From: Selaginella moellendorffii | Lineage: Eukaryota; Plantae; Lycopodiophyta | NCBI RefSeq assembly: GCF_000143415.4 | Contig: NW_003314263.1 | Location: 1,242,165-1,306,164, forward strand | Direction of reading: 5' to 3' | Length of the DNA: 64,000 bases | Part shown: positions 1-64,000 of the stretch, piece by piece | Layout: each line of letters begins with the position of its first letter | How positions within the stretch are numbered: the stretch's first letter is position 1 | The notes under the pieces: generated by a model | Databases searched by the model: none | The model's input: only the letters and a program-made list of their open reading frames with translations | What the model was told of the DNA's origin: nothing | Made by a program: the position numbers and the translations under genes

Positions 1-17
1 CGGCTGGATTCATCCAG

Positions 18-345
18 ATATCGGAAGAAGAAGGTAGACTGAAAAAAGAGGAAGAGGAAGCTAGGGAGATGTGGAAGCGCAAGCGAGAAGACGAACAACA
101 ATGGGAAGAAACGCGAGAGAATAGAGTAAGTACCTCTTTTCGTCGTGTGAATCTGATCGTTTGCTTGCTTTCCAGGTTAGTAACTGGAGAGACTTTATGA
201 AAGGAGGCAAGAAGGTAATCGCCAAAGCCTTGATTCTACCTTTGTTACACTGACTTTTTTGCAGTCGAAGGGACAGCTGAAGCCACCGAAGCTAAAGACC
301 GAGGATCCAAACAAGTCTTACGTCCAACGTCCAGTGAAGAAGTGA
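18..345 (+). CDS. 3' exons of a J-domain protein, DNAJC8/SPF31-like (partial; 5' part outside window)
   Basis: Exons 18-125, 176-214, 265-345 with GT-AG introns translate to ISEEEGRLKKEEEEAREMWKRKREDEQQWEETRENRVSNWRDFMKGGKKSKGQLKPPKLKTEDPNKSYVQRPVKK*, the typical C-terminus of plant SPF31/DNAJC8 proteins. Confidence 0.8.
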
Positions 346-591
346 AGAACTTGGTTACTTCATGCTCTCGATTGCCCGGGCTTGGAAAGATCTATGTTGT
401 ACAGGTATGACCACCATCGTTTCACAGCGATAAAGAAGAAAAGAATGATTTTTGCAGTTCAAATTAAGAGCAATCAAAGTCGCAGCACAACAATTTGCTG
501 CTTCTTCTCGTGTCTATGCCTATTTCTAAAGTACAAATGGGATGGAGAGGATTTTTTTTTTGTTCTCTACTCTAAAATACCAAGCACTCGA

Positions 592-3067
592 CTACGTACC
601 ACCAGCTTGCACTCTTGACGAGCACCGCAAGCAGCTGCTTCCAACGAGCTTTCGCTGGAATCCATCCTTATCTCCATCGTCTTCCTGGATCATCTCCTCG
701 GCCTCTATCCTGCTTAAGTTCTTGTCGACGGGTCCTCCCGGGACGCAGCAGCATGGTGGTGCTTGAGACGACACCGAAGATGTAATCGACGAGGCCTGTC
801 CCGCCGCCGCTGCTTCCGGGAGCTCGTAGAGCTTGAGCTCTTCTTTGCTCGAACTTTTGCGACTGTCTCGCTCGTCGACGCTGTTGTCCGCTATACTCTT
901 CGCCATCTTTTGCTGCCAGTCGAGGTGAACTGCGAGCACCAAGCTGATGATCTCCTTCCTGTAGAAGGCCACCTGAAACCGTTTGTAAAGAGCTTCCGCG
1001 ACGTTGGCTCGAGCTGACATCGTGCTTGGTCCGTATAAGCGCACGCTCTTGCCGTTGCCGAGGTAGTGCTTGATCATATTGTCTAGGAAGAAAGTCTTCG
1101 TTCTCGTTGGTTGAGCCGAGAAGCCAACCGCCGCTGCTACTCCACCTTGGAGCTGCAAGCTCGATGCGCTGTTGATCCTCTCCGAGAAGATATCGTAGCT
1201 TCTCTTTCTCGACGGCAGTACGTGCTGATAATCGCTCCTCCATCTCGTTAAAGTCTGTTCTTCGATCGAGGACCTGGTAGAGTCGCAGGACGAACCCGCC
1301 GGAGCCTTAAGATCAAACCGAGGTGCCGAAGAAGAACACACAAGCGTCGCAGTGGTCGTGGTTGTCATCGTCTCGCTCGTCGATTCGCTTCTACTTTCGC
1401 TGTTCTTCCCCTGCTCCGGATCGCCAGCGTCGGTGTTTCCAGTCCGACAATTCACTTCGAGCTGCTGCAGCTGCTTTGGAAGCGCCAGGAAAGTTGTGAT
1501 CAAGCCACCATCGTCGTTTCTCTCGGCAGCCGGTTCGTCCTTCTTCTCCTTTGGCGTGTCAACTTTCTTCTCTTTCGGGGTCTCGCCGTCCTTGTCCTCG
1601 TCACCTTGGTCGTCACCTTTCGCGAAAGCATGAGACGTTCCTTTGCTCAGCCACAGTGTCGGCCTGCGTTTGCGCTCGCTGACGACTCCATTAGTGTTGA
1701 TATCGTCCATTTTGCTGCTGCTGCTCACACCCCTCTTGTTATTTATCTCGCTCTGGCTCTTGGCCATCAACTCGTTGTCCAGCTCCGGAAGTTCCAGCAA
1801 GCTCGCATCAGTGGCTACGTGATTCAACACCTCGCTGATCGAGTCGAAGTAATCTTTGCCTTTGATCAAGGAGCGTTTCGAGTAGCGCTTGATGCCTGGG
1901 ACCATGTAAACCAGCGGCCCTTTCCCGCTTTGTTCCGAGCTCCAGTCCTTGGCAAGCAGCCGAGGCCACACTCCTTCCCAGAACAAGTCCTGTGCTCGGC
2001 TCTTGCTCAACCGGCAGCCACCCGAGAGAGCTCTAAACATTTCCGTCCCTGTGTAGTCCGAGAAAGCTTTGCCTGGAGGTAACTCAAACTTCTTGGTGGC
2101 CTGGACTGAATCCACACTTCCCATCGTCAAGTCCCGTTTCCCACACCCCAGGCCAACCGAGTCGACGAACAGCTCCAGTCCTGCTATGTCTTTTATCCGA
2201 GACACGTACCTCTCGAAAGAAACCTCGCCTTTGTTGAATCCAGCCATAGTCTGGGGAGGAAAAGCTTGGTGTTATAGCATCGAGAGAGAAAAACTCGACA
2301 AACAAAGTTACCTCGAATAGTTCCGGTCTTGAGCACTCCTCAACTTCTGGAAGAAGCCGTCGTAGAAGTTCTTCCTGACGCCGCCCAACCAAAATGTGTC
2401 GACCATTGACGATTCTCTTGCTGCAGTTGTTCCGTGCTGCCACCCATCTCTTGTAGGCCGGAGTCCCGTAAAAGATGCTGTAATAGTAGTGCTGAAGGTC
2501 CGTGAGCATTCTCGTCTCCAGGAATCTCTTCAAAGCGTTGAAGTCCTTCCCGAAGAGATAGAGTCCCAGCAGGAACGCAGCCTCCTCGTTCTCCTCCCAC
2601 GCATCAAAGCCATCCCCCGGAACTATAACATCTTCCATCTCGCTGAGGCTGCTCTTGGCTCGCATTCTCCGAAACGTAAGCCAGTTCCCTTTCCTCTTCT
2701 TCTTCCCTTTCCGTCTCCTTCCATCACCACCCCCGTTTTTATCCTCCGGCAGCTCGCCCTCGTTCTGGTCATCGCAGTCCCGACCGAGATCCTGCTTCTT
2801 CTCGTTGTTCATGCGGATGCTGGTTATCGGGATCGCCATCCCTCCAAGAGCAAACGCGAGCTCTTCCTCGTCAGCCGAAAACACCGTGACGTGGTTCCCG
2901 TTCTCAGCCGCAAAGAAGTCGTGTGTGCAGCGAGGGAGCTCGTCCACCTGGAAGTCGCTTCCAATCCTCGGAGTGCAATCGTCGTCGTCAGACCCCGAGC
3001 CGGAGCCCGAGCCAGACGACTCCGAGTCGTCAAAAGTACAAGGCTCCATCTTTAGTTCATCGTCCAT
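592..3067 (-). CDS. Plant SANT-domain chromatin protein (SANT1-4-like, HDA6-associated family), 2 coding exons
   Basis: Exons 3067-2312 and 2250-592 are joined in frame by a 61-bp GT-AG intron. Motifs: PRIGSDFQV; SANT-like WEENEEAAFLLGLYLFGKDF...YYYSIFYGTPAYKRW; LFWEGVWPRLLAKDWSSEQ; LIKGKDYFDSISEVL. Confidence 0.8.
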
Positions 3068-4330
3068 TCATGCACAACTCCTGGAAGAAAAAAAAAACAC
3101 ATCAGTCCATCGTATGCACAACTCCTGGAAGAAAAAAAGGGGCCTCTAGTGAGAGCAAAGCTACACACTCACGAACAAAAGAGTACCACAAAGCTGCAAG
3201 AAAAACAAGCCTTGCAAATACCGAGAAAGAAGAACTTGATTAAAAAGAAATAACACTTGCTAATAAAGCACGGTCCTAAAGAAAGAGAGCATGTAGACTA
3301 CGTTACAAGCCATGAAATCGCCGGCATAAGCACAGCGCAAGCACTGTTATCGAGCCATTCAACGCTGCTATGGACGCACGAAATCACGACCCAGTAGCCC
3401 AGCAAAGAGAGATAAGGCATGCACGCTCGTGACCTAACAAAGAAAACGCGAGAACCTCTCGCGCAAAGCGCTGGAGAGAATGGGGGCAGCAGCGCAGCAT
3501 CGATTCATCCAAGGACACAAAGAGGAGAAGAAGCGAAGAACAAGACACACAAAGAACAAACCAAAACACCAAAAAAGAACCAAAGAAAAGAGAGAATCTA
3601 ATCAAGCGCAAGCACGCAACGCAAGCTCTATCCATCATCAATCTTGCTGCAGTCAAAACCCCACAAGGCATGGCCTAGCTACACATTCCATCCTAGATCC
3701 AACATTCTCACACGCTCTGGAAATTCGTGCCCTGGGAAGGGGAGCGTTTGGAGAAACCATACCTGGAAGCGCAGCGCTCGCGCCGTGTGTGTGTGCGCCG
3801 GCAGGAGAGAAGCGAGGGAGCGGGCAGCGATGGTAGCGGCGATGCCGCGGCGGGCGATCCGAGCGGCGGGCGCGAGCGCGAAGAGGAGGAAATGGCGTGA
3901 ACAAACGAATGGAATGAAATGGGGTGAGTTTGTGTGTATTTTGGTGTTGTAAAGGGTACGCTAATTAACCCCACCTTGCTTAGCGCTAATAACCCACGCC
4001 CCACCCTACAAACCCTAATTCTCTTTTTTGCCTCCTTTTATTTTTTTAGTTGACTTCCAAAGTCCGCCAGCCAGCTTCGACTGGGCCGAAATGTATGTTC
4101 ATGTGAATTTGCCATTGAGCGAAAACACGTAAGAGAAAATTTGATATACGCGGTGCTCATGCAAATAAATGTTTTTTTTTTAAGAAACAGTTGGCAAACA
4201 TGTGTCCCAAGTGGCAAAATAATGTCCAATGTGGCCGCGGTTGCGTCACAGCAAGAATGTTTCAAACATATCCACTTTCCAACCCAATCAATGTTTAATC
4301 GATTTGATTTTGATAAGTATTTGATCGTCT

Positions 4331-6310
4331 ATGGAGGGCAACTTTCACCAGTGTGTGGAGCTCATCCGGTCTTGCAAGACAAAGCCACAGATCAAGTTCG
4401 CCCAATCTAAAATTTTCCAAATTGTTGGCAAATCCCACAACCACAGCAGCACTTACCTCTCCAACCTCCTCATTGAAGCTTATGGCAAATGCGGTAGCAT
4501 CGACGATGCGATTTCTCTCTTTGATTCTATTGCGAACAAGGATGAGTTCTCCTGGGTGATGATGCTCTCGGCATATGCCCAAAACGGGCATATCCACGAG
4601 GCCCGCGGCATATTCGACGCCATGCCCACCAAGAACATCGTCGCGTGGAATTCCATCCTGGCCGCATATGCCCACCAGGGATCCCTCGGCGATGCTTGGA
4701 ATATTTTCGACGCAATGCCCGAGAGAAACTTGATGACGTGGACGTCGGTGCTGACCATGTATGCCCGGAGAGGGCATATCCCACTCGCCGAGGGGATATT
4801 CTCCCAGATGCCCGAGAAGGACCTTGTTTCGTGGAACGCGATGATCTCGGCATATGCCCACTCTGGGCATATTCTCCAGGCCAGGAAAACGTTTGAAGAG
4901 ATGCCTCTTAGAGATCTCACCTCTTGGGGGTGTCTCATCTCTGCCCTAGCGAGGGATTGCGTCGCGGATCTAGAGACTCTCTGGATCTACCAGATGCCCG
5001 AGTGGGATTCTATCTCCTGGAATGGATTTCTCTCGGCGATTGCTCACTGTGATCGCCTGGAAAACGCGAAGAGGGTGTTTGATTCCATGCCCCAGCGAGA
5101 CATTGTCTCGTGGAACGCGCTCCTCGCGGCGTATGCGTCCAGGGGCGATTTGCTGGAAACGATGAGGATCTTCCAGGAATTCATGCCCGAGCACAACATT
5201 GCGTCTGAGAACACAATCATGTCAGCGCTAGGCGCCGCAGGGGACGTAGAAAACGCCGAGAGGATCTTTCGCGAATCGATGCAAAGGCACGATCGCGTCT
5301 CGTGGAATGCGATGCTAGCGGCGTATGCCAAGAGCGGGGATTTTGATCGAGCAAAAGGGTTCTTCAATCGAATGCCGGAGAAGGACGTGATTTCCTTCAC
5401 GGCGATGATCGATGCTTTCGCTAGCAACAACCAAATCGAAGAAGCCACAAAACTCTTCGATTCGATGCCCGAGAGGGGACTTGGAACTTGGAACGTGATG
5501 CTCGCAAGCTATGCCGAGAAAGGGAATCTGGAAGAAACAAGAAGCATCTTCGATGCCATGCGTGAGAAGGATTCCATTTCCTGGAACACCATTCTAATGG
5601 CATATTCCATGAAGGGTCACATTGAGGAAGTAGAAGGCTTGTTCTTCTCAATGCCCTTTCCAGACCTGATCTCTAGAACAATCCTCTTCACAGCATATGC
5701 CCAGGTTGGGCATTTAGGACGAGCAAAATTTCTCTTCGATTGGTTGCCCTGGCGAGATCTCGCGTCCTGGAACGCGATGCTAGCGGCGATCTCGCGAAAT
5801 GGCCGTCTCGATGACACTGATCGATTCTTCTCCAAATTGCCGCAGTGGGATCAAACCTCCTGGGATGTTCTAGTCGCGGCATTTGCCTACAATGGGCAAG
5901 AAGAACACGCCCGGCTAGTCTTCACCAAAATGGCGGTGGAGGGAATCGAACCGCGAGACCCGGCGTTCGTTTGCCTTCTCGTCGGCCACACCCACAGCGG
6001 CGACCTAGATTCGGGCATCGCTCTCTTTCGCTCCATGGCAGTGGATTTCCACGCGGCGCCCAGCAAGCAGGCATTCAACGCAATGGTGGGTTTGCTGGGA
6101 AGATCCGGGCGCCTGGACGACGCTCGTGAGCTCTTGATCGCCATGCCATTCAATCCGGGCGCGCCGGACTGGAAATCACTGCTGGGCGCTTGCACGAGCA
6201 TCAATAATCTCCAGCGCGGGGCTCAAGCCGCGGAGAATGTAGCGCGATTGGATCCGGCAGCGCCGGCGCCCTATCTCTTGATCGCGAATATGTGCTCGCG
6301 GCATCGATGA
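4331..6310 (+). CDS. Pentatricopeptide repeat protein (PLS-class, long array of ~31-aa motifs, truncated E-like tail, no DYW)
   Basis: Intronless 659-aa ORF of repeated 'VSWNAMLAAYA..G.L..A..IFD.MPE+D' units, ending in MPFNPGAPDWKSLLGAC...PYLLIAN. Confidence 0.92.
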   Translation: MEGNFHQCVELIRSCKTKPQIKFAQSKIFQIVGKSHNHSSTYLSNLLIEAYGKCGSIDDAISLFDSIANKDEFSWVMMLSAYAQNGHIHEARGIFDAMPTKNIVAWNSILAAYAHQGSLGDAWNIFDAMPERNLMTWTSVLTMYARRGHIPLAEGIFSQMPEKDLVSWNAMISAYAHSGHILQARKTFEEMPLRDLTSWGCLISALARDCVADLETLWIYQMPEWDSISWNGFLSAIAHCDRLENAKRVFDSMPQRDIVSWNALLAAYASRGDLLETMRIFQEFMPEHNIASENTIMSALGAAGDVENAERIFRESMQRHDRVSWNAMLAAYAKSGDFDRAKGFFNRMPEKDVISFTAMIDAFASNNQIEEATKLFDSMPERGLGTWNVMLASYAEKGNLEETRSIFDAMREKDSISWNTILMAYSMKGHIEEVEGLFFSMPFPDLISRTILFTAYAQVGHLGRAKFLFDWLPWRDLASWNAMLAAISRNGRLDDTDRFFSKLPQWDQTSWDVLVAAFAYNGQEEHARLVFTKMAVEGIEPRDPAFVCLLVGHTHSGDLDSGIALFRSMAVDFHAAPSKQAFNAMVGLLGRSGRLDDARELLIAMPFNPGAPDWKSLLGACTSINNLQRGAQAAENVARLDPAAPAPYLLIANMCSRHR

Positions 6311-6442
6311 TCTTGGATTTTTAGGGCAAAAGTGCGGAATGGTGGGGGATTTTGAGCCAGACACTTGGCAGTAGCTCATTGGCAGTGGGAATTCTCTCCA
6401 AAAGCTGCTATAGCGAGGGCAAAAGAGAGCTTCACACGGGAG

Positions 6443-9400
6443 ATGGCTATGGCTTCCGTGTGTAGCTCCTCGTGTTCTTGGGAAGCTGGGGCGATGGCGT
6501 CACTGGTGAGACCATCTCCACCGCCGAGAAAGAGATTGTGGGCAGTGGGATTTGGGGACATGCATCACCAGCTCTACCGGAGAAATCTCAAGAGGGGTCA
6601 GCTGGCTTTCACGGGAGTGACGAGAGATCATGGAAATGGAAGCGTTTTGACGCTGGAGCTCGAGGATGATGAGACTCGGAGGGAGAATGTGGCTAATGGC
6701 GCGAGTTCTTCACGCAGAGAGAAAGAAATGGCGAGTGGATTGGATGGTGAAGTTAGCGGCAATGGAGTAGCAGTAGCAACGATGGCGGTTCGCGAGCTCG
6801 AGGAATTTAAATCCACCAGTATTCTTGAGGAGGAGCTTGAGCAAGACGAGCCTTGGTTTCGAAAGGAGATCCAAGACAATGTCAAGGTAACAAAATCTGA
6901 TTTTTCTAGCCATTCATTTGTTGAGGTTTATACTGTTCTTATCCGATGAAGGTTTCAGTCACTCCCGGTGGCCGATGGAATCGCTTCAAAGCTTATTCGA
7001 CTTTGCAAAGATCATTGGAGATATGGGCCTTCGTTTTCTCGTTTCTTTTCAAGCAGTGGCTCCTTGGGCGGAAGTTCATGTACAAAGGTGGGATTTTTAT
7101 AGTTCCAGAACTCGCCTTGGGAAGAAGTAGTGTTTATAATTTTCCTCAGGAGGGATAACGGAGGAAAAAAAGATGGAAAGACGAAAGCGTCTTGCGAAAT
7201 GGCTAAAGGAAGGACTGCTGAGATTGGGACCGACTTTCATCAAGATTGGACAACAGTTTTCCACGCGAAGCGACATTCTTCCGAAAGAATACGTCGACGA
7301 ACTCGCTGAGCTTCAGGTTCTCTACTGTGAATTCTCACTTTTGGATCAATGACACCGTCGATCGCAGGATCAAGTTCCTCCTTTTGAGTCGGAAGCCGCC
7401 GTGAGTATTTTGGAGGAAGAACTCGGTTGCTCCGTGGACCAGGTTTTCGAGAAGTTCGATCGTGATCCCATTGCCGCAGCAAGCCTTGGTATGAATTTAT
7501 GTTCGTGTTGGTTATAAAGTCGTTGTTCTGTTTATTCGTTAAGGCCAAGTTCATCGAGCTGTTCTAAACGGAGAGCAAGTTGTGATCAAAATCCAGCGTC
7601 CAGGCTTGAAAGCGCTCTTTGACATCGATTTGAAAAACCTGAGAGTAAGTCTTTGCTTTACTTTTCTTTTTTGCTCGAACTGTCACCTTTTCTTCACTGG
7701 CAGGTAATCGCAGAGAACTTACAAAAGATTGATCCAAAGTCTGATGGCGCGAAGAGGGATTGGGTTGCCATTTACGATGAGTGTGCCAATGTGCTCTATC
7801 AGGTGATTTTTTCAAACGAAGAGGGAAGTTTTGATGTATGATGTTCAGTAATAGCTCTCTTCCAGGAAATCGACTACAACAGAGAAGCAGCCAATGCCGA
7901 GCGCTTTGCGGCAAATTTCAAGGATCTGAGCTACGTTAAAGTTCCAAGGATCTACTGGAAGTACACTACACCACAGGTGCCAAGTTTGTGATTTTTATCG
8001 TCCGGGTTGCGATGCATTGCCTTCGATAATAGGTACTTACCATGGAATACGTACCAGGAATCAAAATCAACAAAATCAAAGCCTTGGATAGACTTGGAGT
8101 TGATCGTCAAAGGTTTGTTTCACAGCCTTTTGTCCAAGGCAAAGCTCAACTATCTGGTGTTGTTCAGGCTTGCGAGATACTGTGTGGAGTCTTATCTGGA
8201 GCAGATTCTTCGTCACGGGTTTTTCCACGCAGACCCTGTAAGCCCTTTTTTTCTCTTGAGTTTTCTGGAGACCTTTTCATTTCCTCCTTGTTCCTTGTTT
8301 CATTCATGTTCTAGCATCCAGGAAATATTGCTGTGGACGATTTCAACGGTGGACGCTTGATCTTTTATGATTTTGGTATGATGGGAAGGTAAAGCAATAG
8401 CATGCTTAACTCTTTATCTAACGGTTCCTCGTATGTGTTTCCAGCATTAGTTCCAACATCAGGGAAGGACTTTTAGAAGCTTTCTATGGAGTCTACGAAA
8501 AAGATGCTGACAAGGTATTCGTTTCCTTTTGTGTATGTTCTTGCTTGTCATGTTGATTTTTCTCAGGTGCTTGAAGCAATGGTGCAAATGGGAGTGCTCG
8601 TACCGACTGGTGACATGACCGCAGTTAGACGAACAGCACAGTTCTTCCTGAAAAGGTTCAACTTACTTTCAGTCGCACACACAGAAACTTAACTTCGTCT
8701 CTTGGATTCCAGTTTCCAAGACCGTCTAGCAGCACAAAAAGAACAGAAAGCTCTTGCCGAGAGTGAGGAATCCGGCTACAAGAGGCTGTCTAAAGGGGAA
8801 AGGGAGGACAAGAAGAAACTCAGGCTGGCGGCCATAGGTACTACAGTTTTGTGAGTAACTCGGTATGCTCAAACTCCATTTTAGGTGAGGATCTACTATC
8901 TATCTCTTCGGACCAGCCATTCCGTTTCCCAGCAACGTTTACGTTTGTAGTTCGAGCTTTCTCGGGTAAGACTGCCTTTGTCCGTGATTTCCATGTCGTA
9001 AGCTTTTTGGTTTCAGTTCTAGACGGCATTGGAAAAGGTCTGGATCCTTACTTTGACATATCCGAGATTGCAAAGCCGTAAGTGAAGATAGCTTTCTTTT
9101 TCTTTCTGCCTCACCAGGTTTTTGTTCTTCGCAGGTACGCTTTGGAGATTCTAAGATTTCGTGAAGTTGGTTACGATGTTGTGATCCGGGTAAGTTGTTT
9201 TTTTATTCGCATTTCGTGTGCAAATGGGTGTTTCTTGTCAGGACTTTAAAAAGCGATGGCAACGACAAGCTGAAGCATTCAACAATCTCTTCAGGCAACC
9301 AGATAGAGTTGCAAAGCTCGCAGATGTGATCGAGAGATTGGTAAAGACACTGTTAAGTTTGAGGGAAAACTTCTTTCTTGCCTCTCTCTTCTCAGGAACA

Positions 9401-9787
9401 AGGCGATTTGAAACTCCGTGTGCGAACTCTGGAATCCGAGAGGTCCTTCAAACGAGTTTCAGCTGTACAACAAAACATAGCTCAGGTACCTACAGAAACA
9501 AACAAACAAGAAGCGAAGAAAAATCTTTTTTTTTCCTCTGTTGCAGGCCGTTTTCGCTGGCACATTCTTAAATCTGGGAACTCTGCTGTACATAAACGCA
9601 ATGAGAGTACGTACTTTCTACAGATATCTTCCTTTGTTTTCTCTGCTCCAACATGGGCGATCGTTGTCAGGTCCAAGGCACAGCCGCATTTTTTTGTAGC
9701 GCCTTGTTTGGATTGAAGCTTCTGGTTGGACTTTTCAAGGTGAAGAGACTGGACAAGCAAGAAAAGCTCATCACTGGCACAGTGTAA
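6443..9787 (+). CDS. ABC1K8: Chloroplast ABC1 atypical kinase, ABC1K8/OSA1-like, multi-exon
   Basis: Spliced exons give [92 protein letters not shown] and [21 protein letters not shown] 6443, TAA 9785-9787. Ser/Ala-rich transit-peptide-like N-terminus. Confidence 0.88.
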
Positions 9788-9927
9788 TAGAAAGAAAGAC
9801 GCAAAGAGCAATTTTTTGGCACTCCTTTCACCTTGGCAAGAGAGCTGTGAAGAAAAGAGTAGCATTCTTTCCTATATAACCTTCCAAAGAAGAAAATTTG
9901 AGGCTAGGCTTTGATTATAGGGTACCT

Positions 9928-11295
9928 ATGGGCAGCGATGAAGACGCCGCTCGGCTCAAGGCGGCGATGGAATCGTCGGGCGCGGAGCTCATCTGCGATC
10001 CTCCCCAGGTGCGCGGGATCCGCGTCGCCGGCTGGCGCATTCGATCCACCAAGCGCGCCATTCTCAACGCCGAGCAGATCGAGAGGTTTGGGAGGGCATT
10101 GGATTTCTTCTTTGTTGTTCTTGAGAGATTTTGGGAGGGTTTTTATGGCGCTAGGTGGGAGGCGAAGCTGGGCACCCGGCATTTGCCCGAGATGGTGTTT
10201 GGAGGCAACGAGCTGGAGCTAGTGCACGAAGCGAGCGGGATCGCGATTTCTTTCAATGCTTTCGATGCTCTTGCGGGGTGGAAGAGGGAGAACCTGCCGC
10301 CGGTGGAGGTTCCAGCCGCGGCAAAATGGAAAATGCGATGGTATGGAATCGCATTCTTCCTCTTGCTTTTTTTTTCCTGGTTCTTAGATTTCTTTCTCGA
10401 TTGTTCTGTGAAGCAATCCAAACGAGCAGCTGATCATGGACTACGACTATACGTTCACGACGCCTTACTGTGGAAGCGAGCGCCTTGTTCTTGAGGTAAA
10501 AATCTTTCACATCTTTTGAATGGAGGGAATCACAAGTTTTTCTTGCTATTTCTTACTTCTTTCACTTCTTTCACAGCAAGAACAAGCTGATAAGGAGTCA
10601 AGTTTGGCGACTTTGGAGTGGAAAAGTTGTGACACTCGAATCGATCTTATCCGGCTACAAGTGAAGGATCCGATCTTGTTTTACGACGAGGTCTTTCGTC
10701 TGGTTTCTCTGTTCTTAAGAGCTCACCATAGTTTTTTTCTTGTTCTTCCAGGTGATTCTATACGAGGACGAGCTTTCAGACAATGGTATCTCGTTTCTCT
10801 CCGTGAAAGTGGTAATGCCTCTTCGTTCCTTTGGATCGATTCTAACTTTGGCTGCCTCGTTACAGAGAGTAATGCCGAATTGCTGGTTTTTGCTGCTTCG
10901 ATTCTGGGTATCGCTTTACATACTTGTTCTTCTCGAAAGTTACTGACGCCATATCTTTGCAGCTCCGTGTGGATGGAGTTTTGATGAGACTTCGCGACAC
11001 ACGCATGTACTCCGGCTTCCAAAGCGACCCTCGAGAATTCCCGGATATAATCCGCGAGCGATCTCAAAGGGAAGAAACCTTTCGCGCACTCTTACTGGTA
11101 GATCGATCTGGAAAAACTTTCCAAGCTTTCACTGATCCTTTCTCTTCTGGAATTCCTTCGTTTTTCCAGAAAGGCCAGTTAGAACCATCGCTGTATCAAG
11201 ACCCCAACATTGTGGGAGATCGATTGCCAATTCGCGACCACCACCATGAGAAACTTCACAAGGTACTCCACAGGAAAATAGAAGCAACCATTTAA
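9928..11295 (+). CDS. TIP41: TIP41-like protein (PP2A/TOR pathway regulator), multi-exon
   Basis: [92 protein letters not shown]. Confidence 0.92.
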
Positions 11296-11495
11296 TAGAG
11301 CTCGTTTAAAACGTGTACCAGCGACCACGATTTTCCGCCATAGAATTAAACGGCCAGGATGAGAGGGGGACAGAGAAGCCCTAGTAGCGCGCCAGAGGAG
11401 CGAGAGAGAAGGAGAGCGATAGCGCGGGGTCCGATCGATCGGATTGGGGGAGAATTCGCAGGTGTTCTTCCGGATTATCAGGTTTTGGCAGTGAA

Positions 11496-12482
11496 ATGAG
11501 GCCTGGAGGAGGCGGAGGATCTCCCTTCAAGGTAGTTCTTCTCGGAGACGGTGAGTTCTTCCTTCTCTTGAGCGTTTTGTGACGAATTCAGCTGGCGCTA
11601 ATGCGATTTCGTGGTGGAATTTCTTCTCCAGGTAGAGTCGGGAAGACGTCTCTCGTCCTGCGGTATGTGAATAATCAGTTCTCCGATAGTCAAAGTGCTA
11701 CGATACAGGCTTCCTACTTGACCAAGCGCTTGAGCGTCGATGGCGCTGTAGCAACGCTATCGATCTGGGTAAAGTTCTTCGCTGCTACGATTTGAGTGAT
11801 GGTGGAAATAAAATTTTTTTTCTCTCTTCCAGGACACAGCAGGCCAGGAACGCTTTCATGCGCTTGGTCCTATTTACTATCGCGATGCTGATGGTGAGTA
11901 CAAGTTTTTTTTCTCTTTCCAGTACGAGAACTACAGTGTCTTGGTTTTTGTTCTTGGTTTTTTTTTTTCCTTTGTAGGTGCATTGCTAGTCTATGACATA
12001 ATGGATAGAGATAGCTTTACTCGTGTGAAGAATTGGGTGAAGGAGCTCCGGAAGATGGCGTCCAACAAGAACATTGTCTTGACAATTGCTGGCAACAAGA
12101 GCGATATGGACAAGTTGCGACAAGTTGATCTCCAGGATTCTGAGAGGTACGACAGTGTTTCGTTTCCTAGTTGATAGTGTTCACTCGGTTGGATTGCTTC
12201 TAGATACGCTGCCTCGATTGGAGCAAACCATTTCGTGACCTCTGCAAAGCTAAACACTGGCATAGACGAGGCCTTCATGGACATCGCGACACGTAAGATC
12301 TTTAGAAGTTTGCTTGTTTTCGTTCTCTCACTGTTTGTTCCTTGGCAGGTTGCCTGGAACAAAGAAGAAAAAGCACTGCCGCCTCGAGCAATGGCAGCAC
12401 GCCGGCTTTCTCTCAGAGAAAAAGCGTGGTCATTGTGGATGATCAGCCCCCTCCCCCTCCTCCGTCGAGATGTTGTTCTTGA
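11496..12482 (+). CDS. RAB21: Rab GTPase, Rab21 subfamily, multi-exon
   Basis: FKVVLLGDGRVGKTSLVLRY, TIQASYLTK, WDTAGQERFHALGPIYYRD, VKNWVKELRKM, GNKSD, TSAK and C-terminal CCS* prenylation motif. ERFHALGPIYYRD and NWVKELRKM match Rab21. Confidence 0.85.
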
Positions 12483-12574
12483 CACGGTAAAATTGTTGGT
12501 TTGTACAAACAGGTCAGGCCAGTGTTTACAAATTCCCAGGGATTTTTTTTTCCATGTAAATTCTCGCGCTCTAC

Positions 12575-14095
12575 TTATCCATCATCCGTTTTCACAGAGG
12601 TAGCACGTCTCCTACGCGCCTCCAGTGCTCTAGCAAGCTTCTCGTCCCCGGTGGCTGCGTGGATATTTGCCAGAACGACGTACGGCGAAGACGTCTCTGG
12701 ATTGAGCTCCGAGGCCTTCTCAGCAGCCAGGATACCTCTCTCGGCATCCAGATGCGTCTCGCAGGCACTGAGCAGCGTCATCCAGGCAACATAATCAGCG
12801 ATGAAAGGCATTGACTCGATAAGTTCCTGGGCCTGGGCCAGCCGCCCCGCTCGCCCCAGTACGTGAGCCATTCCGATATAGTGATCCAGCAGCGGTGCGA
12901 TGCTGTAGTCGCCAACCATGGAGGCGAAGAACGAGCAAGCGTCCTCGACCAGTCCAGCGTAAGCCGCTCCAGCCAGAACGTTGATGTACGTGATCTCGTT
13001 TGGTTCCAGGCCTTGAAGCTCCATCTCTTGGAAGAGCTCCAGCGCTTGGTCCCGGAGGCCGTTGTGAGCATAGGCGGTGATGATGGCCGTCCAGAGGACC
13101 AAGTCCCGGCAAGAGATGCGATCAAACAGGCCCCGAGCTTCGTCCACGCAGCCGGATCTTCCATGCAAGTTGACGAGCGCAGTGACCACCATAAGATCCG
13201 ATCGATGAGGGGTGTCCTGGACGATGCTATCGACGAGCTTGGCCAGGGATGGAGTCGGGGACGCCGCACAGGCATCGGCTAGAGCGATCAAAGTTACGGC
13301 GTTGGGTTGGATCCCGTCCAGGTCCATGAGCTGGAAGAGACGAAGAGCTTGCTTCGAATGCGAGCTCCGGCCGTAAGCTCCAATCATGGTGGTCCAGGTG
13401 ACGACGTTCTTAAGCGGCATTCGATCGAACATCTCCCGGGCTTCTGACAAGCGGTCGTTTTTCACGTAGGCCAGGATCATGGTCGTCCAGGAGACGACGT
13501 TCTTGTTTGGTATCCGGACGAAGAAATCTCTCGCTTCGTCAAGATGCCCCCTCTCGGCAAATGCGGCGAGCATGGCTGTCCAGGAGACTACATTCTTATC
13601 GGGCATGGCCTCGAAAAGGTGGCGGGCTTTGCAGACTTCCCCGAGTTCTGCGTAGGCGGAGATTAACGCGTTCCAGGAGACCTGGTTCTTCTTGGGCATT
13701 TGGTGGAAGAGTTTCTCGGCGAGAACAAGATGCCCGTTCTGGGCATATGCAGTGAGCATGGTGTTCCACGAGACAACGTTGCGCTGCGGCATTGTTTCAA
13801 AGATCTCCCGCGCTTGCTCGAGCTGGCCGTTGATGGCGTAGGCAGCGGCCATGATGTTCCAGGTGAAGATGTTGCGGTGGCGGAGGGAGTCAAACACCGC
13901 GCGAGCGTCGCCCAGGCTGCCGCATTTGCCGTACATGTCGATGGCAAGGTTGGCGAGGAACCTGTTCGTGGGCTGGCCGGAGGCGATGATCTGAGCGTGG
14001 ATCCGGCGGCCCTGCGACAGATCTCGTGATTCGGCGCAGGACCGCAGCTTTTCCGCGAACCAATCTTGATCGTAGCATAGTTCCAAAGATGGCAT
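12575..14095 (-). CDS. Pentatricopeptide repeat protein (PLS-class, E-like tail, no DYW)
   Basis: Intronless 506-aa ORF with DMYGKCGSLGDARAVFD, repeated NVVSWTAM units, and MPFIADYVAWMTLLSAC...SPYVVLANI. Confidence 0.92.
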   Translation of the reverse strand: MPSLELCYDQDWFAEKLRSCAESRDLSQGRRIHAQIIASGQPTNRFLANLAIDMYGKCGSLGDARAVFDSLRHRNIFTWNIMAAAYAINGQLEQAREIFETMPQRNVVSWNTMLTAYAQNGHLVLAEKLFHQMPKKNQVSWNALISAYAELGEVCKARHLFEAMPDKNVVSWTAMLAAFAERGHLDEARDFFVRIPNKNVVSWTTMILAYVKNDRLSEAREMFDRMPLKNVVTWTTMIGAYGRSSHSKQALRLFQLMDLDGIQPNAVTLIALADACAASPTPSLAKLVDSIVQDTPHRSDLMVVTALVNLHGRSGCVDEARGLFDRISCRDLVLWTAIITAYAHNGLRDQALELFQEMELQGLEPNEITYINVLAGAAYAGLVEDACSFFASMVGDYSIAPLLDHYIGMAHVLGRAGRLAQAQELIESMPFIADYVAWMTLLSACETHLDAERGILAAEKASELNPETSSPYVVLANIHAATGDEKLARALEARRRRATSVKTDDG

Positions 14096-16293
14096 CGCGT
14101 CAACTTCATCGTACGGTCCCTCGTTTTACTTGCATGATCTTATGCCTTGCGTACTTGACCCGAACGTTTTTGTACCGATCGAGGTAGATCGAGGTAGGCC
14201 TAGAATCTGGAAACATTGCGTGTGGCCATTCTTATGTGGTGTCACCCTCTATCTAGCCGCGGTATAGACCCCTATTTCTTTCCGTACGGCTTTGCGAGCT
14301 TGAGAAAGTTGACAGGGTTTTTGCTTGACGAAGAGGTGTTAACTCCATCTTGGATCTTCTTTTTTTTCAAACTCCATCTCTTATCTTCTTGGACGACTTG
14401 ATTGGCTTCACCGAAAGCATGAAGGTCATGAAACTCACACCAGTCATGATAATCAAGCGCCATCTTTTCTACGTGATCGATCGATCGATCGATCTGGTTT
14501 TAAACTATTCCGTGTGTGTGAGAGAGAGCGGGGGGGAGACTTGTTCTTGGAGAAAAAAAGAGTATTAAATAAACTATAAAATAAAATAAGATAAAATAAA
14601 ATCTTGCAGGAGTATATTGGAGGCCCACCTTTGAAGAATTCCAAGAACTCGTTCGATCAACAATGCAAACTCCCTTATCGATTCCAGCAGTACACTCAAT
14701 CACTCTTGTTGCTTGCTCCCTAGAACTGGGAATCTTCAAGACAAGCTTGTAGCCTGTCTAGAGCTTGTCTAGTCGAATGACTTCCAAGGTTTCATCTTTG
14801 TGCACGAAGTCTCGAGCAACCGTGTGCCCTGGAACTTCTCAAAACAAAAAAGGACAAACGCTCTTTTCAACTCGGCCATGGAATGGATCAAGCACTCATC
14901 CTCAAAATTCTCATATCTTTAGAATGCTTCCCGGAAATCTCTTTTTTAGAATGGTTCCAGCTGAAAGGTGGTGTAAGCATGATCTATACCCCCAAATCTT
15001 TCGGTGTATCCATACCTCTCGTTTCTTTCCTGGAAAGAGATTCCTCGGCGTGTTTGCTCATCTCATCGTCCAGATCCCAAAATCCTTCTTCTTCCACTCT
15101 TTTCTCTCGTCTCCATTTGTGTGTTGTTTGTTTCCATGTGAGATGCTCGCGTATGTTTCGCTAACGCGCAACCAAAGCTCCACCATGTGAGAGGAACCTT
15201 GTAAAGTCCATAGATTATTTCGTCCCAGTCGTGCATTCGCCACACCCTGGAAGCATCAGCATCACACTGGCTTCGCTTGGCCTCCATCTCCAAAGGTCAA
15301 CTCCCAAGTAAAAATCACGCCCATGTCCACTGTCCAACCTTTCTTCCCTGGTTATTTTTTTTCCACTCCTTCCCTCCTGCGGCCATAAACCAATTTACAA
15401 GTCACTCCCAAAGCGAAAGAGAGAAATACTAAACAAATACCACATCGCTGGGATGCGTGCTAAGAAATATACAACATAAATACCTTAACGATGTGGAGCA
15501 AATGCGTAGTGGCAGCCTATCCTCCTCATTGTCAACCCATCTCCAAGTTTTCTTCACTTTCTTAATTCCCAGTAAAGAATATTTTTCTTCTTCTCCTCCT
15601 TCTCTCCGGTTTTTCCATCTTCGCTGTGCCTGTCCGCAGAGAGGAGCCAAGAGGGTCAACTAGAACAGCTTGGCAGTGCTTTACTTCTTGTGTACTTTGC
15701 TTCCTCACGCACACTTCCCCACCGGCGCTGCCGACTCCGATGAGCCAGTGTCTGGATATCTAGCTCCAGGAGCGAGAAAGCGAGAGAGTTCTCTCGAGCG
15801 GCGCTGCTGCTAGATCGCCGCTCCTCGTATATATTCCTCCCCCCCCCCCCCCCCACCTGCCCGCAAATACTTCATCCAGTTCTAGTTTTCCCATCTCTTC
15901 GCTGTAAGAGCCTCGAAGCTTGGGAAGCAGGAAGATCGAAAGCGCCTCTCTTACCTGAAAAGGATATATTGATGATCTTTACCTCGGCAAGGATCCGGAG
16001 CGGGATTGGTAAAACAGATGAAGCTCCACCGGGACAGGAATGCACTGCACTGCAAGGCACAGTCTCCGCGAAGAATTCGTCAAGCACTGTAGTAAAGGGG
16101 AGCATCAGTTACAAAGAATTGATAAAGGTACTTACTTCCTTCTCACATGTTCATTCTCCCTCCCAGCAGGAACTTACGAAGCGATTGATTGCGAAGTGCT
16201 TCAAAAGAAATTCTCCAAATTTCGTGTTTTTCTCACCACCGGCGCCTCTCTGGATGTGCAGGGACTGTGATCGCAAAGAGGGCCCATGTCTGG

Positions 16294-17417
16294 ATGTCAA
16301 AAGAGTGGTAAGTCGCTCGATCCAGCAGCGTAGCTCTTCCTTTTCTCGTTGCAAAGCGGAGGAGAGAGAACAAACTTTGCAAGAGTAGCCTTACAGCTTT
16401 CCTCTCCCCAAGTTCTCTCCAAGTTCTTCTTTTGCTGCGAGATCCTGAGAGATCCCGAGAGAAGTTAGAGAACAGGAGAGAGAAAGCAGCTTTACCCGAG
16501 AGATGGTGATCTAAACTGCCGTGCTCCAGGGAGAACATCAGCAACGTCGGAGGAAGAGATCCCCAGCGCCAAAAGCCGAGACTGCAAGAGTTACAGCGCT
16601 ATCACCACCACGGCAGTACTAGCAGCCAGCAGCAGGATATCGGTCGAGGCAGGAGTAGCATGCTGGGGTCGCAGGGCCCTCTAAACACGATCACGCCCTG
16701 TGCTGCATGTAAGCTTCTCCGCCGGAGGTGCGCTCAAGAGTGTCCCTTTGCACCATACTTCTCGCCACACGAGCCTCAAAAGTTTGCCGCCGTCCACAAA
16801 GTTTTCGGCGCCAGCAACGTCTCCAAGATGCTCTCGGTACGTGATCAATCATCCCTCTTCTCTTCCCGTGGCAATCCGAGCACCACTATTCCATTGTCTT
16901 TCTAAGTGGTACTCTTTTCTCTTTCGGAGTGTGCTTTCTGAGATGCGTCTTGTCGTTTTGATGGTTGCTAGATTGCTGAAAAGACAGACTGTGGGGACAA
17001 AAAGGAGCTCAGAGTTAGATGATGCCTGCTAACATAAGTTACACTAAAAGTTCCAAGTTCTAACCTTTGATGAGCTTGTCACTGGTGTGGTTCTTGCAGG
17101 AAGTTCCAGAGGCCCAGCGATCGGACGTTGCCAACAGCCTGGTGTACGAGGCAAACGCTCGGATCAGAGACCCAGTGTATGGCTGCACGGGGACGATATC
17201 TGCACTGCAGCAGCAAGCTCAGTCACTCCAAGCGGAAGTTAATGCCATGAGAGAACAGATTATGAGATACCAGGTGCACGAAAACGCCGTAGCCGCGGTC
17301 ACCTTGGTCACTACCGGGCTTCCCACACGGACAAACCCCGGAAGCTCGTCGGCAGACTATGTCGTAGGAACGAGCGGCAGTGTGGACAATCCTGACGTCA
17401 AGGAACGCTACTGGTGA
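16294..17417 (+). CDS. LOB-domain transcription factor, class I, LBD13/LBD15-like
   Basis: [23 protein letters not shown] (CX2CX6CX3C), [27 protein letters not shown] and a leucine-zipper-like segment. Predicted exons 16294-16307 (micro-exon), 16530-16836, 17100-17417. Confidence 0.88.
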
Positions 17418-18351
17418 GACAAGCCCATGAACAACAAGAACAAAGCCACAGAGACACAGATCAGAGTAAATTTTCTTCCTTTAAGATGCTCGATTTTTTT
17501 GTATATCAGGAAAAATAAGGCCTTTCTCACTTTCTCCCGAGGGAGACTCTCCATAAAATGCAAGAAGACATTAAGAGGATCAACAAGAAACCAGGCAAAA
17601 GTGCAAACGAGAGAGAAAGGAGAAAGGCATCGTTTGTTTCACTTCACACGACTTTGCTGCTTATTAAAATCCGGAAGAGAGAGAGAGAGAGAGAGAGAGC
17701 GTAGCTCACCTTTTTAAAGCTTGATGCGCCTGGCCATGATCCGGCACGCAGTCATCTGTGCATCAAATGTCCTCGTCAGGAACTCTTAAAGAAGTACAGC
17801 GAAAGCAAAGAAAACACTTAAAGAAATATAACTATACCCACCAATGCGTCCACGAGCACTGTAGCTGAAGGCGCGCGTTTGTCACACTTTGACCTGTTGA
17901 TAGCTGCACCAGTGATGAAGAATTAAACAACACATAAACACGTCATATAACCACGATCATCAGCATAAACAAAGCAAGCAAACAAAAAAAAAAACGATAG
18001 ACAAAACATAGTTTACTTCTTTCTTATCAAAGAAAGGCTCGCGAGAAGTTTCTCCATGAGAAACTCTTAACACCATCCTGTCAACACTATCAAGCCATAA
18101 GTAAAGAAAGAAAAACGACGCTCTCCCGCAAAGACCCAAGAAAAAAACGAGAGAAAAAAAAAACGAGGTATAGTACGAAGCTACAAAATAAAAAAAATAG
18201 TAGAAAGGAAAACTTTCGAGCTCCCTATACCAAAGAAGAAAGTATAGAACTTGGCTATGGAAGCTCCAATCCTCTTCTTCTTCCTCTTCCTCTAGCTCTC
18301 GCTCTCTCTCTCTTTTTTTTCACTCCCCTCTCCCCCCTCGATCGAGACTCT

Positions 18352-18963
18352 CTAAGTCTGAGCAGCGGAGTTTAAGATGCTGGACATGGTTCCCAGAACC
18401 ATGAAAGCCAGCAAGGGACTCAAGTCGAGCGCGTTAAACACTGGCGGGATGATGTTGCGGAAGAGATTGAGGTATGGATCACACATATCCCTGATCGCCA
18501 TGAAGGGCTGCTTCTCCCAAGGGATGTTTGGAAACCAGCTGAGTAGCACCCGGATCATCATCACCGCGCTGTAGAGCTCCAGCCACTTGGCCATGCCCGA
18601 CGCCACCACTGTGAGTGGCGTAGAGACTGTGGACATGGACGCGAAGAAGAGAGGGCCGCCCTTGGTCGCCAAAAAGAATGGCACCGCCGCCGCGTTACTG
18701 CTGCTAATGGCGCTGCTGCTGCTGGCGGCGAGGCTTTGGAGAGCCGAGCTGGTGGCGTGAGCCATGGATTTGAGGAGCACTGGCAAGAATGCGAGCGGTG
18801 TCGGTGGAGGAGCTGTGTGGAGGAGCGATGATGCTGCCGCTGCCGCTGCCGCTGGAGAGAGTGCCGCTGGGATTATGTGTGGCCGGCGCCTGTTCCATTG
18901 GAGCTGTGGAGGGACTGGGGAGGCTACCTGGATGCGGAGGGAGGATGCCGACGCCATCGCCAT
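18352..18963 (-). CDS. YGGT-family chloroplast protein, YLMG1-like
   Basis: Ala/Ser-rich transit peptide, then WLELYSAVMMIRVLLSWFPNIPWEKQPFMAIRDMCDPYLNLFRNIIPPVFNALDLSPLLAF. Start placed at MAMASASS. Confidence 0.88.
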   Translation of the reverse strand: MAMASASSLRIQVASPVPPQLQWNRRRPHIIPAALSPAAAAAAASSLLHTAPPPTPLAFLPVLLKSMAHATSSALQSLAASSSSAISSSNAAAVPFFLATKGGPLFFASMSTVSTPLTVVASGMAKWLELYSAVMMIRVLLSWFPNIPWEKQPFMAIRDMCDPYLNLFRNIIPPVFNALDLSPLLAFMVLGTMSSILNSAAQT

Positions 18964-19416
18964 TGCTTTTGACCTAATCGAATATGCTTCGAAAATGGGC
19001 AATTTAAATTTTAAGGCATAAAGACACTAAGACATTTTGATAAATAAAAAATTTGAAGATATTCTTAAAACATGAATCCACTTTTTCTTTTATTTTTTAT
19101 TTTCTATTTTGTTTTGTCGGGCAAAATAAAGCAAGAAGTCATATGGTTGATGCTAAAGATGGGATGTCTCTTTGGGTATCTTGTGCCACGTTTATTGGGC
19201 TGTGGATGTTTTAGTTTTGATTATTTGCTTTAGGATAACTAAGTCTTCGTTTGCATGCAAACTATGTGCCTCGGAAAGAAATAAACACCAATACCTATCA
19301 AATATCCTTGAACTTTGTTAATGTCCCCTTAAGTTGGCTTTCATCTTTTAGCATAGAAATTCAGAAATTTTAAAATCCATGGCTCCCTTTAAAACCAAAG
19401 GAATGGAATCACTTAC

Positions 19417-19587
19417 AAACTTTGCAGCGGCAGCAGCGCAATCGCTCGGGTTCTGGAAGCTCTGCCAGGCGGAGCCAGCATACTTTACCACCAAGTTGCA
19501 TTTCTAGCCTGGACTCTCCGCTTGGTCATCTCTGTAGAGCGCCAAGTTTCCCTCTGCGGTCAAGCTGAGCATACCACGGCATACAAC
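19417..19587 (-). pseudogene. Degenerate bulb-type (G-type) lectin-like exon
   Basis: AG/GT-bounded 171-nt segment translating LSLTAEGNLALY...*KCNLVVKYAGSAWQSFQNPSD. This resembles the DGNL.L and GNLV..WQSFD.PTD motifs of B-lectin domains and has an internal stop. Confidence 0.45.
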
Positions 19588-19960
19588 CTGCGCGCTCTGG
19601 TCCTGGGAGAGAGTGCTTGAGACAGTGCTTGCAGGTGGCTACCGAGAGGACAATGCCCGAGGAGGAGCAGTCGAGTATCCATGTCGAGTTGAGGGGTGTT
19701 GCGTCTAGATTCTGCGTGGAGTGGAGCTGAAAAGTTTGCTGAGCAGATACTTCACCAACGCGTTTGGCTTGAGGAGCTCGCTAGCTGTCAAAGACATCAG
19801 TACTGTTGCTAACCTTGTCGAAAAAATAGTTTAGGAACGAAACGTAAGTTCCAGTTCCTCGTAGAAACAAGCTGGCGACGTGAGACAGAGATTTAACTTT
19901 TATGTTACCTGAAGATCTCGTGAAGTTTCCTGGTTCCTAGTTACCAAGGGGAACACAAAG

Positions 19961-21606
19961 CTACAAAGGAAAGTACCTCCCCAAAGCTTGCAGAAGCCTG
20001 GCGCGGTAGTTGCGTGGATGGATGATACAGTGTTCAAGAACACGCTTCCTGATGTCCTCCTCCGTCATGACGCATCCAAGGAGCTCCCGAATCCAATCCA
20101 TCACAAGACCTCGGATGATCCGAAAGTTGATTCGAATGTGTCTGTAGGCATTCCTCCGAGAAAACGTGGTAAGGTAGTCGATTACGGAAACAAAGATGTG
20201 CTCCTCATCGGTCTGGAAGACTAGAACCGAATAATCCGTGAGGCCCTGTCTCTGCAAAAAAAAAACAAGCAAAACAAGCAAAACAGTCGTAAATGAATCA
20301 AGCAAGGATGTTTTCCAGCTTACCTGGAGGAAGTGCGTGTCCCGCTCAATCAAACAAAACAGCATGCGGTGAGAGAAACTTGTCAGCAGCAAAGGCGTTG
20401 TGAAATAGGCATCGCTCTCTGGAACACTGTACTTGATGAACCCCTTGAGATCATGGTGTATCGTTGTGGCTTGAAGAAAGCTCCTGGGAGGATCTGTGGC
20501 CTCAATGACAAGGACGTTCAAACGTTCGCTCTCGCTGAAGGTCATCGGTGCGGGCCAGATCTATGACACGAAAAGCAATATGAGAAGTGCTTTCGAACTT
20601 TTTCAAGTGTTTATACCTCGTAAGCGCCCAGTATTATCGCGAACGATGTCTCCAGCTGCTGGGTGTACAGGAAGTAATCTTCTGCTATTCGTCGCAGCGC
20701 ACTCATATCACGGTGAGAAACCAGCTTCACGATGACTCGCTCGCTGGCAGTGGTGAAAAACTTCGCTCCACTCCTAGAGCTGGCCATCGTCCTCGGGCGT
20801 GCGGTGTTCAACGTTTCAACAAACTCCTTGTCATCCTTGAAGCCATGAACTTCCCGTAGAGTGCGAAACTGTGTGGGAAAGAGAACGTTGACGAATCCAT
20901 CGATGCCCCCGAACGAGTACTCTGGCTTGTCCCCAGGAACTTGGTGCGTAAGGTACTTCGTGAGAACGGGAAGCCACTGCGGTGGGGGAGTCTGAAAACG
21001 AAAGTTTACGTGAGCAGTGAGCAGTGAGTGAAGTTCCAAATCAAACCAAATGTACGCTGGTAGAGTTCTCGTTCACGATATTCTTCTGAAGGCGCTTCAT
21101 CGCGCGGATCTGTTTGGGGAACACAGCCGTGACGTTGCCACTGCAATCAGCATAGAAACGAATCCGCATAGGATCGGCATAAGAAATCACGGGAAAGCTT
21201 GCAATCTCGACGAGTTAAATCTCGAGAATCCGCGTTAGGACCGGGATAAGAAGCAAGAAACCACTGGAAAGCTTGCAATCGGGATAAGAAGCAAGAAGTC
21301 TGTGGAGAAACAAAGTAGAAACCATGAATCGGGACAGCTCGGGGTCTAGGAAACGAGAAAGCACTAGAAAGCTTGCAATCGGGACAGGAAACACGAAATC
21401 TCTGGAGAGACAAGCGTCGAGAATGCATAATCACCATGAATCGAGAGAGAATCGGCAAGAAAGCTTGCATACCTCGCCCGAGACGATGGATCATGACAGT
21501 ATCGCGTAGGCTCCCTGGCCATTGCCGCGTCGAATGCGACGCTGAGCAAGAATGGCGCAATCGCGACGCAGACGATCGCCATCGCGCAAACCATCGCCAG
21601 CGCCAT
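19961..21606 (-). CDS. Minimal FAB1/PIKfyve-like phosphatidylinositol-phosphate kinase domain protein with N-terminal hydrophobic signal, copy A (~373 aa)
   Basis: Predicted exons 21606-21473, 21140-21056, 20991-20617, 20560-20324, 20251-19961 (GT-AG, phases compatible). PIPK motifs in order: FPTQFRTLRE, SSRSGAKFF..SERVIVK, DLKG, DTHFL...TDYSVLV, VIDYL, IIHP.NYRARL...YF. Confidence 0.72.
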
Positions 21607-21748
21607 CGCTCCGCAACCAAGGCATGCAAAATAAAACCCAAATTTCAAACGATGGATGGTACAAGTTAGCGCCAAAACCCCAAACGTACGGAAATGGGCC
21701 AATGCTAAAATTAGTGGACGTTTTTAGGGTTCTTCGCGAGAGAGAGGG
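21607..21748. promoter_or_regulatory. Putative bidirectional promoter between the kinase-like and phosphatase-like genes
   Basis: Only 142 bp separate the divergent ATGs. Contains a site-II motif TGGGCC (21695-21700) and a telo-box-like TTAGGGTT. Confidence 0.5.
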
Positions 21749-23037
21749 ATGGATTCCAAGGTGCTACACCTTGTGCGCCATGGCCAGGCCTTCCACAACG
21801 TCCAAGGTGAGATTCTACTGCAAATGAGGAGCTCCTGGAAGATTTTCCTGGACGGGAGATGGCGGCGCCTCACGCTCAAGCACATCTTGAGGGCTTTTCG
21901 ATGCCTGTGGCTTCTCTTGTGCTGCATCGTTTCCCCAGCGCCTCCTCGTCCCTCCTCCTCCCCAGCTGCTGTGATGCCCATTTACTACGAGCACGCCGAC
22001 GCGAGCCTCACGGCTACTGGATGGGAACAAGTAAGTCCTTTCCTTTCCCTTTGCTCCATTCATTTGGTAAATGATCGATCGCTCTCCTTCAAGGCTGAGT
22101 TTCTTCACAGGGAATTCAGGATTTCCGGATTGAGAGACCGAGTGGAGCTTGTTGTGGTGTCGCCCTTGACTCGGTAGTGTGATTTCTCCTCTCGAGAACT
22201 CTTCTAAGTTTGCCTTCCAGGACGCTCCAAACTGCATCTGGGATCTTTGGAGGAGGGAATTTCACTGATACCACTGATCAACTAGCAGCTCCTCTGATGG
22301 TAGACAACGTTGGACGGTGTCCACGACCAGCCATCTCCAGTGCAAACTCCCCTCCTTTCGTAGCACTGGAGCTTTGCAGGGAGAAATTGGTATGTTGGCT
22401 CTCCCATATTTTTTCTCTCTGTCAATGTAGCTAGTTGACGCGAAGTTTTGATGAACAGGGTACCATGCCATGCGATCAGAGGAGTCCCAGGAGCAAATCC
22501 GAAATTCAGTTTCCAGGGATTGGCTTTTCGAACGTAAGGATCATTCGACTCGATCGAGTTGTGTGACTTGATCCAACTCTGTTTCTCTTCTCTATCAGAT
22601 CGAACAGGACCAGGACGAGCTGTGGAAGCCTGACAGAAGAGAACTAGAAGAGGAGCTCGACAAAAGGGCGAGAGCTTTTCTAGAATGGTACGTGGGCAGT
22701 CTGCGAAAGCTGTTGTAAGTTTCTGATCAAGCTTGCAGGCTATGGAGTCGTGGAGAGGAGGAGATTGCCGTCGTCTCCCACGCAGGCTTTCTGACCAACC
22801 TTGTGACAAAGTTTGGCAACGAAGCTGTGAACAAGACAGTGTAAGCGGCGTGTTTGGATGCTAGATTTGCTTGGTACTTACACTTGTGCGATTTAGGTTT
22901 GCGAACTGTGAGCTTCGTAGCGTGAGATTGAGGTGAGTCATCGTAGTTTTGTTCTCGAGACCTTAGATCTTGGCGTTTTTTTGCTCAGGAAAATAGTCAC
23001 GGGCTCGGACTATGCATTTGAGTTGACCGCAGCGTGA
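21749..23037 (+). CDS. Phosphoglycerate-mutase-like histidine phosphatase, copy A
   Basis: LHLVRHGQAFHN, DASLTATGWEQ, VVVSPLTRTLQTA, ELCREKLGTMPCDQR, EIAVVSHAGFL, FANCELRS. Multi-exon, frame intact to TGA 23035-23037. Confidence 0.85.
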
Positions 23038-23664
23038 ATCCATCCAAAGTGAGCCATGGATTCTAAAAGAAAATCTTCTTTTCCTAACTTTATATTGAGA
23101 ATCTAGCATCCTCGTCCCGCCAGGAAAATGCTCGGACTATGCATTTGAAGAGACTGCAGCGTGAATCCATCCAAAGCGAGCCATGGATTCTGAAAGAGTT
23201 CTTTTGCTAACTTCAAGCTAGAAGCTTGAAGTTATTATTCATGTAGTCAATCTTAAAACGTATCTATATTTAGCTAGGGCAAAGTTAATATAGCGGCAGA
23301 AAATAATTTAAAATAAATTTAAGGGAGGGGATATACCTTATCATGTAATAGGTAGAAAATAATTAAATAATTTACTATAACAACGATTGGTTTGTTTAAT
23401 AGTATTGTTATTCCTACTTATTAATCTAATTGATCAAATAAAAATTTATAATTATAAAGATGTTTATAATTTATAAACACAAGATTAAGATGGTAGAATA
23501 AAAAATAATATACTAGAAAGTATTTAAGAAATTTTATAAATTATAAACATAAATACAAGATTAATCTTAATAAATAACAACTGTTAGATGGTAAAATATC
23601 CTAGAATATTCAAGAATATTCTAGGTATATTCACTACCATCCCAAAAGCTCTGTTGGGCCAAGA

Positions 23665-24570
23665 TAAATAAATCTTCTTTTCTAATTTTAGAATGTTAGA
23701 AATTTTTATTGTATACAAGATTAAAATTATATAAACTTTGCTACTATTCATCTCTAGAGTAATGCACAATAATGCAATTAGAGAATAATGCATATGTTGG
23801 GGAAGTTAAAATCATTTTTCATCATCATGAAATTTAAATTTGAATTTGTTTTTATTGCCTTTCCAAAAAGGTACAAAACCCTAAACATATCCACAAGATT
23901 GGTGCCAACCTTTTAAAACAATTGAGTTTTCACAAAATCAAAGAATTATACCAAAGAATAATAGGTTTTATAACTGGTTTGGTGAAGTTATAATTTAATT
24001 GTGTACTGAGTTAACTTCTTTACTATCTGAATTGTAATGATGCCTTTAACATTCATAGTTTACTAAATAATAATAGAATTTCTATTATGTATACCCTTAT
24101 TGTCGTAATCTATATGATTACATAGTGTGATAAAATTATTATAAAACTATTGATTTTATATCAAATTATAATATGCAGAAAGATATAGCATACCTAAAAT
24201 AAATAAATCTTCTTTTCTAATTTTACAATTTTTAAATTTTAATTTTTATTGTATACAAAGTTAAATTTATCTAAAATTTTCTACTATTCATCTCCAAATA
24301 AATGCACAATAATGCAAATAGATAATAATGCAAGTGTTCAGGAAGATAAGATCATTTGTTATCATCATTAAATTTGGATTTGATGTTTTTATTGCTTTTA
24401 TAAAAATGTTCACAACCCTAAACACATCTACAGGATTGCTGCCATGCTTTAAAAGCAATTGAGTTATCACAAAAACAAAGAATCATAGACTACCAATAAT
24501 AATAGGTTAGTTTGGAGAAATTATAATTTTAATTTATCTGAACTGTAATGATGCATAGTTTACTAATATG
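23665..24570 (+). repeat. Diverged AT-rich tandem duplication (~530 bp period); mirrored in the right arm
   Basis: AATAAATCTTCTTTTCTAATTTTA...CTACTATTCATCTC...AATGCACAATAATGCAA occurs at ~23665 and ~24200. Confidence 0.7.
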
Positions 24571-27500
24571 ATCTGAATTTCTTCTGGTTTTACATTTAGA
24601 AAACATACATAAGATGAATACATAACCAATTAGAAAAAAATGTGCATTCTTATTTAAAAACCTTTTCCCTTTATATTTGAACTTCTATATAATCATCTTT
24701 TGAATTGTTCTTTTTTGTTGCATATAACTCACTATACATTTTTGCAAATTCATGCCCTCATGAATAAAAGTTAATAACCATAACTTTCCTATAGCAAGGA
24801 TCCATGCTCTGCTGGGAATGTATCTTGGTTGGCAAATTTATTATGGAACTTAAGATGGTTTAGAATATTTGTCATTTGGATATCATGCCATGAGAGATAG
24901 CAATGAGTAGTTTATTTCAAAGATAAACAATTATTAAATTTTCCATACATTCTATATATTTTATAGACCAGTTTTAAGTCATTTTAAAATTGTAGTGTGG
25001 AGTCAATTAAATATAAGTATGTAGCATCAAGTGTTTTTAATTTACATTTTGCTGTTAATTGTGTCAAACTTTTTTCTTTAGTTGTGTGTGTATAAAGGAC
25101 CTAATACACCTAGCTTGGCTAGGTAATACACTAATTATAGTACTATAGCATATGGACCATCCATTCTTGTATATAAGTAGGGGTCTAAACCCCAATTAAT
25201 ATACCTATTTCTACATCCTGAGCACTCACAAGATAATTTTAAGGGAGAGGATATACCTTATCATGGAATAGGTAGAAAATAATTAAATAATTTACTATGC
25301 TTTACATGTAACAATGATTGGTTTGTTTAATAGTAATGTTATTCCTATAAAATTTATAATTATAAATATGTTTATATATTATAAACACAAGATTAATCTT
25401 ATTGCATATCAACCATTAGATGGTAAAATAAAAAAGAATATACTAGAAAGTGCTGAAGAATGTTTATAAATTATAAATACAAGATTAATTTAAATGAATA
25501 ACAACCAAAACTATATAAATATAAATTTGAAGGTATAAGGAATATACTTTGTATAGTTTGGTATATATATTAATATGTGCGAACTAGATAAAAAAGTTCC
25601 TTTTCAAATATCACAAAGACCTTTCCACACATATCTCACCTCACTTCCATCAAATCTGTCTACAACCCATCTAAACATGATTATCCTTTTGAACAACACC
25701 TTCAATCTCTCCATCCCTTTATGTAGTTAGCTTAGGGTATAAAACATAAGATCCTAATAAAGTGAATTTTGCAAGCTCTTCCTTGATCAACCATTTCTGT
25801 GACCTTTTGCATCCTCTTTTAGATCCTATGTAAAGAATCAACTCCTTGAGATATTGTAAACTAAATGATCCCTCGAAATCATGATCAAAATGATAAAGAA
25901 TTTGCTAGATGAAACCAAGTTTAGGACTGAGTTGAAGACTATGTCTGAAACCCTGAGACTTGAGATCGGGTCCAAGATCAAGTCCAAAATTAAATCCAAG
26001 ATTGAGTCTAAATACTAATATATGTTATAGAGTGAAAGGGGGCATTATAGATGTTCCAAAAGTATAATAAAAATAGTGAAGATAAAGACTTAGCTTTGAA
26101 ATGAACTCTCTAGTGCCCCTCAAAAAAGTGCTTAAGAGTAAGTCTTATTCCCAAAAGGGAAACCAACTACATTGCTCATAACTTAGGTGGAATGGTGCCT
26201 CATTTGAGTACCATATGGCTCATTGGTCTTTGCCCCTTTCTAGGGGATTGAATAATAAGGGTACCCATACCATGCTATTAAGCCACAATGTTTCCCCTTG
26301 GGATCTTAAACTAAAAAATGCATATGAGATTTGAGATTGAAAAGGTTTTATGAATAAATCTTATTGTACTAATGGATGTCAAAAACTTGAAAATTTGGTG
26401 TTCTTAGTTGTTTGTGTCTATGGGGAGTGTAGTTGAACTTTAAGTTTAGTTTACTCTAGGAAAGGAAATTGGGAGAGAGTTTGGGAAATTGGAAAAGGAA
26501 AATTTGTGGTTTACATTTTGTTAATGATTTATATTAAAACATTTTACCTTACAAGTAAAGATCACATTAACCTTTCCAAAACAAGATTGAAGTCTCTCCA
26601 AACTCTTGTACACAAGCACCAAATTCTTCTCACTCCATTTACTAATACCAGAATAGAAAGATTGATTGATCCTTCCATTGTATTTTGTACCGAAGTCCCA
26701 TAATTGATCCTTCCATTATATTCCATATGAATTCAATTTTTAGGGGTAAAAATATATCTTGTTCAAGGGTATATTATATTTTAAATAGCCACTAATTAAT
26801 GGGAATCGGGCTCACTCCAATACCATATATAATGCATCTTATCTCTCCCCTTAAGCTAATTGGAAAAGAGGCAATTGCTTAATAAAAAATCTTTTAATGG
26901 CCCTATTTATTCCCCAAGGTTTTAAGGATCTACAATGACAATATATTTAAATTTCATCCCATAATCATATGCACTACAATGGCATAGGTAAGCTTCTTTC
27001 ATTTTTTTCAATTTTTCATTTCACTTAGCTGTAGATTAAATAAGTTCTTGTAAAGGAGCTTAGACTACATTTATTTTTTGGGTTATTCTCTTGTTTTTAA
27101 GGAGGCTCAAATCTTAAGCCAAGTAAAGTAGGCTAAACTCAACAAGTTGATTACAAGGATATTTAAATTTGCTACTAGAGTGGGAGTGGGAAGCACTTTT
27201 TTAAGGGGCACTAGAGAGTTCCTTTAAAGACTATCTTCACTATCTTTATTATATTTTTGGAACATCTTGCAATGCCCCCTTTCTTTAGGATATTATCACT
27301 TTGGGCTTTTACCCCACAACCTATATTAATATTTGGACTCTGACTTAGTCTCAAACTTGATTTTAAACTTGGTCTTGGACCCAATCTCGGATTAGAGTCT
27401 CGAACGTAGTCTCAAACTTGGTCTTAACCTTGGTTTCATCTAATAAATTCTATATGGTTTTTATCATGATTTTGAGGGATCTTTTAGTCTCCACACCCCA

Positions 27501-27736
27501 TAGTGCCCCCTTTCTTTAGGATATTATCACTTCAGGCTTGTACCCCACAACCTATATTAGGGTGGTGGCATAGCATGAACACTGATATCAATGATGTTTT
27601 TCCAAACATTGAGTGTCATGAAAGCATTTCATGTGGTGTAGGATACATAGATGCAGTATGTATTAACTTGCAGGTAAAATTTTCTTCCTTACTCAGCTTT
27701 GCTTGGTTTACCAATTGGTTCCATATAGGACCTGTC

Positions 27737-30700
27737 TGTAAGCGACTAAATTTTCCATTCTACTTTAGTCACTTAACCACACCTTCGACCACTTGGAGGA
27801 GTCTCATTCACAACCTCCATCAGTCCAATTCAGGACTTGGGACTTGCTAGCCCCAAGAATGGCATCCATGCCACTCAACACTTGCACCTGGTCCAAGTGC
27901 TCCACGTGTCCGGTCCCAAGACCGACACCCAAAGGTACCACTGACATCTCGGCCCGTTACGCTAAGGCCATGCCCACCTTTGCTGCACTAGTGGTCCAAT
28001 ACCACTTGCATCACCATCCCGTCTCTCCAAGACTGGGCCCTCTGTCCACGAGTGGTCATCCTAGATCCACTCCTTAGCATCCTTAGGATGCCCACAGACC
28101 TAGGGAATCGCCTTCCCCAAAGTCCCTTTGTCAGTTCCTACCAAGTCCCTTTCTGCCCCTGGCCGTGTTTGCCAACACCGCCACTGGATCGAGGCCCACA
28201 GGCCCGACCACTAAGTCCCATGGTCCTCTGGGACTTCCTCACCACACGACTGTGTCCTTGGTCACTACCCCAGAGGACTGCTCCTCTTCCTTTCCACAAT
28301 CTAGGCCTTTGGGACAACATTTTGGAACACCGTGGCCTTACGCAAGCCACCTGGGTACTCTCCCTGCCTTTCGCCTTTAGGTGCTCTAGCCATGGGCTTA
28401 GAGCGAGGTTCCATTGAGCCACGCCTGGTATCCAAGTAGGTAGTGCCACCCACACTTGGACTGGGAGCATCGGCCAGTCGATCTCCCGGGGGAACTAGAG
28501 CCGGCTCTTGAACACTTCACCAAGCCACCCCGCTTGTCGGTCCGTATTCACTCTAGTCTTGGACTTCCCAGTGGTCAGTTCATCACCCAACACTGGGTCT
28601 GGCCTTCCTGGGCCAAACTGGCCTTTCCTGGCCAAACTGGCTCCACTGCAGTCCTCCCCCCTTACTATACTTTTGGAGCTCACCAAACCCCCCAGGGTCT
28701 GGGAGACGAACGCTTTGGGCTTTCACCCTCTCAGACTCGAACTCGGACTCGGACTCGGACTCGGACTCGGACTCGGACTCGGAATCGGACTCGGACTCGG
28801 GCTCGGTCTCAGCCTTGGCCTCGGTCTCAGTCTCGGTCCCGGTCTCGGTCCCGGTCTCAGTCCCGGTCTCGGTCTCGGTCTCGGTCCCGGTCTCGGTCTC
28901 GACCTCGGACTCCATCTCGGGTCCTTCTCGGACTCCGTCTCGGCCCATCTCGGACTTCATCTCGGACTCCGTCTCGGTCCATCTCAGACTCCATCTCGGG
29001 TCCATCTCGGACTCCGTCTCGGTCCACCTCGAACTCCATCTCGGACTCCATCTCGGGTCCATCTCGGACTCCATCTCGGACTCCATCTCGGGTCCATCTC
29101 GGACTCCGTCTTGGTCCACCTCGGACTCCATCTCGGACTCCATCTCGGACTCCATCTCGGACTCCATCTCGGGTCCATCTCGGACTCCGTCTCGGTCCAC
29201 CTCGGACTCCACTTCGGGTCCATCTCGGACTCCATATCGGACTCCACTTCGGACTCCATATCGGACTCCACTTCAGGTCCATCTCGGACTCCAACTAGGG
29301 TCCGTCTCGGACTCCATCTCGGACACTTCCACGTGTCATATGTTGGTCCTTTTTGGGTCCCTTTTTGGAGCCTTGCTTATTGCTCGCTCCTTGAGCACTT
29401 TGTTGGGAGTTCCACTCCTGCTCTCGACCTTCCAAGTCAGAGCTTTTAGTCCAAATGTGTTACACTCGTTTGGGCTTTCGCTTCGGCCACTACCACGTGG
29501 CACCCTTTCTGGCTCCACTTTGGGGCCTAGGGATTTTGTGTCTCACAACTCCACCACCCATAGACGAAGCTCAATGTCCTCATCGAACGGTAAACCATTT
29601 TATAAAGTAACACCCGCATGTGTTACCATTTCCATCCTTGGCACCTAGCCAACATTTGTCAATGGTTTGAAATTGAAGGCTCACTATGCCTTCTCCATAT
29701 TTGTCAATGGTTTGACACCAAAGGCTCCCCATGCCTTGCCCATCCTATAAGGAGGATAGTCTCTCCAACTTAGAGACTCACTTGACCACCTAGGGTGGGT
29801 TGCTCCTTTTTATTGGTTCAGTTCTCGCTAAACCTGTTAGAGACACCCTCTCTAACTCAATTCCACTACTCATTCTTGAGTAGTCACCGATTCCATTGAT
29901 CTACCTTTGCACTTTGGAACGTTTACTTTTGACTTCTTGAAGTCAATTTCCTAGGTGTCTCCGACACCTTGCCTTGCACATTTTGTGCAACTCCACTTCC
30001 TCTCCTAAGAAGTTCTCTACTCGAGGGCACCCTCATCCTCTTTTCTATTTTTGTGCCACCATTGGCATTACGTTCCATTTATTATTATTTGTGCTAGGGC
30101 TGTCCACGGCCCTATCTTTTGGCTACTTTGCCGCTCCTCACTTGGAGCTTTTTCTTCGCCAAATCGGAGCACTTGGGAATCTATCCTTGGAAGTCCACTT
30201 CCCTTCCCACAATCCGTTAGCACCCAACACGTTAGTGTTCTTGGCTTAACTTTGCCATTTGGTTTCTTTCCCATGATTCCCATGGCTCTTTTCTTAGCCA
30301 TTAGTCTTTTGCTCCTATCCTTGATTGTTGTACCTAACAACATCGGATCATTACCTCCATTCTCGAGGTATCCTCTTGATTCCATAGCAAAGACTTTACT
30401 TTGCCAAGTCCAAAGGGTGCTCACCCCTAGTACGTCACTTTAGCATTTCCTGCTATGGGCTTTATCCATGGCCCAACTTTTGAGACCCTCCCTTGGATCT
30501 TTCATAGAGGCCACTTTCCTCGGACTTACTATGCCATAGCCGTGACATAGCTCATTTCCCATAGGTGCTCTTCCCACTTGGTCACCTTGACCAAGCCACA
30601 CCATTATCAGTAGTTCAAATCAACACTTTGAACTAGGAATCATATCCTTTAACCCAAACAAAGACCTTGTCCGTGTTCAACCACAAGATCAACTAGTGAT

Positions 30701-33700
30701 CTCATCTTGACCCCTTAATAGGTCTACCAATAGGGACTAGGTCTTCCAGACCTTACTAAGTTGTTGACTATGACCCCGGGGGCATCCCCCACACTTGGCG
30801 GTGCGCCCAAGCTAGCCCTTCCGGCCAAGGATCCATAGCAACTGAGACTGGGTGTCCCCATCTCATTCACCACGTCCTTGGTGCCTTTTGCACCAAAATG
30901 TTCAAGTTAGATATGCCGAGCTTTCACTCTAAGCAATCTAACCGTGCATCACGACTCTGAGGCATCCCTCGCTTGGCGGTGTGCCCAAACCAGTCTCCAC
31001 ACTGAGAGTCCATGACCACCGAAAAATGAGTGTCCTCATATTCCAAACCATCACCACGCCCTAGTGAATTGGGACTCGAACCCAAGCACTAGAGAGTCGG
31101 GACTCGAACCCAACCTCCGTATATGCATCTACGGACGGCATCACCCAAGATGCCTAGCGTGACTCCCCATGCCGGTGCACCAACTTATACTTAAAGCACG
31201 CTACAGATCACAGCTTAGGAACCTAGTTCCTCCACACTGCCAAGTCCTCTCACTTGACAAGTCTGTGATCATGCATGGACTCCTCCATACTTGGCCTCAT
31301 GGCCCACCCCTTTTGAAGTTATCACCTTCAACTAGGGTATTTGTTCCCCTGACTTGCCAATCTCACTTTGGCAAGCCCTCCGACCACTGTAACATGGTTC
31401 CTACACAAGCTTGAAAGCCCTTGATCATCGACTTTCATTCAAAGCCCTCTCTTTGAACACTCGGGAACTACTTCCCTAACCTTGATAGCCTTGCCTCATG
31501 GCAAGCTTCAAGACCACGCTTCTGTTGCGCCACTCTGATTTCGCGCATTCCTTGAACCATTTATGCTTGGCCTTTCTAGGTACTAAGCTACCTAGAATCA
31601 TCTTTGGGAACCTTGAAGGAACTCTGTCCTTTAGCTTGCTAAGGCCTCCCTTTTTGCAAACTTTCCAATTACCATATAGTCTAACATGGATAATTCCATA
31701 TTTTAGACTCTCCATGGCATCACGGTTGCTAGCGGCAACACCCTCGAGCCCCCACTTGATTCTCCACTCCCAGCTGGCATAACCAACCTTGGTTATGCTC
31801 TTCGATTCCTATGGTTCGGTTCTACCCCTTTACTTCTTGCTTTTGGCTTCACACGTTTCCTTTAGTCATTCTCCTCCAGACCAGGAGGATATCTTTGCAC
31901 TTTCTATCATGCCTTAGCAAGTATTCTTAGGGATGAACCTACTCGATAGCCTAGGGAGTGGTTCCTCAATCCAGGTATGCTCACCCTATAATCCCACACA
32001 CCAAGATTACATTGTTGCTTATGGGCCTTTACATGCCCATCGCTAGCCTTGCCAAAATTCCATTTTTGGCTTTGTCCAATTCGAGTAGACAGTCTTCTCC
32101 TGTCTCCGCCACCTTGGACATTTGGATAGCACCTTCTATCCATCATTTGCTAGGGACTTATTCCCTTGGGCCTTATCTATTGCCCTCGCGACATCAAACA
32201 CCACCTCCTGGTGTTCTAAAGTGTTCGGGTGTCCAATGATGGCTTCCTTGACAATGAGTATTTCCTTTCATGACATTGACTTACTATATCGCAACATAAG
32301 CAACTTATCCCCCGTAAGGGTATATCCAACTTCCTTATGCCATTAAGAAGGCTTGGGTAGCTACCTTCTACCCGTTTAACCAATTATTTTGCACCTCTTG
32401 CTTAGTTGCCTCATAGTTGTCAAGTCCTACAACTCATTGCTGGTGCTTCCACACCTCCATCATTATCTGGGTCACCACACTCCAACCGCATGCTCTGCAA
32501 CTTAGGCTATGCCATTCCCATTTCCATTGGGATTCCTTTGGCAAGGGGTTCTCATGAACCCACCAACATAGCCTCAAGGTATCACACCTTGGCACATTTG
32601 GTGTCTCCACACCATCGGCTCCACGAGCCTACCTTTATGACACTTCTTCTTTGTGTCTATGTCTTTTCCAAGACCAATACCACTCTTTTTCATGCCAACC
32701 ATCTGTTAGCATTACACCATAGAGGTCACACACAACTTTGTTTCAAAGTTGTTTTCTTTTGGGAACACCCTTCCCACGACTTTAGCATGGCACATTTTGC
32801 CATCGATGAGATACCCTCTGTTCTCATCCTTGGATTTTATGATCCCCCCCATCCTTCGTGGGGTACCACACACCTCAGTCCAAATGCTTCTATCAATCCT
32901 TTAGGATTATTCCTTGACTCTATTGGAGTCATCCAGCTTTTTGGACTTGGTTAATCCACAGACCCGTAAGGTCTTACTTGTGGGGCACTTGCTCACTGGA
33001 ATACACTTCTTGCATTCACGTCCTACTCACAAGGACTATTTTCACAAGTGTTACTCTGACACTTGATTTTGTTCTCTGGGGCAACCTTTGCCCCTTAGGA
33101 CTACTTGTCCATGTGATGAGAATACCAACTCGTCTCTAAGTACACCCCCCAACTCCTTGGGTTGTTCCAGCATTTATTAAAGGTAGCCCCGGCTACCATT
33201 TCAAAGACTTGAGTCCTCTTCCGTATTTGACCTCCCATGGTCATCACTTCAAGTCTCACATTCATGAGCACTAACCTCAACTATATGAGGATAACCATAT
33301 ACTGTTCCCAAGATCCCAAAGTCGTTCCATTACTGGTCCCTATTCTATCCACCACATCGCGCCCAAGTTCATGCATGAACTCGAGTGGAGAGCCATGTCC
33401 TCTCGCCGTGCTACTCCTCAAGGATAGGCCCACTCCTAGGACCTTCCGATGCCAATATCAATGGTGATATACTTGAGCACCAATAAAAGTCGGACTAAGG
33501 AACAGCTCTGATACCAAGTTGTAAGCGACTAAATTTTCCATTCTACTTTAGTCACTTAACCACACCTTCGACCACTTGGAGGAGTCTCATTCACAACCTC
33601 CATCAGTCCAATTCAGGACTTGGGACTTGCTAGCCCCAAGAATGGCATCCATGCCACTCAACACTTGCACCTGGTCCAAGTGCTCCACGTGTCCGGTCCC

Positions 33701-35380
33701 AAGACCGACACCCAAAGGTACCACTGACATCTCGGCCCGTTACGCTAAGGCCATGCCCACCTTTGCTGCACTAGTGGTCCAATACCACTTGCATCACCAT
33801 CCCGTCTCTCCAAGACTGGGCCCTCTGTCCACGAGTGGTCATCCTAGATCCACTCCTTAGCATCCTTAGGATGCCCACAGACCTAGGGAATCGCCTTCCC
33901 CAAAGTCCCTTTGTCAGTTCCTACCAAGTCCCTTTCTGCCCCTGGCCGTGTTTGCTAACACCGCCACTGGATCGAGGCCCACAGGCCCGACCACTAAGTC
34001 CCATGGTCCTCTGGGACTTCCTCACCACACGACTGTGTCCTTGGTCACTACCCCAGAGGACTGCTCCTCTTCCTTTCCACAATCTAGGCCTTTGGGACAA
34101 CATTTTGGAACACCGTGGCCTTACGCAAGCCACCTGGGTACTCTCCCTGCCTTTCGCCTTTAGGTGCTCTAGCCATGGGCTTAGAACGAGGTTCCATTGA
34201 GCCACGCCTGGTATCCAAGTAGGTAGTGCCACCCACACTTGGACTGGGAGCATCGGCCAGTCGATCTCCCGGGGGAACTAGAGCCGGCTCTTGAACACTT
34301 CACCAAGCCACCCCGCTTGTCGGTCCGTATTCACTCTAGTCTTGGACTTCCCAGTGGTCAGTTCATCACCCAACACTGGGTCTGGCCTTCCTGGGCCAAA
34401 CTGACCTTTCCTGGCCAAACTGGCTCCACTGCAGTCCTCCCCCCTTACTATACTTTTGGAGCTCACCAAACCCCCCAGGGTCTGGGAGACGAACGCTTTG
34501 GGCTTTCACCCTCTCAGACTCGAACTCGGACTCGGACTCGGACTCGGACTCGGACTCGAACTCGGATTCGGGCTCGGTCTCAGCCTTGGCCTCGGTCTCG
34601 GTCTCGGTCCCGGTCTCGGTCCCGGTCTCGGTCTCGGTCTCGGTCTCGGTCCCGGTCTCGGTCTCGACCTCGGACTCTATCTCGGGTCCTTCTCGGACTC
34701 CGTCTTGGCCCATCTCGGACTCCATCTCGGACTCCGTCTCGGTCCATCTCAGACTCCATCTCGGGTCCATCTCGGACTCCGTCTCGGTCCACCTCGGACT
34801 CCATCTCGGACTCTATCTCGGGTCCATCTCGGACTCCATCTCGGACTCCATCTCGGGTCCATCTCGGACTCCGTCTTGGTCCACCTCGGACTCCATCTCG
34901 GACTCCATCTCGGGTCCATCTCGGACTCCATCTCGGGTCCATCTCGGACTCCATCTCGGGTCCATCTTGGACTCCGTCTCGGTCCACCTCGGACTCCATC
35001 TTCGGGTCCATCTCGGACTCCATATCGGACTCCACTTCGGGTCCATCTCGGACTCCATATCGGACTCCACTTCGGGTCCATCTCGGACTCCACTTCGGGT
35101 CCATCTCGGACTCCAACTAGGGTCCGTCTCGGACTCCATCTCGGACACTTCCACGTGTTATATGTTAGTCCTTTTTGGGTCCCTTTTTGGAGCCTTGCTT
35201 ATTGCTCGCTTCGTGCTCGCTCCTTGAGCACTTTGTTGGGAGTTCCACTCCTGCTCTCGACCTTCCAAGTCAGAGCTTTTAGTCCAAACGTGTTACACTC
35301 GTTTGGGCTTTCACTTCGGCCACTACCACGTGGCACCCTTTCCGGCTCCACTTTGGGGCCTAGGGATTTTGTGTCTCACA
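27737..35380 (-). mobile_element. Non-autonomous LTR retroelement (LARD-like), 7.6 kb
   Basis: LTRs 27737-29547 and 33520-35380 (TG...CA). 5-bp TSD CTGTC (27732-27736, 35381-35385). tRNA-iMet PBS TGGTATCAGAGC on the minus strand at 33505-33516. PPT-like GGGTGGTGGAGT next to the left LTR. The ~4 kb internal region has no recognisable gag/pol ORF. Confidence 0.9.
28735..29325 (+). repeat. Composite minisatellite in LTR: (CTCGGA)n, (CTCGGT)n, (GGACTCCATCTC)n; second array at ~34518-35146
   Basis: 6- and 12-bp units are directly visible. They create low-complexity ORFs in several frames. Confidence 0.9.
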
Positions 35381-37744
35381 CTGTCATACGAAGAAGAGCA
35401 ACTGAAGTAATAGATCCATATAAAAGCCTTGAATTGGTAGTTCTTGTGCACAATCTGGCTCACAAGATTCCCAGGCTGCAATAACAGGCTGCCGATCACT
35501 CTTGACCTGCTCTTGGCACCCTCTTGGACAAGATCACTACTATTGAGGTCCCTTTCATTTTAGCTCTTGCCATGAGTGCCGACTGGCATCAGCTTTCAAG
35601 CGTTGCAGCCATGGATGCGTACAAGTCCACTCCCGACTCGACTCAACTCATTCCCCTACACTGTTCACAGCTGTAGTGGAACGTCCAAGAGCCTACTGCA
35701 AAGCAACTCTGGTGGTGACAAAGTCCCAGGAATGGTGCAGAGACTGGGACATCGTAGGTCTCTTTTTTATATTGATTTTTTGTTTTCACCATTTTTGCAG
35801 AAAAAATTATTGGAGATGATCCGGATAAGGAGAAGCGGCGATTGATCGTTTGTAGTACCTCCAAGCATGACCTGGAAAGGGTGGGTAGAATGAAAAATGT
35901 CTGAAGAGGTTAGAGTGAAATGTAACTTTGTTTTCCCAGCTAGCTTGGGCGGAGTATGGCAATGATATATGGTGATTGATGAATCGGCCATCAGAAATAT
36001 ACTATGAAGAGCTATCCATGGTTCACAGTTTGCCATGAAATGGAATGAGAACACCGTGCTTGCTTTGCAAGTGCTGGCCCACGAGAATGGCTGGCAGCTC
36101 TTTATTCAGCGGGAGTTCCTTGTGCTGTTGCATCCACAATAGATCAGATTAGCTTGTTGGATGCACTCATCAGAATGGGTCTCAACAAGAGTGAGGCCAT
36201 TAGACACGTCGTGGTTTTAATACAATGATTGTTGAGTCTAGGCAATTGTCACAGAAGAGGATGGAATGGACTCCAGCACGGATTGGGAGCTGGATCCTTT
36301 GTCCCAGAGACCAGAGTGGCTGGAATGGTTTAGGCTAGGGTTTATGCAGAATGTGGTGGTGGTAACACATCACAGCCGAGCAGCACCCCTCTCTGTGTCC
36401 GCAAAGATCTTGAGGAGATCCTTCCAGCAAAAGACCTTATTGATATATCGATATCAAGGAGTCACTGAAAAATAGTCTAGAGTAACTTCAGCCAAAGAGA
36501 TTGATTGAGCTCTTCAGTTGCCAAAGACCCGACTACCATTGCTCTGGCAGCCTCTGCTCAAGATGTCCACTGGTGAATTCCAAATATCTTCACACCCAGC
36601 TCAACGAGCTAATCCAAGCGACGTGCTAAGTAGTGAGTGCCTCACTCTCATGCTTTCCTGTTCATTAAAGTTCCTGTTTTTCCAGTTTTATTGTTCCTCC
36701 AAAGTGGAAGTTTAGCTCTTTGTTTCACAGATTTATAAAGCTGACCACCCAAGAGAGTTCGAAAGTCAGAATCACGTCTCCAACTAGAGGCTTAAGTTCT
36801 GCAGCCTTAAAAACCACAGGAAGCGATCTTCCACTTCTACAGAGCCTATCACCTCCACTTCACAACCACGGCCTCATTGCTCACTTGGCCTCGTATTGTT
36901 TTTTTTTTTGTTTTTCTTTTCTATGAGCCTCTTCTTGTCCTTTTGGTAAGTAACAAAAACAAGCTTCCGAAGGAAACATGTGCGCACTAGGGGAGGTCTT
37001 CTTAGCTGTTAGAGTAGAGCATAGGAAATTATACAAGGAAGGCAATCTCCAAGGAAGTATGGAGCAGTAGCAGCAGCAAATGGAATCTTTAGGTCCTTGA
37101 TATAGTTATTTATATTTTTCACAAGATATTTAGTCTATAATATAATGTAATGCTTGGATGGCGGGCTTTGTCGTTGAGTATGTGAAATCCGGTAGGTCGC
37201 CATGCAAGCATTGCAAGATCAAACTTGCGGAGGGCAATTGGCAAGGGCACCAGAATTGACATGACCAAATGGTAAAGATTTTCCATTCTTTTTTTTAGCA
37301 ATTTCTTTCTTTTCTTCTTCTTGCGGAAGGCATCACTCCAAATGCATTTTGGAGATCCAAGCTCCTGTAGTGGGCATTCTCAAGGCCAAAGGCTTCGCTG
37401 CTTGAAAGTAAATATATATAATAGCTAAGAGCCAAAATAGGATATACATCATACAAGTTCACCATATGTTATCTTGACTGATACTTTTTTGCAGAATGCG
37501 ATGAGATAAGAGAGCTTTCTGATTTGTGGCTTCAGATCAAACTATTATGAAGGATATGCTACAGGGAGAAGTAAGCTGTAAAAATATTTGTCTCTGAGGG
37601 GAAAGCTGTCGTGCCGAGGGAAACTTGACAGCTTAGGTTGTCCAGCTTTGAGCCATCTCAGTTCCCTACATGCTACAAGGTTTGCGTTTTGCATTTAACG
37701 CTTTTGATTGTATTCATCTTTGAAGACGCATAAGATGTATCGGG

Positions 37745-37818
37745 AGTCATTTTACTCGTGAACAATGTTGCAGCTGTCAAAGTCGAAAGCTGCAACATTG
37801 TTCACGAGTAAAATGACT
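37745..37818. repeat. Perfect 31-bp inverted repeat with 12-nt loop
   Basis: AGTCATTTTACTCGTGAACAATGTTGCAGCT (37745-37775) and its exact reverse complement (37788-37818). Confidence 0.9.
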
Positions 37819-40003
37819 ATAATTTTGGCTATAAAGCAATCTGTTGCTAAAATCAAGCTTTTAATAAGAGGAAGCTTAACTTATTATTTATGTTGTGTTG
37901 AGTGTTTTCAAACATTATTATGACTTTAAAATTTTTTAAATTTCAACACAGACAATTAAAGACTCATATGTATCTAATCCAGTATGCTCAAATTCAGTGA
38001 ATGAAAGGATTTATGGTAAGAAAACTTTGTTTGGATTTGTATGTATCATTATTATCAAATAATATTATATGAGCTTTGAATGCATATGCTATTATAGATT
38101 TTGTAGTGAATAAAACTTGCAAATTTAAATGGTGGTCTATAATTAATTAGTACATATATAAATATAATTATAGATAAATGTATAGCTAGAGATTTAAATT
38201 AAAACAAAGGAAGATGAGCCAGTTATACTTTGCCACATTATAGGCTATCAACTGCTTCAAGATCATCATGGTGGATTTTGAAGATAAATGATATAACACA
38301 ATATGGACTATAAGAAGTTGTGCAATTATAGATAGTGGAAATTAATGAAAGGATACTGTGATTATCCCACTAGAGCTTCTTTTAGACATTTAAAACTGCA
38401 TTCTTTTGGTGGCTGAAGCAAGCACAAATGTTGGTTGATGTTGATAATCTAAGGTACCTTGAAGACACCTCGAAGACACCACGACCCTTGTATAAAAACA
38501 CTACAAAAACTTAATACCCCTTAGCATAAATAATCCTAAACAAAAAATATATAGCTATTAAATTAAAATAAAAAGTAATAGTGTATCAGTTGAGCACACT
38601 ATACTCCATAATAAAAAAGTTGGCATAACTATAAGAATAAATCAATCAATACTCAGAGCAGCAGTATAACTCAGAAATAAGCTATGTAGAATATTTATTA
38701 TTCAGAAAATGTTGATTACAAGCCATATGTAAGTTTTCTATGTTACAACAATAAGAGCATATTTTGATGTGAGATATATACAGATTCAAAATTTTTTCTT
38801 ATGTATTTTGAATCTTTTGAACCCTTTCACTTTCAATTTTACATTAAAACATTTTTAGGAGGCAAATACTTTTAGGATGGCTTCTTATGTCCCTGTTTTT
38901 TATAGGTCCCATATGTTTCTCAGGTGATAGTTTTCCTTTTAAAAAGAGTTTTTATATTTTTTATTATATGTTGATAATGGTATAAAATTGTATGTCAAGA
39001 ACATATATAACATATATTTATGAATATTGTAATATGTTAGATCTAATTTTATAATTATTTTAAATTCGTTAAAATTTAAGTTTCAACAATCTAATTTATA
39101 ATACAAGAGAATGAAGAAGTAGAGACGATAAAATTCAATAATAACAATTTATTCACAAATGATAAGCTTGATACAATAATGTTATACAAAACAAAATGAA
39201 CTTATGTTTTACTATATATTGATAAGTTATTATATAACACTAAATAAAGTATCATATACAAAATATAATACTATTATTATAAAATTATTAATGTGGTAGA
39301 TATAAGTATGTTTATAATCATGTTATTTTCTATATAATTTCTGAATAATAAGTAATATTGAATAATTTATAACTAATGTATTTATAAATTTAACTTTCAT
39401 AGATTTTTAGCAATATGTGATTTTGAATCTTTTGGCTAGAGACAATCTTGTAGAACATTGTTAAAAGTTTTAAAATTTCTTAAAGCTTGTGAAATCATAC
39501 CTTCCATATATAGCTTACTAGCATGATATTACCTAATTATAATTTTGATAAAGCATGGTTTATTATTTTCACCATTATTTTTATCAAAATGGATATTTAA
39601 TTAGGAGCTGCTCTATTACATTTTAGCCTAAATCACTTTTATTGAAAAGTCCATATAAACCATTATTTAAACTTGTATTGGGTTTAATAATAATGCAAAC
39701 CTCAGGTATTGAATGTGACTATTAAAATATAAGAATTTAATATTAGGCTTGTAAAAGGTTAATAATTAAAAACCAGATAATGGATTTGCTACTCTTTTGA
39801 AATACATATTATTATTAATAATGGAAATTAATTTAGCTTTTACTAATTTGAGGATAGAAATATTTGTGGATATATCAAAATATTAGTACTTTAATAAGTA
39901 AGAATAAATTTCCAAATCATTTTTAGTTTTCAAGATTATTTTATTTCTAATCTAATTTTTATTATATCTTCTTTTATTTTTATTTCTATTTTTTTATTAT
40001 ATC

Positions 40004-40253
40004 TACTTTTAACTTTATAGTATATATTTTATTATGACTACTATATAACATCTTTTTACAACAAAATTATGTTTAATTTTAATAATTTAGTGTCGAATCA
40101 ATCAAATACTCTTTGTTCTATAAAGGTCTTGTTGTATAGAATAAAGAGTATTTGATTGACTTGATACTAAATTATTAAAATGAAACATAATTTTGTTGTA
40201 CAAAGATGTTATATAGTAGTCACAATAAAAGATATAATATAAAGTTAAATGTA
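40004..40253. repeat. Foldback element with ~115-bp imperfect inverted arms (MITE- or hairpin-like)
   Basis: GACTACTATATAACATCTTT...TCAATCAAATACTCTTT is mirrored by AAAGAGTATTTGATTGA...AAAGATGTTATATAGTAGTC around a ~12-nt loop. Confidence 0.8.
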
Positions 40254-40505
40254 AATAAATTAGTGATTATAGAAAATGATATACTTTATAACTTAAAATA
40301 GAAGAGTTGAATAGCTCCAGCCATTTTATCTTGTAAATTAGTTATACTTTTATCAATAATCTTATGATACTTATTACACATTCATCTATGAATCTAATCA
40401 TATTGAGTTGTTACTTAGCTCAGATATAGTCTAAGATTTGATATCATAATTTAGAATACTTCTTTTTACACTAATAATTTGTGCAAATAACGTCTACGCT
40501 TCCAG

Positions 40506-40736
40506 AACACAAGAGAGCAACTTACCTGGCGATTCGATGCTGTACTTGACACAATCGGTGTGGAGACCACAGAAGCACTTGGAGGTAACGTGCTGAAGCG
40601 TGGTGGTCACTACATGACGCTGCAGGTAAATCTCTTTTTAGATTATAGCCTCCTCGTGCTCAAACGAAGCACTCGTCGCAGGGAGAAGCGGTGAAACTGG
40701 CAGACAAATACGGCCTCATTGTTGGAGGCGGAAGCA
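40506..40736 (+). pseudogene. Two-exon fragment of a RTN4IP1-like zinc-binding dehydrogenase/quinone oxidoreductase
   Basis: RFDAVLDTIGVETTEALGGNVLKRGGHYMTLQ | GEAVKLADKYGLIVGG, with an intact 56-bp GT-AG intron (40626-40681), isolated in very AT-rich DNA. Confidence 0.65.
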
Positions 40737-43700
40737 TATAAATAAATATAATAACGTATAGGTAAAAATATGATTGAGACAACATTAGACACAATACAAA
40801 AGGCTACCATCTAAAAAAATGTGATGCATTAACACTTAAAACTTTTACTATTATTAAATTAATCTATGGACCATTCTGAAATTTTCTAATATATTATGGT
40901 TTTGGAAAAAAAAAGATTATGTATCATCAATAACTTAATGTCAGGGTAAAACCTTACCTTTCATTGAAAGATTTTAGCCTCAATAACATTGGTATGATGC
41001 TGTAAATTTATATAAAAATAATAATCTTAATTCATTTTTAGCACTCTCTCTATATTAAAAAAATATACAGAAAGAATGTTAATTATATATAATATAATAA
41101 TTTAACTTTGCTCAGTGCTCGGTGTGATCTTCGTATGGGAAACTTGGGTTTTTGCTTAACTTGCAAGAGTGTTTTGGAGGGCTAAACTAAGTACATTGAA
41201 CCTATCCCCAACAAGATTATCAACTGGCCATCATTGCACATACAATAAAGTCTCCTGGCTAACAAGCCCCTGTCTCCTTTCCAATGTCTTTCCTACATTA
41301 TGTAGGTGATTCAGTCATGCCTCAAGGTTGATAGACGAAGACGATTCAGTTTGCAGCTGTTTCTTGTTTATTCAAAAAATGCCCTCCATGTTGGTGTCTT
41401 AAAGGTACCTTTCATTTGCCTGTCTGGCTGCTGAATCTCCACATAAATTTTGTCTCTCTATGGATGTGGCATGACAGAAGAAAAGTGCAGTGACCTCTAA
41501 ACTCACTTCCCTCTCTTTGAGACTCACACAAATGAGCACAAAAGAGCCAACCAGACAAGTTTCTACACTCAAGTCTGACAGTCATTTTGCTGGTGTTTAT
41601 ATTACAAAATAGACAAATAATAAAATCAATTGTTGATTTTGATTTCCTGTCTTTACACAATGCATTAATGAAGCTAAGAACTATTATTTCCCTACTGGTT
41701 TGTTTTATTTTTTTCTAGCAGCAAGGTTGTTTTTCTGTAGAGACAAATTGATCTGGAATCTCAGATTTTCCTACAAACAAAATCAAGGCCGTATAAGGAA
41801 TGTTGTGTAAGGGAACAGAGTATTGATTATGGCACTAAATTCAACCGCTTCAATAAATTGACAAAAATAAACCATCAAAATTATATTTCTGAGTCTTCAA
41901 GATTAGTATTTTCAATATGGTTTTTTTAAAATGTTATTATGAAAATATGTTTTGTGAGTGTAAACACTACAGTTTTATATTTTAAATTATATCTTGATAA
42001 TTGTATTGTATTGTATTTAATAAAACCAAAATCTTCTTACACTTAGAAGGAAGAAGTGGTTCTTGCAATATAAAATAATTCATGTACATAGAAGTATGCT
42101 AAAATTAGTTTTATAATTTTTATTTTTATCTTTTTTAAAATCTAGGTTTCAGCAATCTATTTTATAATACAAGAGAATGATAAAGTAGAGAGGATAAAAT
42201 GAAAAATAACACTTTACTCACAAATGATAAGCTTGATACAAATTTTTAAAATGAAAATACAAAAGAAATTAGGCTTTTATATTATATATTGAAAATGTTA
42301 TTGGATTAATATAAATATATTATCATTCATAGAATATGTTTAGTAATGTGTGAGGTTCATATTTATAACTAAAAGTTTAATATTTTATATCTAAGTATAT
42401 TTATAATATTGAGAAGTACTATTAAGTTAAAGTTAATAATATTTAACAAAAACTAAAGTAATACTATTAATATTAATAGAAGTGATTATTGTATTGATTA
42501 ACTTTCTTAAATTACTAATTAATGCTGAAAGTAATTTTAAAACTATTAATTGGTTACATGAAGAACATTTATGAGTAATTTTATGTTCTCAAATTATTTA
42601 AAAACATTAATACTTAGTATGATTTGACTCCATTTATCTATATATCTATATTATGGGAGAGAATGAAGGTATGATATGTTGTTACTATAAGTGCAATGTG
42701 CTGGTTGATGCAACTACAAAGAAATCACAAACCCTAATTTTCTTCAAAGAAAAGTTTTAATCCTAACATGAATTCATGGATTTGTATTATACATTCCTTT
42801 TCTTTCATGTGTATTTATTTAAAATGTTAAAAAATATACCTCTTGCATTTAGTCTATTGAAGTTTTAATCATAATAATAAGGTTTTCTCCAAAACTTTTG
42901 TCATTTGAAATATGAAGAAATAAAGGAAAAATAAATAAGAAAATTAATTAGCAATGTACAAAATGTAATTACACCTATCAAAATAATTGATAAGAATTTC
43001 ATTATAATATTTAGTGTCAGTAATGTACTAGTCAAATTCACTAACTAATTGTAATAACACTTCAAGAACACTAAAACCACTATGAAGGAAATCCCTAAAA
43101 ATTTTCACCATGATATTTTTTATGTTTAATTCCATAGATTTATAATCAAATTTCTTAAATTAATATTATATTTAGGTCAAGTTCTATAAAATATTTTCTG
43201 CATACTTTTGCTATATATGCTAAGTACACTTACAATATCATTATAATTTAACATTCATAAAAAATATGCATAAAATAAAATTTTAAAATATAAATCAAAT
43301 TTACTGATATGACATGGTGTGGATTTGGGGTTTTTGAAAAAGGAGAAATTGTTGGGCTCCAATATTTTCCAACTCTAAGGGATCTAGGTATATCTGACCA
43401 CATTTACCTTGATCTTAATTAAGTTCCCTTACTAAGGTTTTTGTCTATTGTACCAACTTCTACTCGGTCTTACTTAAATTCAACTATTCATTATACAAGC
43501 AATGAAGTATTAACATCTTTTTACAGATTCCCAAACTCTCTCCCCTTTTTCATATTAGACTTAACTTAAAGTTTGGCTATACTCCCCATAGACACAAGTA
43601 ACCAAGTATACAAAACCTCTAGGTTCTTAACATTCCTTGGTACAACAAGAATTATTCATAAAACTTTTTAAATCCTAAACCTCATATGCATCTTCTAGTT

Positions 43701-44564
43701 CAAAATCTCAAAAGGAAACACCATGGCATAATAACCTAATATAGGTACCTCTATTTCTCAATCCCCTAGAAGGGGAGAGGACAATTGAGTCATATGGTAC
43801 TCAAGTGAGGCACCACTCCATTTAAGTTGAGAGCACTAAAGCTGGTTTCTTTTTTAGGAGTGGTAGTTACTTTTAAGCACTTTCTTGAGGGGCACTAGAA
43901 AGTTCCTTTCAAGACTAAGTCTTTATCTTTGCTATTTTTATTATACTTTTAAAACACCTTATAGTGCCTCTTTTCTTTAGGATATTATCACTTCGAGCTT
44001 TCACCCTACAACCTATATTAGTCTTTGGACTCGGCCTTCAATTTGATCTTGGACTTGGTCTTAGACTTGATTTTGGACTTAATCTTGGACCCAATCTTGG
44101 ATTTTGAGGACTCGGATGCGGTCTCAAACTTGGTTTTAGACTCGGTTTTATCAGATAAATTCTATATTGTTTTGATTGTGATTTCAAGAGATCTTTTAGC
44201 CTAAAACATTTTAAAGAGTTGGTTCCTTACATAAGATCTAAAAGAGGATGCAAGAAGTCACATGAGTGGTTAATCAAGGAAGAACTTACAAAGTTCATTA
44301 CATACTAAACCAACTACATAAAGGGATAGAGATATTGAAGGTGTTGTTCAAGATGTTTAGATGGGTTATAGAGGCAAATTTAGACATGTGTGGAAAGGTC
44401 TTTGTGATATGTGAAAAGGAACCTCTTTATCCAGTTTGCACATAATTAATATATACCAGACCATATAAAGTATATTCCTTACACCTTCAATATATATTTT
44501 TGGTTTGCTTAAGAGAAACCTGTAGAGAGTATACTTGCTTAAGAGAAACCTGTAGAGAGTATAC

Positions 44565-47500
44565 TCGCACATATTAATATGTATACCAAACTATATAAAG
44601 TATATTCCTTATACCTTCAAATTTATATTTATATATTTTTGGTTGTTATTCATTTAAATTAATCTTGTATTTATAATTTATAAACATTCTTCAGCACTTT
44701 CTAGTATATTCTTTTTTATTTTACCATCTAATGGTTGATATACAATAAGATTAATCTTGTGTTTATAATATATAAACATATTTATAATTATAAATTTTAT
44801 AGGAGTAACATTACTATTAAACAAACCATAGTAAATTATTTAATTATTTTCTACCTATTCTATGATAAGGTATATCCTCTCCCTTAAAATTATCTTGTGA
44901 GTGCTCAGGATGTAGAAATAGGTATATTAATTGGGGTTTAGACCCCTACTTATATACAAGAATGGATGGTCCATATGCTATAGTACTATAATTAGTGTAT
45001 TACCTAGCCAAGCTAGGTGTATTAGGTCCTTTATACACACACAACTAAAGAAAAAAGTTTGACACAATTAACAGCAAAATGTAAATTAAAAACACTTGAT
45101 GCTACATACTTATATTTAATTGACTCCACACTACAATTTTAAAATGACTTAAAACTGGTCTATAAAATATATAGAATGTATGGAAAATTTAATAATTGTT
45201 TATCTTTGAAATAAACTACTCATTGCTATCTCTCATGGCATGATATCCAAATGACAAATATTCTAAACCATCTTAAGTTCCATAATAAATTTGCCAACCA
45301 AGATACATTCCCAGCAGAGCATGGATCCTTGCTATAGGAAAGTTATGGTTATTAACTTTTATTCATGAGGGCATGAATTTGCAAAAATGTATAGTGAGTT
45401 ATATGCAACAAAAAAGAACAATTCAAAAGATGATTATATAGAAGTTCAAATATAAAGGGAAAAGGTTTTTAAATAAGAATGCACATTTTTTTCTAATTGG
45501 TTATGTATTCATCTTATGTATGTTTTCTAAATGTAAAACCAGAAGAAATTCAGATCATATTGGTAAACTATGCATCATTACAGCTCAGATAAATTAAAAT
45601 TATAATTTCTCCAAACTAACCTATTATTATTGGTAGTCTATGATTCTTTGTTTTTGTGATAACTCAATTGCTTTTAAAGCATGGCAGCAATCCTGTAGAT
45701 GTGTTTAGGGTTGTGAACATTTTTATAAAAGCAATAAAAACATCAAATCCAAATTTAATGATGATAACAAATGATCTTATCTTCCTGAACACTTGCATTA
45801 TTATCTATTTGCATTATTGTGCATTTCTTTGGAGATGAATAGTAGAAAAGTTTAGATAAATTTAACTTTGTATACAATAAAAATTTAAATTTAAAAATTG
45901 TAAAATTAGAAAAGAAGATTTATTTATTTTAGGTATGCTATATCTTTCTGCATATTATAATTTGATATAAAATCAATAGTTTTATAATAATTTTATCACA
46001 CTATGTAATCATATAGATTACGACAATAAGGGTATACATAATAGAAATTCTATTATTATTTAGTAAACTATGAATGTTAAAGGCATCATTACAATTCAGA
46101 TAGTAAAGAAGTTAACTCAGTACACAATTAAATTATAACTTCACCAAACCAGTTATAAAACCTATTATTCTTTGGTATAATTCTTTGATTTTGTGAAAAC
46201 TCAATTGTTTTAAAAGGTTGGCACCAATCTTGTGGATATGTTTAGGGTTTTGTACCTTTTTGGAAAGGCAATAAAAACAAATTCAAATTTAAATTTCATG
46301 ATGATGAAAAATGATTTTAACTTCCCCAACATATGCATTATTCTCTAATTGCATTATTGTGCATTACTCTAGAGATGAATAGTAGCAAAGTTTATATAAT
46401 TTTAATCTTGTATACAATAAAAATTTCTAACATTCTAAAATTAGAAAAGAAGATTTATTTATCTTGGCCCAACAGAGCTTTTGGGATGGTAGTGAATATA
46501 CCTAGAATATTCTTGAATATTCTAGGATATTTTACCATCTAACAGTTGTTATTTATTAAGATTAATCTTGTATTTATGTTTATAATTTATAAAATTTCTT
46601 AAATACTTTCTAGTATATTATTTTTTATTCTACCATCTTAATCTTGTGTTTATAAATTATAAACATCTTTATAATTATAAATTTTTATTTGATCAATTAG
46701 ATTAATAAGTAGGAATAACAATACTATTAAACAAACCAATCGTTGTTATAGTAAATTATTTAATTATTTTCTACCTATTACATGATAAGGTATATCCCCT
46801 CCCTTAAATTTATTTTAAATTATTTTCTGCCGCTATATTAACTTTGCCCTAGCTAAATATAGATACGTTTTAAGATTGACTACATGAATAATAACTTCAA
46901 GCTTCTAGCTTGAAGTTAGCAAAAGAACTCTTTCAGAATCCATGGCTCGCTTTGGATGGATTCACGCTGCAGTCTCTTCAAATGCATAGTCCGAGCATTT
47001 TCCTGGCGGGACGAGGATGCTAGATTCTCAATATAAAGTTAGGAAAAGAAGATTTTCTTTTAGAATCCATGGCTCACTTTGGATGGATTCACGCTGCGGT
47101 CAACTCAAATGCATAGTCCGAGCCCGTGACTATTTTCCTGAGCAAAAAAACGCCAAGATCTAAGGTCTCGAGAACAAAACTACGATGACTCACCTCAATC
47201 TCACGCTACGAAGCTCACAGTTCGCAAACCTAAATCGCACAAGTGTAAGTACCAAGCAAATCTAGCATCCAAACACGCCGCTTACACTGTCTTGTTCACA
47301 GCTTCGTTGCCAAACTTTGTCACAAGGTTGGTCAGAAAGCCTGCGTGGGAGACGACGGCAATCTCCTCCTCTCCACGACTCCATAGCCTGCAAGCTTGAT
47401 CAGAAACTTACAACAGCTTTCGCAGACTGCCCACGTACCATTCTAGAAAAGCTCTCGCCCTTTTGTCGAGCTCCTCTTCTAGTTCTCTTCTGTCAGGCTT

Positions 47501-49499
47501 CCACAGCTCGTCCTGGTCCTGTTCGATCTGATAGAGAAGAGAAACAGAGTTGGATCAAGTCACACAACTCGATCGAGTCGAATGATCCTTACGTTCGAAA
47601 AGCCAATCCCTGGAAACTGAATTTCGGATTTGCTCCTGGGACTCCTCTGATCGCATGGCATGGTACCCTGTTCATCAAAACTTCGCGTCAACTAGCTACA
47701 TTGACAGAGAGAAAAAATATGGGAGAGCCAACATACCAATTTCTCCCTGCAAAGCTCCAGTGCTACGAAAGGAGGGGAGTTTGCACTGGAGATGGCTGGT
47801 CGTGGACACCGTCCAACGTTGTCTACCATCAGAGGAGCTGCTAGTTGATCAGTGGTATCAGTGAAATTCCCTCCTCCAAAGATCCCAGATGCAGTTTGGA
47901 GCGTCCTGGAAGGCAAACTTAGAAGAGTTCTCGAGAGGAGAAATCACACTACCGAGTCAAGGGCGACACCACAACAAGCTCCACTCGGTCTCTCAATCCG
48001 GAAATCCTGAATTCCCTGTGAAGAAACTCAGCCTTGAAGGAGAGCGATCGATCATTTACCAAATGAATGGAGCAAAGGGAAAGGAAAGGACTTACTTGTT
48101 CCCATCCAGTAGCCGTGAGGCTCGCGTCGGCGTGCTCGTAGTAAATGGGCATCACAGCAGCTGGGGAGGAGGAGGGACGAGGAGGCGCTGGGGAAACGAT
48201 GCAGCACAAGAGAAGCCACAGGCATCGAAAAGCCCTCAAGATGTGCTTGAGCGTGAGGCGCCGCCATCTCCCGTCCAGGAAAATCTTCCAGGAGCTCCTC
48301 ATTTGCAGTAGAATCTCACCTTGGACGTTGTGGAAGGCCTGGCCATGGCGCACAAGGTGTAGCACCTTGGAATCCATCCCTCTCTCTCGCGAAGAACCCT
48401 AAAAACGTCCACTAATTTTAGCATTGGCCCATTTCCGTACGTTTGGGGTTTTGGCGCTAACTTGTACCATCCATCGTTTGAAATTTGGGTTTTATTTTGC
48501 ATGCCTTGGTTGCGGAGCGATGGCGCTGGCGATGGTTTGCGCGATGGCGATCGTCTGCGTCGCGATTGCGCCATTCTTGCTCAGCGTCGCATTCGACGCG
48601 GCAATGGCCAGGGAGCCTACGCGATACTGTCATGATCCATCGTCTCGGGCGAGGTATGCAAGCTTTCTTGCCGATTCTCTCTCGATTCATGGTGATTATG
48701 CATTCTCGACGCTTGTCTCTCCAGAGATTTCGTGTTTCCTGTCCCGATTGCAAGCTTTCTAGTGCTTTCTCGTTTCCTAGACCCCGAGCTGTCCCGATTC
48801 ATGGTTTCTACTTTGTTTCTCCACAGACTTCTTGCTTCTTATCCCGATTGCAAGCTTTCCAGTGGTTTCTTGCTTCTTATCCCGGTCCTAACGCGGATTC
48901 TCGAGATTTAACTCGTCGAGATTGCAAGCTTTCCCGTGATTTCTTATGCCGATCCTATGCGGATTCGTTTCTATGCTGATTGCAGTGGCAACGTCACGGC
49001 TGTGTTCCCCAAACAGATCCGCGCGATGAAGCGCCTTCAGAAGAATATCGTGAACGAGAACTCTACCAGCGTACATTTGGTTTGATTTGGAACTTCACTC
49101 ACTGCTCACTGCTCACGTAAACTTTCGTTTTCAGACTCCCCCACCGCAGTGGCTTCCCGTTCTCACGAAGTACCTTACGCACCAAGTTCCTGGGGACAAG
49201 CCAGAGTACTCGTTCGGGGGCATCGATGGATTCGTCAACGTTCTCTTTCCCACACAGTTTCGCACTCTACGGGAAGTTCATGGCTTCAAGGATGACAAGG
49301 AGTTTGTTGAAACGTTGAACACCGCACGCCCGAGGACGATGGCCAGCTCTAGGAGTGGAGCGAAGTTTTTCACCACTGCCAGCGAGCGAGTCATCGTGAA
49401 GCTGGTTTCTCACCGTGATATGAGTGCGCTGCGACGAATAGCAGAAGATTACTTCCTGTACACCCAGCAGCTGGAGACATCGTTCGCGATAATACTGGG
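44565..49499 (-). repeat. Right arm of the inverted repeat (partner 20627-25582)
   Basis: Reverse complement of the left arm. Identity ends abruptly at 49499, near the end of kinase exon 3. Confidence 0.95.
47089..48377 (-). CDS. Phosphoglycerate-mutase-like histidine phosphatase, copy B
   Basis: Mirror copy of 21749-23037 with identical translated ORFs in the track. Confidence 0.85.
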
Positions 49500-50147
49500 A
49501 GCGTACGAGGTAAATTTATAAGCACCTCGAGAGCAATTCTCATATTGCTTTTCGTGTCATAGATCTGGACCGCACCGAGGAAGGGCGAGAGCGAACTTTC
49601 CAACGTCCTTGTCATTGAAGCCACAGATCCTCCCAGGAGCTTTCTTCAAGCCACAACGATGCACCATGATCTCAAGGGGTTTGTACAGTTCTGGGTGCCC
49701 GACAGTGACGCATACTTCACCACGCCATTCTCGCTCACAAGTTTCTCTCACCGCAAGCTGTTCTGTCTTGTCGAGCGGGACACGTACTTCCTCCAGGTAA
49801 TCTGGCTGGAAAACATCCGTGCTTGATTCATGTTGCGATTGTTTGGCGTTTTGCAGAGACAGGGGCTCACGGATTACTCGGTGTTGGTGTTCCAGACCGA
49901 TGAGGAGCACATCTTTGTTTCCCTGATTGATTACTTGTCGATTTACTCCTGGAAGACTGCCTACGGCCATGCTCAAATCAATCTAAGGATAATCAAGCGC
50001 CGTTTGCTGGATTGGATTCGCGTGCGCATGGGATGCATCATTACAGAGGAGATCATCAAGAAGAGAATGCAGGAGGACTGTGTGATACACCCCTGTAGCT
50101 ACCGAGCGAGACTGTTGAGAGGTATGGCAAGGTACTTCCCTTTGTAG
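48520..50147 (+). CDS. FAB1-like PIP-kinase domain protein, copy B (chimeric: 5' part identical to A, 3' part diverged; ~372 aa)
   Basis: Predicted exons 48520-48653, 48986-49070, 49135-49509, 49563-49796, 49857-50147. Frame intact; retains VIVK, DLKG, DYSVL and LIDYL. Confidence 0.72.
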
Positions 50148-53100
50148 TTTTGTGTGGCTAGAACAAGTGATCTTCAAGGCTTTTCAAGAATAAAAGTCTC
50201 GATGTCTCACAGATGGAAACTTAACGAGTACTCCTTGAGCTAGCATGTAGATCTTACATAAACGAGGAGTTGGGACGATTCCTTCAGTCGAGCAATGAAA
50301 TACTTTATAGCGCGTAGCCAAATGCTAGTATACTTAGTCTGGACAGCCATGCTTCTTCCACTCAGAATGAAGAGCGGTTCCAAGATGATCCTCGGTGGCT
50401 GCTGCTTCTCACCTCTTCTAAAAAGGCCCAAGCATATGATTATCCTGATAATTAGTGTCTTCGTTAATGCAGGATCTAGACACAGCAGACATGGAAGCTG
50501 TAAACAATAAAAAGAATTTGGAAACATTGAAAACACCAATGTTGTAGCAATGCAAATAAAAAATTGAAATTATGTTGTATCATTATTTGGTTTTGCCATG
50601 GCTTTTGTCTCAATATTTTTAATCATATTCTTGCATTTACTTTACTTCCAGTTATTATCATAAAACTGATTGTAAACACTAATCAAAACCTCCACGATGA
50701 AAACTAATTTCAGAAAGTATAATGCCGTCTTAGAGGCTGCATCACAATAACTATGGTTTAAATTTATGAATTCCAGAATAGGAAACTCACAAGAAATAAG
50801 AAAATCACAAGAAATAAAATACCAAAGTTTCATAAAGTGATCTCCATCCTCACTAAATCACAGATTTCAGCTGCTTGACACAGTCACGCATGCAGTTTTA
50901 GTCTTAAAAGTTATTGAAAGCCATTTCAAGGTGGTATGGAGCACAAAAGAGTTGGAGTTACTTGAGCACCACACTTAGTAGGGATATAGTGTGACTAGTG
51001 CTATAGCTTGCTAGCAACAGTTTGAAGGTTCATTTGGCCAGCTTGAATGATGAATGATAGTTTTTGAGAGAAAACTAATATAAGATTATCTAAATCATAT
51101 TTTAGCCACATAATTGTTAGAATGGAGTATATAGTTAAACAATTCTTTTTAAAGTCAATGGGGGACCGCCTAGCTTCTTTCTCATAGGCGAAAACAAAAC
51201 TAACAATATTCAAAATAAGCAAAACAATTACTAGCATAAATAAAACAATATTAGAATGGATACTTTTTGCTACCAATTATTTTTCTATTCAAAGAATTTG
51301 CTGTACTGTCTCACAAACCTGTAGTGGTGGTAATGGATATACCTAGAAATTCTATCTTATTCTATGATCTGGTTCATATTGTTTTAGATTACTTTTGTGT
51401 TTATAAATTTATAGGGAATTCATGTCTAGATAAGACTAGATCATTATATACTCTAACACCTTAAGTTCATATGTACTAAAATACTAACTTAGATTATTAT
51501 AAGTTAATCTCCTAATCTCTAATAACTACTATATTACATTTTCTATAAACTCCCTTTGTTTATAGAAATGTAGACACAATCAACTTCCAGGTAACTACTC
51601 ACTTAAATTATTAACTAGCCTTAGGAAACAGTTACAATTGCAAAATCAAGACTTTCACAATGTTTTAGAGGGAAAGGTAGCAAACAAAGCTTTGTATAAA
51701 TTTTAGCCACCATGTGTAGAATTGATACTATAATGATATTCTTCTTTCATACTTTAAATGGAACATAGTATAATGTTTGTCAATATATTTAGACTTTGAG
51801 TGAAGAGTTTGATCTTTAGCCAAACCAATAGTAGATTAATTATCATAACATAAGAACATGGGGAGTGATGGAGGATGTCCCAAGTCAATAAGTAGTCTAA
51901 AAAACCATATAATTTCTTGAGTGGCTATACTATATATTCTACTTCTATAAAAGATGTTTTTATGCAATATTGACACTTAGAAAACTAAATGACAACACAA
52001 GAAATTGTAAGGAAACACAAGCCACTTGTAAATTAACAAGAGTCATTAGTTGCACAAGCCTAATTTGAATCAATGTAAGCTATTAATGTTACAGAACAAA
52101 TTTCATAATGAATATAAGTGATCCCATGACTAATAGTGCCTTTAAAATGGCTCTCAATAGATAATGTATAGATTTCTAACATATTGCCCAAGTAATTAGT
52201 AATATATATAATATTATAAGCTTATAAATTTAAACTTCTTGGGAAGTCATCCAACCCAATAGTATTCCAACCTAGTAGTATTCCAACTTAAAGATACTTA
52301 GCCCAAAGTATCCCCAAAACCTTTTATTGATTGAAAATGAATGCCCTTTCCTTCTATATTTAAAACTTTATAAATTATCTTTCAAGTTGTTCTCTTTAGT
52401 TACTAATATCTAGCTAAGTAAAGTTACCTATATATATCCAATTAAAATTTGATAATTTAAAACATTAATAAAGGAAACAAAAAATGTATAATGCTTTAAG
52501 ATGTAATATTTGATTACGGTTTACAATCTATCATTTTAAAACATAATAAAATATTATAAAAGGATGGAATATCAATTTAGCAATCACTATTGAACATGGG
52601 AAGAGAATACAATGATCAAGAATTTCCCAAGACATATTTTTGCATTCTATTGTATTGGAATTATTGAATGTGATAAATCCTTTTATATCTTCTTTCAAAC
52701 AATAGGAACATATAATAGATAAGATTGGATTGAAATCATTGCTATAACACTAATTGAAAAAGCTAAAGTTCAATAACAAAAGAAGGAGAAAGAAGGGATT
52801 AAAGATTTAAGAAGGAGAAAGGGGGATTAAAGATTATTGAAATGTTTAGATTGCAAAAAATTTTCAAGTTGTATGTAAACTTGCAATTGCAAAATGTACT
52901 ACTACTATCTAGATGACACCATGCCATTTATATTAGTTTCCATAACAATAACATTCTACTAAAAAAGAGTAAGTGAGAGTGAGAGAAGTTATATGTAATA
53001 GTAAAGGAAAATGACTAATAAATTCAAGAGTCTTAGATTGATCATACATATGATCACAAAAGAAGTTATTGCTGAAGAACTCTTTACCAAATTTGACAAA

Positions 53101-54621
53101 GATAATAAACACTCTTTCCACTAATCAAATGTAACAATTTCAAACTAAAGCATTGGGTGTATAAAGTTCAAAGAGAAAACAATGATGAAATAAGTAACAT
53201 TCAATTCCTTGCAAAATATGCAAAAATTTATTTTTTCCAAGGTTTATTTTTTTTATTCCAAGTAAACAATGACAACAACCAACATTGCTACGTGATAAAG
53301 ATGTCCACTAAAGGACTAAAAAGTGTGGTTGACTTAGTTGACAAATGCAAAAAGTAAAAACTCTCAACTAATCTTGGATACATTTCAACTTTAATTATTG
53401 TGTACGTGAATAGGCAACAATAGGAACTTATATATATGACCACTAAGTAAAGAAACTTCTTCAAAAATGAAAAATTAATCATATTAAAACATTTATAAAT
53501 TGCATAAGTTATTGATTATTGCAACATGTGAGTTTAAAGTGGAGGATTGTGTGTTTCAGCATTTGTTTTAAATACTTCTCAATAACATGTACAAGCGCAT
53601 AATAGGTTTTGTACCTACTTTTCATGGTTTCATGGCTGATGAGGTTGACACTAATTGGAATATTGTTTAAAAAGTATATTTTGGAGGCCACAAAAAACTA
53701 AAAAAAGAGGACTTATATGTTTTCCACTTTCAGTAAAGTCTCTAAATGCACAAAAAAAATTACATTACACATGACTATCAACAAGAATACTTTAACTTGT
53801 GTCAACAGTGGTAATAGGTTGAGAGTTAGGAAGAGGCATAAGTTTATTTCAATAAGATCTAACAGTGGTAAGAAAGAAAGACAATTCAAAATGACAAAAA
53901 AATCCTTTATTTGTGGATTTCATGGTGGCAAGATAGAGAAATTTCTTTTTTAAGGTTTGGACTTGAATAGTGTTCCACAAATTTTTTTTTACCAATGCAT
54001 GTTATGATAACCTATTAGAAGCCCTACTCTAGTGCATTATATATAAATTATGTTTAGAGGGAAGATACATAGGATTGGGTCCAAGATTGTAGGTGTTTTA
54101 CACAAGGAAACATAATACACCAAAAAGTGTTAAAAAATGAGTAGCAAACATAACAAATTTCAACAAAAGTGTATCATGTTAGATTAGAGTGGCTACAGTG
54201 GAGACTACAAGACAACTTACAAGAAGAGTCAAGCAACAGATTTATATATTGTTGCCATTGATGATAACACATGCTAAAATTCATCAACAATAATGTGCCG
54301 ATTTGTGATTTTTCATTAAGAAAGAATTTGAACTTTGATGACACAAAATAACCATAACGACATATATGAGTAGTGAACTTCATGACTTTGTTGTGTCAAG
54401 ACCCCCAACAAGATCAAGACTGGAAAATGCTAAAGACAAAGAGAAAAAGCTAGTGAAAACAAAGAAGAGGCCTTAGACTGGTGTTGATTCAGATTGTGGA
54501 GAAAGGGAACAAGGCTAACCTATATATACTATAGGTTGATGAAGCTCCACCACTCTTGGATCGAGGACGGCCTAAATACAGCTGAGGTCGAGGAGGCGCC
54601 ACATCATCATCAGGAATGTGG

Positions 54622-54767
54622 CTCGAGACTCAGGAATCGGGAAGTGTCTCGAGACTCAGGAATCGGGAAGTGTCTCGAGAGTCAGGAATAGGGAAGTGTC
54701 TCGAGACTCAGGAATCGGGAAGTGTCTCGAGAGTCAGGAATAGGGAAGTGTCTCGAGAGTCAGGAAT
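54622..54767 (+). repeat. 26-bp tandem repeat (~5.5 copies) in the LTR U3 region; also at 59888-60033
   Basis: CTCGAGA(C/G)TCAGGAAT(C/A)GGGAAGTGT units start at 54622, 54648, 54674, 54700, 54726 and 54752. Confidence 0.9.
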
Positions 54768-54843
54768 GTGGTCTGCAGGTCAGGAATCCGGCGAGAGTCA
54801 GGAATGTGGCAAGAATTGGGGGATTCCTGATAGCACCCCCTCC

Positions 54844-57800
54844 TCAAGAACGAGTGGAACGAGGATGTGAACGAGAACGAAGAGGAGGATGAGATGAGCG
54901 GCGAGGGATGGGAGAGGGAGAAAAAAAATGAGGACTGGGACGAGAAGGATAGCGGCGGTGGAAGTCCTGAACAAGGTCAGGAGAATGAAGCAGGTTGTCC
55001 GCAGGTTCCCAAGTGCGTTCCTCAGGTCCGTAACCCTTCCAGTCCACCAGATAGTAGAGTTTAGACCGTGAAATCTTGGAATCAAGGATGTCCTGAACCT
55101 CGTACTCAGACCCATCCTCGAGCTACACTGGTGGAGGCGGAGGAATGACCCGATTTGGAATAGGACTGGGAATATAAGGCTCAAGGAGAGAGGAGTGAAA
55201 AACGGGGTGAATTTGATATGAGGAGGGAAGTGCAAGGCGATAAGTGACAGGATTAATGATGGCAGTGATAGGGAAAGGACCAAGGCGTTTGAAATCGAGT
55301 TTTGGACAGGGCCTGGTGGTGGAGATATTTCGCCTGAGGAGCCAGACTTTATCCCCGATATTTTAAGGGGGACAATCCTGACGATGGACATTGGCAAATG
55401 TTTTATGAGATTCCTGAGCACAATGGAGGTGGAAGGAGATGGAGTTGTGGATTTCCTGGAGGTTGGAGACAAATGCCTCAGAGCGGGGATTTGAACGAGA
55501 GGATTCAGATGGAGAAGGAAGTGAGAGATTGAATCGGGGATTTCGGCCAGAGTTCGCAAAGAAGGGGGAAACTCGAAGAGAGGAGTGAACAGAGTTGTTA
55601 TAGGAGAACTCAGCAAGGGGAAGGATATCGAACCAGTTATCCTGATGATAGTTGATGAAGCACCTCAAGAATTGTTCCAACGTCTGAATCGTTCGCTCGG
55701 ACTGCCCATCAGTTTGAGGATGATATGCCGAAGAGAGGTTGGCCTTCACTCCAAGCAGCTGCAAAAACCGTTGCCAGAAATGAGAGATGAACTAAGGCCC
55801 CCGATCCGAAACCACATCTGTAGGAATCCCATGAAGTCGGAAAATTTCCCTGAATACCAGTTTTGCCATGTCCTCGCCCGAAAACTCCTTGGTACATGGC
55901 AAGAAGTGCGCCATCTTTGTGAAGCGATCCACCACGACTAAAATGCTGTTGAAGCCTCTAGAACTCGGAAGATCACTCAAGAAATCCATGGAGATGGATT
56001 CCCAAGGACCTGAAGGGACCGAAAGGGAACGAAGCAAACCTGAAGGAAGGTGGCGAGGTACCTTATTTCGGGCACAAGTGTCACAGGAGGTAACAAAAGC
56101 TTTGATGTAGTCATCCATGTGAGGCCACCAAAAGTCCCGTGCAACTAGCTCATAGGTTTTCGCAATGCCGAAGTGACCAGCAGTCGGGCTATCGTGGCAC
56201 GCCATCAGGACCAACCTTCGAGTATCACCTTCCGGAACGTAAAGCTGCTCCCCACGGTACAATAAGCCATCTAAGAACTCGAACTCGTCAAATCGCCGGC
56301 AGTCGGGAGTCACTGGGTGTCCAGCCTGAAGATGGGGGAAAATGTCGCTAGCGAGATCATTGGATTGAAGATTGTTTCTGATTGCATCCATCAAGGAGGA
56401 GTCCTGAGGGGCCAGGGAAATTGCCATAACTTGAAGCCGATCAGGACCGAGGATAACTTGATCCTGTTGATCGAAGGCAGGATTACCAGGCTTGAGACTG
56501 AGATAGGAGCGCCTTGAAAGAGCATCAGGAAGGCCTTGAAACTTTCCAGGTCTGTACTTGATAACAAAGTCAAACCGACTCAGGAATTGTGCCCACCTTG
56601 CTTGACGACGGCTTAAAACTCGGGAAGTGGCAAAGTACTCGAGATTTTTGTGATCCGTCCAGACTGTTGTTTGATGGCTCGCCCCCTCCAAGAAACGGCG
56701 CCACTCTCCAAAGGAATCCACGATGGCAAGGAGCTCCTTGTCGTGGATTTCGTAATTGATCTCCGCAGGCTGGAATTTCCGAGAATGGAAAGCGACCGGA
56801 TGAAGTTCGTGATCCGCTCCAAGTTGAGACAGTACAGCACCAATGGCAAAGTCGGAGGCGTCAGCCTCGATGAAGAAAGGTTGTGAGGAATTAGCATGGA
56901 TCAAGACAGGAGCAGAACTGAAGGCCGCCTTGAGTGTGTCAAAGGCATGCTGGGCAGCAGCAGACCAAGAGAAGGGAACATCCTTGCGAGTGAGATGTGT
57001 GAGAGGAAGGACAATGTCAGAGTAGTGATCAATGAATTTGCGGTAGAAGTTGGCGAAGCCAAGGAAAACCTGAACGTCCGACATTGATTGTGGAGGCTCC
57101 CATTCGAGAATAGTCTTGACTTTAGCAGGATCCATTGTGATACCCTCAGGAGTGACAATGTACCCAAGGAACTCCACAGACTGCTGATCAAAGGAACATT
57201 TCTCAAGCTTCGCGTATAGACCGTGTTCTCACAGCTTCGCTAGCACCTTGCGAACATGTTCGTCATGCTCCTCCTGAGTTTTTGAGTAGATGAGGATGTC
57301 ATTGAGGTAGACGATCACCATCTGATCAAGAAACTCCCGAAAAACGTTGTTCGCCATGTGTTGGAAAACCGCTGGAGCATTTGTCAAGCCAAATGGCATG
57401 ACAGTGTACTCGAAGTGGCCATAGCGGGTTCGGAACGCAGTCTTCCATTCATCACCAGGCCGGATCCGGATCAGGTTGTATGCTCCACGGAGGTCAATCT
57501 TGGTGAAGAAGCGGGCACCGCCGAGGCGTTCCAACAAGTCCGAGATCAGGGGCAGCGGATAACGGTTCCGAACAGTCACCTTGTTCAAACCTCGGTAGTC
57601 GATGACTAACCGCAAGCTCCCATCCTTCTTCTTGACAAAGAAGACAGGCGCTCCAGCCGGGGACTGCGAATGCTGAATGTAGCCCGAGGCAAGGTTCTCA
57701 TCCACGTACTCTTTGAGGGCCTTAAGCTCGGACGGAGATAACCCGTAGATAGGCCCCCACGGAGGTGACGCTCCTTCCTGTAAATCAATGGGACAATCAT

Positions 57801-58617
57801 AAGGCCGATGAACAGGCAATACACTAGCTTTTTTCTTGTCAAACACATCCCCAAAATCATGATACTTCTCAGGAAGACTGACAGGAGAAACATGCAAAGC
57901 AAAAAGAAAAAGAGGTTCTTCATGAAGGAGTTCTTTCATAGTGATTGTGGAGATAGGAGAAGGGGTACGACTAAATGGAATGACGAGACGAGGATACTGT
58001 CCAGTGTAAGATGGAAGAGAGGAAAAAGAAGAGGATGAAAACTTCGTAGAGTCAGGAACAGAACCCCGACTTGAGTTTAGGGAACTTTTCCTGATTCGGA
58101 CTCGATTAACACCAGGGGAAGCCGTGGGAGATGGTGATGGGGGAGAGATGAGCTGTAAGTCCTTCCAACAAATCTGAGGCTGATGTAGTTGGAACCAAGG
58201 AAGACCGAGCACCACAGAGGAGGACTTGCTGTTGATGATGTTGAAGGCAATATCAGTGACGGTGGACCCGATGTGTACTCGAATGGGCAACGTTTCCCTA
58301 AGTCCAGAAGATGGAGACACAAAATGCCCGCCGATGCCTTCAACCCTCAGATCCCGTATGGTAGGAGAAAGAGGAACGTGATGTCGGGCAGCAAAGTCCG
58401 TGTCCATGAAGCAGGAAGTTGCACCCGAGTCCAGTAGCGCCAAAGCCTTGAGTCCTGATTGTCCGGTGAAAGAAAGGAGACATGGGACGCGGAAGTTGCG
58501 GGAATTGGTGGTGGCTTTGATGAAAGGTGGTGAGGAGCTTGATAAGGAAGAAAAGTGATTTTTATTTGGGGAGTCCAAACAGACAGCTCCTACTCTGTTT
58601 GGACAGGGTCGTTTCCC
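54844..58617 (-). pseudogene. pol: pol: protease, RT, RNase H, integrase, chromodomain; interrupted by in-frame stops
   Basis: LLDSGAT; [25 protein letters not shown]; YLND in place of YLDD; EADASDFAIGAVL; HX6H...CX2C; ISMDF/VVVDRFTK/SDRG; GPF; EYEVQDILD...YLVDWKGYGPEERTWEP. Stops at ~57229, 55792, 55363 and ~55124. Confidence 0.9.
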
Positions 58618-59561
58618 GACTGCAACAGAAGTGGACTTTGAGGCAGAGTGAACTCGAGCAATCGGGGAGGCTTCCTGGGACACATAGCTGCTTTGTGATT
58701 AGGATCAGCACAGTAGAGGCAAAGATTATGAGATATTCGACGTTGCCTCTCAGCAGGACTCAACTTCCCTCTAATGAGTCGGGGAGTACCAGAAATATCC
58801 ATCGGGACTGGAGCAGTAGGTTCAGGACTATGCCCCGAAGACTCAAGCTGGGATTCCTGAGTCTGGGACGGAAAAACAGCGGCGCGACGACTTTCCTGAC
58901 GACGTTCAAAGAGACGATTGTCACATCGAACAGCTTTGTTGATGGCGTCCGACAGGTCCTTGGGATCCTCCATGGTGAGCAACAAATCCTTGACACCGTT
59001 GTTGAGGCCGAAACGAAATTGGTCAATCAAGGCCCGCTCATCCCACTGAGTGTCCAAGGCAAGGAGTTAGAACTCTGCAGCGTAGATCGAGGCAGGACGA
59101 GACCCCTGAGAGAGACGTCTCATCTTTGTGGTAGCAGCCCGAACCCGATCCGTCTCGCCAAAACATGCTTCGAGCTTCTCTTTGAACAATTGAAGATCCA
59201 TCAGCTCCGGAACCACGACCCCTTTCATGCTCTTCTCTAGAAGAGGAGAAAACCATGACAAAGCTACACCCTCGAGCAACGTCCCAATCGCGCCGATTTG
59301 AGACTCGGGAGTGGGGTACCGCCGATGTTGAAGTGCAAAGATCAGCTCCATTTGGTTCAAAAATCCACGAAGCTCCGAACGCTTGCCTGAAAATTTCGCC
59401 GGGAAACTCACCTTCAGTTCAGGAACTTTGCTGGATCCTTGAGCCGAAAGTGAAGCAAGCTCTTGCTGCATGCGAAGAAGGGTCGCCTTCAGCTCGGTAT
59501 TCTCAGACTGAATTTTTGCAAGGACTTCGGCAAAGAAATCAGGATGGCTTGGAGACTCCAT
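58590..59561 (-). pseudogene. gag: gag with CX2CX4HX4C zinc knuckle and one premature stop
   Basis: MESPSHPDF...PAKFSGKRSELRGFLNQ...LSQGSRPASIYAAEF*LLALDTQWDERALIDQFRFGL...PVPMDI...[16 protein letters not shown]. Confidence 0.85.
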
Positions 59562-61848
59562 TGGCAAGAAGAAAGAAAAGAAAAGGGGAAAAAAGACAAA
59601 GGCAATCAAATAATCAAAACGAGCTAAAAGAAAAGCAAAAAACACAATCTGAATCAAACTGTCAAGACCCCCAACAAGATCAAGACTGGAAAATGCTAAA
59701 GACAAAGAGAAAAAGCTAGTGAAAACAAAGAAGAGGCCTTAGACTGGTGTTGATTCAGATTGTGGAGAAAGGGAACAAGGCTAACCTATATATACTATAG
59801 GTTGATGAAGCTCCACCACTCTTGGATCGAGGACGGCCTAAATACAGCTGAGGTCGAGGAGGCGCCACATCATCATCAGGAATGTGGCTCGAGACTCAGG
59901 AATCGGGAAGTGTCTCGAGACTCAGGAATCGGGAAGTGTCTCGAGAGTCAGGAATAGGGAAGTGTCTCGAGACTCAGGAATCGGGAAGTGTCTCGAGAGT
60001 CAGGAATAGAGAAGTGTCTCGAGAGTCAGGAATGTGGTCTGCAGGTCAGGAATCCGGCGAGAGTCAGGAATGTGGCAAGAATTGGGGGATTCCTGACATG
60101 TTGGGCTTTACATTGTGTAGAAAATAGGAAGGTTATATGCTATTTTTACTTGGAATGCGAGAAAAGAAAATGTGGGAAAGAACTTCTAAGGAATACATTG
60201 GCACCATATATCACAAGTTTTAGAATATATAAGGATAATAGAACACTCAAAACATTTTGGTTTTACAGTAATAGCATCCTCCACAGTTAAGGTACAGATA
60301 TTGTTGCATTTGGTGATGCACTAGAAAAATGGTTAGTTATAAAAGGTGTAAAGATTACTTTAGTAAAGCTTCACGATCTCAATACAATAAGGCTTATGCT
60401 AAGAGCTTTAGATGAACAATATCCTCTAACACAATTGCAAATGCCAATGGAACCCATTTTAGTAAATGAGGAATTTGTTCATATGTTTGCCTTGCATGGA
60501 AATTTGACACCTCCAGCAAGTAAGCTAACATTTTCTGATACTAATAATTAATTTTCTTATGAACAGACACTCCTTTATCTAACAACAAGACTCCACCCAT
60601 AATGAACCCTATCTCTGACAAAAAGATTCCAACTACACGAAATGGAATTTGAGTTTAACTAAGGAAAGTCTTTATGCTGTATTTTCATACATTGCACAAC
60701 TCACTTATCATGCATGCACACATTGAAAATGTCAACACATACAACAGTGAAGATAAGGAAGAAGTACTTCTAAATAACAAAAAGAGTAATTACAAAGTAA
60801 CCATAGGAATGGAACCTTTTTGTGCGCATCCAAACTTTCAGAAAGGCTTAAGCAAAAGCCATATGCAAACATTTGATCTACTTGTATTTCAATCAGTATA
60901 AAATGGATTCTATAGACATAATGATTATATAAGCAGCTTTATCAAAGAAACAAGCTCATCCCTGCAAAATGAGATGTGGTTAAAATAATGAAAGTCCTTT
61001 GCATTCTTAATTAAATATTATGTTGTTCTAAATAGAAGTATTTTGTATTATTAAAAGAATATCTCATGAATATTCCCTGATGTGGCAGGGACTCTCATTT
61101 GCAACGTGGAGGCCCTCGTGGCAAAAAGGATGTGATGATGTGGCCAGACAGCGTGGCCGAACCAAAAAAGATTTCAAAGTATGAAAACGTGTTCGGCACG
61201 CCCTCCGCCCGGATCACCTGATCATCTTCTGGTCGCTCAGGGATGGAGTTCATTTCCTTGTCGCCCGCCCACCGCTGCCACCACAGCCCCTGCCGCTTCC
61301 AATTTCCCTACCGCGGCCACTCCACTTCCCGAACAGTGATCTAGTTGCTCATCACATCACTCCCCACCCCCCAGCCAAAGCTTCCCATGGATGATCCCGC
61401 TTTGCTCAAGCACCATCCAGCAAAATCCTTGGGGAGGGAGAATTGCCCTCTCTTTGAAGGCGAGATCCTGGCGGACCTGGAGCAGGCGAGGGATCATGAC
61501 GCGACCTCACGGAGACTCAAATGAGAACGAGTTTTAACGGGAGGCCCAGAGGACAATGCCCGAGGAGGAGCAGTCGAGTATCCATGTCGAGTGAGGGGCG
61601 CTTTGCTAGATTCTGCGTAGAGTGAGCAGATACTTTTTCGGTCGCGCAATGACGACCAACGCATTTGGCTTGGCATGAGGAACTCGAATACTGTTGCTAA
61701 CCTTGTCGAAAAAATAGTTTAGGAACGAAACGTAAGTTCCAGTTCCTCGTAGAAACAAGCTGGCGACGTGAGACAGAGATTTAACTTTTATGTTACCTGA
61801 AGATCTCGTGAAGTTTCCTGGTTCCTAGTTACCAAGGGGAACACATAG

Positions 61849-63494
61849 CTACAAAGGAAAGTACCTCCCCAAAGCTTGCAGAAGCCTGGCGCGGTAGTTG
61901 CGTGGATGGATGATACAGTGTTCAAGAACACGCTTCCTGATGTCCTCCTCCGTCATGACGCATCCAAGGAGCTCCCGAATCCAATCCATCACAAGACCTC
62001 GGATGATCCGAAAGTTGATTCGAATGTGTCTGTAGGCATTCCTCCGAGAAAACGTGGTAAGGTAGTCGATTACGGAAACAAAGATGTGCTCCTCATCGGT
62101 CTGGAAGACTAGAACCGAATAATCCGTGAGGCCCTGTCTCTGCAAAAAAAAAACAAGCAAAACAAGCAAAACAGTCGTAAATGAATCAAGCAAGGATGTT
62201 TTCCAGCTTACCTGGAGGAAGTGCGTGTCCCGCTCAATCAAACAAAACAGCATGCGGTGAGAGAAACTTGTCAGCAGCAAAGGCGTTGTGAAATAGGCAT
62301 CGCTCTCTGGAACACTGTACTTGATGAACCCCTTGAGATCATGGTGTATCGTTGTGGCTTGAAGAAAGCTCCTGGGAGGATCTGTGGCCTCAATGACAAG
62401 GACGTTCAAACGTTCGCTCTCGCTGAAGGTCATCGGTGCGGGCCAGATCTATGACACGAAAAGCAATATGAGAAGTGCTTTCGAACTTTTTCAAGTGTTT
62501 ATACCTCGTAAGCGCCCAGTATTATCGCGAACGATGTCTCCAGCTGCTGGGTGTACAGGAAGTAATCTTCTGCTATTCGTCGCAGCGCACTCATATCACG
62601 GTGAGAAACCAGCTTCACGATGACTCGCTCGCTGGCAGTGGTGAAAAACTTCGCTCCACTCCTAGAGCTGGCCATCGTCCTCGGGCGTGCGGTGTTCAAC
62701 GTTTCAACAAACTCCTTGTCATCCTTGAAGCCATGAACTTCCCGTAGAGTGCGAAACTGTGTGGGAAAGAGAACGTTGACGAATCCATCGATGCCCCCGA
62801 ACGAGTACTCTGGCTTGTCCCCAGGAACTTGGTGCGTAAGGTACTTCGTGAGAACGGGAAGCCACTGCGGTGGGGGAGTCTGAAAACGAAAGTTTACGTG
62901 AGCAGTGAGCAGTGAGTGAAGTTCCAAATCAAACCAAATGTACGCTGGTAGAGTTCTCGTTCACGATATTCTTCTGAAGGCGCTTCATCGCGCGGATCTG
63001 TTTGGGGAACACAGCCGTGACGTTGCCACTGCAATCAGCATAGAAACGAATCCGCATAGGATCGGCATAAGAAATCACGGGAAAGCTTGCAATCTCGACG
63101 AGTTAAATCTCGAGAATCCGCGTTAGGACCGGGATAAGAAGCAAGAAACCACTGGAAAGCTTGCAATCGGGATAAGAAGCAAGAAGTCTGTGGAGAAACA
63201 AAGTAGAAACCATGAATCGGGACAGCTCGGGGTCTAGGAAACGAGAAAGCACTAGAAAGCTTGCAATCGGGACAGGAAACACGAAATCTCTGGAGAGACA
63301 AGCGTCGAGAATGCATAATCACCATGAATCGAGAGAGAATCGGCAAGAAAGCTTGCATACCTCGCCCGAGACGATGGATCATGACAGTATCGCGTAGGCT
63401 CCCTGGCCATTGCCGCGTCGAATGCGACGCTGAGCAAGAATGGCGCAATCGCGACGCAGACGATCGCCATCGCGCAAACCATCGCCAGCGCCAT
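61849..63494 (-). CDS. FAB1-like PIP-kinase domain protein, copy C (same as A)
   Basis: Same translated ORFs as copy A. Confidence 0.72.
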
Positions 63495-63636
63495 CGCTCC
63501 GCAACCAAGGCATGCAAAATAAAACCCAAATTTCAAACGATGGATGGTACAAGTTAGCGCCAAAACCCCAAACGTACGGAAATGGGCCAATGCTAAAATT
63601 AGTGGACGTTTTTAGGGTTCTTCGCGAGAGAGAGGG

Positions 63637-64000
63637 ATGGATTCCAAGGTGCTACACCTTGTGCGCCATGGCCAGGCCTTCCACAACGTCCAAGGTGAGA
63701 TTCTACTGCAAATGAGGAGCTCCTGGAAGATTTTCCTGGACGGGAGATGGCGGCGCCTCACGCTCAAGCACATCTTGAGGGCTTTTCGATGCCTGTGGCT
63801 TCTCTTGTGCTGCATCGTTTCCCCAGCGCCTCCTCGTCCCTCCTCCTCCCCAGCTGCTGTGATGCCCATTTACTACGAGCACGCCGACGCGAGCCTCACG
63901 GCTACTGGATGGGAACAAGTAAGTCCTTTCCTTTCCCTTTGCTCCATTCATTTGGTAAATGATCGATCGCTCTCCTTCAAGGCTGAGTTTCTTCACAGGG
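63637..64000 (+). CDS. Histidine phosphatase copy C (5' part; truncated by window end)
   Basis: MDSKVLHLVRHGQAFHN..., same as copy A. Confidence 0.8.
   Translation, partial: MDSKVLHLVRHGQAFHNVQGEILLQMRSSWKIFLDGRWRRLTLKHILRAFRCLWLLLCCIVSPAPPRPSSSPAAVMPIYYEHADASLTATGWEQVSPFLSLCSIHLVNDRSLSFKAEFLHR

Follow-up and report, generated by a model that had tools for sequence, protein, structure and literature searches.

Organization of the locus

The window analysed here, a 64,000-nucleotide stretch of Selaginella moellendorffii scaffold GL377567.1, contains three copies of a cassette in which a kinase gene and a phosphatase gene lie head to head. It matched loci L001, L002, and L004 at 100%, and the proteins P0007, P0001, and P0009 are SELMODRAFT_404219, SELMODRAFT_404223, and SELMODRAFT_404224, each encoded on this scaffold. 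Copy A (19642 to 25582, from self-BLAST and a repeat search) comprises the kinase on the minus strand, a divergent spacer, the phosphatase on the plus strand, and an AT-rich tail, with weaker homology to copy B running on to 26499. Copy B (44565 to 50155, from the same searches and the A/B mismatch count) is inverted relative to A, and its weaker homology extends down to 43516. Copy C (61545 to 64000, from the repeat search and L004) has the same orientation as A and runs off the end of the window; it stops about 960 bp beyond, and the complete copy in L004 measures 3.4 kb, equivalent to positions 19642 to 23070 of A. Self-BLAST, the repeat search, and L004 thus bear out the three copies and their orientations as given in an earlier note on this DNA.

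The spacer between the 2 start codons of copy A (21607 to 21748, from the sequence and RNA contig ends) is exactly 142 bp from ATG to ATG, the length that the earlier note had reported, with a GC content of 46%, and is presumed to be a bidirectional promoter. The phosphatase RNA contig begins at 21738, and the kinase contig reaches at least about 21556. Both genes are spliced, and both are transcribed in two RNA runs; a third run yielded phosphatase contigs and no kinase contig. Phosphatase contig depth was approximately 10- to 60-fold above that of the kinase, although depth is a poor measure here and reads from the different copies are indistinguishable. When the RNA-derived exon models were projected onto the copies, the frames of kinases and phosphatases A, B, and C were all intact, as had been claimed for all three pairs. 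The accompanying claim that neighboring gene pieces are pseudogenised was not confirmed: no such pieces were found adjoining the cassettes within the window, and the DNA between them is transposon-like in appearance, with LTR-like 1.8-kb direct repeats at 27737–29547 and 33520–35380 and a Ty3/gypsy element at 54394–60096.

A stand-alone PIPK-like kinase

Kinase A (SELMODRAFT_404219; 19961 to 21606, minus strand) has a coding sequence of 376 codons plus stop, established from RNA contig joints and translation, with exons at 21606–21473, 21140–21047, 20991–20617, 20560–20324, and 20251–19961; the four GT..AG joints on the minus strand are present in RNA contigs of run X6. Kinase B (SELMODRAFT_404223; 48520 to 50147, plus strand), from the projected RNA-derived model, has 375 codons plus stop in exons at 48520–48653, 48986–49079, 49135–49509, 49563–49796, and 49857–50147. 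Its three 5' exons are identical to those of A, and the last two are diverged yet intact. Kinase C (SELMODRAFT_404224; 61849 to 63494, minus strand) encodes a protein identical to kinase A. Across the diverged 3' half, A and B differ with a dS of 0.76 and a dN of 0.17 (omega 0.22, p = 1e-12), and the kinase is under purifying selection.

By sequence, the protein appears to be a PIPK domain of the FAB1/PIKfyve type that stands alone, preceded by a hydrophobic N-terminus. The Pfam PIP5K profile (PF01504) matched P0001 at 48.2 bits (cutoff 27; E = 1.1e-12), with only profile positions 12 to 165 of 288 aligned, and the best PDB match was the PIKfyve kinase domain (7k2v_P, E = 2e-11). The kinase motifs SRSGAKF, VIVK, LTDYSVLV, and S(V/L)IDYL align with GKSGAAF, FILK, IIDYSLLV, and GIIDYI of PIKfyve, and the G-loop region, catalytic Lys, DYSxLV, IDY, and C-terminal P..YR.R....YF occur in the same order. 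The PIPK catalytic motifs (Ser-Gly loop, Lys, catalytic Asp, and metal-binding Asp) are kept, although SSRSG stands in place of GGKSG, the opening glycines of the loop having been substituted.

FAB1 proteins are approximately 1,400 to 2,100 amino acids in length, and a FYVE domain is present in most members of the type III PIPK (FAB1/PIKfyve) group. In contrast, the Selaginella kinase has only 376 residues, is approximately 30% identical to the FAB1/PIKfyve kinase domain, and shows the PIP5K match alone, without the FYVE, CCT/Cpn60_TCP1, and conserved-cysteine regions, so that the multi-domain architecture of type III PIPKs is absent. In place of the regulatory domains are 25 hydrophobic N-terminal residues (Kyte-Doolittle maximum 2.74 over residues 3–21), which could act as an anchor or a signal. 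An AF2 model built from a 5-sequence alignment had a mean pLDDT of 37 and a pTM of 0.28 and was set aside.

The kinase was found only in S. moellendorffii, an exhaustive search having returned no orthologue outside this species. The nearest match beyond Selaginella, P0004, proved to be one exon of a typical FAB1 gene, whose domains are FYVE, Cpn60_TCP1, and PIP5K, and P0006 lies within a typical protist PIP5K gene; no histidine phosphatase adjoins either of them. Two further candidates were spurious: P0002 matched through a repeated 18-residue motif, and P0003 is named as a bacterial cellulase-family glycosylhydrolase. A literature search with the SELMODRAFT locus tags gave no matches.

A land-plant phosphatase with a Selaginella insertion

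Phosphatase A (21749 to 23037, plus strand) is a protein of 293 amino acids whose gene model rests on RNA contig joints, translation, and homologues. Its eight exons lie at 21749–22030, 22094–22173, 22221–22389, 22459–22533, 22599–22687, 22739–22840, 22897–22932, and 22989–23037, and the seven GT..AG joints on the plus strand were recovered in RNA contigs of three runs. Phosphatase B (47089 to 48377, minus strand) encodes an identical protein. Only the start of phosphatase C lies in the window (63637 to 64000, plus strand); in L004 it is complete and intact, with one amino acid difference from A (N to D). In all, at least 5 copies of the phosphatase exist across the two haplotypes.

By sequence and modelled fold, the protein is a member of the plant "phosphoglycerate mutase-like protein 1" family of branch-1 histidine phosphatases (Pfam His_Phos_1; At5g64460-type), which is related to the yeast broad-specificity phosphatase YOR283W; it shares sequence, invariant residues, and fold with that family. 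There were 424 homologues at E ≤ 1e-5, those from seed plants being 41% to 47% identical over more than 87% of the length and a liverwort homologue approximately 45% identical; the family is ubiquitous in plants, housekeeping-type, and present in all land plants. The RHG motif, second catalytic His, and conserved Arg/Glu residues of PF00300 are all in place, and a 64-sequence alignment showed R10 and H11 (LVRHGQ), N17, R121, E171/E175, and H246 (SHAGF) to be invariant in the family. The AF2 model had a pLDDT of 82.7, and all of the Foldseek matches listed were histidine phosphatases or histidine-phosphatase-fold domains, the nearest solved folds being Sts-1, tau55-HPD, TIGAR, and RosC. The first phosphatase open reading frame had no match among PDB sequences, Atlas look-ups returned generic family names only, and a search of the literature on the plant PGM-like family found no functional study. 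Compared with the solo copy of the other haplotype, phosphatase A carries 12 synonymous and 4 non-synonymous differences (omega 0.10, p = 1.5e-5), and it is under purifying selection. The dN/dS comparison that the earlier note had proposed thus gave the same outcome for both genes.

The Selaginella phosphatase differs from the rest of the plant family in its amplified copies, a shorter C-terminus, and a 53-amino acid in-frame insertion. The insertion (codons 20–72; 21806 to 21965, plus strand, from RNA contigs and alignment) directly follows the RHGxxHNV motif. It has GT..AG ends yet stays unspliced in RNA contigs X11 and X19. Homologues from other plants lack it, as does a third Selaginella paralogue (P0019), but it is common to the paralogue P0014, and on this alignment it is Selaginella-specific. 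At the protein level the insertion is conserved in P0014 (omega within the insertion 0.29, p = 3e-4); given this and its retention in RNA, a retained intron was rejected. AF2 predicts two helices for the insertion, which is partly hydrophobic and lies next to the active-site motif.

Duplication history and the other haplotype

The allelic haplotype was assembled separately on scaffold GL377662.1, which is syntenic with copy A and shows approximately 2.4% divergence across a 9.8-kb syntenic flank. It carries one kinase-phosphatase pair and a solo phosphatase. The solo phosphatase in locus L003 retains only 86 bp of the spacer. An older phosphatase paralogue, P0014, is separated from the cassette copy by a dS of approximately 1.5; its upstream neighbor is a PPR gene, and tblastn found no kinase beside it.

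The near-identity of the copies is read from a single Sanger assembly, and such an assembly can merge reads from repeats this similar. In it, A and B show 9 mismatches in 4,690 positions over 20614–25303 (99.8% identity), with none over 20627–24239. The homologous sequence on either side is far more diverged, at 74% to 85% identity over 19953–20613 and 75% to 78% over 25517–26499. This mosaic is characteristic of gene conversion confined to part of an older inverted repeat. Copy C shows a single mismatch to A in 2,312 positions over 19801–22112, with unique flanks of its own on both sides and three private phosphatase differences, one of which is common to both other-haplotype copies and to an independent 2024 DNA run.

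Taken together, the identities suggest that an old inverted duplication would have yielded A and B (kinase 3' half dS 0.76), that gene conversion from one inverted arm to the other recently homogenised their central ~4.7 kb, and that a recent 3.4-kb direct duplication then gave rise to copy C. The arrangement resembles the arm-to-arm gene conversion of human Y chromosome palindromes in its inverted arms and near-identical center, but here the scale is small (a tract of ~4.7 kb and a spacer of 19.5 kb) and conversion is deduced from one assembly. It is unlikely that a transposon captured the pair, since the unit has different end points in A/B, in C, and in the solo copy. Contig depth in DNA run X1 was dropped as an estimate of copy number, the flank depth being ambiguous and X1 being of a different genotype, with 12 of its 29 variants matching the other haplotype.

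Relationship between the kinase and the phosphatase

Head-to-head order with the 142-bp spacer occurs in all four kinase-bearing copies. Short intergenic spacers are usual in the compact S. moellendorffii genome, and the neighboring PPR, Arf, TIP41, and ABC1 genes lie 93 to 141 bp apart. Tandem duplication is likewise very common, with 6,693 tandem duplicates among 22,285 genes (PMC5750206).

The triplication itself could in part be an artefact of the Sanger assembly, for instance if C were a second copy of A put in the wrong place, or if the A/B identity were a blended consensus. Stretches with no difference over 3.6 kb (A/B) or one in 2.3 kb (A/C) are unusual for independent loci, and the assembly reportedly contains both haplotypes, as Banks et al. 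are said to have described in 2011. B is, however, not an allele or a copy error, given the dS of its kinase 3' half and its diverged flanks; A and B differ at 9 sites, the allelic haplotype was assembled apart, and C has its unique flanks and private differences, so that we regard an artefact as very unlikely. The pair might form a co-regulated module, as the earlier note proposed. In the version considered here, the PIPK, type-III-like and anchored in a membrane, would add phosphate to a lipid or small molecule; the phosphatase would take this phosphate off again, or regulate the kinase; and their common promoter would hold the two in balance, which would be why they are amplified as a unit. 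The structural part of that proposal stands: the genes are divergent, share a short promoter region, and were co-amplified with intact frames. Each of the two is expressed and evolves under purifying selection, the kinase motifs (SRSG loop, Lys of IVK, DYS, and IDY) and the phosphatase catalytic residues R10, H11, N17, R121, and H246 are kept, the modelled helical insertion could touch membranes, and the pair has been retained over a dS of ~0.76. The functional part, as writer/eraser or toxin-antidote, found no positive support, given a kinase without orthologues, phosphatases without a kinase, the gap in contig depth (itself a poor measure), the run without a kinase contig, and spacers of a length that is the norm in this genome. 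The earlier note had looked to conserved linkage in relatives, but conserved linkage cannot be demonstrated for a kinase without orthologues elsewhere, and same-subfamily phosphatases, the solo copy in L003 and P0014, exist without a kinase neighbor. We also know of no branch-1 histidine phosphatase acting on phosphoinositides. A functional module is possible but unlikely.

The genes could instead constitute a selfish killer-rescuer element, spreading by gain of copies, in which the orphan kinase is harmful unless abundant phosphatase is present. Rice killer-protector loci are an example of plant toxin-antidote gene pairs, and like them this locus combines an orphan gene with a tightly linked partner and varies in structure between haplotypes; the likeness is by analogy only, from gene arrangement. 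The restriction of the kinase to one species, the differing copy number of the haplotypes, the expression of the presumed antidote far above the presumed toxin, and the extra solo antidote copies would all fit, but all of these points are equally expected of any young tandem array. Moreover, both kinase paralogues are under ordinary purifying selection, with no sign of an arms race, and the phosphatase comes from a housekeeping-type family, which makes such an element extremely improbable. A broader proposal is that the orphan, membrane-anchored PIKfyve-like kinase and the insertion-bearing phosphatase are a dedicated pair of opposing enzymes that arose within the Selaginella lineage. They would serve as a phospho-lipid or phospho-metabolite switch of their own, or else as a selfish toxin-antidote element, and the shared promoter and gene conversion would hold them together as a unit; in our estimation this is quite unlikely.

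Passive co-duplication, which the earlier note had raised as a caveat, is the better-supported reading and more likely than functional coupling. We consider it probable that this is a lineage-specific pair of neighbors, an orphan PIPK-domain kinase and a PGM-like phosphatase, triplicated by ordinary local duplication, and that their linkage is a by-product. The head-to-head order would then most simply follow from a very compact genome, both genes having been carried along in each duplication, and it is no evidence that the phosphatase reverses the product of the kinase. Several observations run against co-duplication by proximity alone: the pair stayed linked through two separate duplications, and the A/B pair has persisted since its old divergence; the kinase is known in paired context only, in 4 of 4 sequenced copies; the conversion tract takes in exactly the common promoter, the entire phosphatase, and the 5' half of the kinase; and copy number is unequal between haplotypes, as at selfish or fast-evolving loci.

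If the two genes shared a substrate, they would form a eukaryotic "operon-like" writer/eraser pair, of which we know no description. If they are only passengers of local duplication, the locus would still offer a clean, small example of concerted evolution in a plant inverted repeat and of the local making of new genes in a genome without whole-genome duplication. Of the two genes, the kinase holds the greater interest, as a FAB1/PIKfyve-type catalytic domain without regulatory domains but with a hydrophobic N-terminus, apparently confined to one lycophyte and clearly held under purifying selection, and it could reveal what a minimal type III PIPK can do and where it acts.

Organization of the kinase-phosphatase locus

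The window sequence is part of the published Sanger assembly of S. moellendorffii. Kinase exon 3, used as query in an exhaustive protein search, retrieved P0001 (EFJ35903.1, SELMODRAFT_404223) at 100% identity, and the GL377567.1 loci (GCA_000143415.2) around P0001, P0007 (SELMODRAFT_404219) and P0009 (SELMODRAFT_404224), the deposited kinases of copies B, A and C, are identical to the window across 21.7, 21.9 and 12.4 kb, respectively. The proteins are hypothetical in GenBank and "PIPK domain-containing" or "phosphoglycerate mutase-like" in UniProt, so the genes themselves are not new; a literature search found no paper mentioning their locus tags. New are the corrected gene models, the evidence on expression and selection, the history of conversion and the polymorphism between haplotypes. 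The significance is moderate and comes mostly from an orphan minimal PIPK.

Self-comparison places copy A at 19642-25582, copy B, inverted, at 44565-50155, and copy C, in direct orientation, from 61545 to where the window end cuts it, in agreement with the three alternating copies proposed in an earlier note. Copy C is complete in the fetched locus L004, a 3.4-kb unit ending at the equivalent of position 23070 in copy A, just beyond the phosphatase stop. The divergent spacer claimed in the earlier note is exactly 142 bp from start codon to start codon. The genes left of the copies include YGGT (18352-19002), which encodes a plastid-type leader, as well as LOB, PPR, Arf, TIP41, and ABC1. A called gene of 565 amino acids without a recorded Pfam match adjoins copy C at L004 3998-5695, some 3.8 kb past the end of the window.

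Corrected gene models

Contigs from three runs behaving as RNA contain exon joints with GT..AG ends, in each gene on the expected strand; the kinase has 4 introns (332, 55, 56, and 72 nt) and the phosphatase 7 (47-69 nt). In copy A, the resulting models give a kinase of 376 codons (ATG 21606, stop 19961-19963) and a phosphatase of 293 codons (ATG 21749, stop 23035-23037). Projected onto each copy, using L004 for the phosphatase of copy C, they leave all frames intact, as the earlier note had held. The kinases of A and C are identical, as are the phosphatases of A and B; the phosphatase of C differs by 1 residue, and the 3' half of kinase B is diverged yet an open frame. The deposited kinase models P0001, P0007, P0009, and P0010 (380, 426, 412, and 525 aa) splice around the true stop or read past it (19961-20251). 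These 3' ends are wrong, because an RNA contig crosses the stop codon unspliced (19907-20251) and the protein end ...HPRNYRARLLQALGRYF (...GRYFPL) aligns with the PIKfyve C-terminus; the evidence supports a true product of 376 aa.

A highly diverged PIPK without close relatives

The reading of this gene as PIP-kinase-like is upheld by a Pfam PIP5K match of 48.2 bits (cutoff 27) and by the best solved relative, the PIKfyve kinase domain (7k2v_P, E 2e-11), with PIP4K and PIP5K ranking behind. The alignment with PIKfyve matches, in the same order, the Ser-Gly loop, the VIVK lysine, DYSVLV, IDYL, and the motif at the C-terminus. From sequence, the kinase would work like, and derive from, the kinase domain of FAB1/PIKfyve, but it fails that family's architectural definition, with no FYVE, chaperonin-like or further domain detected. 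Residues 1-30 are strongly hydrophobic (Kyte-Doolittle maximum 2.74) and could form a signal anchor or long signal peptide.

HMMER against 1.84 billion cluster representatives returned only the kinase's own cluster at E<1e-10, and a word-based search of 5.8 billion proteins only P0001 and P0007. This sparse homology indicates a species-restricted, highly diverged offshoot of a type III PIPK kinase domain. Relatives are too few for a good predicted structure (pLDDT 37). The remaining weak matches were rejected, being either artefacts of repeats or FAB1/PIP5K genes of the ordinary kind from unknown protists; the 2 such genes whose contigs were fetched have no phosphatase beside them.

A plant histidine phosphatase with a coding insertion

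A search with P0011, a phosphatase of the other haplotype, gave 424 homologs, nearly all of the named ones "phosphoglycerate mutase-like protein 1", with seed plant proteins 41-47% identical. Catalytic R10, H11, N17, R121, and H246 are invariant in the alignment, and the AF2 model is of good quality (pLDDT 82.7), confirming an RHG histidine phosphatase. The protein thus belongs to the plant PGM-like protein 1 family but carries an added insertion. The solved folds nearest to the predicted model are generic branch-1 histidine phosphatases (e.g., Sts-1, tau55-HPD, TIGAR, RosC), and therefore allow no substrate to be inferred.

The insertion, 53 residues directly after the RHGxxHNV motif, has GT..AG ends yet is kept in RNA contigs. 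It is shared with P0014, an older paralog at L005 10001-11237 (GL377565.1) that also has the same eight-exon structure, is 58% identical to P0011 (BLASTP) and stands at dS ~1.5 from the cassette copy. The insertion is also constrained (omega 0.29, p 3e-4) and predicted to form 2 helices. On these grounds it is coding sequence; a retained intron was rejected given its retention in RNA, its presence in P0014, and its omega.

Duplication, conversion, and haplotype variation

Over the 4,690 positions of 20614-25303, copies A and B show 9 differences, all of them outside 20627-24239; the flanks are only 74-85% (19953-20613) and 75-78% (25517-26499) alike. This pattern is best read as an old inverted duplication in which gene conversion has recently homogenized a central tract. 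Copy C, differing from A at 1 of 2,312 positions within the window, is most likely a recent 3.4-kb direct copy. Across the kinase 3' half, A versus B gives dS 0.76, dN 0.17, and omega 0.22 (p 1e-12); both kinase paralogs have been kept functional since the old duplication.

Synteny with the window's left flank extends over 9.8 kb at 97.6% identity on the other-haplotype scaffold GL377662.1 (L003), which holds one kinase-phosphatase pair. About 2.9 kb past the pair lies an inverted solo phosphatase (4470-5753), intact at 293 aa, tail to tail with the paired one, with 86 bp of spacer left and no kinase. Compared with phosphatase A it shows 12 synonymous and 4 nonsynonymous changes (omega 0.10, p 1.5e-5). 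The two haplotypes thus differ in the structure of this locus, and one intact phosphatase stands by itself. Two B-lectin receptor kinase genes adjoin the solo gene. The paired phosphatase of L003 carries in-frame deletions, including a frame-shifted stretch within the insertion. An independent 2024 DNA run contained another pair variant, about 1% different, with 12 of its 29 variants common to the other haplotype.

Functional module or passive linkage

The earlier note proposed a co-regulated kinase/phosphatase system. Its linkage stands: every known kinase copy has the phosphatase as its neighbor, the association has survived 2 duplications, and both genes are expressed and under selection, all of which speaks for a true functional pair. 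Beyond linkage, the system reading is not supported, since insertion-bearing phosphatases exist without a kinase, both as the solo copy and as P0014, which has a PPR gene 390 bp upstream and no kinase nearby by tblastn. In addition, phosphatase contigs are 10-60x deeper than kinase contigs, depth being a weak measure, and kinase contigs are lacking altogether in one run. Neighboring genes are usually separated by 93-141 bp, and tandem duplicates make up ~30% of the genes of this genome (6,693 of 22,285; PMC5750206). A functional pair is thus rather unlikely, a partial assembly artefact seems improbable, and a toxin-antidote element, which the same note had raised, is the least probable of the readings. 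Passive co-duplication of 2 adjacent genes, that note's own caveat, is favored by the kinase-free phosphatases, compact spacing, and frequent tandem duplication, and is probably the correct explanation.

Surrounding DNA

Two direct repeats of 1.8 kb (27737-29547 and 33520-35380) lie 5.8 kb apart and are 93% identical. Both contain arrays of 12-nt units (28726-29324; 34509-35146) in which GC skew is strongly negative, and their ORFs have no Pfam match. In sequence they resemble LTRs of a non-autonomous element more than fragments of genes. A Ty3/gypsy LTR retrotransposon occupies 54394-60096 on the minus strand, immediately to the left of copy C, with coding sequence in 4 separate ORFs (Gag; protease-RT; RNaseH-integrase; a last piece); a single base distinguishes its two 437-bp LTRs, indicating a young insertion. 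Blocks of 23-31% GC (23300-27500, 36000-47000, and 50200-54300) lie between genes of ~50% GC. This AT-rich DNA falls partly within the A/B repeat unit and contains internal degenerate repeats, for example 23310-23581 versus 25230-25505 and 23661-23967 versus 24196-24508.

What the first reader, a model, noticed from the sequence alone, without database searches (positions are those of the whole stretch)
19961..21606. Stand-alone FAB1/PIKfyve-like kinase domain behind a signal-peptide-like N-terminus
Seen: MALAMVCAMAIVCVAIAPFLLSVAFDAAMA-REP (hydrophobic core plus an AxA-type cleavage motif), N-glycosylation sequons NVT and NST in exon 2, then a compact PIPK domain with the catalytic K (VIVK), DLKG, DYS and IDY residues. 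Established: plant PIPKs are cytosolic and carry MORN repeats (type I/II) or FYVE/CCT domains (FAB1); none are visible here. Inference: a secreted/lumenal or membrane-anchored kinase, perhaps with a non-canonical substrate.
Basis: partly seen in the sequence, partly recalled or inferred. Interest (0 to 1): 0.78.

Follow-up and report, generated by a model that had tools for sequence, protein, structure and literature searches.

The report
Mini FAB1-type lipid kinase, hydrophobic start
A spikemoss (Selaginella moellendorffii) gene, present three times in this window, is transcribed and under selection; it encodes only the catalytic domain of a FAB1/PIKfyve-type lipid kinase behind a hydrophobic, signal-like start, and whether that start sends the enzyme into or onto a membrane is still untested.

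Summary
A five-exon minus-strand gene (21606..19961) encodes 376 aa. Residues 1-25 are uncharged and hydrophobic, followed by a 70-aa linker and a compact PIPK core with all catalytic motifs.

- **Splicing:** spliced contigs of one public run join exon 1 to exon 2 and confirm all four introns. Exon 2 is 9 nt longer than first read. The first 50 nt of the CDS, including the ATG, are not covered.
- **Kinase type:** the public model of this copy (SELMODRAFT_404219, D8QUN0) passes Pfam PIP5K at 49 bits. It matches the PIKfyve kinase domain (E 4e-14) far better than PIP4K or PIP5K. No FYVE, CCT or MORN domain is present.
- **Copies:** the window holds three copies. A equals B. C is letter-identical to A through exon 3 and then diverged, with dN/dS about 0.2 and motifs intact, so the kinase is under constraint.
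- **Relatives:** none outside this species turned up in three large protein searches.

"Secreted or lumenal" is not shown. The two sequons are at chance level, there is no basic n-region, and the hydrophobic start lies on a hexanucleotide microsatellite. I could not run a signal-peptide predictor.

The scan already found copy B (s1-349022) with the same reading. Moderately interesting: a new variant of a known kind.

The parts
21473..21606 (-). Exon 1 (ATG 21606; 44 codons + 2 nt). Codons 1-25 (21532-21606) are the uncharged hydrophobic segment. Small-residue -3/-1 sites follow codons 24 (SVA|F) and 30 (AMA|R).
   Evidence: The joint 21140|21473 is seen in the X1 contig, which covers 21473-21556 only.
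21567..21609 (.). Hexanucleotide microsatellite (period 6 x5.8; period 18 x2.1) underlying the first ~13 codons
21141..21472 (-). Intron 1 (GT..AG, 332 nt) with three exact copies of GATTGCAAGCTTTC
21047..21140 (-). Exon 2 (linker; sequons NVT and NST).
   Evidence: joint 20991|21047; matches public models P0007/P0001
20617..20991 (-). Exon 3: PIPK N-lobe (G-loop SRSGAKF, catalytic Lys in VIVK)
   Evidence: Pfam PIP5K 26.4 bits on this exon alone; PDB PIP4K2A 1.8e-6, PIKfyve 3.7e-5; joints
20324..20560 (-). Exon 4: DLKG catalytic motif region
19961..20251 (-). Exon 5: DYS, IDY (Mg-binding Asp), activation loop, C-terminal P-x-x-YR-x-R...RYF motif, TAG stop 19963-19961
   Evidence: The X1 contig is continuous from 20251 to 19907, across the stop.
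61849..63494 (-). Copy B: protein identical to copy A (public model SELMODRAFT_404224)
48520..50147 (+). Copy C: identical to A through exon 3, then 77% (exon 4) and 66% (exon 5) amino-acid identity (public model SELMODRAFT_404223)
20627..24239 (.). Tract of 3,613 bp letter-identical between copy A and inverted copy C. Its edge at 20626/20627 lies inside the gene, at the end of exon 3.
21746..21950 (+). Head-to-head neighbour (histidine-phosphatase/PGAM-like, RHG motif). Its read starts pile up at 21746/21749, 140 nt from the kinase ATG.

Best explanation
**Shown**
- This is a real, spliced, transcribed gene of Selaginella moellendorffii (public model SELMODRAFT_404219).
- It encodes a 376-aa protein that keeps only the catalytic core of a type III (FAB1/PIKfyve-type) phosphatidylinositol-phosphate kinase. 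The ATP-binding, catalytic and Mg-binding motifs are all intact.
- The C-lobe has been under purifying selection since an old duplication.

**Inferred**
- The gene arose by partial duplication of a FAB1-type kinase region. The fragment landed next to the promoter of a PGAM-like gene and gained two new 5' exons. The first of these is built on a GCGATG-type microsatellite.
- The resulting 25-residue hydrophobic N-terminus takes over the membrane-recruiting role that the FYVE and regulatory regions play in FAB1. It takes the nascent chain to the ER and acts as an uncleaved N-terminal anchor.
- The kinase domain therefore stays on the cytosolic face of an endomembrane. There it phosphorylates a phosphoinositide, most likely PI3P to PI(3,5)P2 or PI to PI5P.
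- The side of the membrane is the weakest step. I lean only slightly towards cytosolic.
For: **Gene model and RNA**
- Four GT-AG joints, including exon 1 to exon 2, appear in the spliced contigs of run X1. Depth is zero in all four introns. Run X3, from a second study, covers exons 3-4 and has a loose end matching exon 5.

**Identity**
- The exon pieces match EFJ36322/D8QUN0 residues 1-372 exactly.

**PIPK membership and type**
- Pfam PIP5K scores 49 bits against a cutoff of 27.
- PIKfyve 7k2v scores E 4.2e-14 (55.7 bits), PIP4K2A 6e-7 and PIP5K1A 5e-4.
- The best non-self hit among 1.84 billion representatives is the kinase exon of a FYVE-CCT-PIPK gene. That gene aligns over residues 110-372.
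- The DYS-to-IDY spacing is short, and the C-terminal motif is in register with PIKfyve.
- Protein-language-model neighbours are PIP5K clusters, score 0.96.

**Constraint**
- Copy A against copy C on exons 4-5 gives dN/dS 0.18-0.22 at dS about 0.8. Frames, splice sites and the DLKG, DYS and IDY motifs are all kept.
- Copy A against the copy on scaffold GL377662 gives 3 non-synonymous and 6 synonymous changes.

**Hydrophobic start**
- 25 uncharged residues give a crude membrane-insertion energy sum of -1.8 kcal/mol over 19 aa.
- A length of 24-25 aa is typical of membrane anchors rather than of signal-peptide h-regions (established knowledge).

**Precedent**
- Membrane-embedded PIPKs with a cytosolic kinase domain are known: type IV and GPCR-PIPKs (PMC3823935, PMC5784254).
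Against: - The charge balance around the hydrophobic core favours translocation of the C-terminal side. The free N-terminus counts +1, and the 15 residues after the core are net -1. This is unlike the strongly basic stretch that follows P450-type anchors.
- A Pro at position 18, followed by SVA|F or AMA|R, looks like a cleavable signal peptide.
- The ATG and the first 50 nt of the CDS are not covered by RNA. A start further downstream, at Met29, would remove the hydrophobic segment.
- The allele or paralogue on the other scaffold has Glu at position 17 in the core. That raises the crude insertion energy to +0.8.
- Expression is very low in two deep RNA-seq runs.
- No enzymatic or localisation data exist.
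- The 3D model failed (pLDDT 41.8).
Confidence: 0.4

Rival explanations
1. The N-terminus is a cleaved secretory signal peptide, and the PIPK-fold domain enters the ER lumen, the secretory pathway or the apoplast. It may be N-glycosylated at N47/N70 and may act on a non-canonical lumenal substrate.
For: - A hydrophobic core is followed by Pro18 and by -3/-1 small-residue sites (SVA|F, AMA|R). The flank charge difference favours a translocated C-terminal side.
- The A17E variant leaves a 15-residue h-region, which is enough for a signal peptide but poor for a stable anchor.
- Exon 1 is joined to the kinase exons in RNA.
- Both sequons lie just behind the putative cleavage site.
Against: - Two sequons against 1.3 expected by chance.
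- There is no basic n-region, and the h-region is unusually long if read as 2-25.
- No PIPK-family enzyme is known to work in the lumen, and its lipid substrates sit on the cytosolic leaflet (established knowledge).
- The catalytic and activation-loop architecture is that of an ordinary type III PIPK.
- The ATG is not covered by RNA.
- No predictor could be run.
Confidence: 0.25
2. The hydrophobic N-terminus is an incidental product of a young, microsatellite-derived first exon, or translation starts at Met29. The protein would then be a soluble, cytosolic 'mini-FAB1' kinase, possibly recruited by partners or acting as a regulator of canonical FAB1.
For: - The first ~13 codons sit on a period-6 tandem repeat, and all three frames are open there.
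- Exons 1-2 have no homologue anywhere.
- The A17E change suggests weak constraint on the core.
- The RNA contig stops at 21556, short of the ATG.
- An out-of-frame upstream ATG lies at 21625.
Against: - The ATG at 21606 is the first in-frame ATG after an in-frame stop. It has G at -3 and G at +4.
- All four public models start there.
- A 25-residue uncharged N-terminus, if translated, would hardly be ignored by SRP (established knowledge).
- Exon 1 is otherwise identical in all copies, although gene conversion makes this uninformative.
Confidence: 0.22
3. The copies are decaying gene fragments, FAB1 3' pieces carried along by segmental duplication. They would be transcribed at noise level and have no protein function.
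For: - There are multiple copies in a repeat-rich region.
- Depth is near zero in the two raw RNA-seq runs.
- There are no orthologues elsewhere.
Against: - All copies keep open frames, splice sites and every catalytic motif.
- dN/dS is about 0.2 over dS about 0.8 between A and C.
- The transcript in X1 is precisely spliced.
Confidence: 0.08

Closest known systems
FAB1 / PIKfyve (type III PIPK; PtdIns3P 5-kinase), e.g. human PIKfyve kinase domain in PDB 7k2v and Arabidopsis FAB1A-D
   Same: - The catalytic core is most similar to this class: 55.7 bits against 32 (PIP4K) and 22 (PIP5K).
- It shares the short spacer between the DYS and IDY motifs and the C-terminal P-x-x-YR-x-R...YF ending.
- The G-loop, catalytic Lys, DLKG and Mg-binding Asp are all kept.
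   Different: - It is 376 aa instead of roughly 1,400-2,100.
- It has no FYVE domain, no CCT/Cpn60_TCP1 domain and no conserved middle region. Arabidopsis FAB1C/D lack only FYVE (PMC6439278).
- It has a hydrophobic N-terminus, which FAB1 proteins do not have.
- Identity is only about 26-38% to any FAB1 kinase domain.
- It is restricted to S. moellendorffii in the databases searched.
Type IV transmembrane PIPKs / GPCR-PIPKs (Dictyostelium RpkA, oomycete GKs, ciliate TtPIPK2)
   Same: A PIPK catalytic domain is attached directly to a membrane-spanning segment rather than recruited by a lipid-binding domain (PMC3823935, PMC5784254, PMC3206951).
   Different: - Those proteins have seven helices N-terminal to a type I-like kinase domain.
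- Here there is one N-terminal hydrophobic segment at most, the kinase is type III-like, and the organism is a land plant.
Plant type I/II PIP5Ks (MORN-PIPKs)
   Same: The same Pfam family, PF01504.
   Different: - There are no MORN repeats.
- Similarity to type I kinase domains is much weaker.
- The long insert between DYS and IID is missing.
Secreted kinases of the animal secretory pathway (Fam20C, VLK, Fjx1), as a functional analogy only (own knowledge)
   Same: A signal sequence in front of a kinase domain.
   Different: - The fold family is unrelated.
- There is no evidence here for lumenal location.
- No plant example is known.

Membership tests
PIPK superfamily (Pfam PF01504 PIP5K) | Score above Pfam's gathering threshold | tested here: met
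   49.0 bits against a cutoff of 27 on P0007, which equals copy A over residues 1-372. Exon 3 alone scores 26.4 bits.
PIPK superfamily (Pfam PF01504 PIP5K) | Gly-rich loop and ATP-binding Lys (G-x-S-G-x-x-F ... I-I-K) | tested here: met
   SRSGAKF 148-154 and VIVK with K165, aligned to PIP4K2A ARSGARF...IIK and PIKfyve GKSGAAF...ILK
PIPK superfamily (Pfam PF01504 PIP5K) | Catalytic DLKG(S), (M)DYS(L)L and Mg-binding IID motifs | tested here: met
   DLKG 238-241, DYS 286-288, IDY 304-306. All are kept in the diverged copy C.
PIPK superfamily (Pfam PF01504 PIP5K) | PIPK three-dimensional fold | tested here: inconclusive
   AlphaFold2 on a 6-row alignment gave mean pLDDT 41.8 (N-lobe 55-70, C-lobe below 50). 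No fold search was run on it.
PIPK superfamily (Pfam PF01504 PIP5K) | Lipid kinase activity | not testable with these tools
   Needs an enzyme assay
FAB1/PIKfyve (type III PIPK) orthologue | Kinase domain closer to type III than to types I/II | tested here: met
   7k2v 55.7 bits, PIP4K2A 32.2, PIP5K1A 22.5. The best database relative is the kinase exon of a FYVE-CCT-PIPK gene. No tree was built, because no FAB1 set was obtainable.
FAB1/PIKfyve (type III PIPK) orthologue | Chaperonin-like CCT (Cpn60_TCP1) domain and conserved middle region | tested here: not met
   Pfam finds only PF01504 in P0007, P0008, P0009 and P0001. The protein is 376 aa.
FAB1/PIKfyve (type III PIPK) orthologue | N-terminal FYVE domain (absent from some plant FAB1s) | tested here: not met
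   No FYVE hit. Exons 1-2 have no Pfam family.
Cleavable secretory signal peptide | Hydrophobic h-region | tested here: met
   25 uncharged residues, mean Kyte-Doolittle 2.74 over 19 aa. This is longer than usual for an h-region.
Cleavable secretory signal peptide | Positively charged n-region | tested here: not met
   There is no Lys or Arg before residue 31. This feature is weak in eukaryotes (own knowledge).
Cleavable secretory signal peptide | Small uncharged residues at -3/-1 after a helix breaker | tested here: met
   Pro18, then SVA|F (24/25) and AMA|R (30/31)
Cleavable secretory signal peptide | Call by a trained predictor (SignalP, Phobius, DeepTMHMM); experimental cleavage or glycosylation | not testable with these tools
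   No such tool is on hand
Cleavable secretory signal peptide | The codons are in the mRNA and the ATG is used | tested here: inconclusive
   The RNA contig covers 21473-21556 (codons ~18-45) joined to exon 2. The stretch 21557-21606, with the ATG, is not covered.
Type IV transmembrane / GPCR-PIPK | Seven-helix receptor part in front of the kinase | tested here: not met
   Only one hydrophobic segment, and 96 residues in total before the core

The most novel reading that the evidence does not exclude
A land plant makes a PIPK-fold kinase that is translocated into the secretory pathway through a cleaved signal and works in the lumen or apoplast on a non-phosphoinositide or lumenal inositol-containing substrate. 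This would be the first lumenal member of the PIPK family and the first secreted kinase of this kind in plants.
Probability: 0.2. Interest if true: 0.85.

Novelty: new variant of a known kind. Interest (0 to 1): 0.45.

Why it matters
FAB1/PIKfyve enzymes are large, tightly regulated proteins. Their kinase domain is brought to endosomes by FYVE and by scaffold interactions.

A naturally minimised type III kinase core that has stayed under selection would show how little of FAB1 is needed for a working enzyme. This one carries its own hydrophobic leader and lacks all regulatory parts.

- **If membrane-tethered:** it would be a constitutive way to make PI(3,5)P2 or PI5P at one particular membrane.
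- **If lumenal:** it would open a new compartment for this kinase family.

The locus is also a clean example of gene birth by partial duplication. The new gene uses a bidirectional promoter and a first exon born from a microsatellite, and it has a sharp gene-conversion boundary inside the coding region.

The limits are real. The gene is lineage-specific, weakly expressed, already present (uncharacterised) in public annotation, and without any functional data.

Tried and rejected
- **Word search with exons 4-5.** I used the stop-free stretch read through intron 4 (199 aa). It gave no hit at E<=0.001, and the length window hides proteins above 348 aa.
- **Word searches with the public model P0001 and with alignment A2.** These found only the species' own paralogues and one metagenomic PIPK fragment.
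- **Exhaustive representatives search with exon 3.** It returned six hits. Two of them (P0002, P0003) proved to be spurious summed matches to repeat proteins: an alphavirus-E2-like repeat and an fn3/cellulase protein.
- **Structure prediction on alignment A2.** Mean pLDDT was 41.8, so I rejected it as a basis for any fold search. I left the second fold job unused, because a richer alignment (A3), built from exon-sized fragments of other PIPK genes, was visibly misaligned.
- **Literature.** There were no papers for the locus tags or UniProt ids, and none joining Selaginella with PIPK terms.
- **Retro-copy or DNA origin of the spliced contigs.** I rejected this. Depth is zero in all four introns and in the flanks of X1, and no intronless copy lies in the window.
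- **Transposon capture.** I rejected this as well. The duplicated block carries the neighbouring PGAM-like gene, and the other scaffold shares gene order with the YggT, LOB and PPR genes.

**No joined model.** Exons were searched one by one by reference. Full-length work used the public model P0007 residues 1-372, which the exon pieces match exactly. Only inside two scripts were exon codons strung together, to count substitutions.

Full report
**What is there**

On the minus strand between 21606 and 19961 lies a five-exon gene with GT-AG introns and consistent frames. The quoted N-terminus, the two sequons and the motifs are all present at the stated places. The motifs are VIVK (K165), DLKG (238-241), DYS (286-288) and IDY (304-306).

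Exon pieces were searched one by one by reference. I did not type or search a joined model. The public model EFJ36322 (SELMODRAFT_404219, UniProt D8QUN0, 'PIPK domain-containing protein', Selaginella moellendorffii) came back from the searches. Its residues 1-372 are identical to the exon pieces. I used it, by id, for all full-length work.

**RNA evidence**

Logan contigs of run X1 lie on the stretch as spliced pieces. Their joints are 21140|21473, 20991|21047, 20560|20617 and 20251|20324, and depth is zero in every intron.

- Exon 1 is therefore joined to the kinase exons.
- **Correction 1:** exon 2 ends at 21047, not 21056, which adds Val-His-Leu.
- **Correction 2:** the transcript runs unspliced from 20251 to 19907, through the TAG at 19963-19961. 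The true C-terminus is ...GRYFPL. The tails of the public models are spliced from a GT near 19975 and are not supported. The PIKfyve and protist FAB1 proteins also end just after the matching ...YF motif.
- Run X3, from another study, covers exons 3 and 4 and has a loose end that matches exon 5.
- Two deep raw RNA-seq runs (X14, X15) show almost nothing on the kinase. The head-to-head neighbour stands at depth 100-150 in the same runs.
- **Caveat:** the X1 contig stops at 21556, so the first 50 nt of the CDS, including the ATG, are not shown to be transcribed.

The ATG at 21606 is the first in-frame ATG after an in-frame stop and has G at -3 and +4. An out-of-frame ATG lies 19 nt upstream. The neighbour's read starts pile up at 21746/21749, which leaves only about 140 nt for the kinase promoter and 5'UTR.

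**What the protein is**

- Pfam finds only PF01504 (49 bits; cutoff 27), with no FYVE, Cpn60_TCP1 or MORN domain.
- Against all solved structures the best match is the PIKfyve kinase domain, 7k2v, at E 4.2e-14 (55.7 bits) over residues 114-312. PIP4K2A follows at 6e-7 and PIP5K1A at 5e-4.
- Exon 5 alone aligns in register with PIKfyve at DYS...IDY and at the C-terminal P-x-x-YR-x-R...YF motif.
- The exhaustive search of 1.84 billion representatives with exon 3 returned only the protein's own cluster, two spurious repeat proteins and three weak PIPK fragments.
- The best of those fragments (38% identity) is the kinase exon of a FYVE-CCT-PIPK (FAB1) gene of an unidentified protist. That gene aligns over residues 110-372 at E 1.5e-14.
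- Language-model neighbours are PIP5K clusters.
- The AlphaFold model was too poor to use, with mean pLDDT 41.8. The fold claim therefore rests on sequence.

The protein is a FAB1-derived catalytic core, not a FAB1 orthologue. It lacks the defining non-catalytic regions.

**Copies and selection**

The window holds three copies.

- **Copy A** is this finding.
- **Copy B** (63494..61849, minus strand) encodes the same protein.
- **Copy C** (48520..50147, plus strand) lies in the other arm of an inverted repeat.

A and C are letter-identical for 3,613 bp (A 20627-24239). Identity falls abruptly to 66-88% at 20626, inside the gene at the end of exon 3. The natural reading is an old duplication whose inner part has been homogenised by arm-to-arm conversion.

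The unconverted exons 4-5 give dN 0.15-0.17, dS 0.77-0.86 and dN/dS 0.18-0.22. Frames, splice sites and the DLKG, DYS and IDY motifs are all kept.

A fourth copy lies on scaffold GL377662, with the same neighbours (His_Phos_1, YggT, LOB, PPR), and is probably the other haplotype. It differs from A by 3 non-synonymous and 6 synonymous changes. The kinase is thus under constraint. It is not a decaying fragment.

**The N-terminus**

Residues 1-25 carry no charged or strongly polar residue. The mean Kyte-Doolittle value is 2.74 over 19 aa, and a crude sum of insertion energies is -1.8 kcal/mol. If translated, such a segment would engage the ER targeting machinery (established knowledge).

*Features of a cleavable signal*
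- Pro18, then SVA|F and AMA|R.
- A flank charge balance of +1 before the core and -1 after it, which favours translocation of the C-terminal side.

*Features against a classical signal*
- No basic n-region.
- A core of 24-25 residues, which is anchor-like.

*Neutral or cautionary points*
- The two sequons are no more than chance gives (1.3 expected).
- The first ~13 codons lie on a period-6 microsatellite.
- Exons 1-2 have no homologue anywhere.
- The only amino-acid change in exon 1 between copies is Ala17 to Glu, in the middle of the core.

No trained predictor was on hand. The side of the membrane, and indeed the use of the segment, stay open.

**Most likely mechanism**

- *Shown:* an intact, constrained, transcribed type III PIPK core without regulatory parts.
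- *Inferred:* it arose by partial duplication of a FAB1-type gene next to the promoter of the PGAM-like gene, with new 5' exons.
- *Inferred:* the hydrophobic leader replaces FYVE or scaffold recruitment by direct membrane delivery.

| Reading | Odds |
|---|---|
| N-terminal anchor with the kinase on the cytosolic face | 0.40 |
| Incidental or bypassed leader, giving a soluble mini-FAB1 | 0.22 |
| No function | 0.08 |

**Comparison and novelty**

The closest known relatives are the kinase domains of FAB1/PIKfyve. Arabidopsis FAB1C/D lack FYVE but keep the rest of the protein (PMC6439278). Transmembrane PIPKs exist, but they have seven helices and a type I-like core.

I found no paper on these loci. 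The genes are in public annotation as uncharacterised proteins. The scan has already reported copy B in this same window with the same reading (s1-349022). My work agrees with that report and adds the following:

- the RNA joints;
- the corrected exon 2 and C-terminus;
- the uncovered ATG;
- the three-copy structure with its conversion boundary;
- the dN/dS test;
- the chance level of the sequons;
- the microsatellite origin of the leader;
- the A17E variant.

**Verdict:** a real gene and a new variant of a known kind, with moderate interest (0.45). It would be high only if the lumenal reading proves true.

Noticed in passing
window 19953-25582 and 50155-44565 (inverted); identical tract 20627-24239: This is a large inverted repeat whose arms each carry a kinase copy and a PGAM-like gene. 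The arms are letter-identical for 3,613 bp. The edge of that tract lies inside the kinase gene at the end of exon 3, which looks like arm-to-arm gene conversion over an older duplication.
   Followed up: yes
window 19907-19975 and public models EFJ36322, EFJ36324, EFJ35903, EFJ09532: All four public gene models splice at a GT just before the natural stop into non-homologous tails of 380-525 aa. The RNA contig instead reads straight through the TAG, so the annotated C-termini look wrong.
   Followed up: yes
window 21567-21609: The start of the coding sequence is a hexanucleotide tandem repeat (period 6 x5.8; period 18 x2.1). All three frames of this strand are open across it.
   Followed up: partly
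window 21193-21380 (and 48746-48933, 63081-63268): Intron 1 holds three exact copies of GATTGCAAGCTTTC spaced 74-100 bp apart. The window has 9 copies against 0.07 expected. Their meaning is unknown.
   Followed up: partly
window 21746-21950 (+): The neighbouring histidine-phosphatase/PGAM-like gene is well expressed, with sharp read starts at 21746/21749. About 10% of reads carry other letters at 21757, 21787, 21805, 21884 and 21886, probably from paralogous or allelic copies.
   Followed up: no
L002:1908-5783 (Logan SRR24111733 contig): A FYVE-CCT-PIPK (FAB1) gene lies in one reading frame interrupted by in-frame stop codons. This suggests a protist with a reassigned stop codon, such as a ciliate.
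   Followed up: no
window 54394-54830 and 59660-60096: A 437-bp direct repeat at 99.8% identity, 5.3 kb apart, looks like the LTR pair of a young retrotransposon.
   Followed up: no
window 27737-29547 and 33520-35380: Two blocks 93% alike carry internal tandem arrays of roughly 80-120 bp and strong negative GC skew. They are flanked by very AT-rich stretches (23-31% GC at 24-26 kb and 38-46 kb).
   Followed up: no
window 18352-19002 (-): The downstream neighbour is a YggT/CCB3-family membrane protein gene. The same gene order (His_Phos_1, PIPK, YggT, LOB, PPR) is found on scaffold GL377662.
   Followed up: partly
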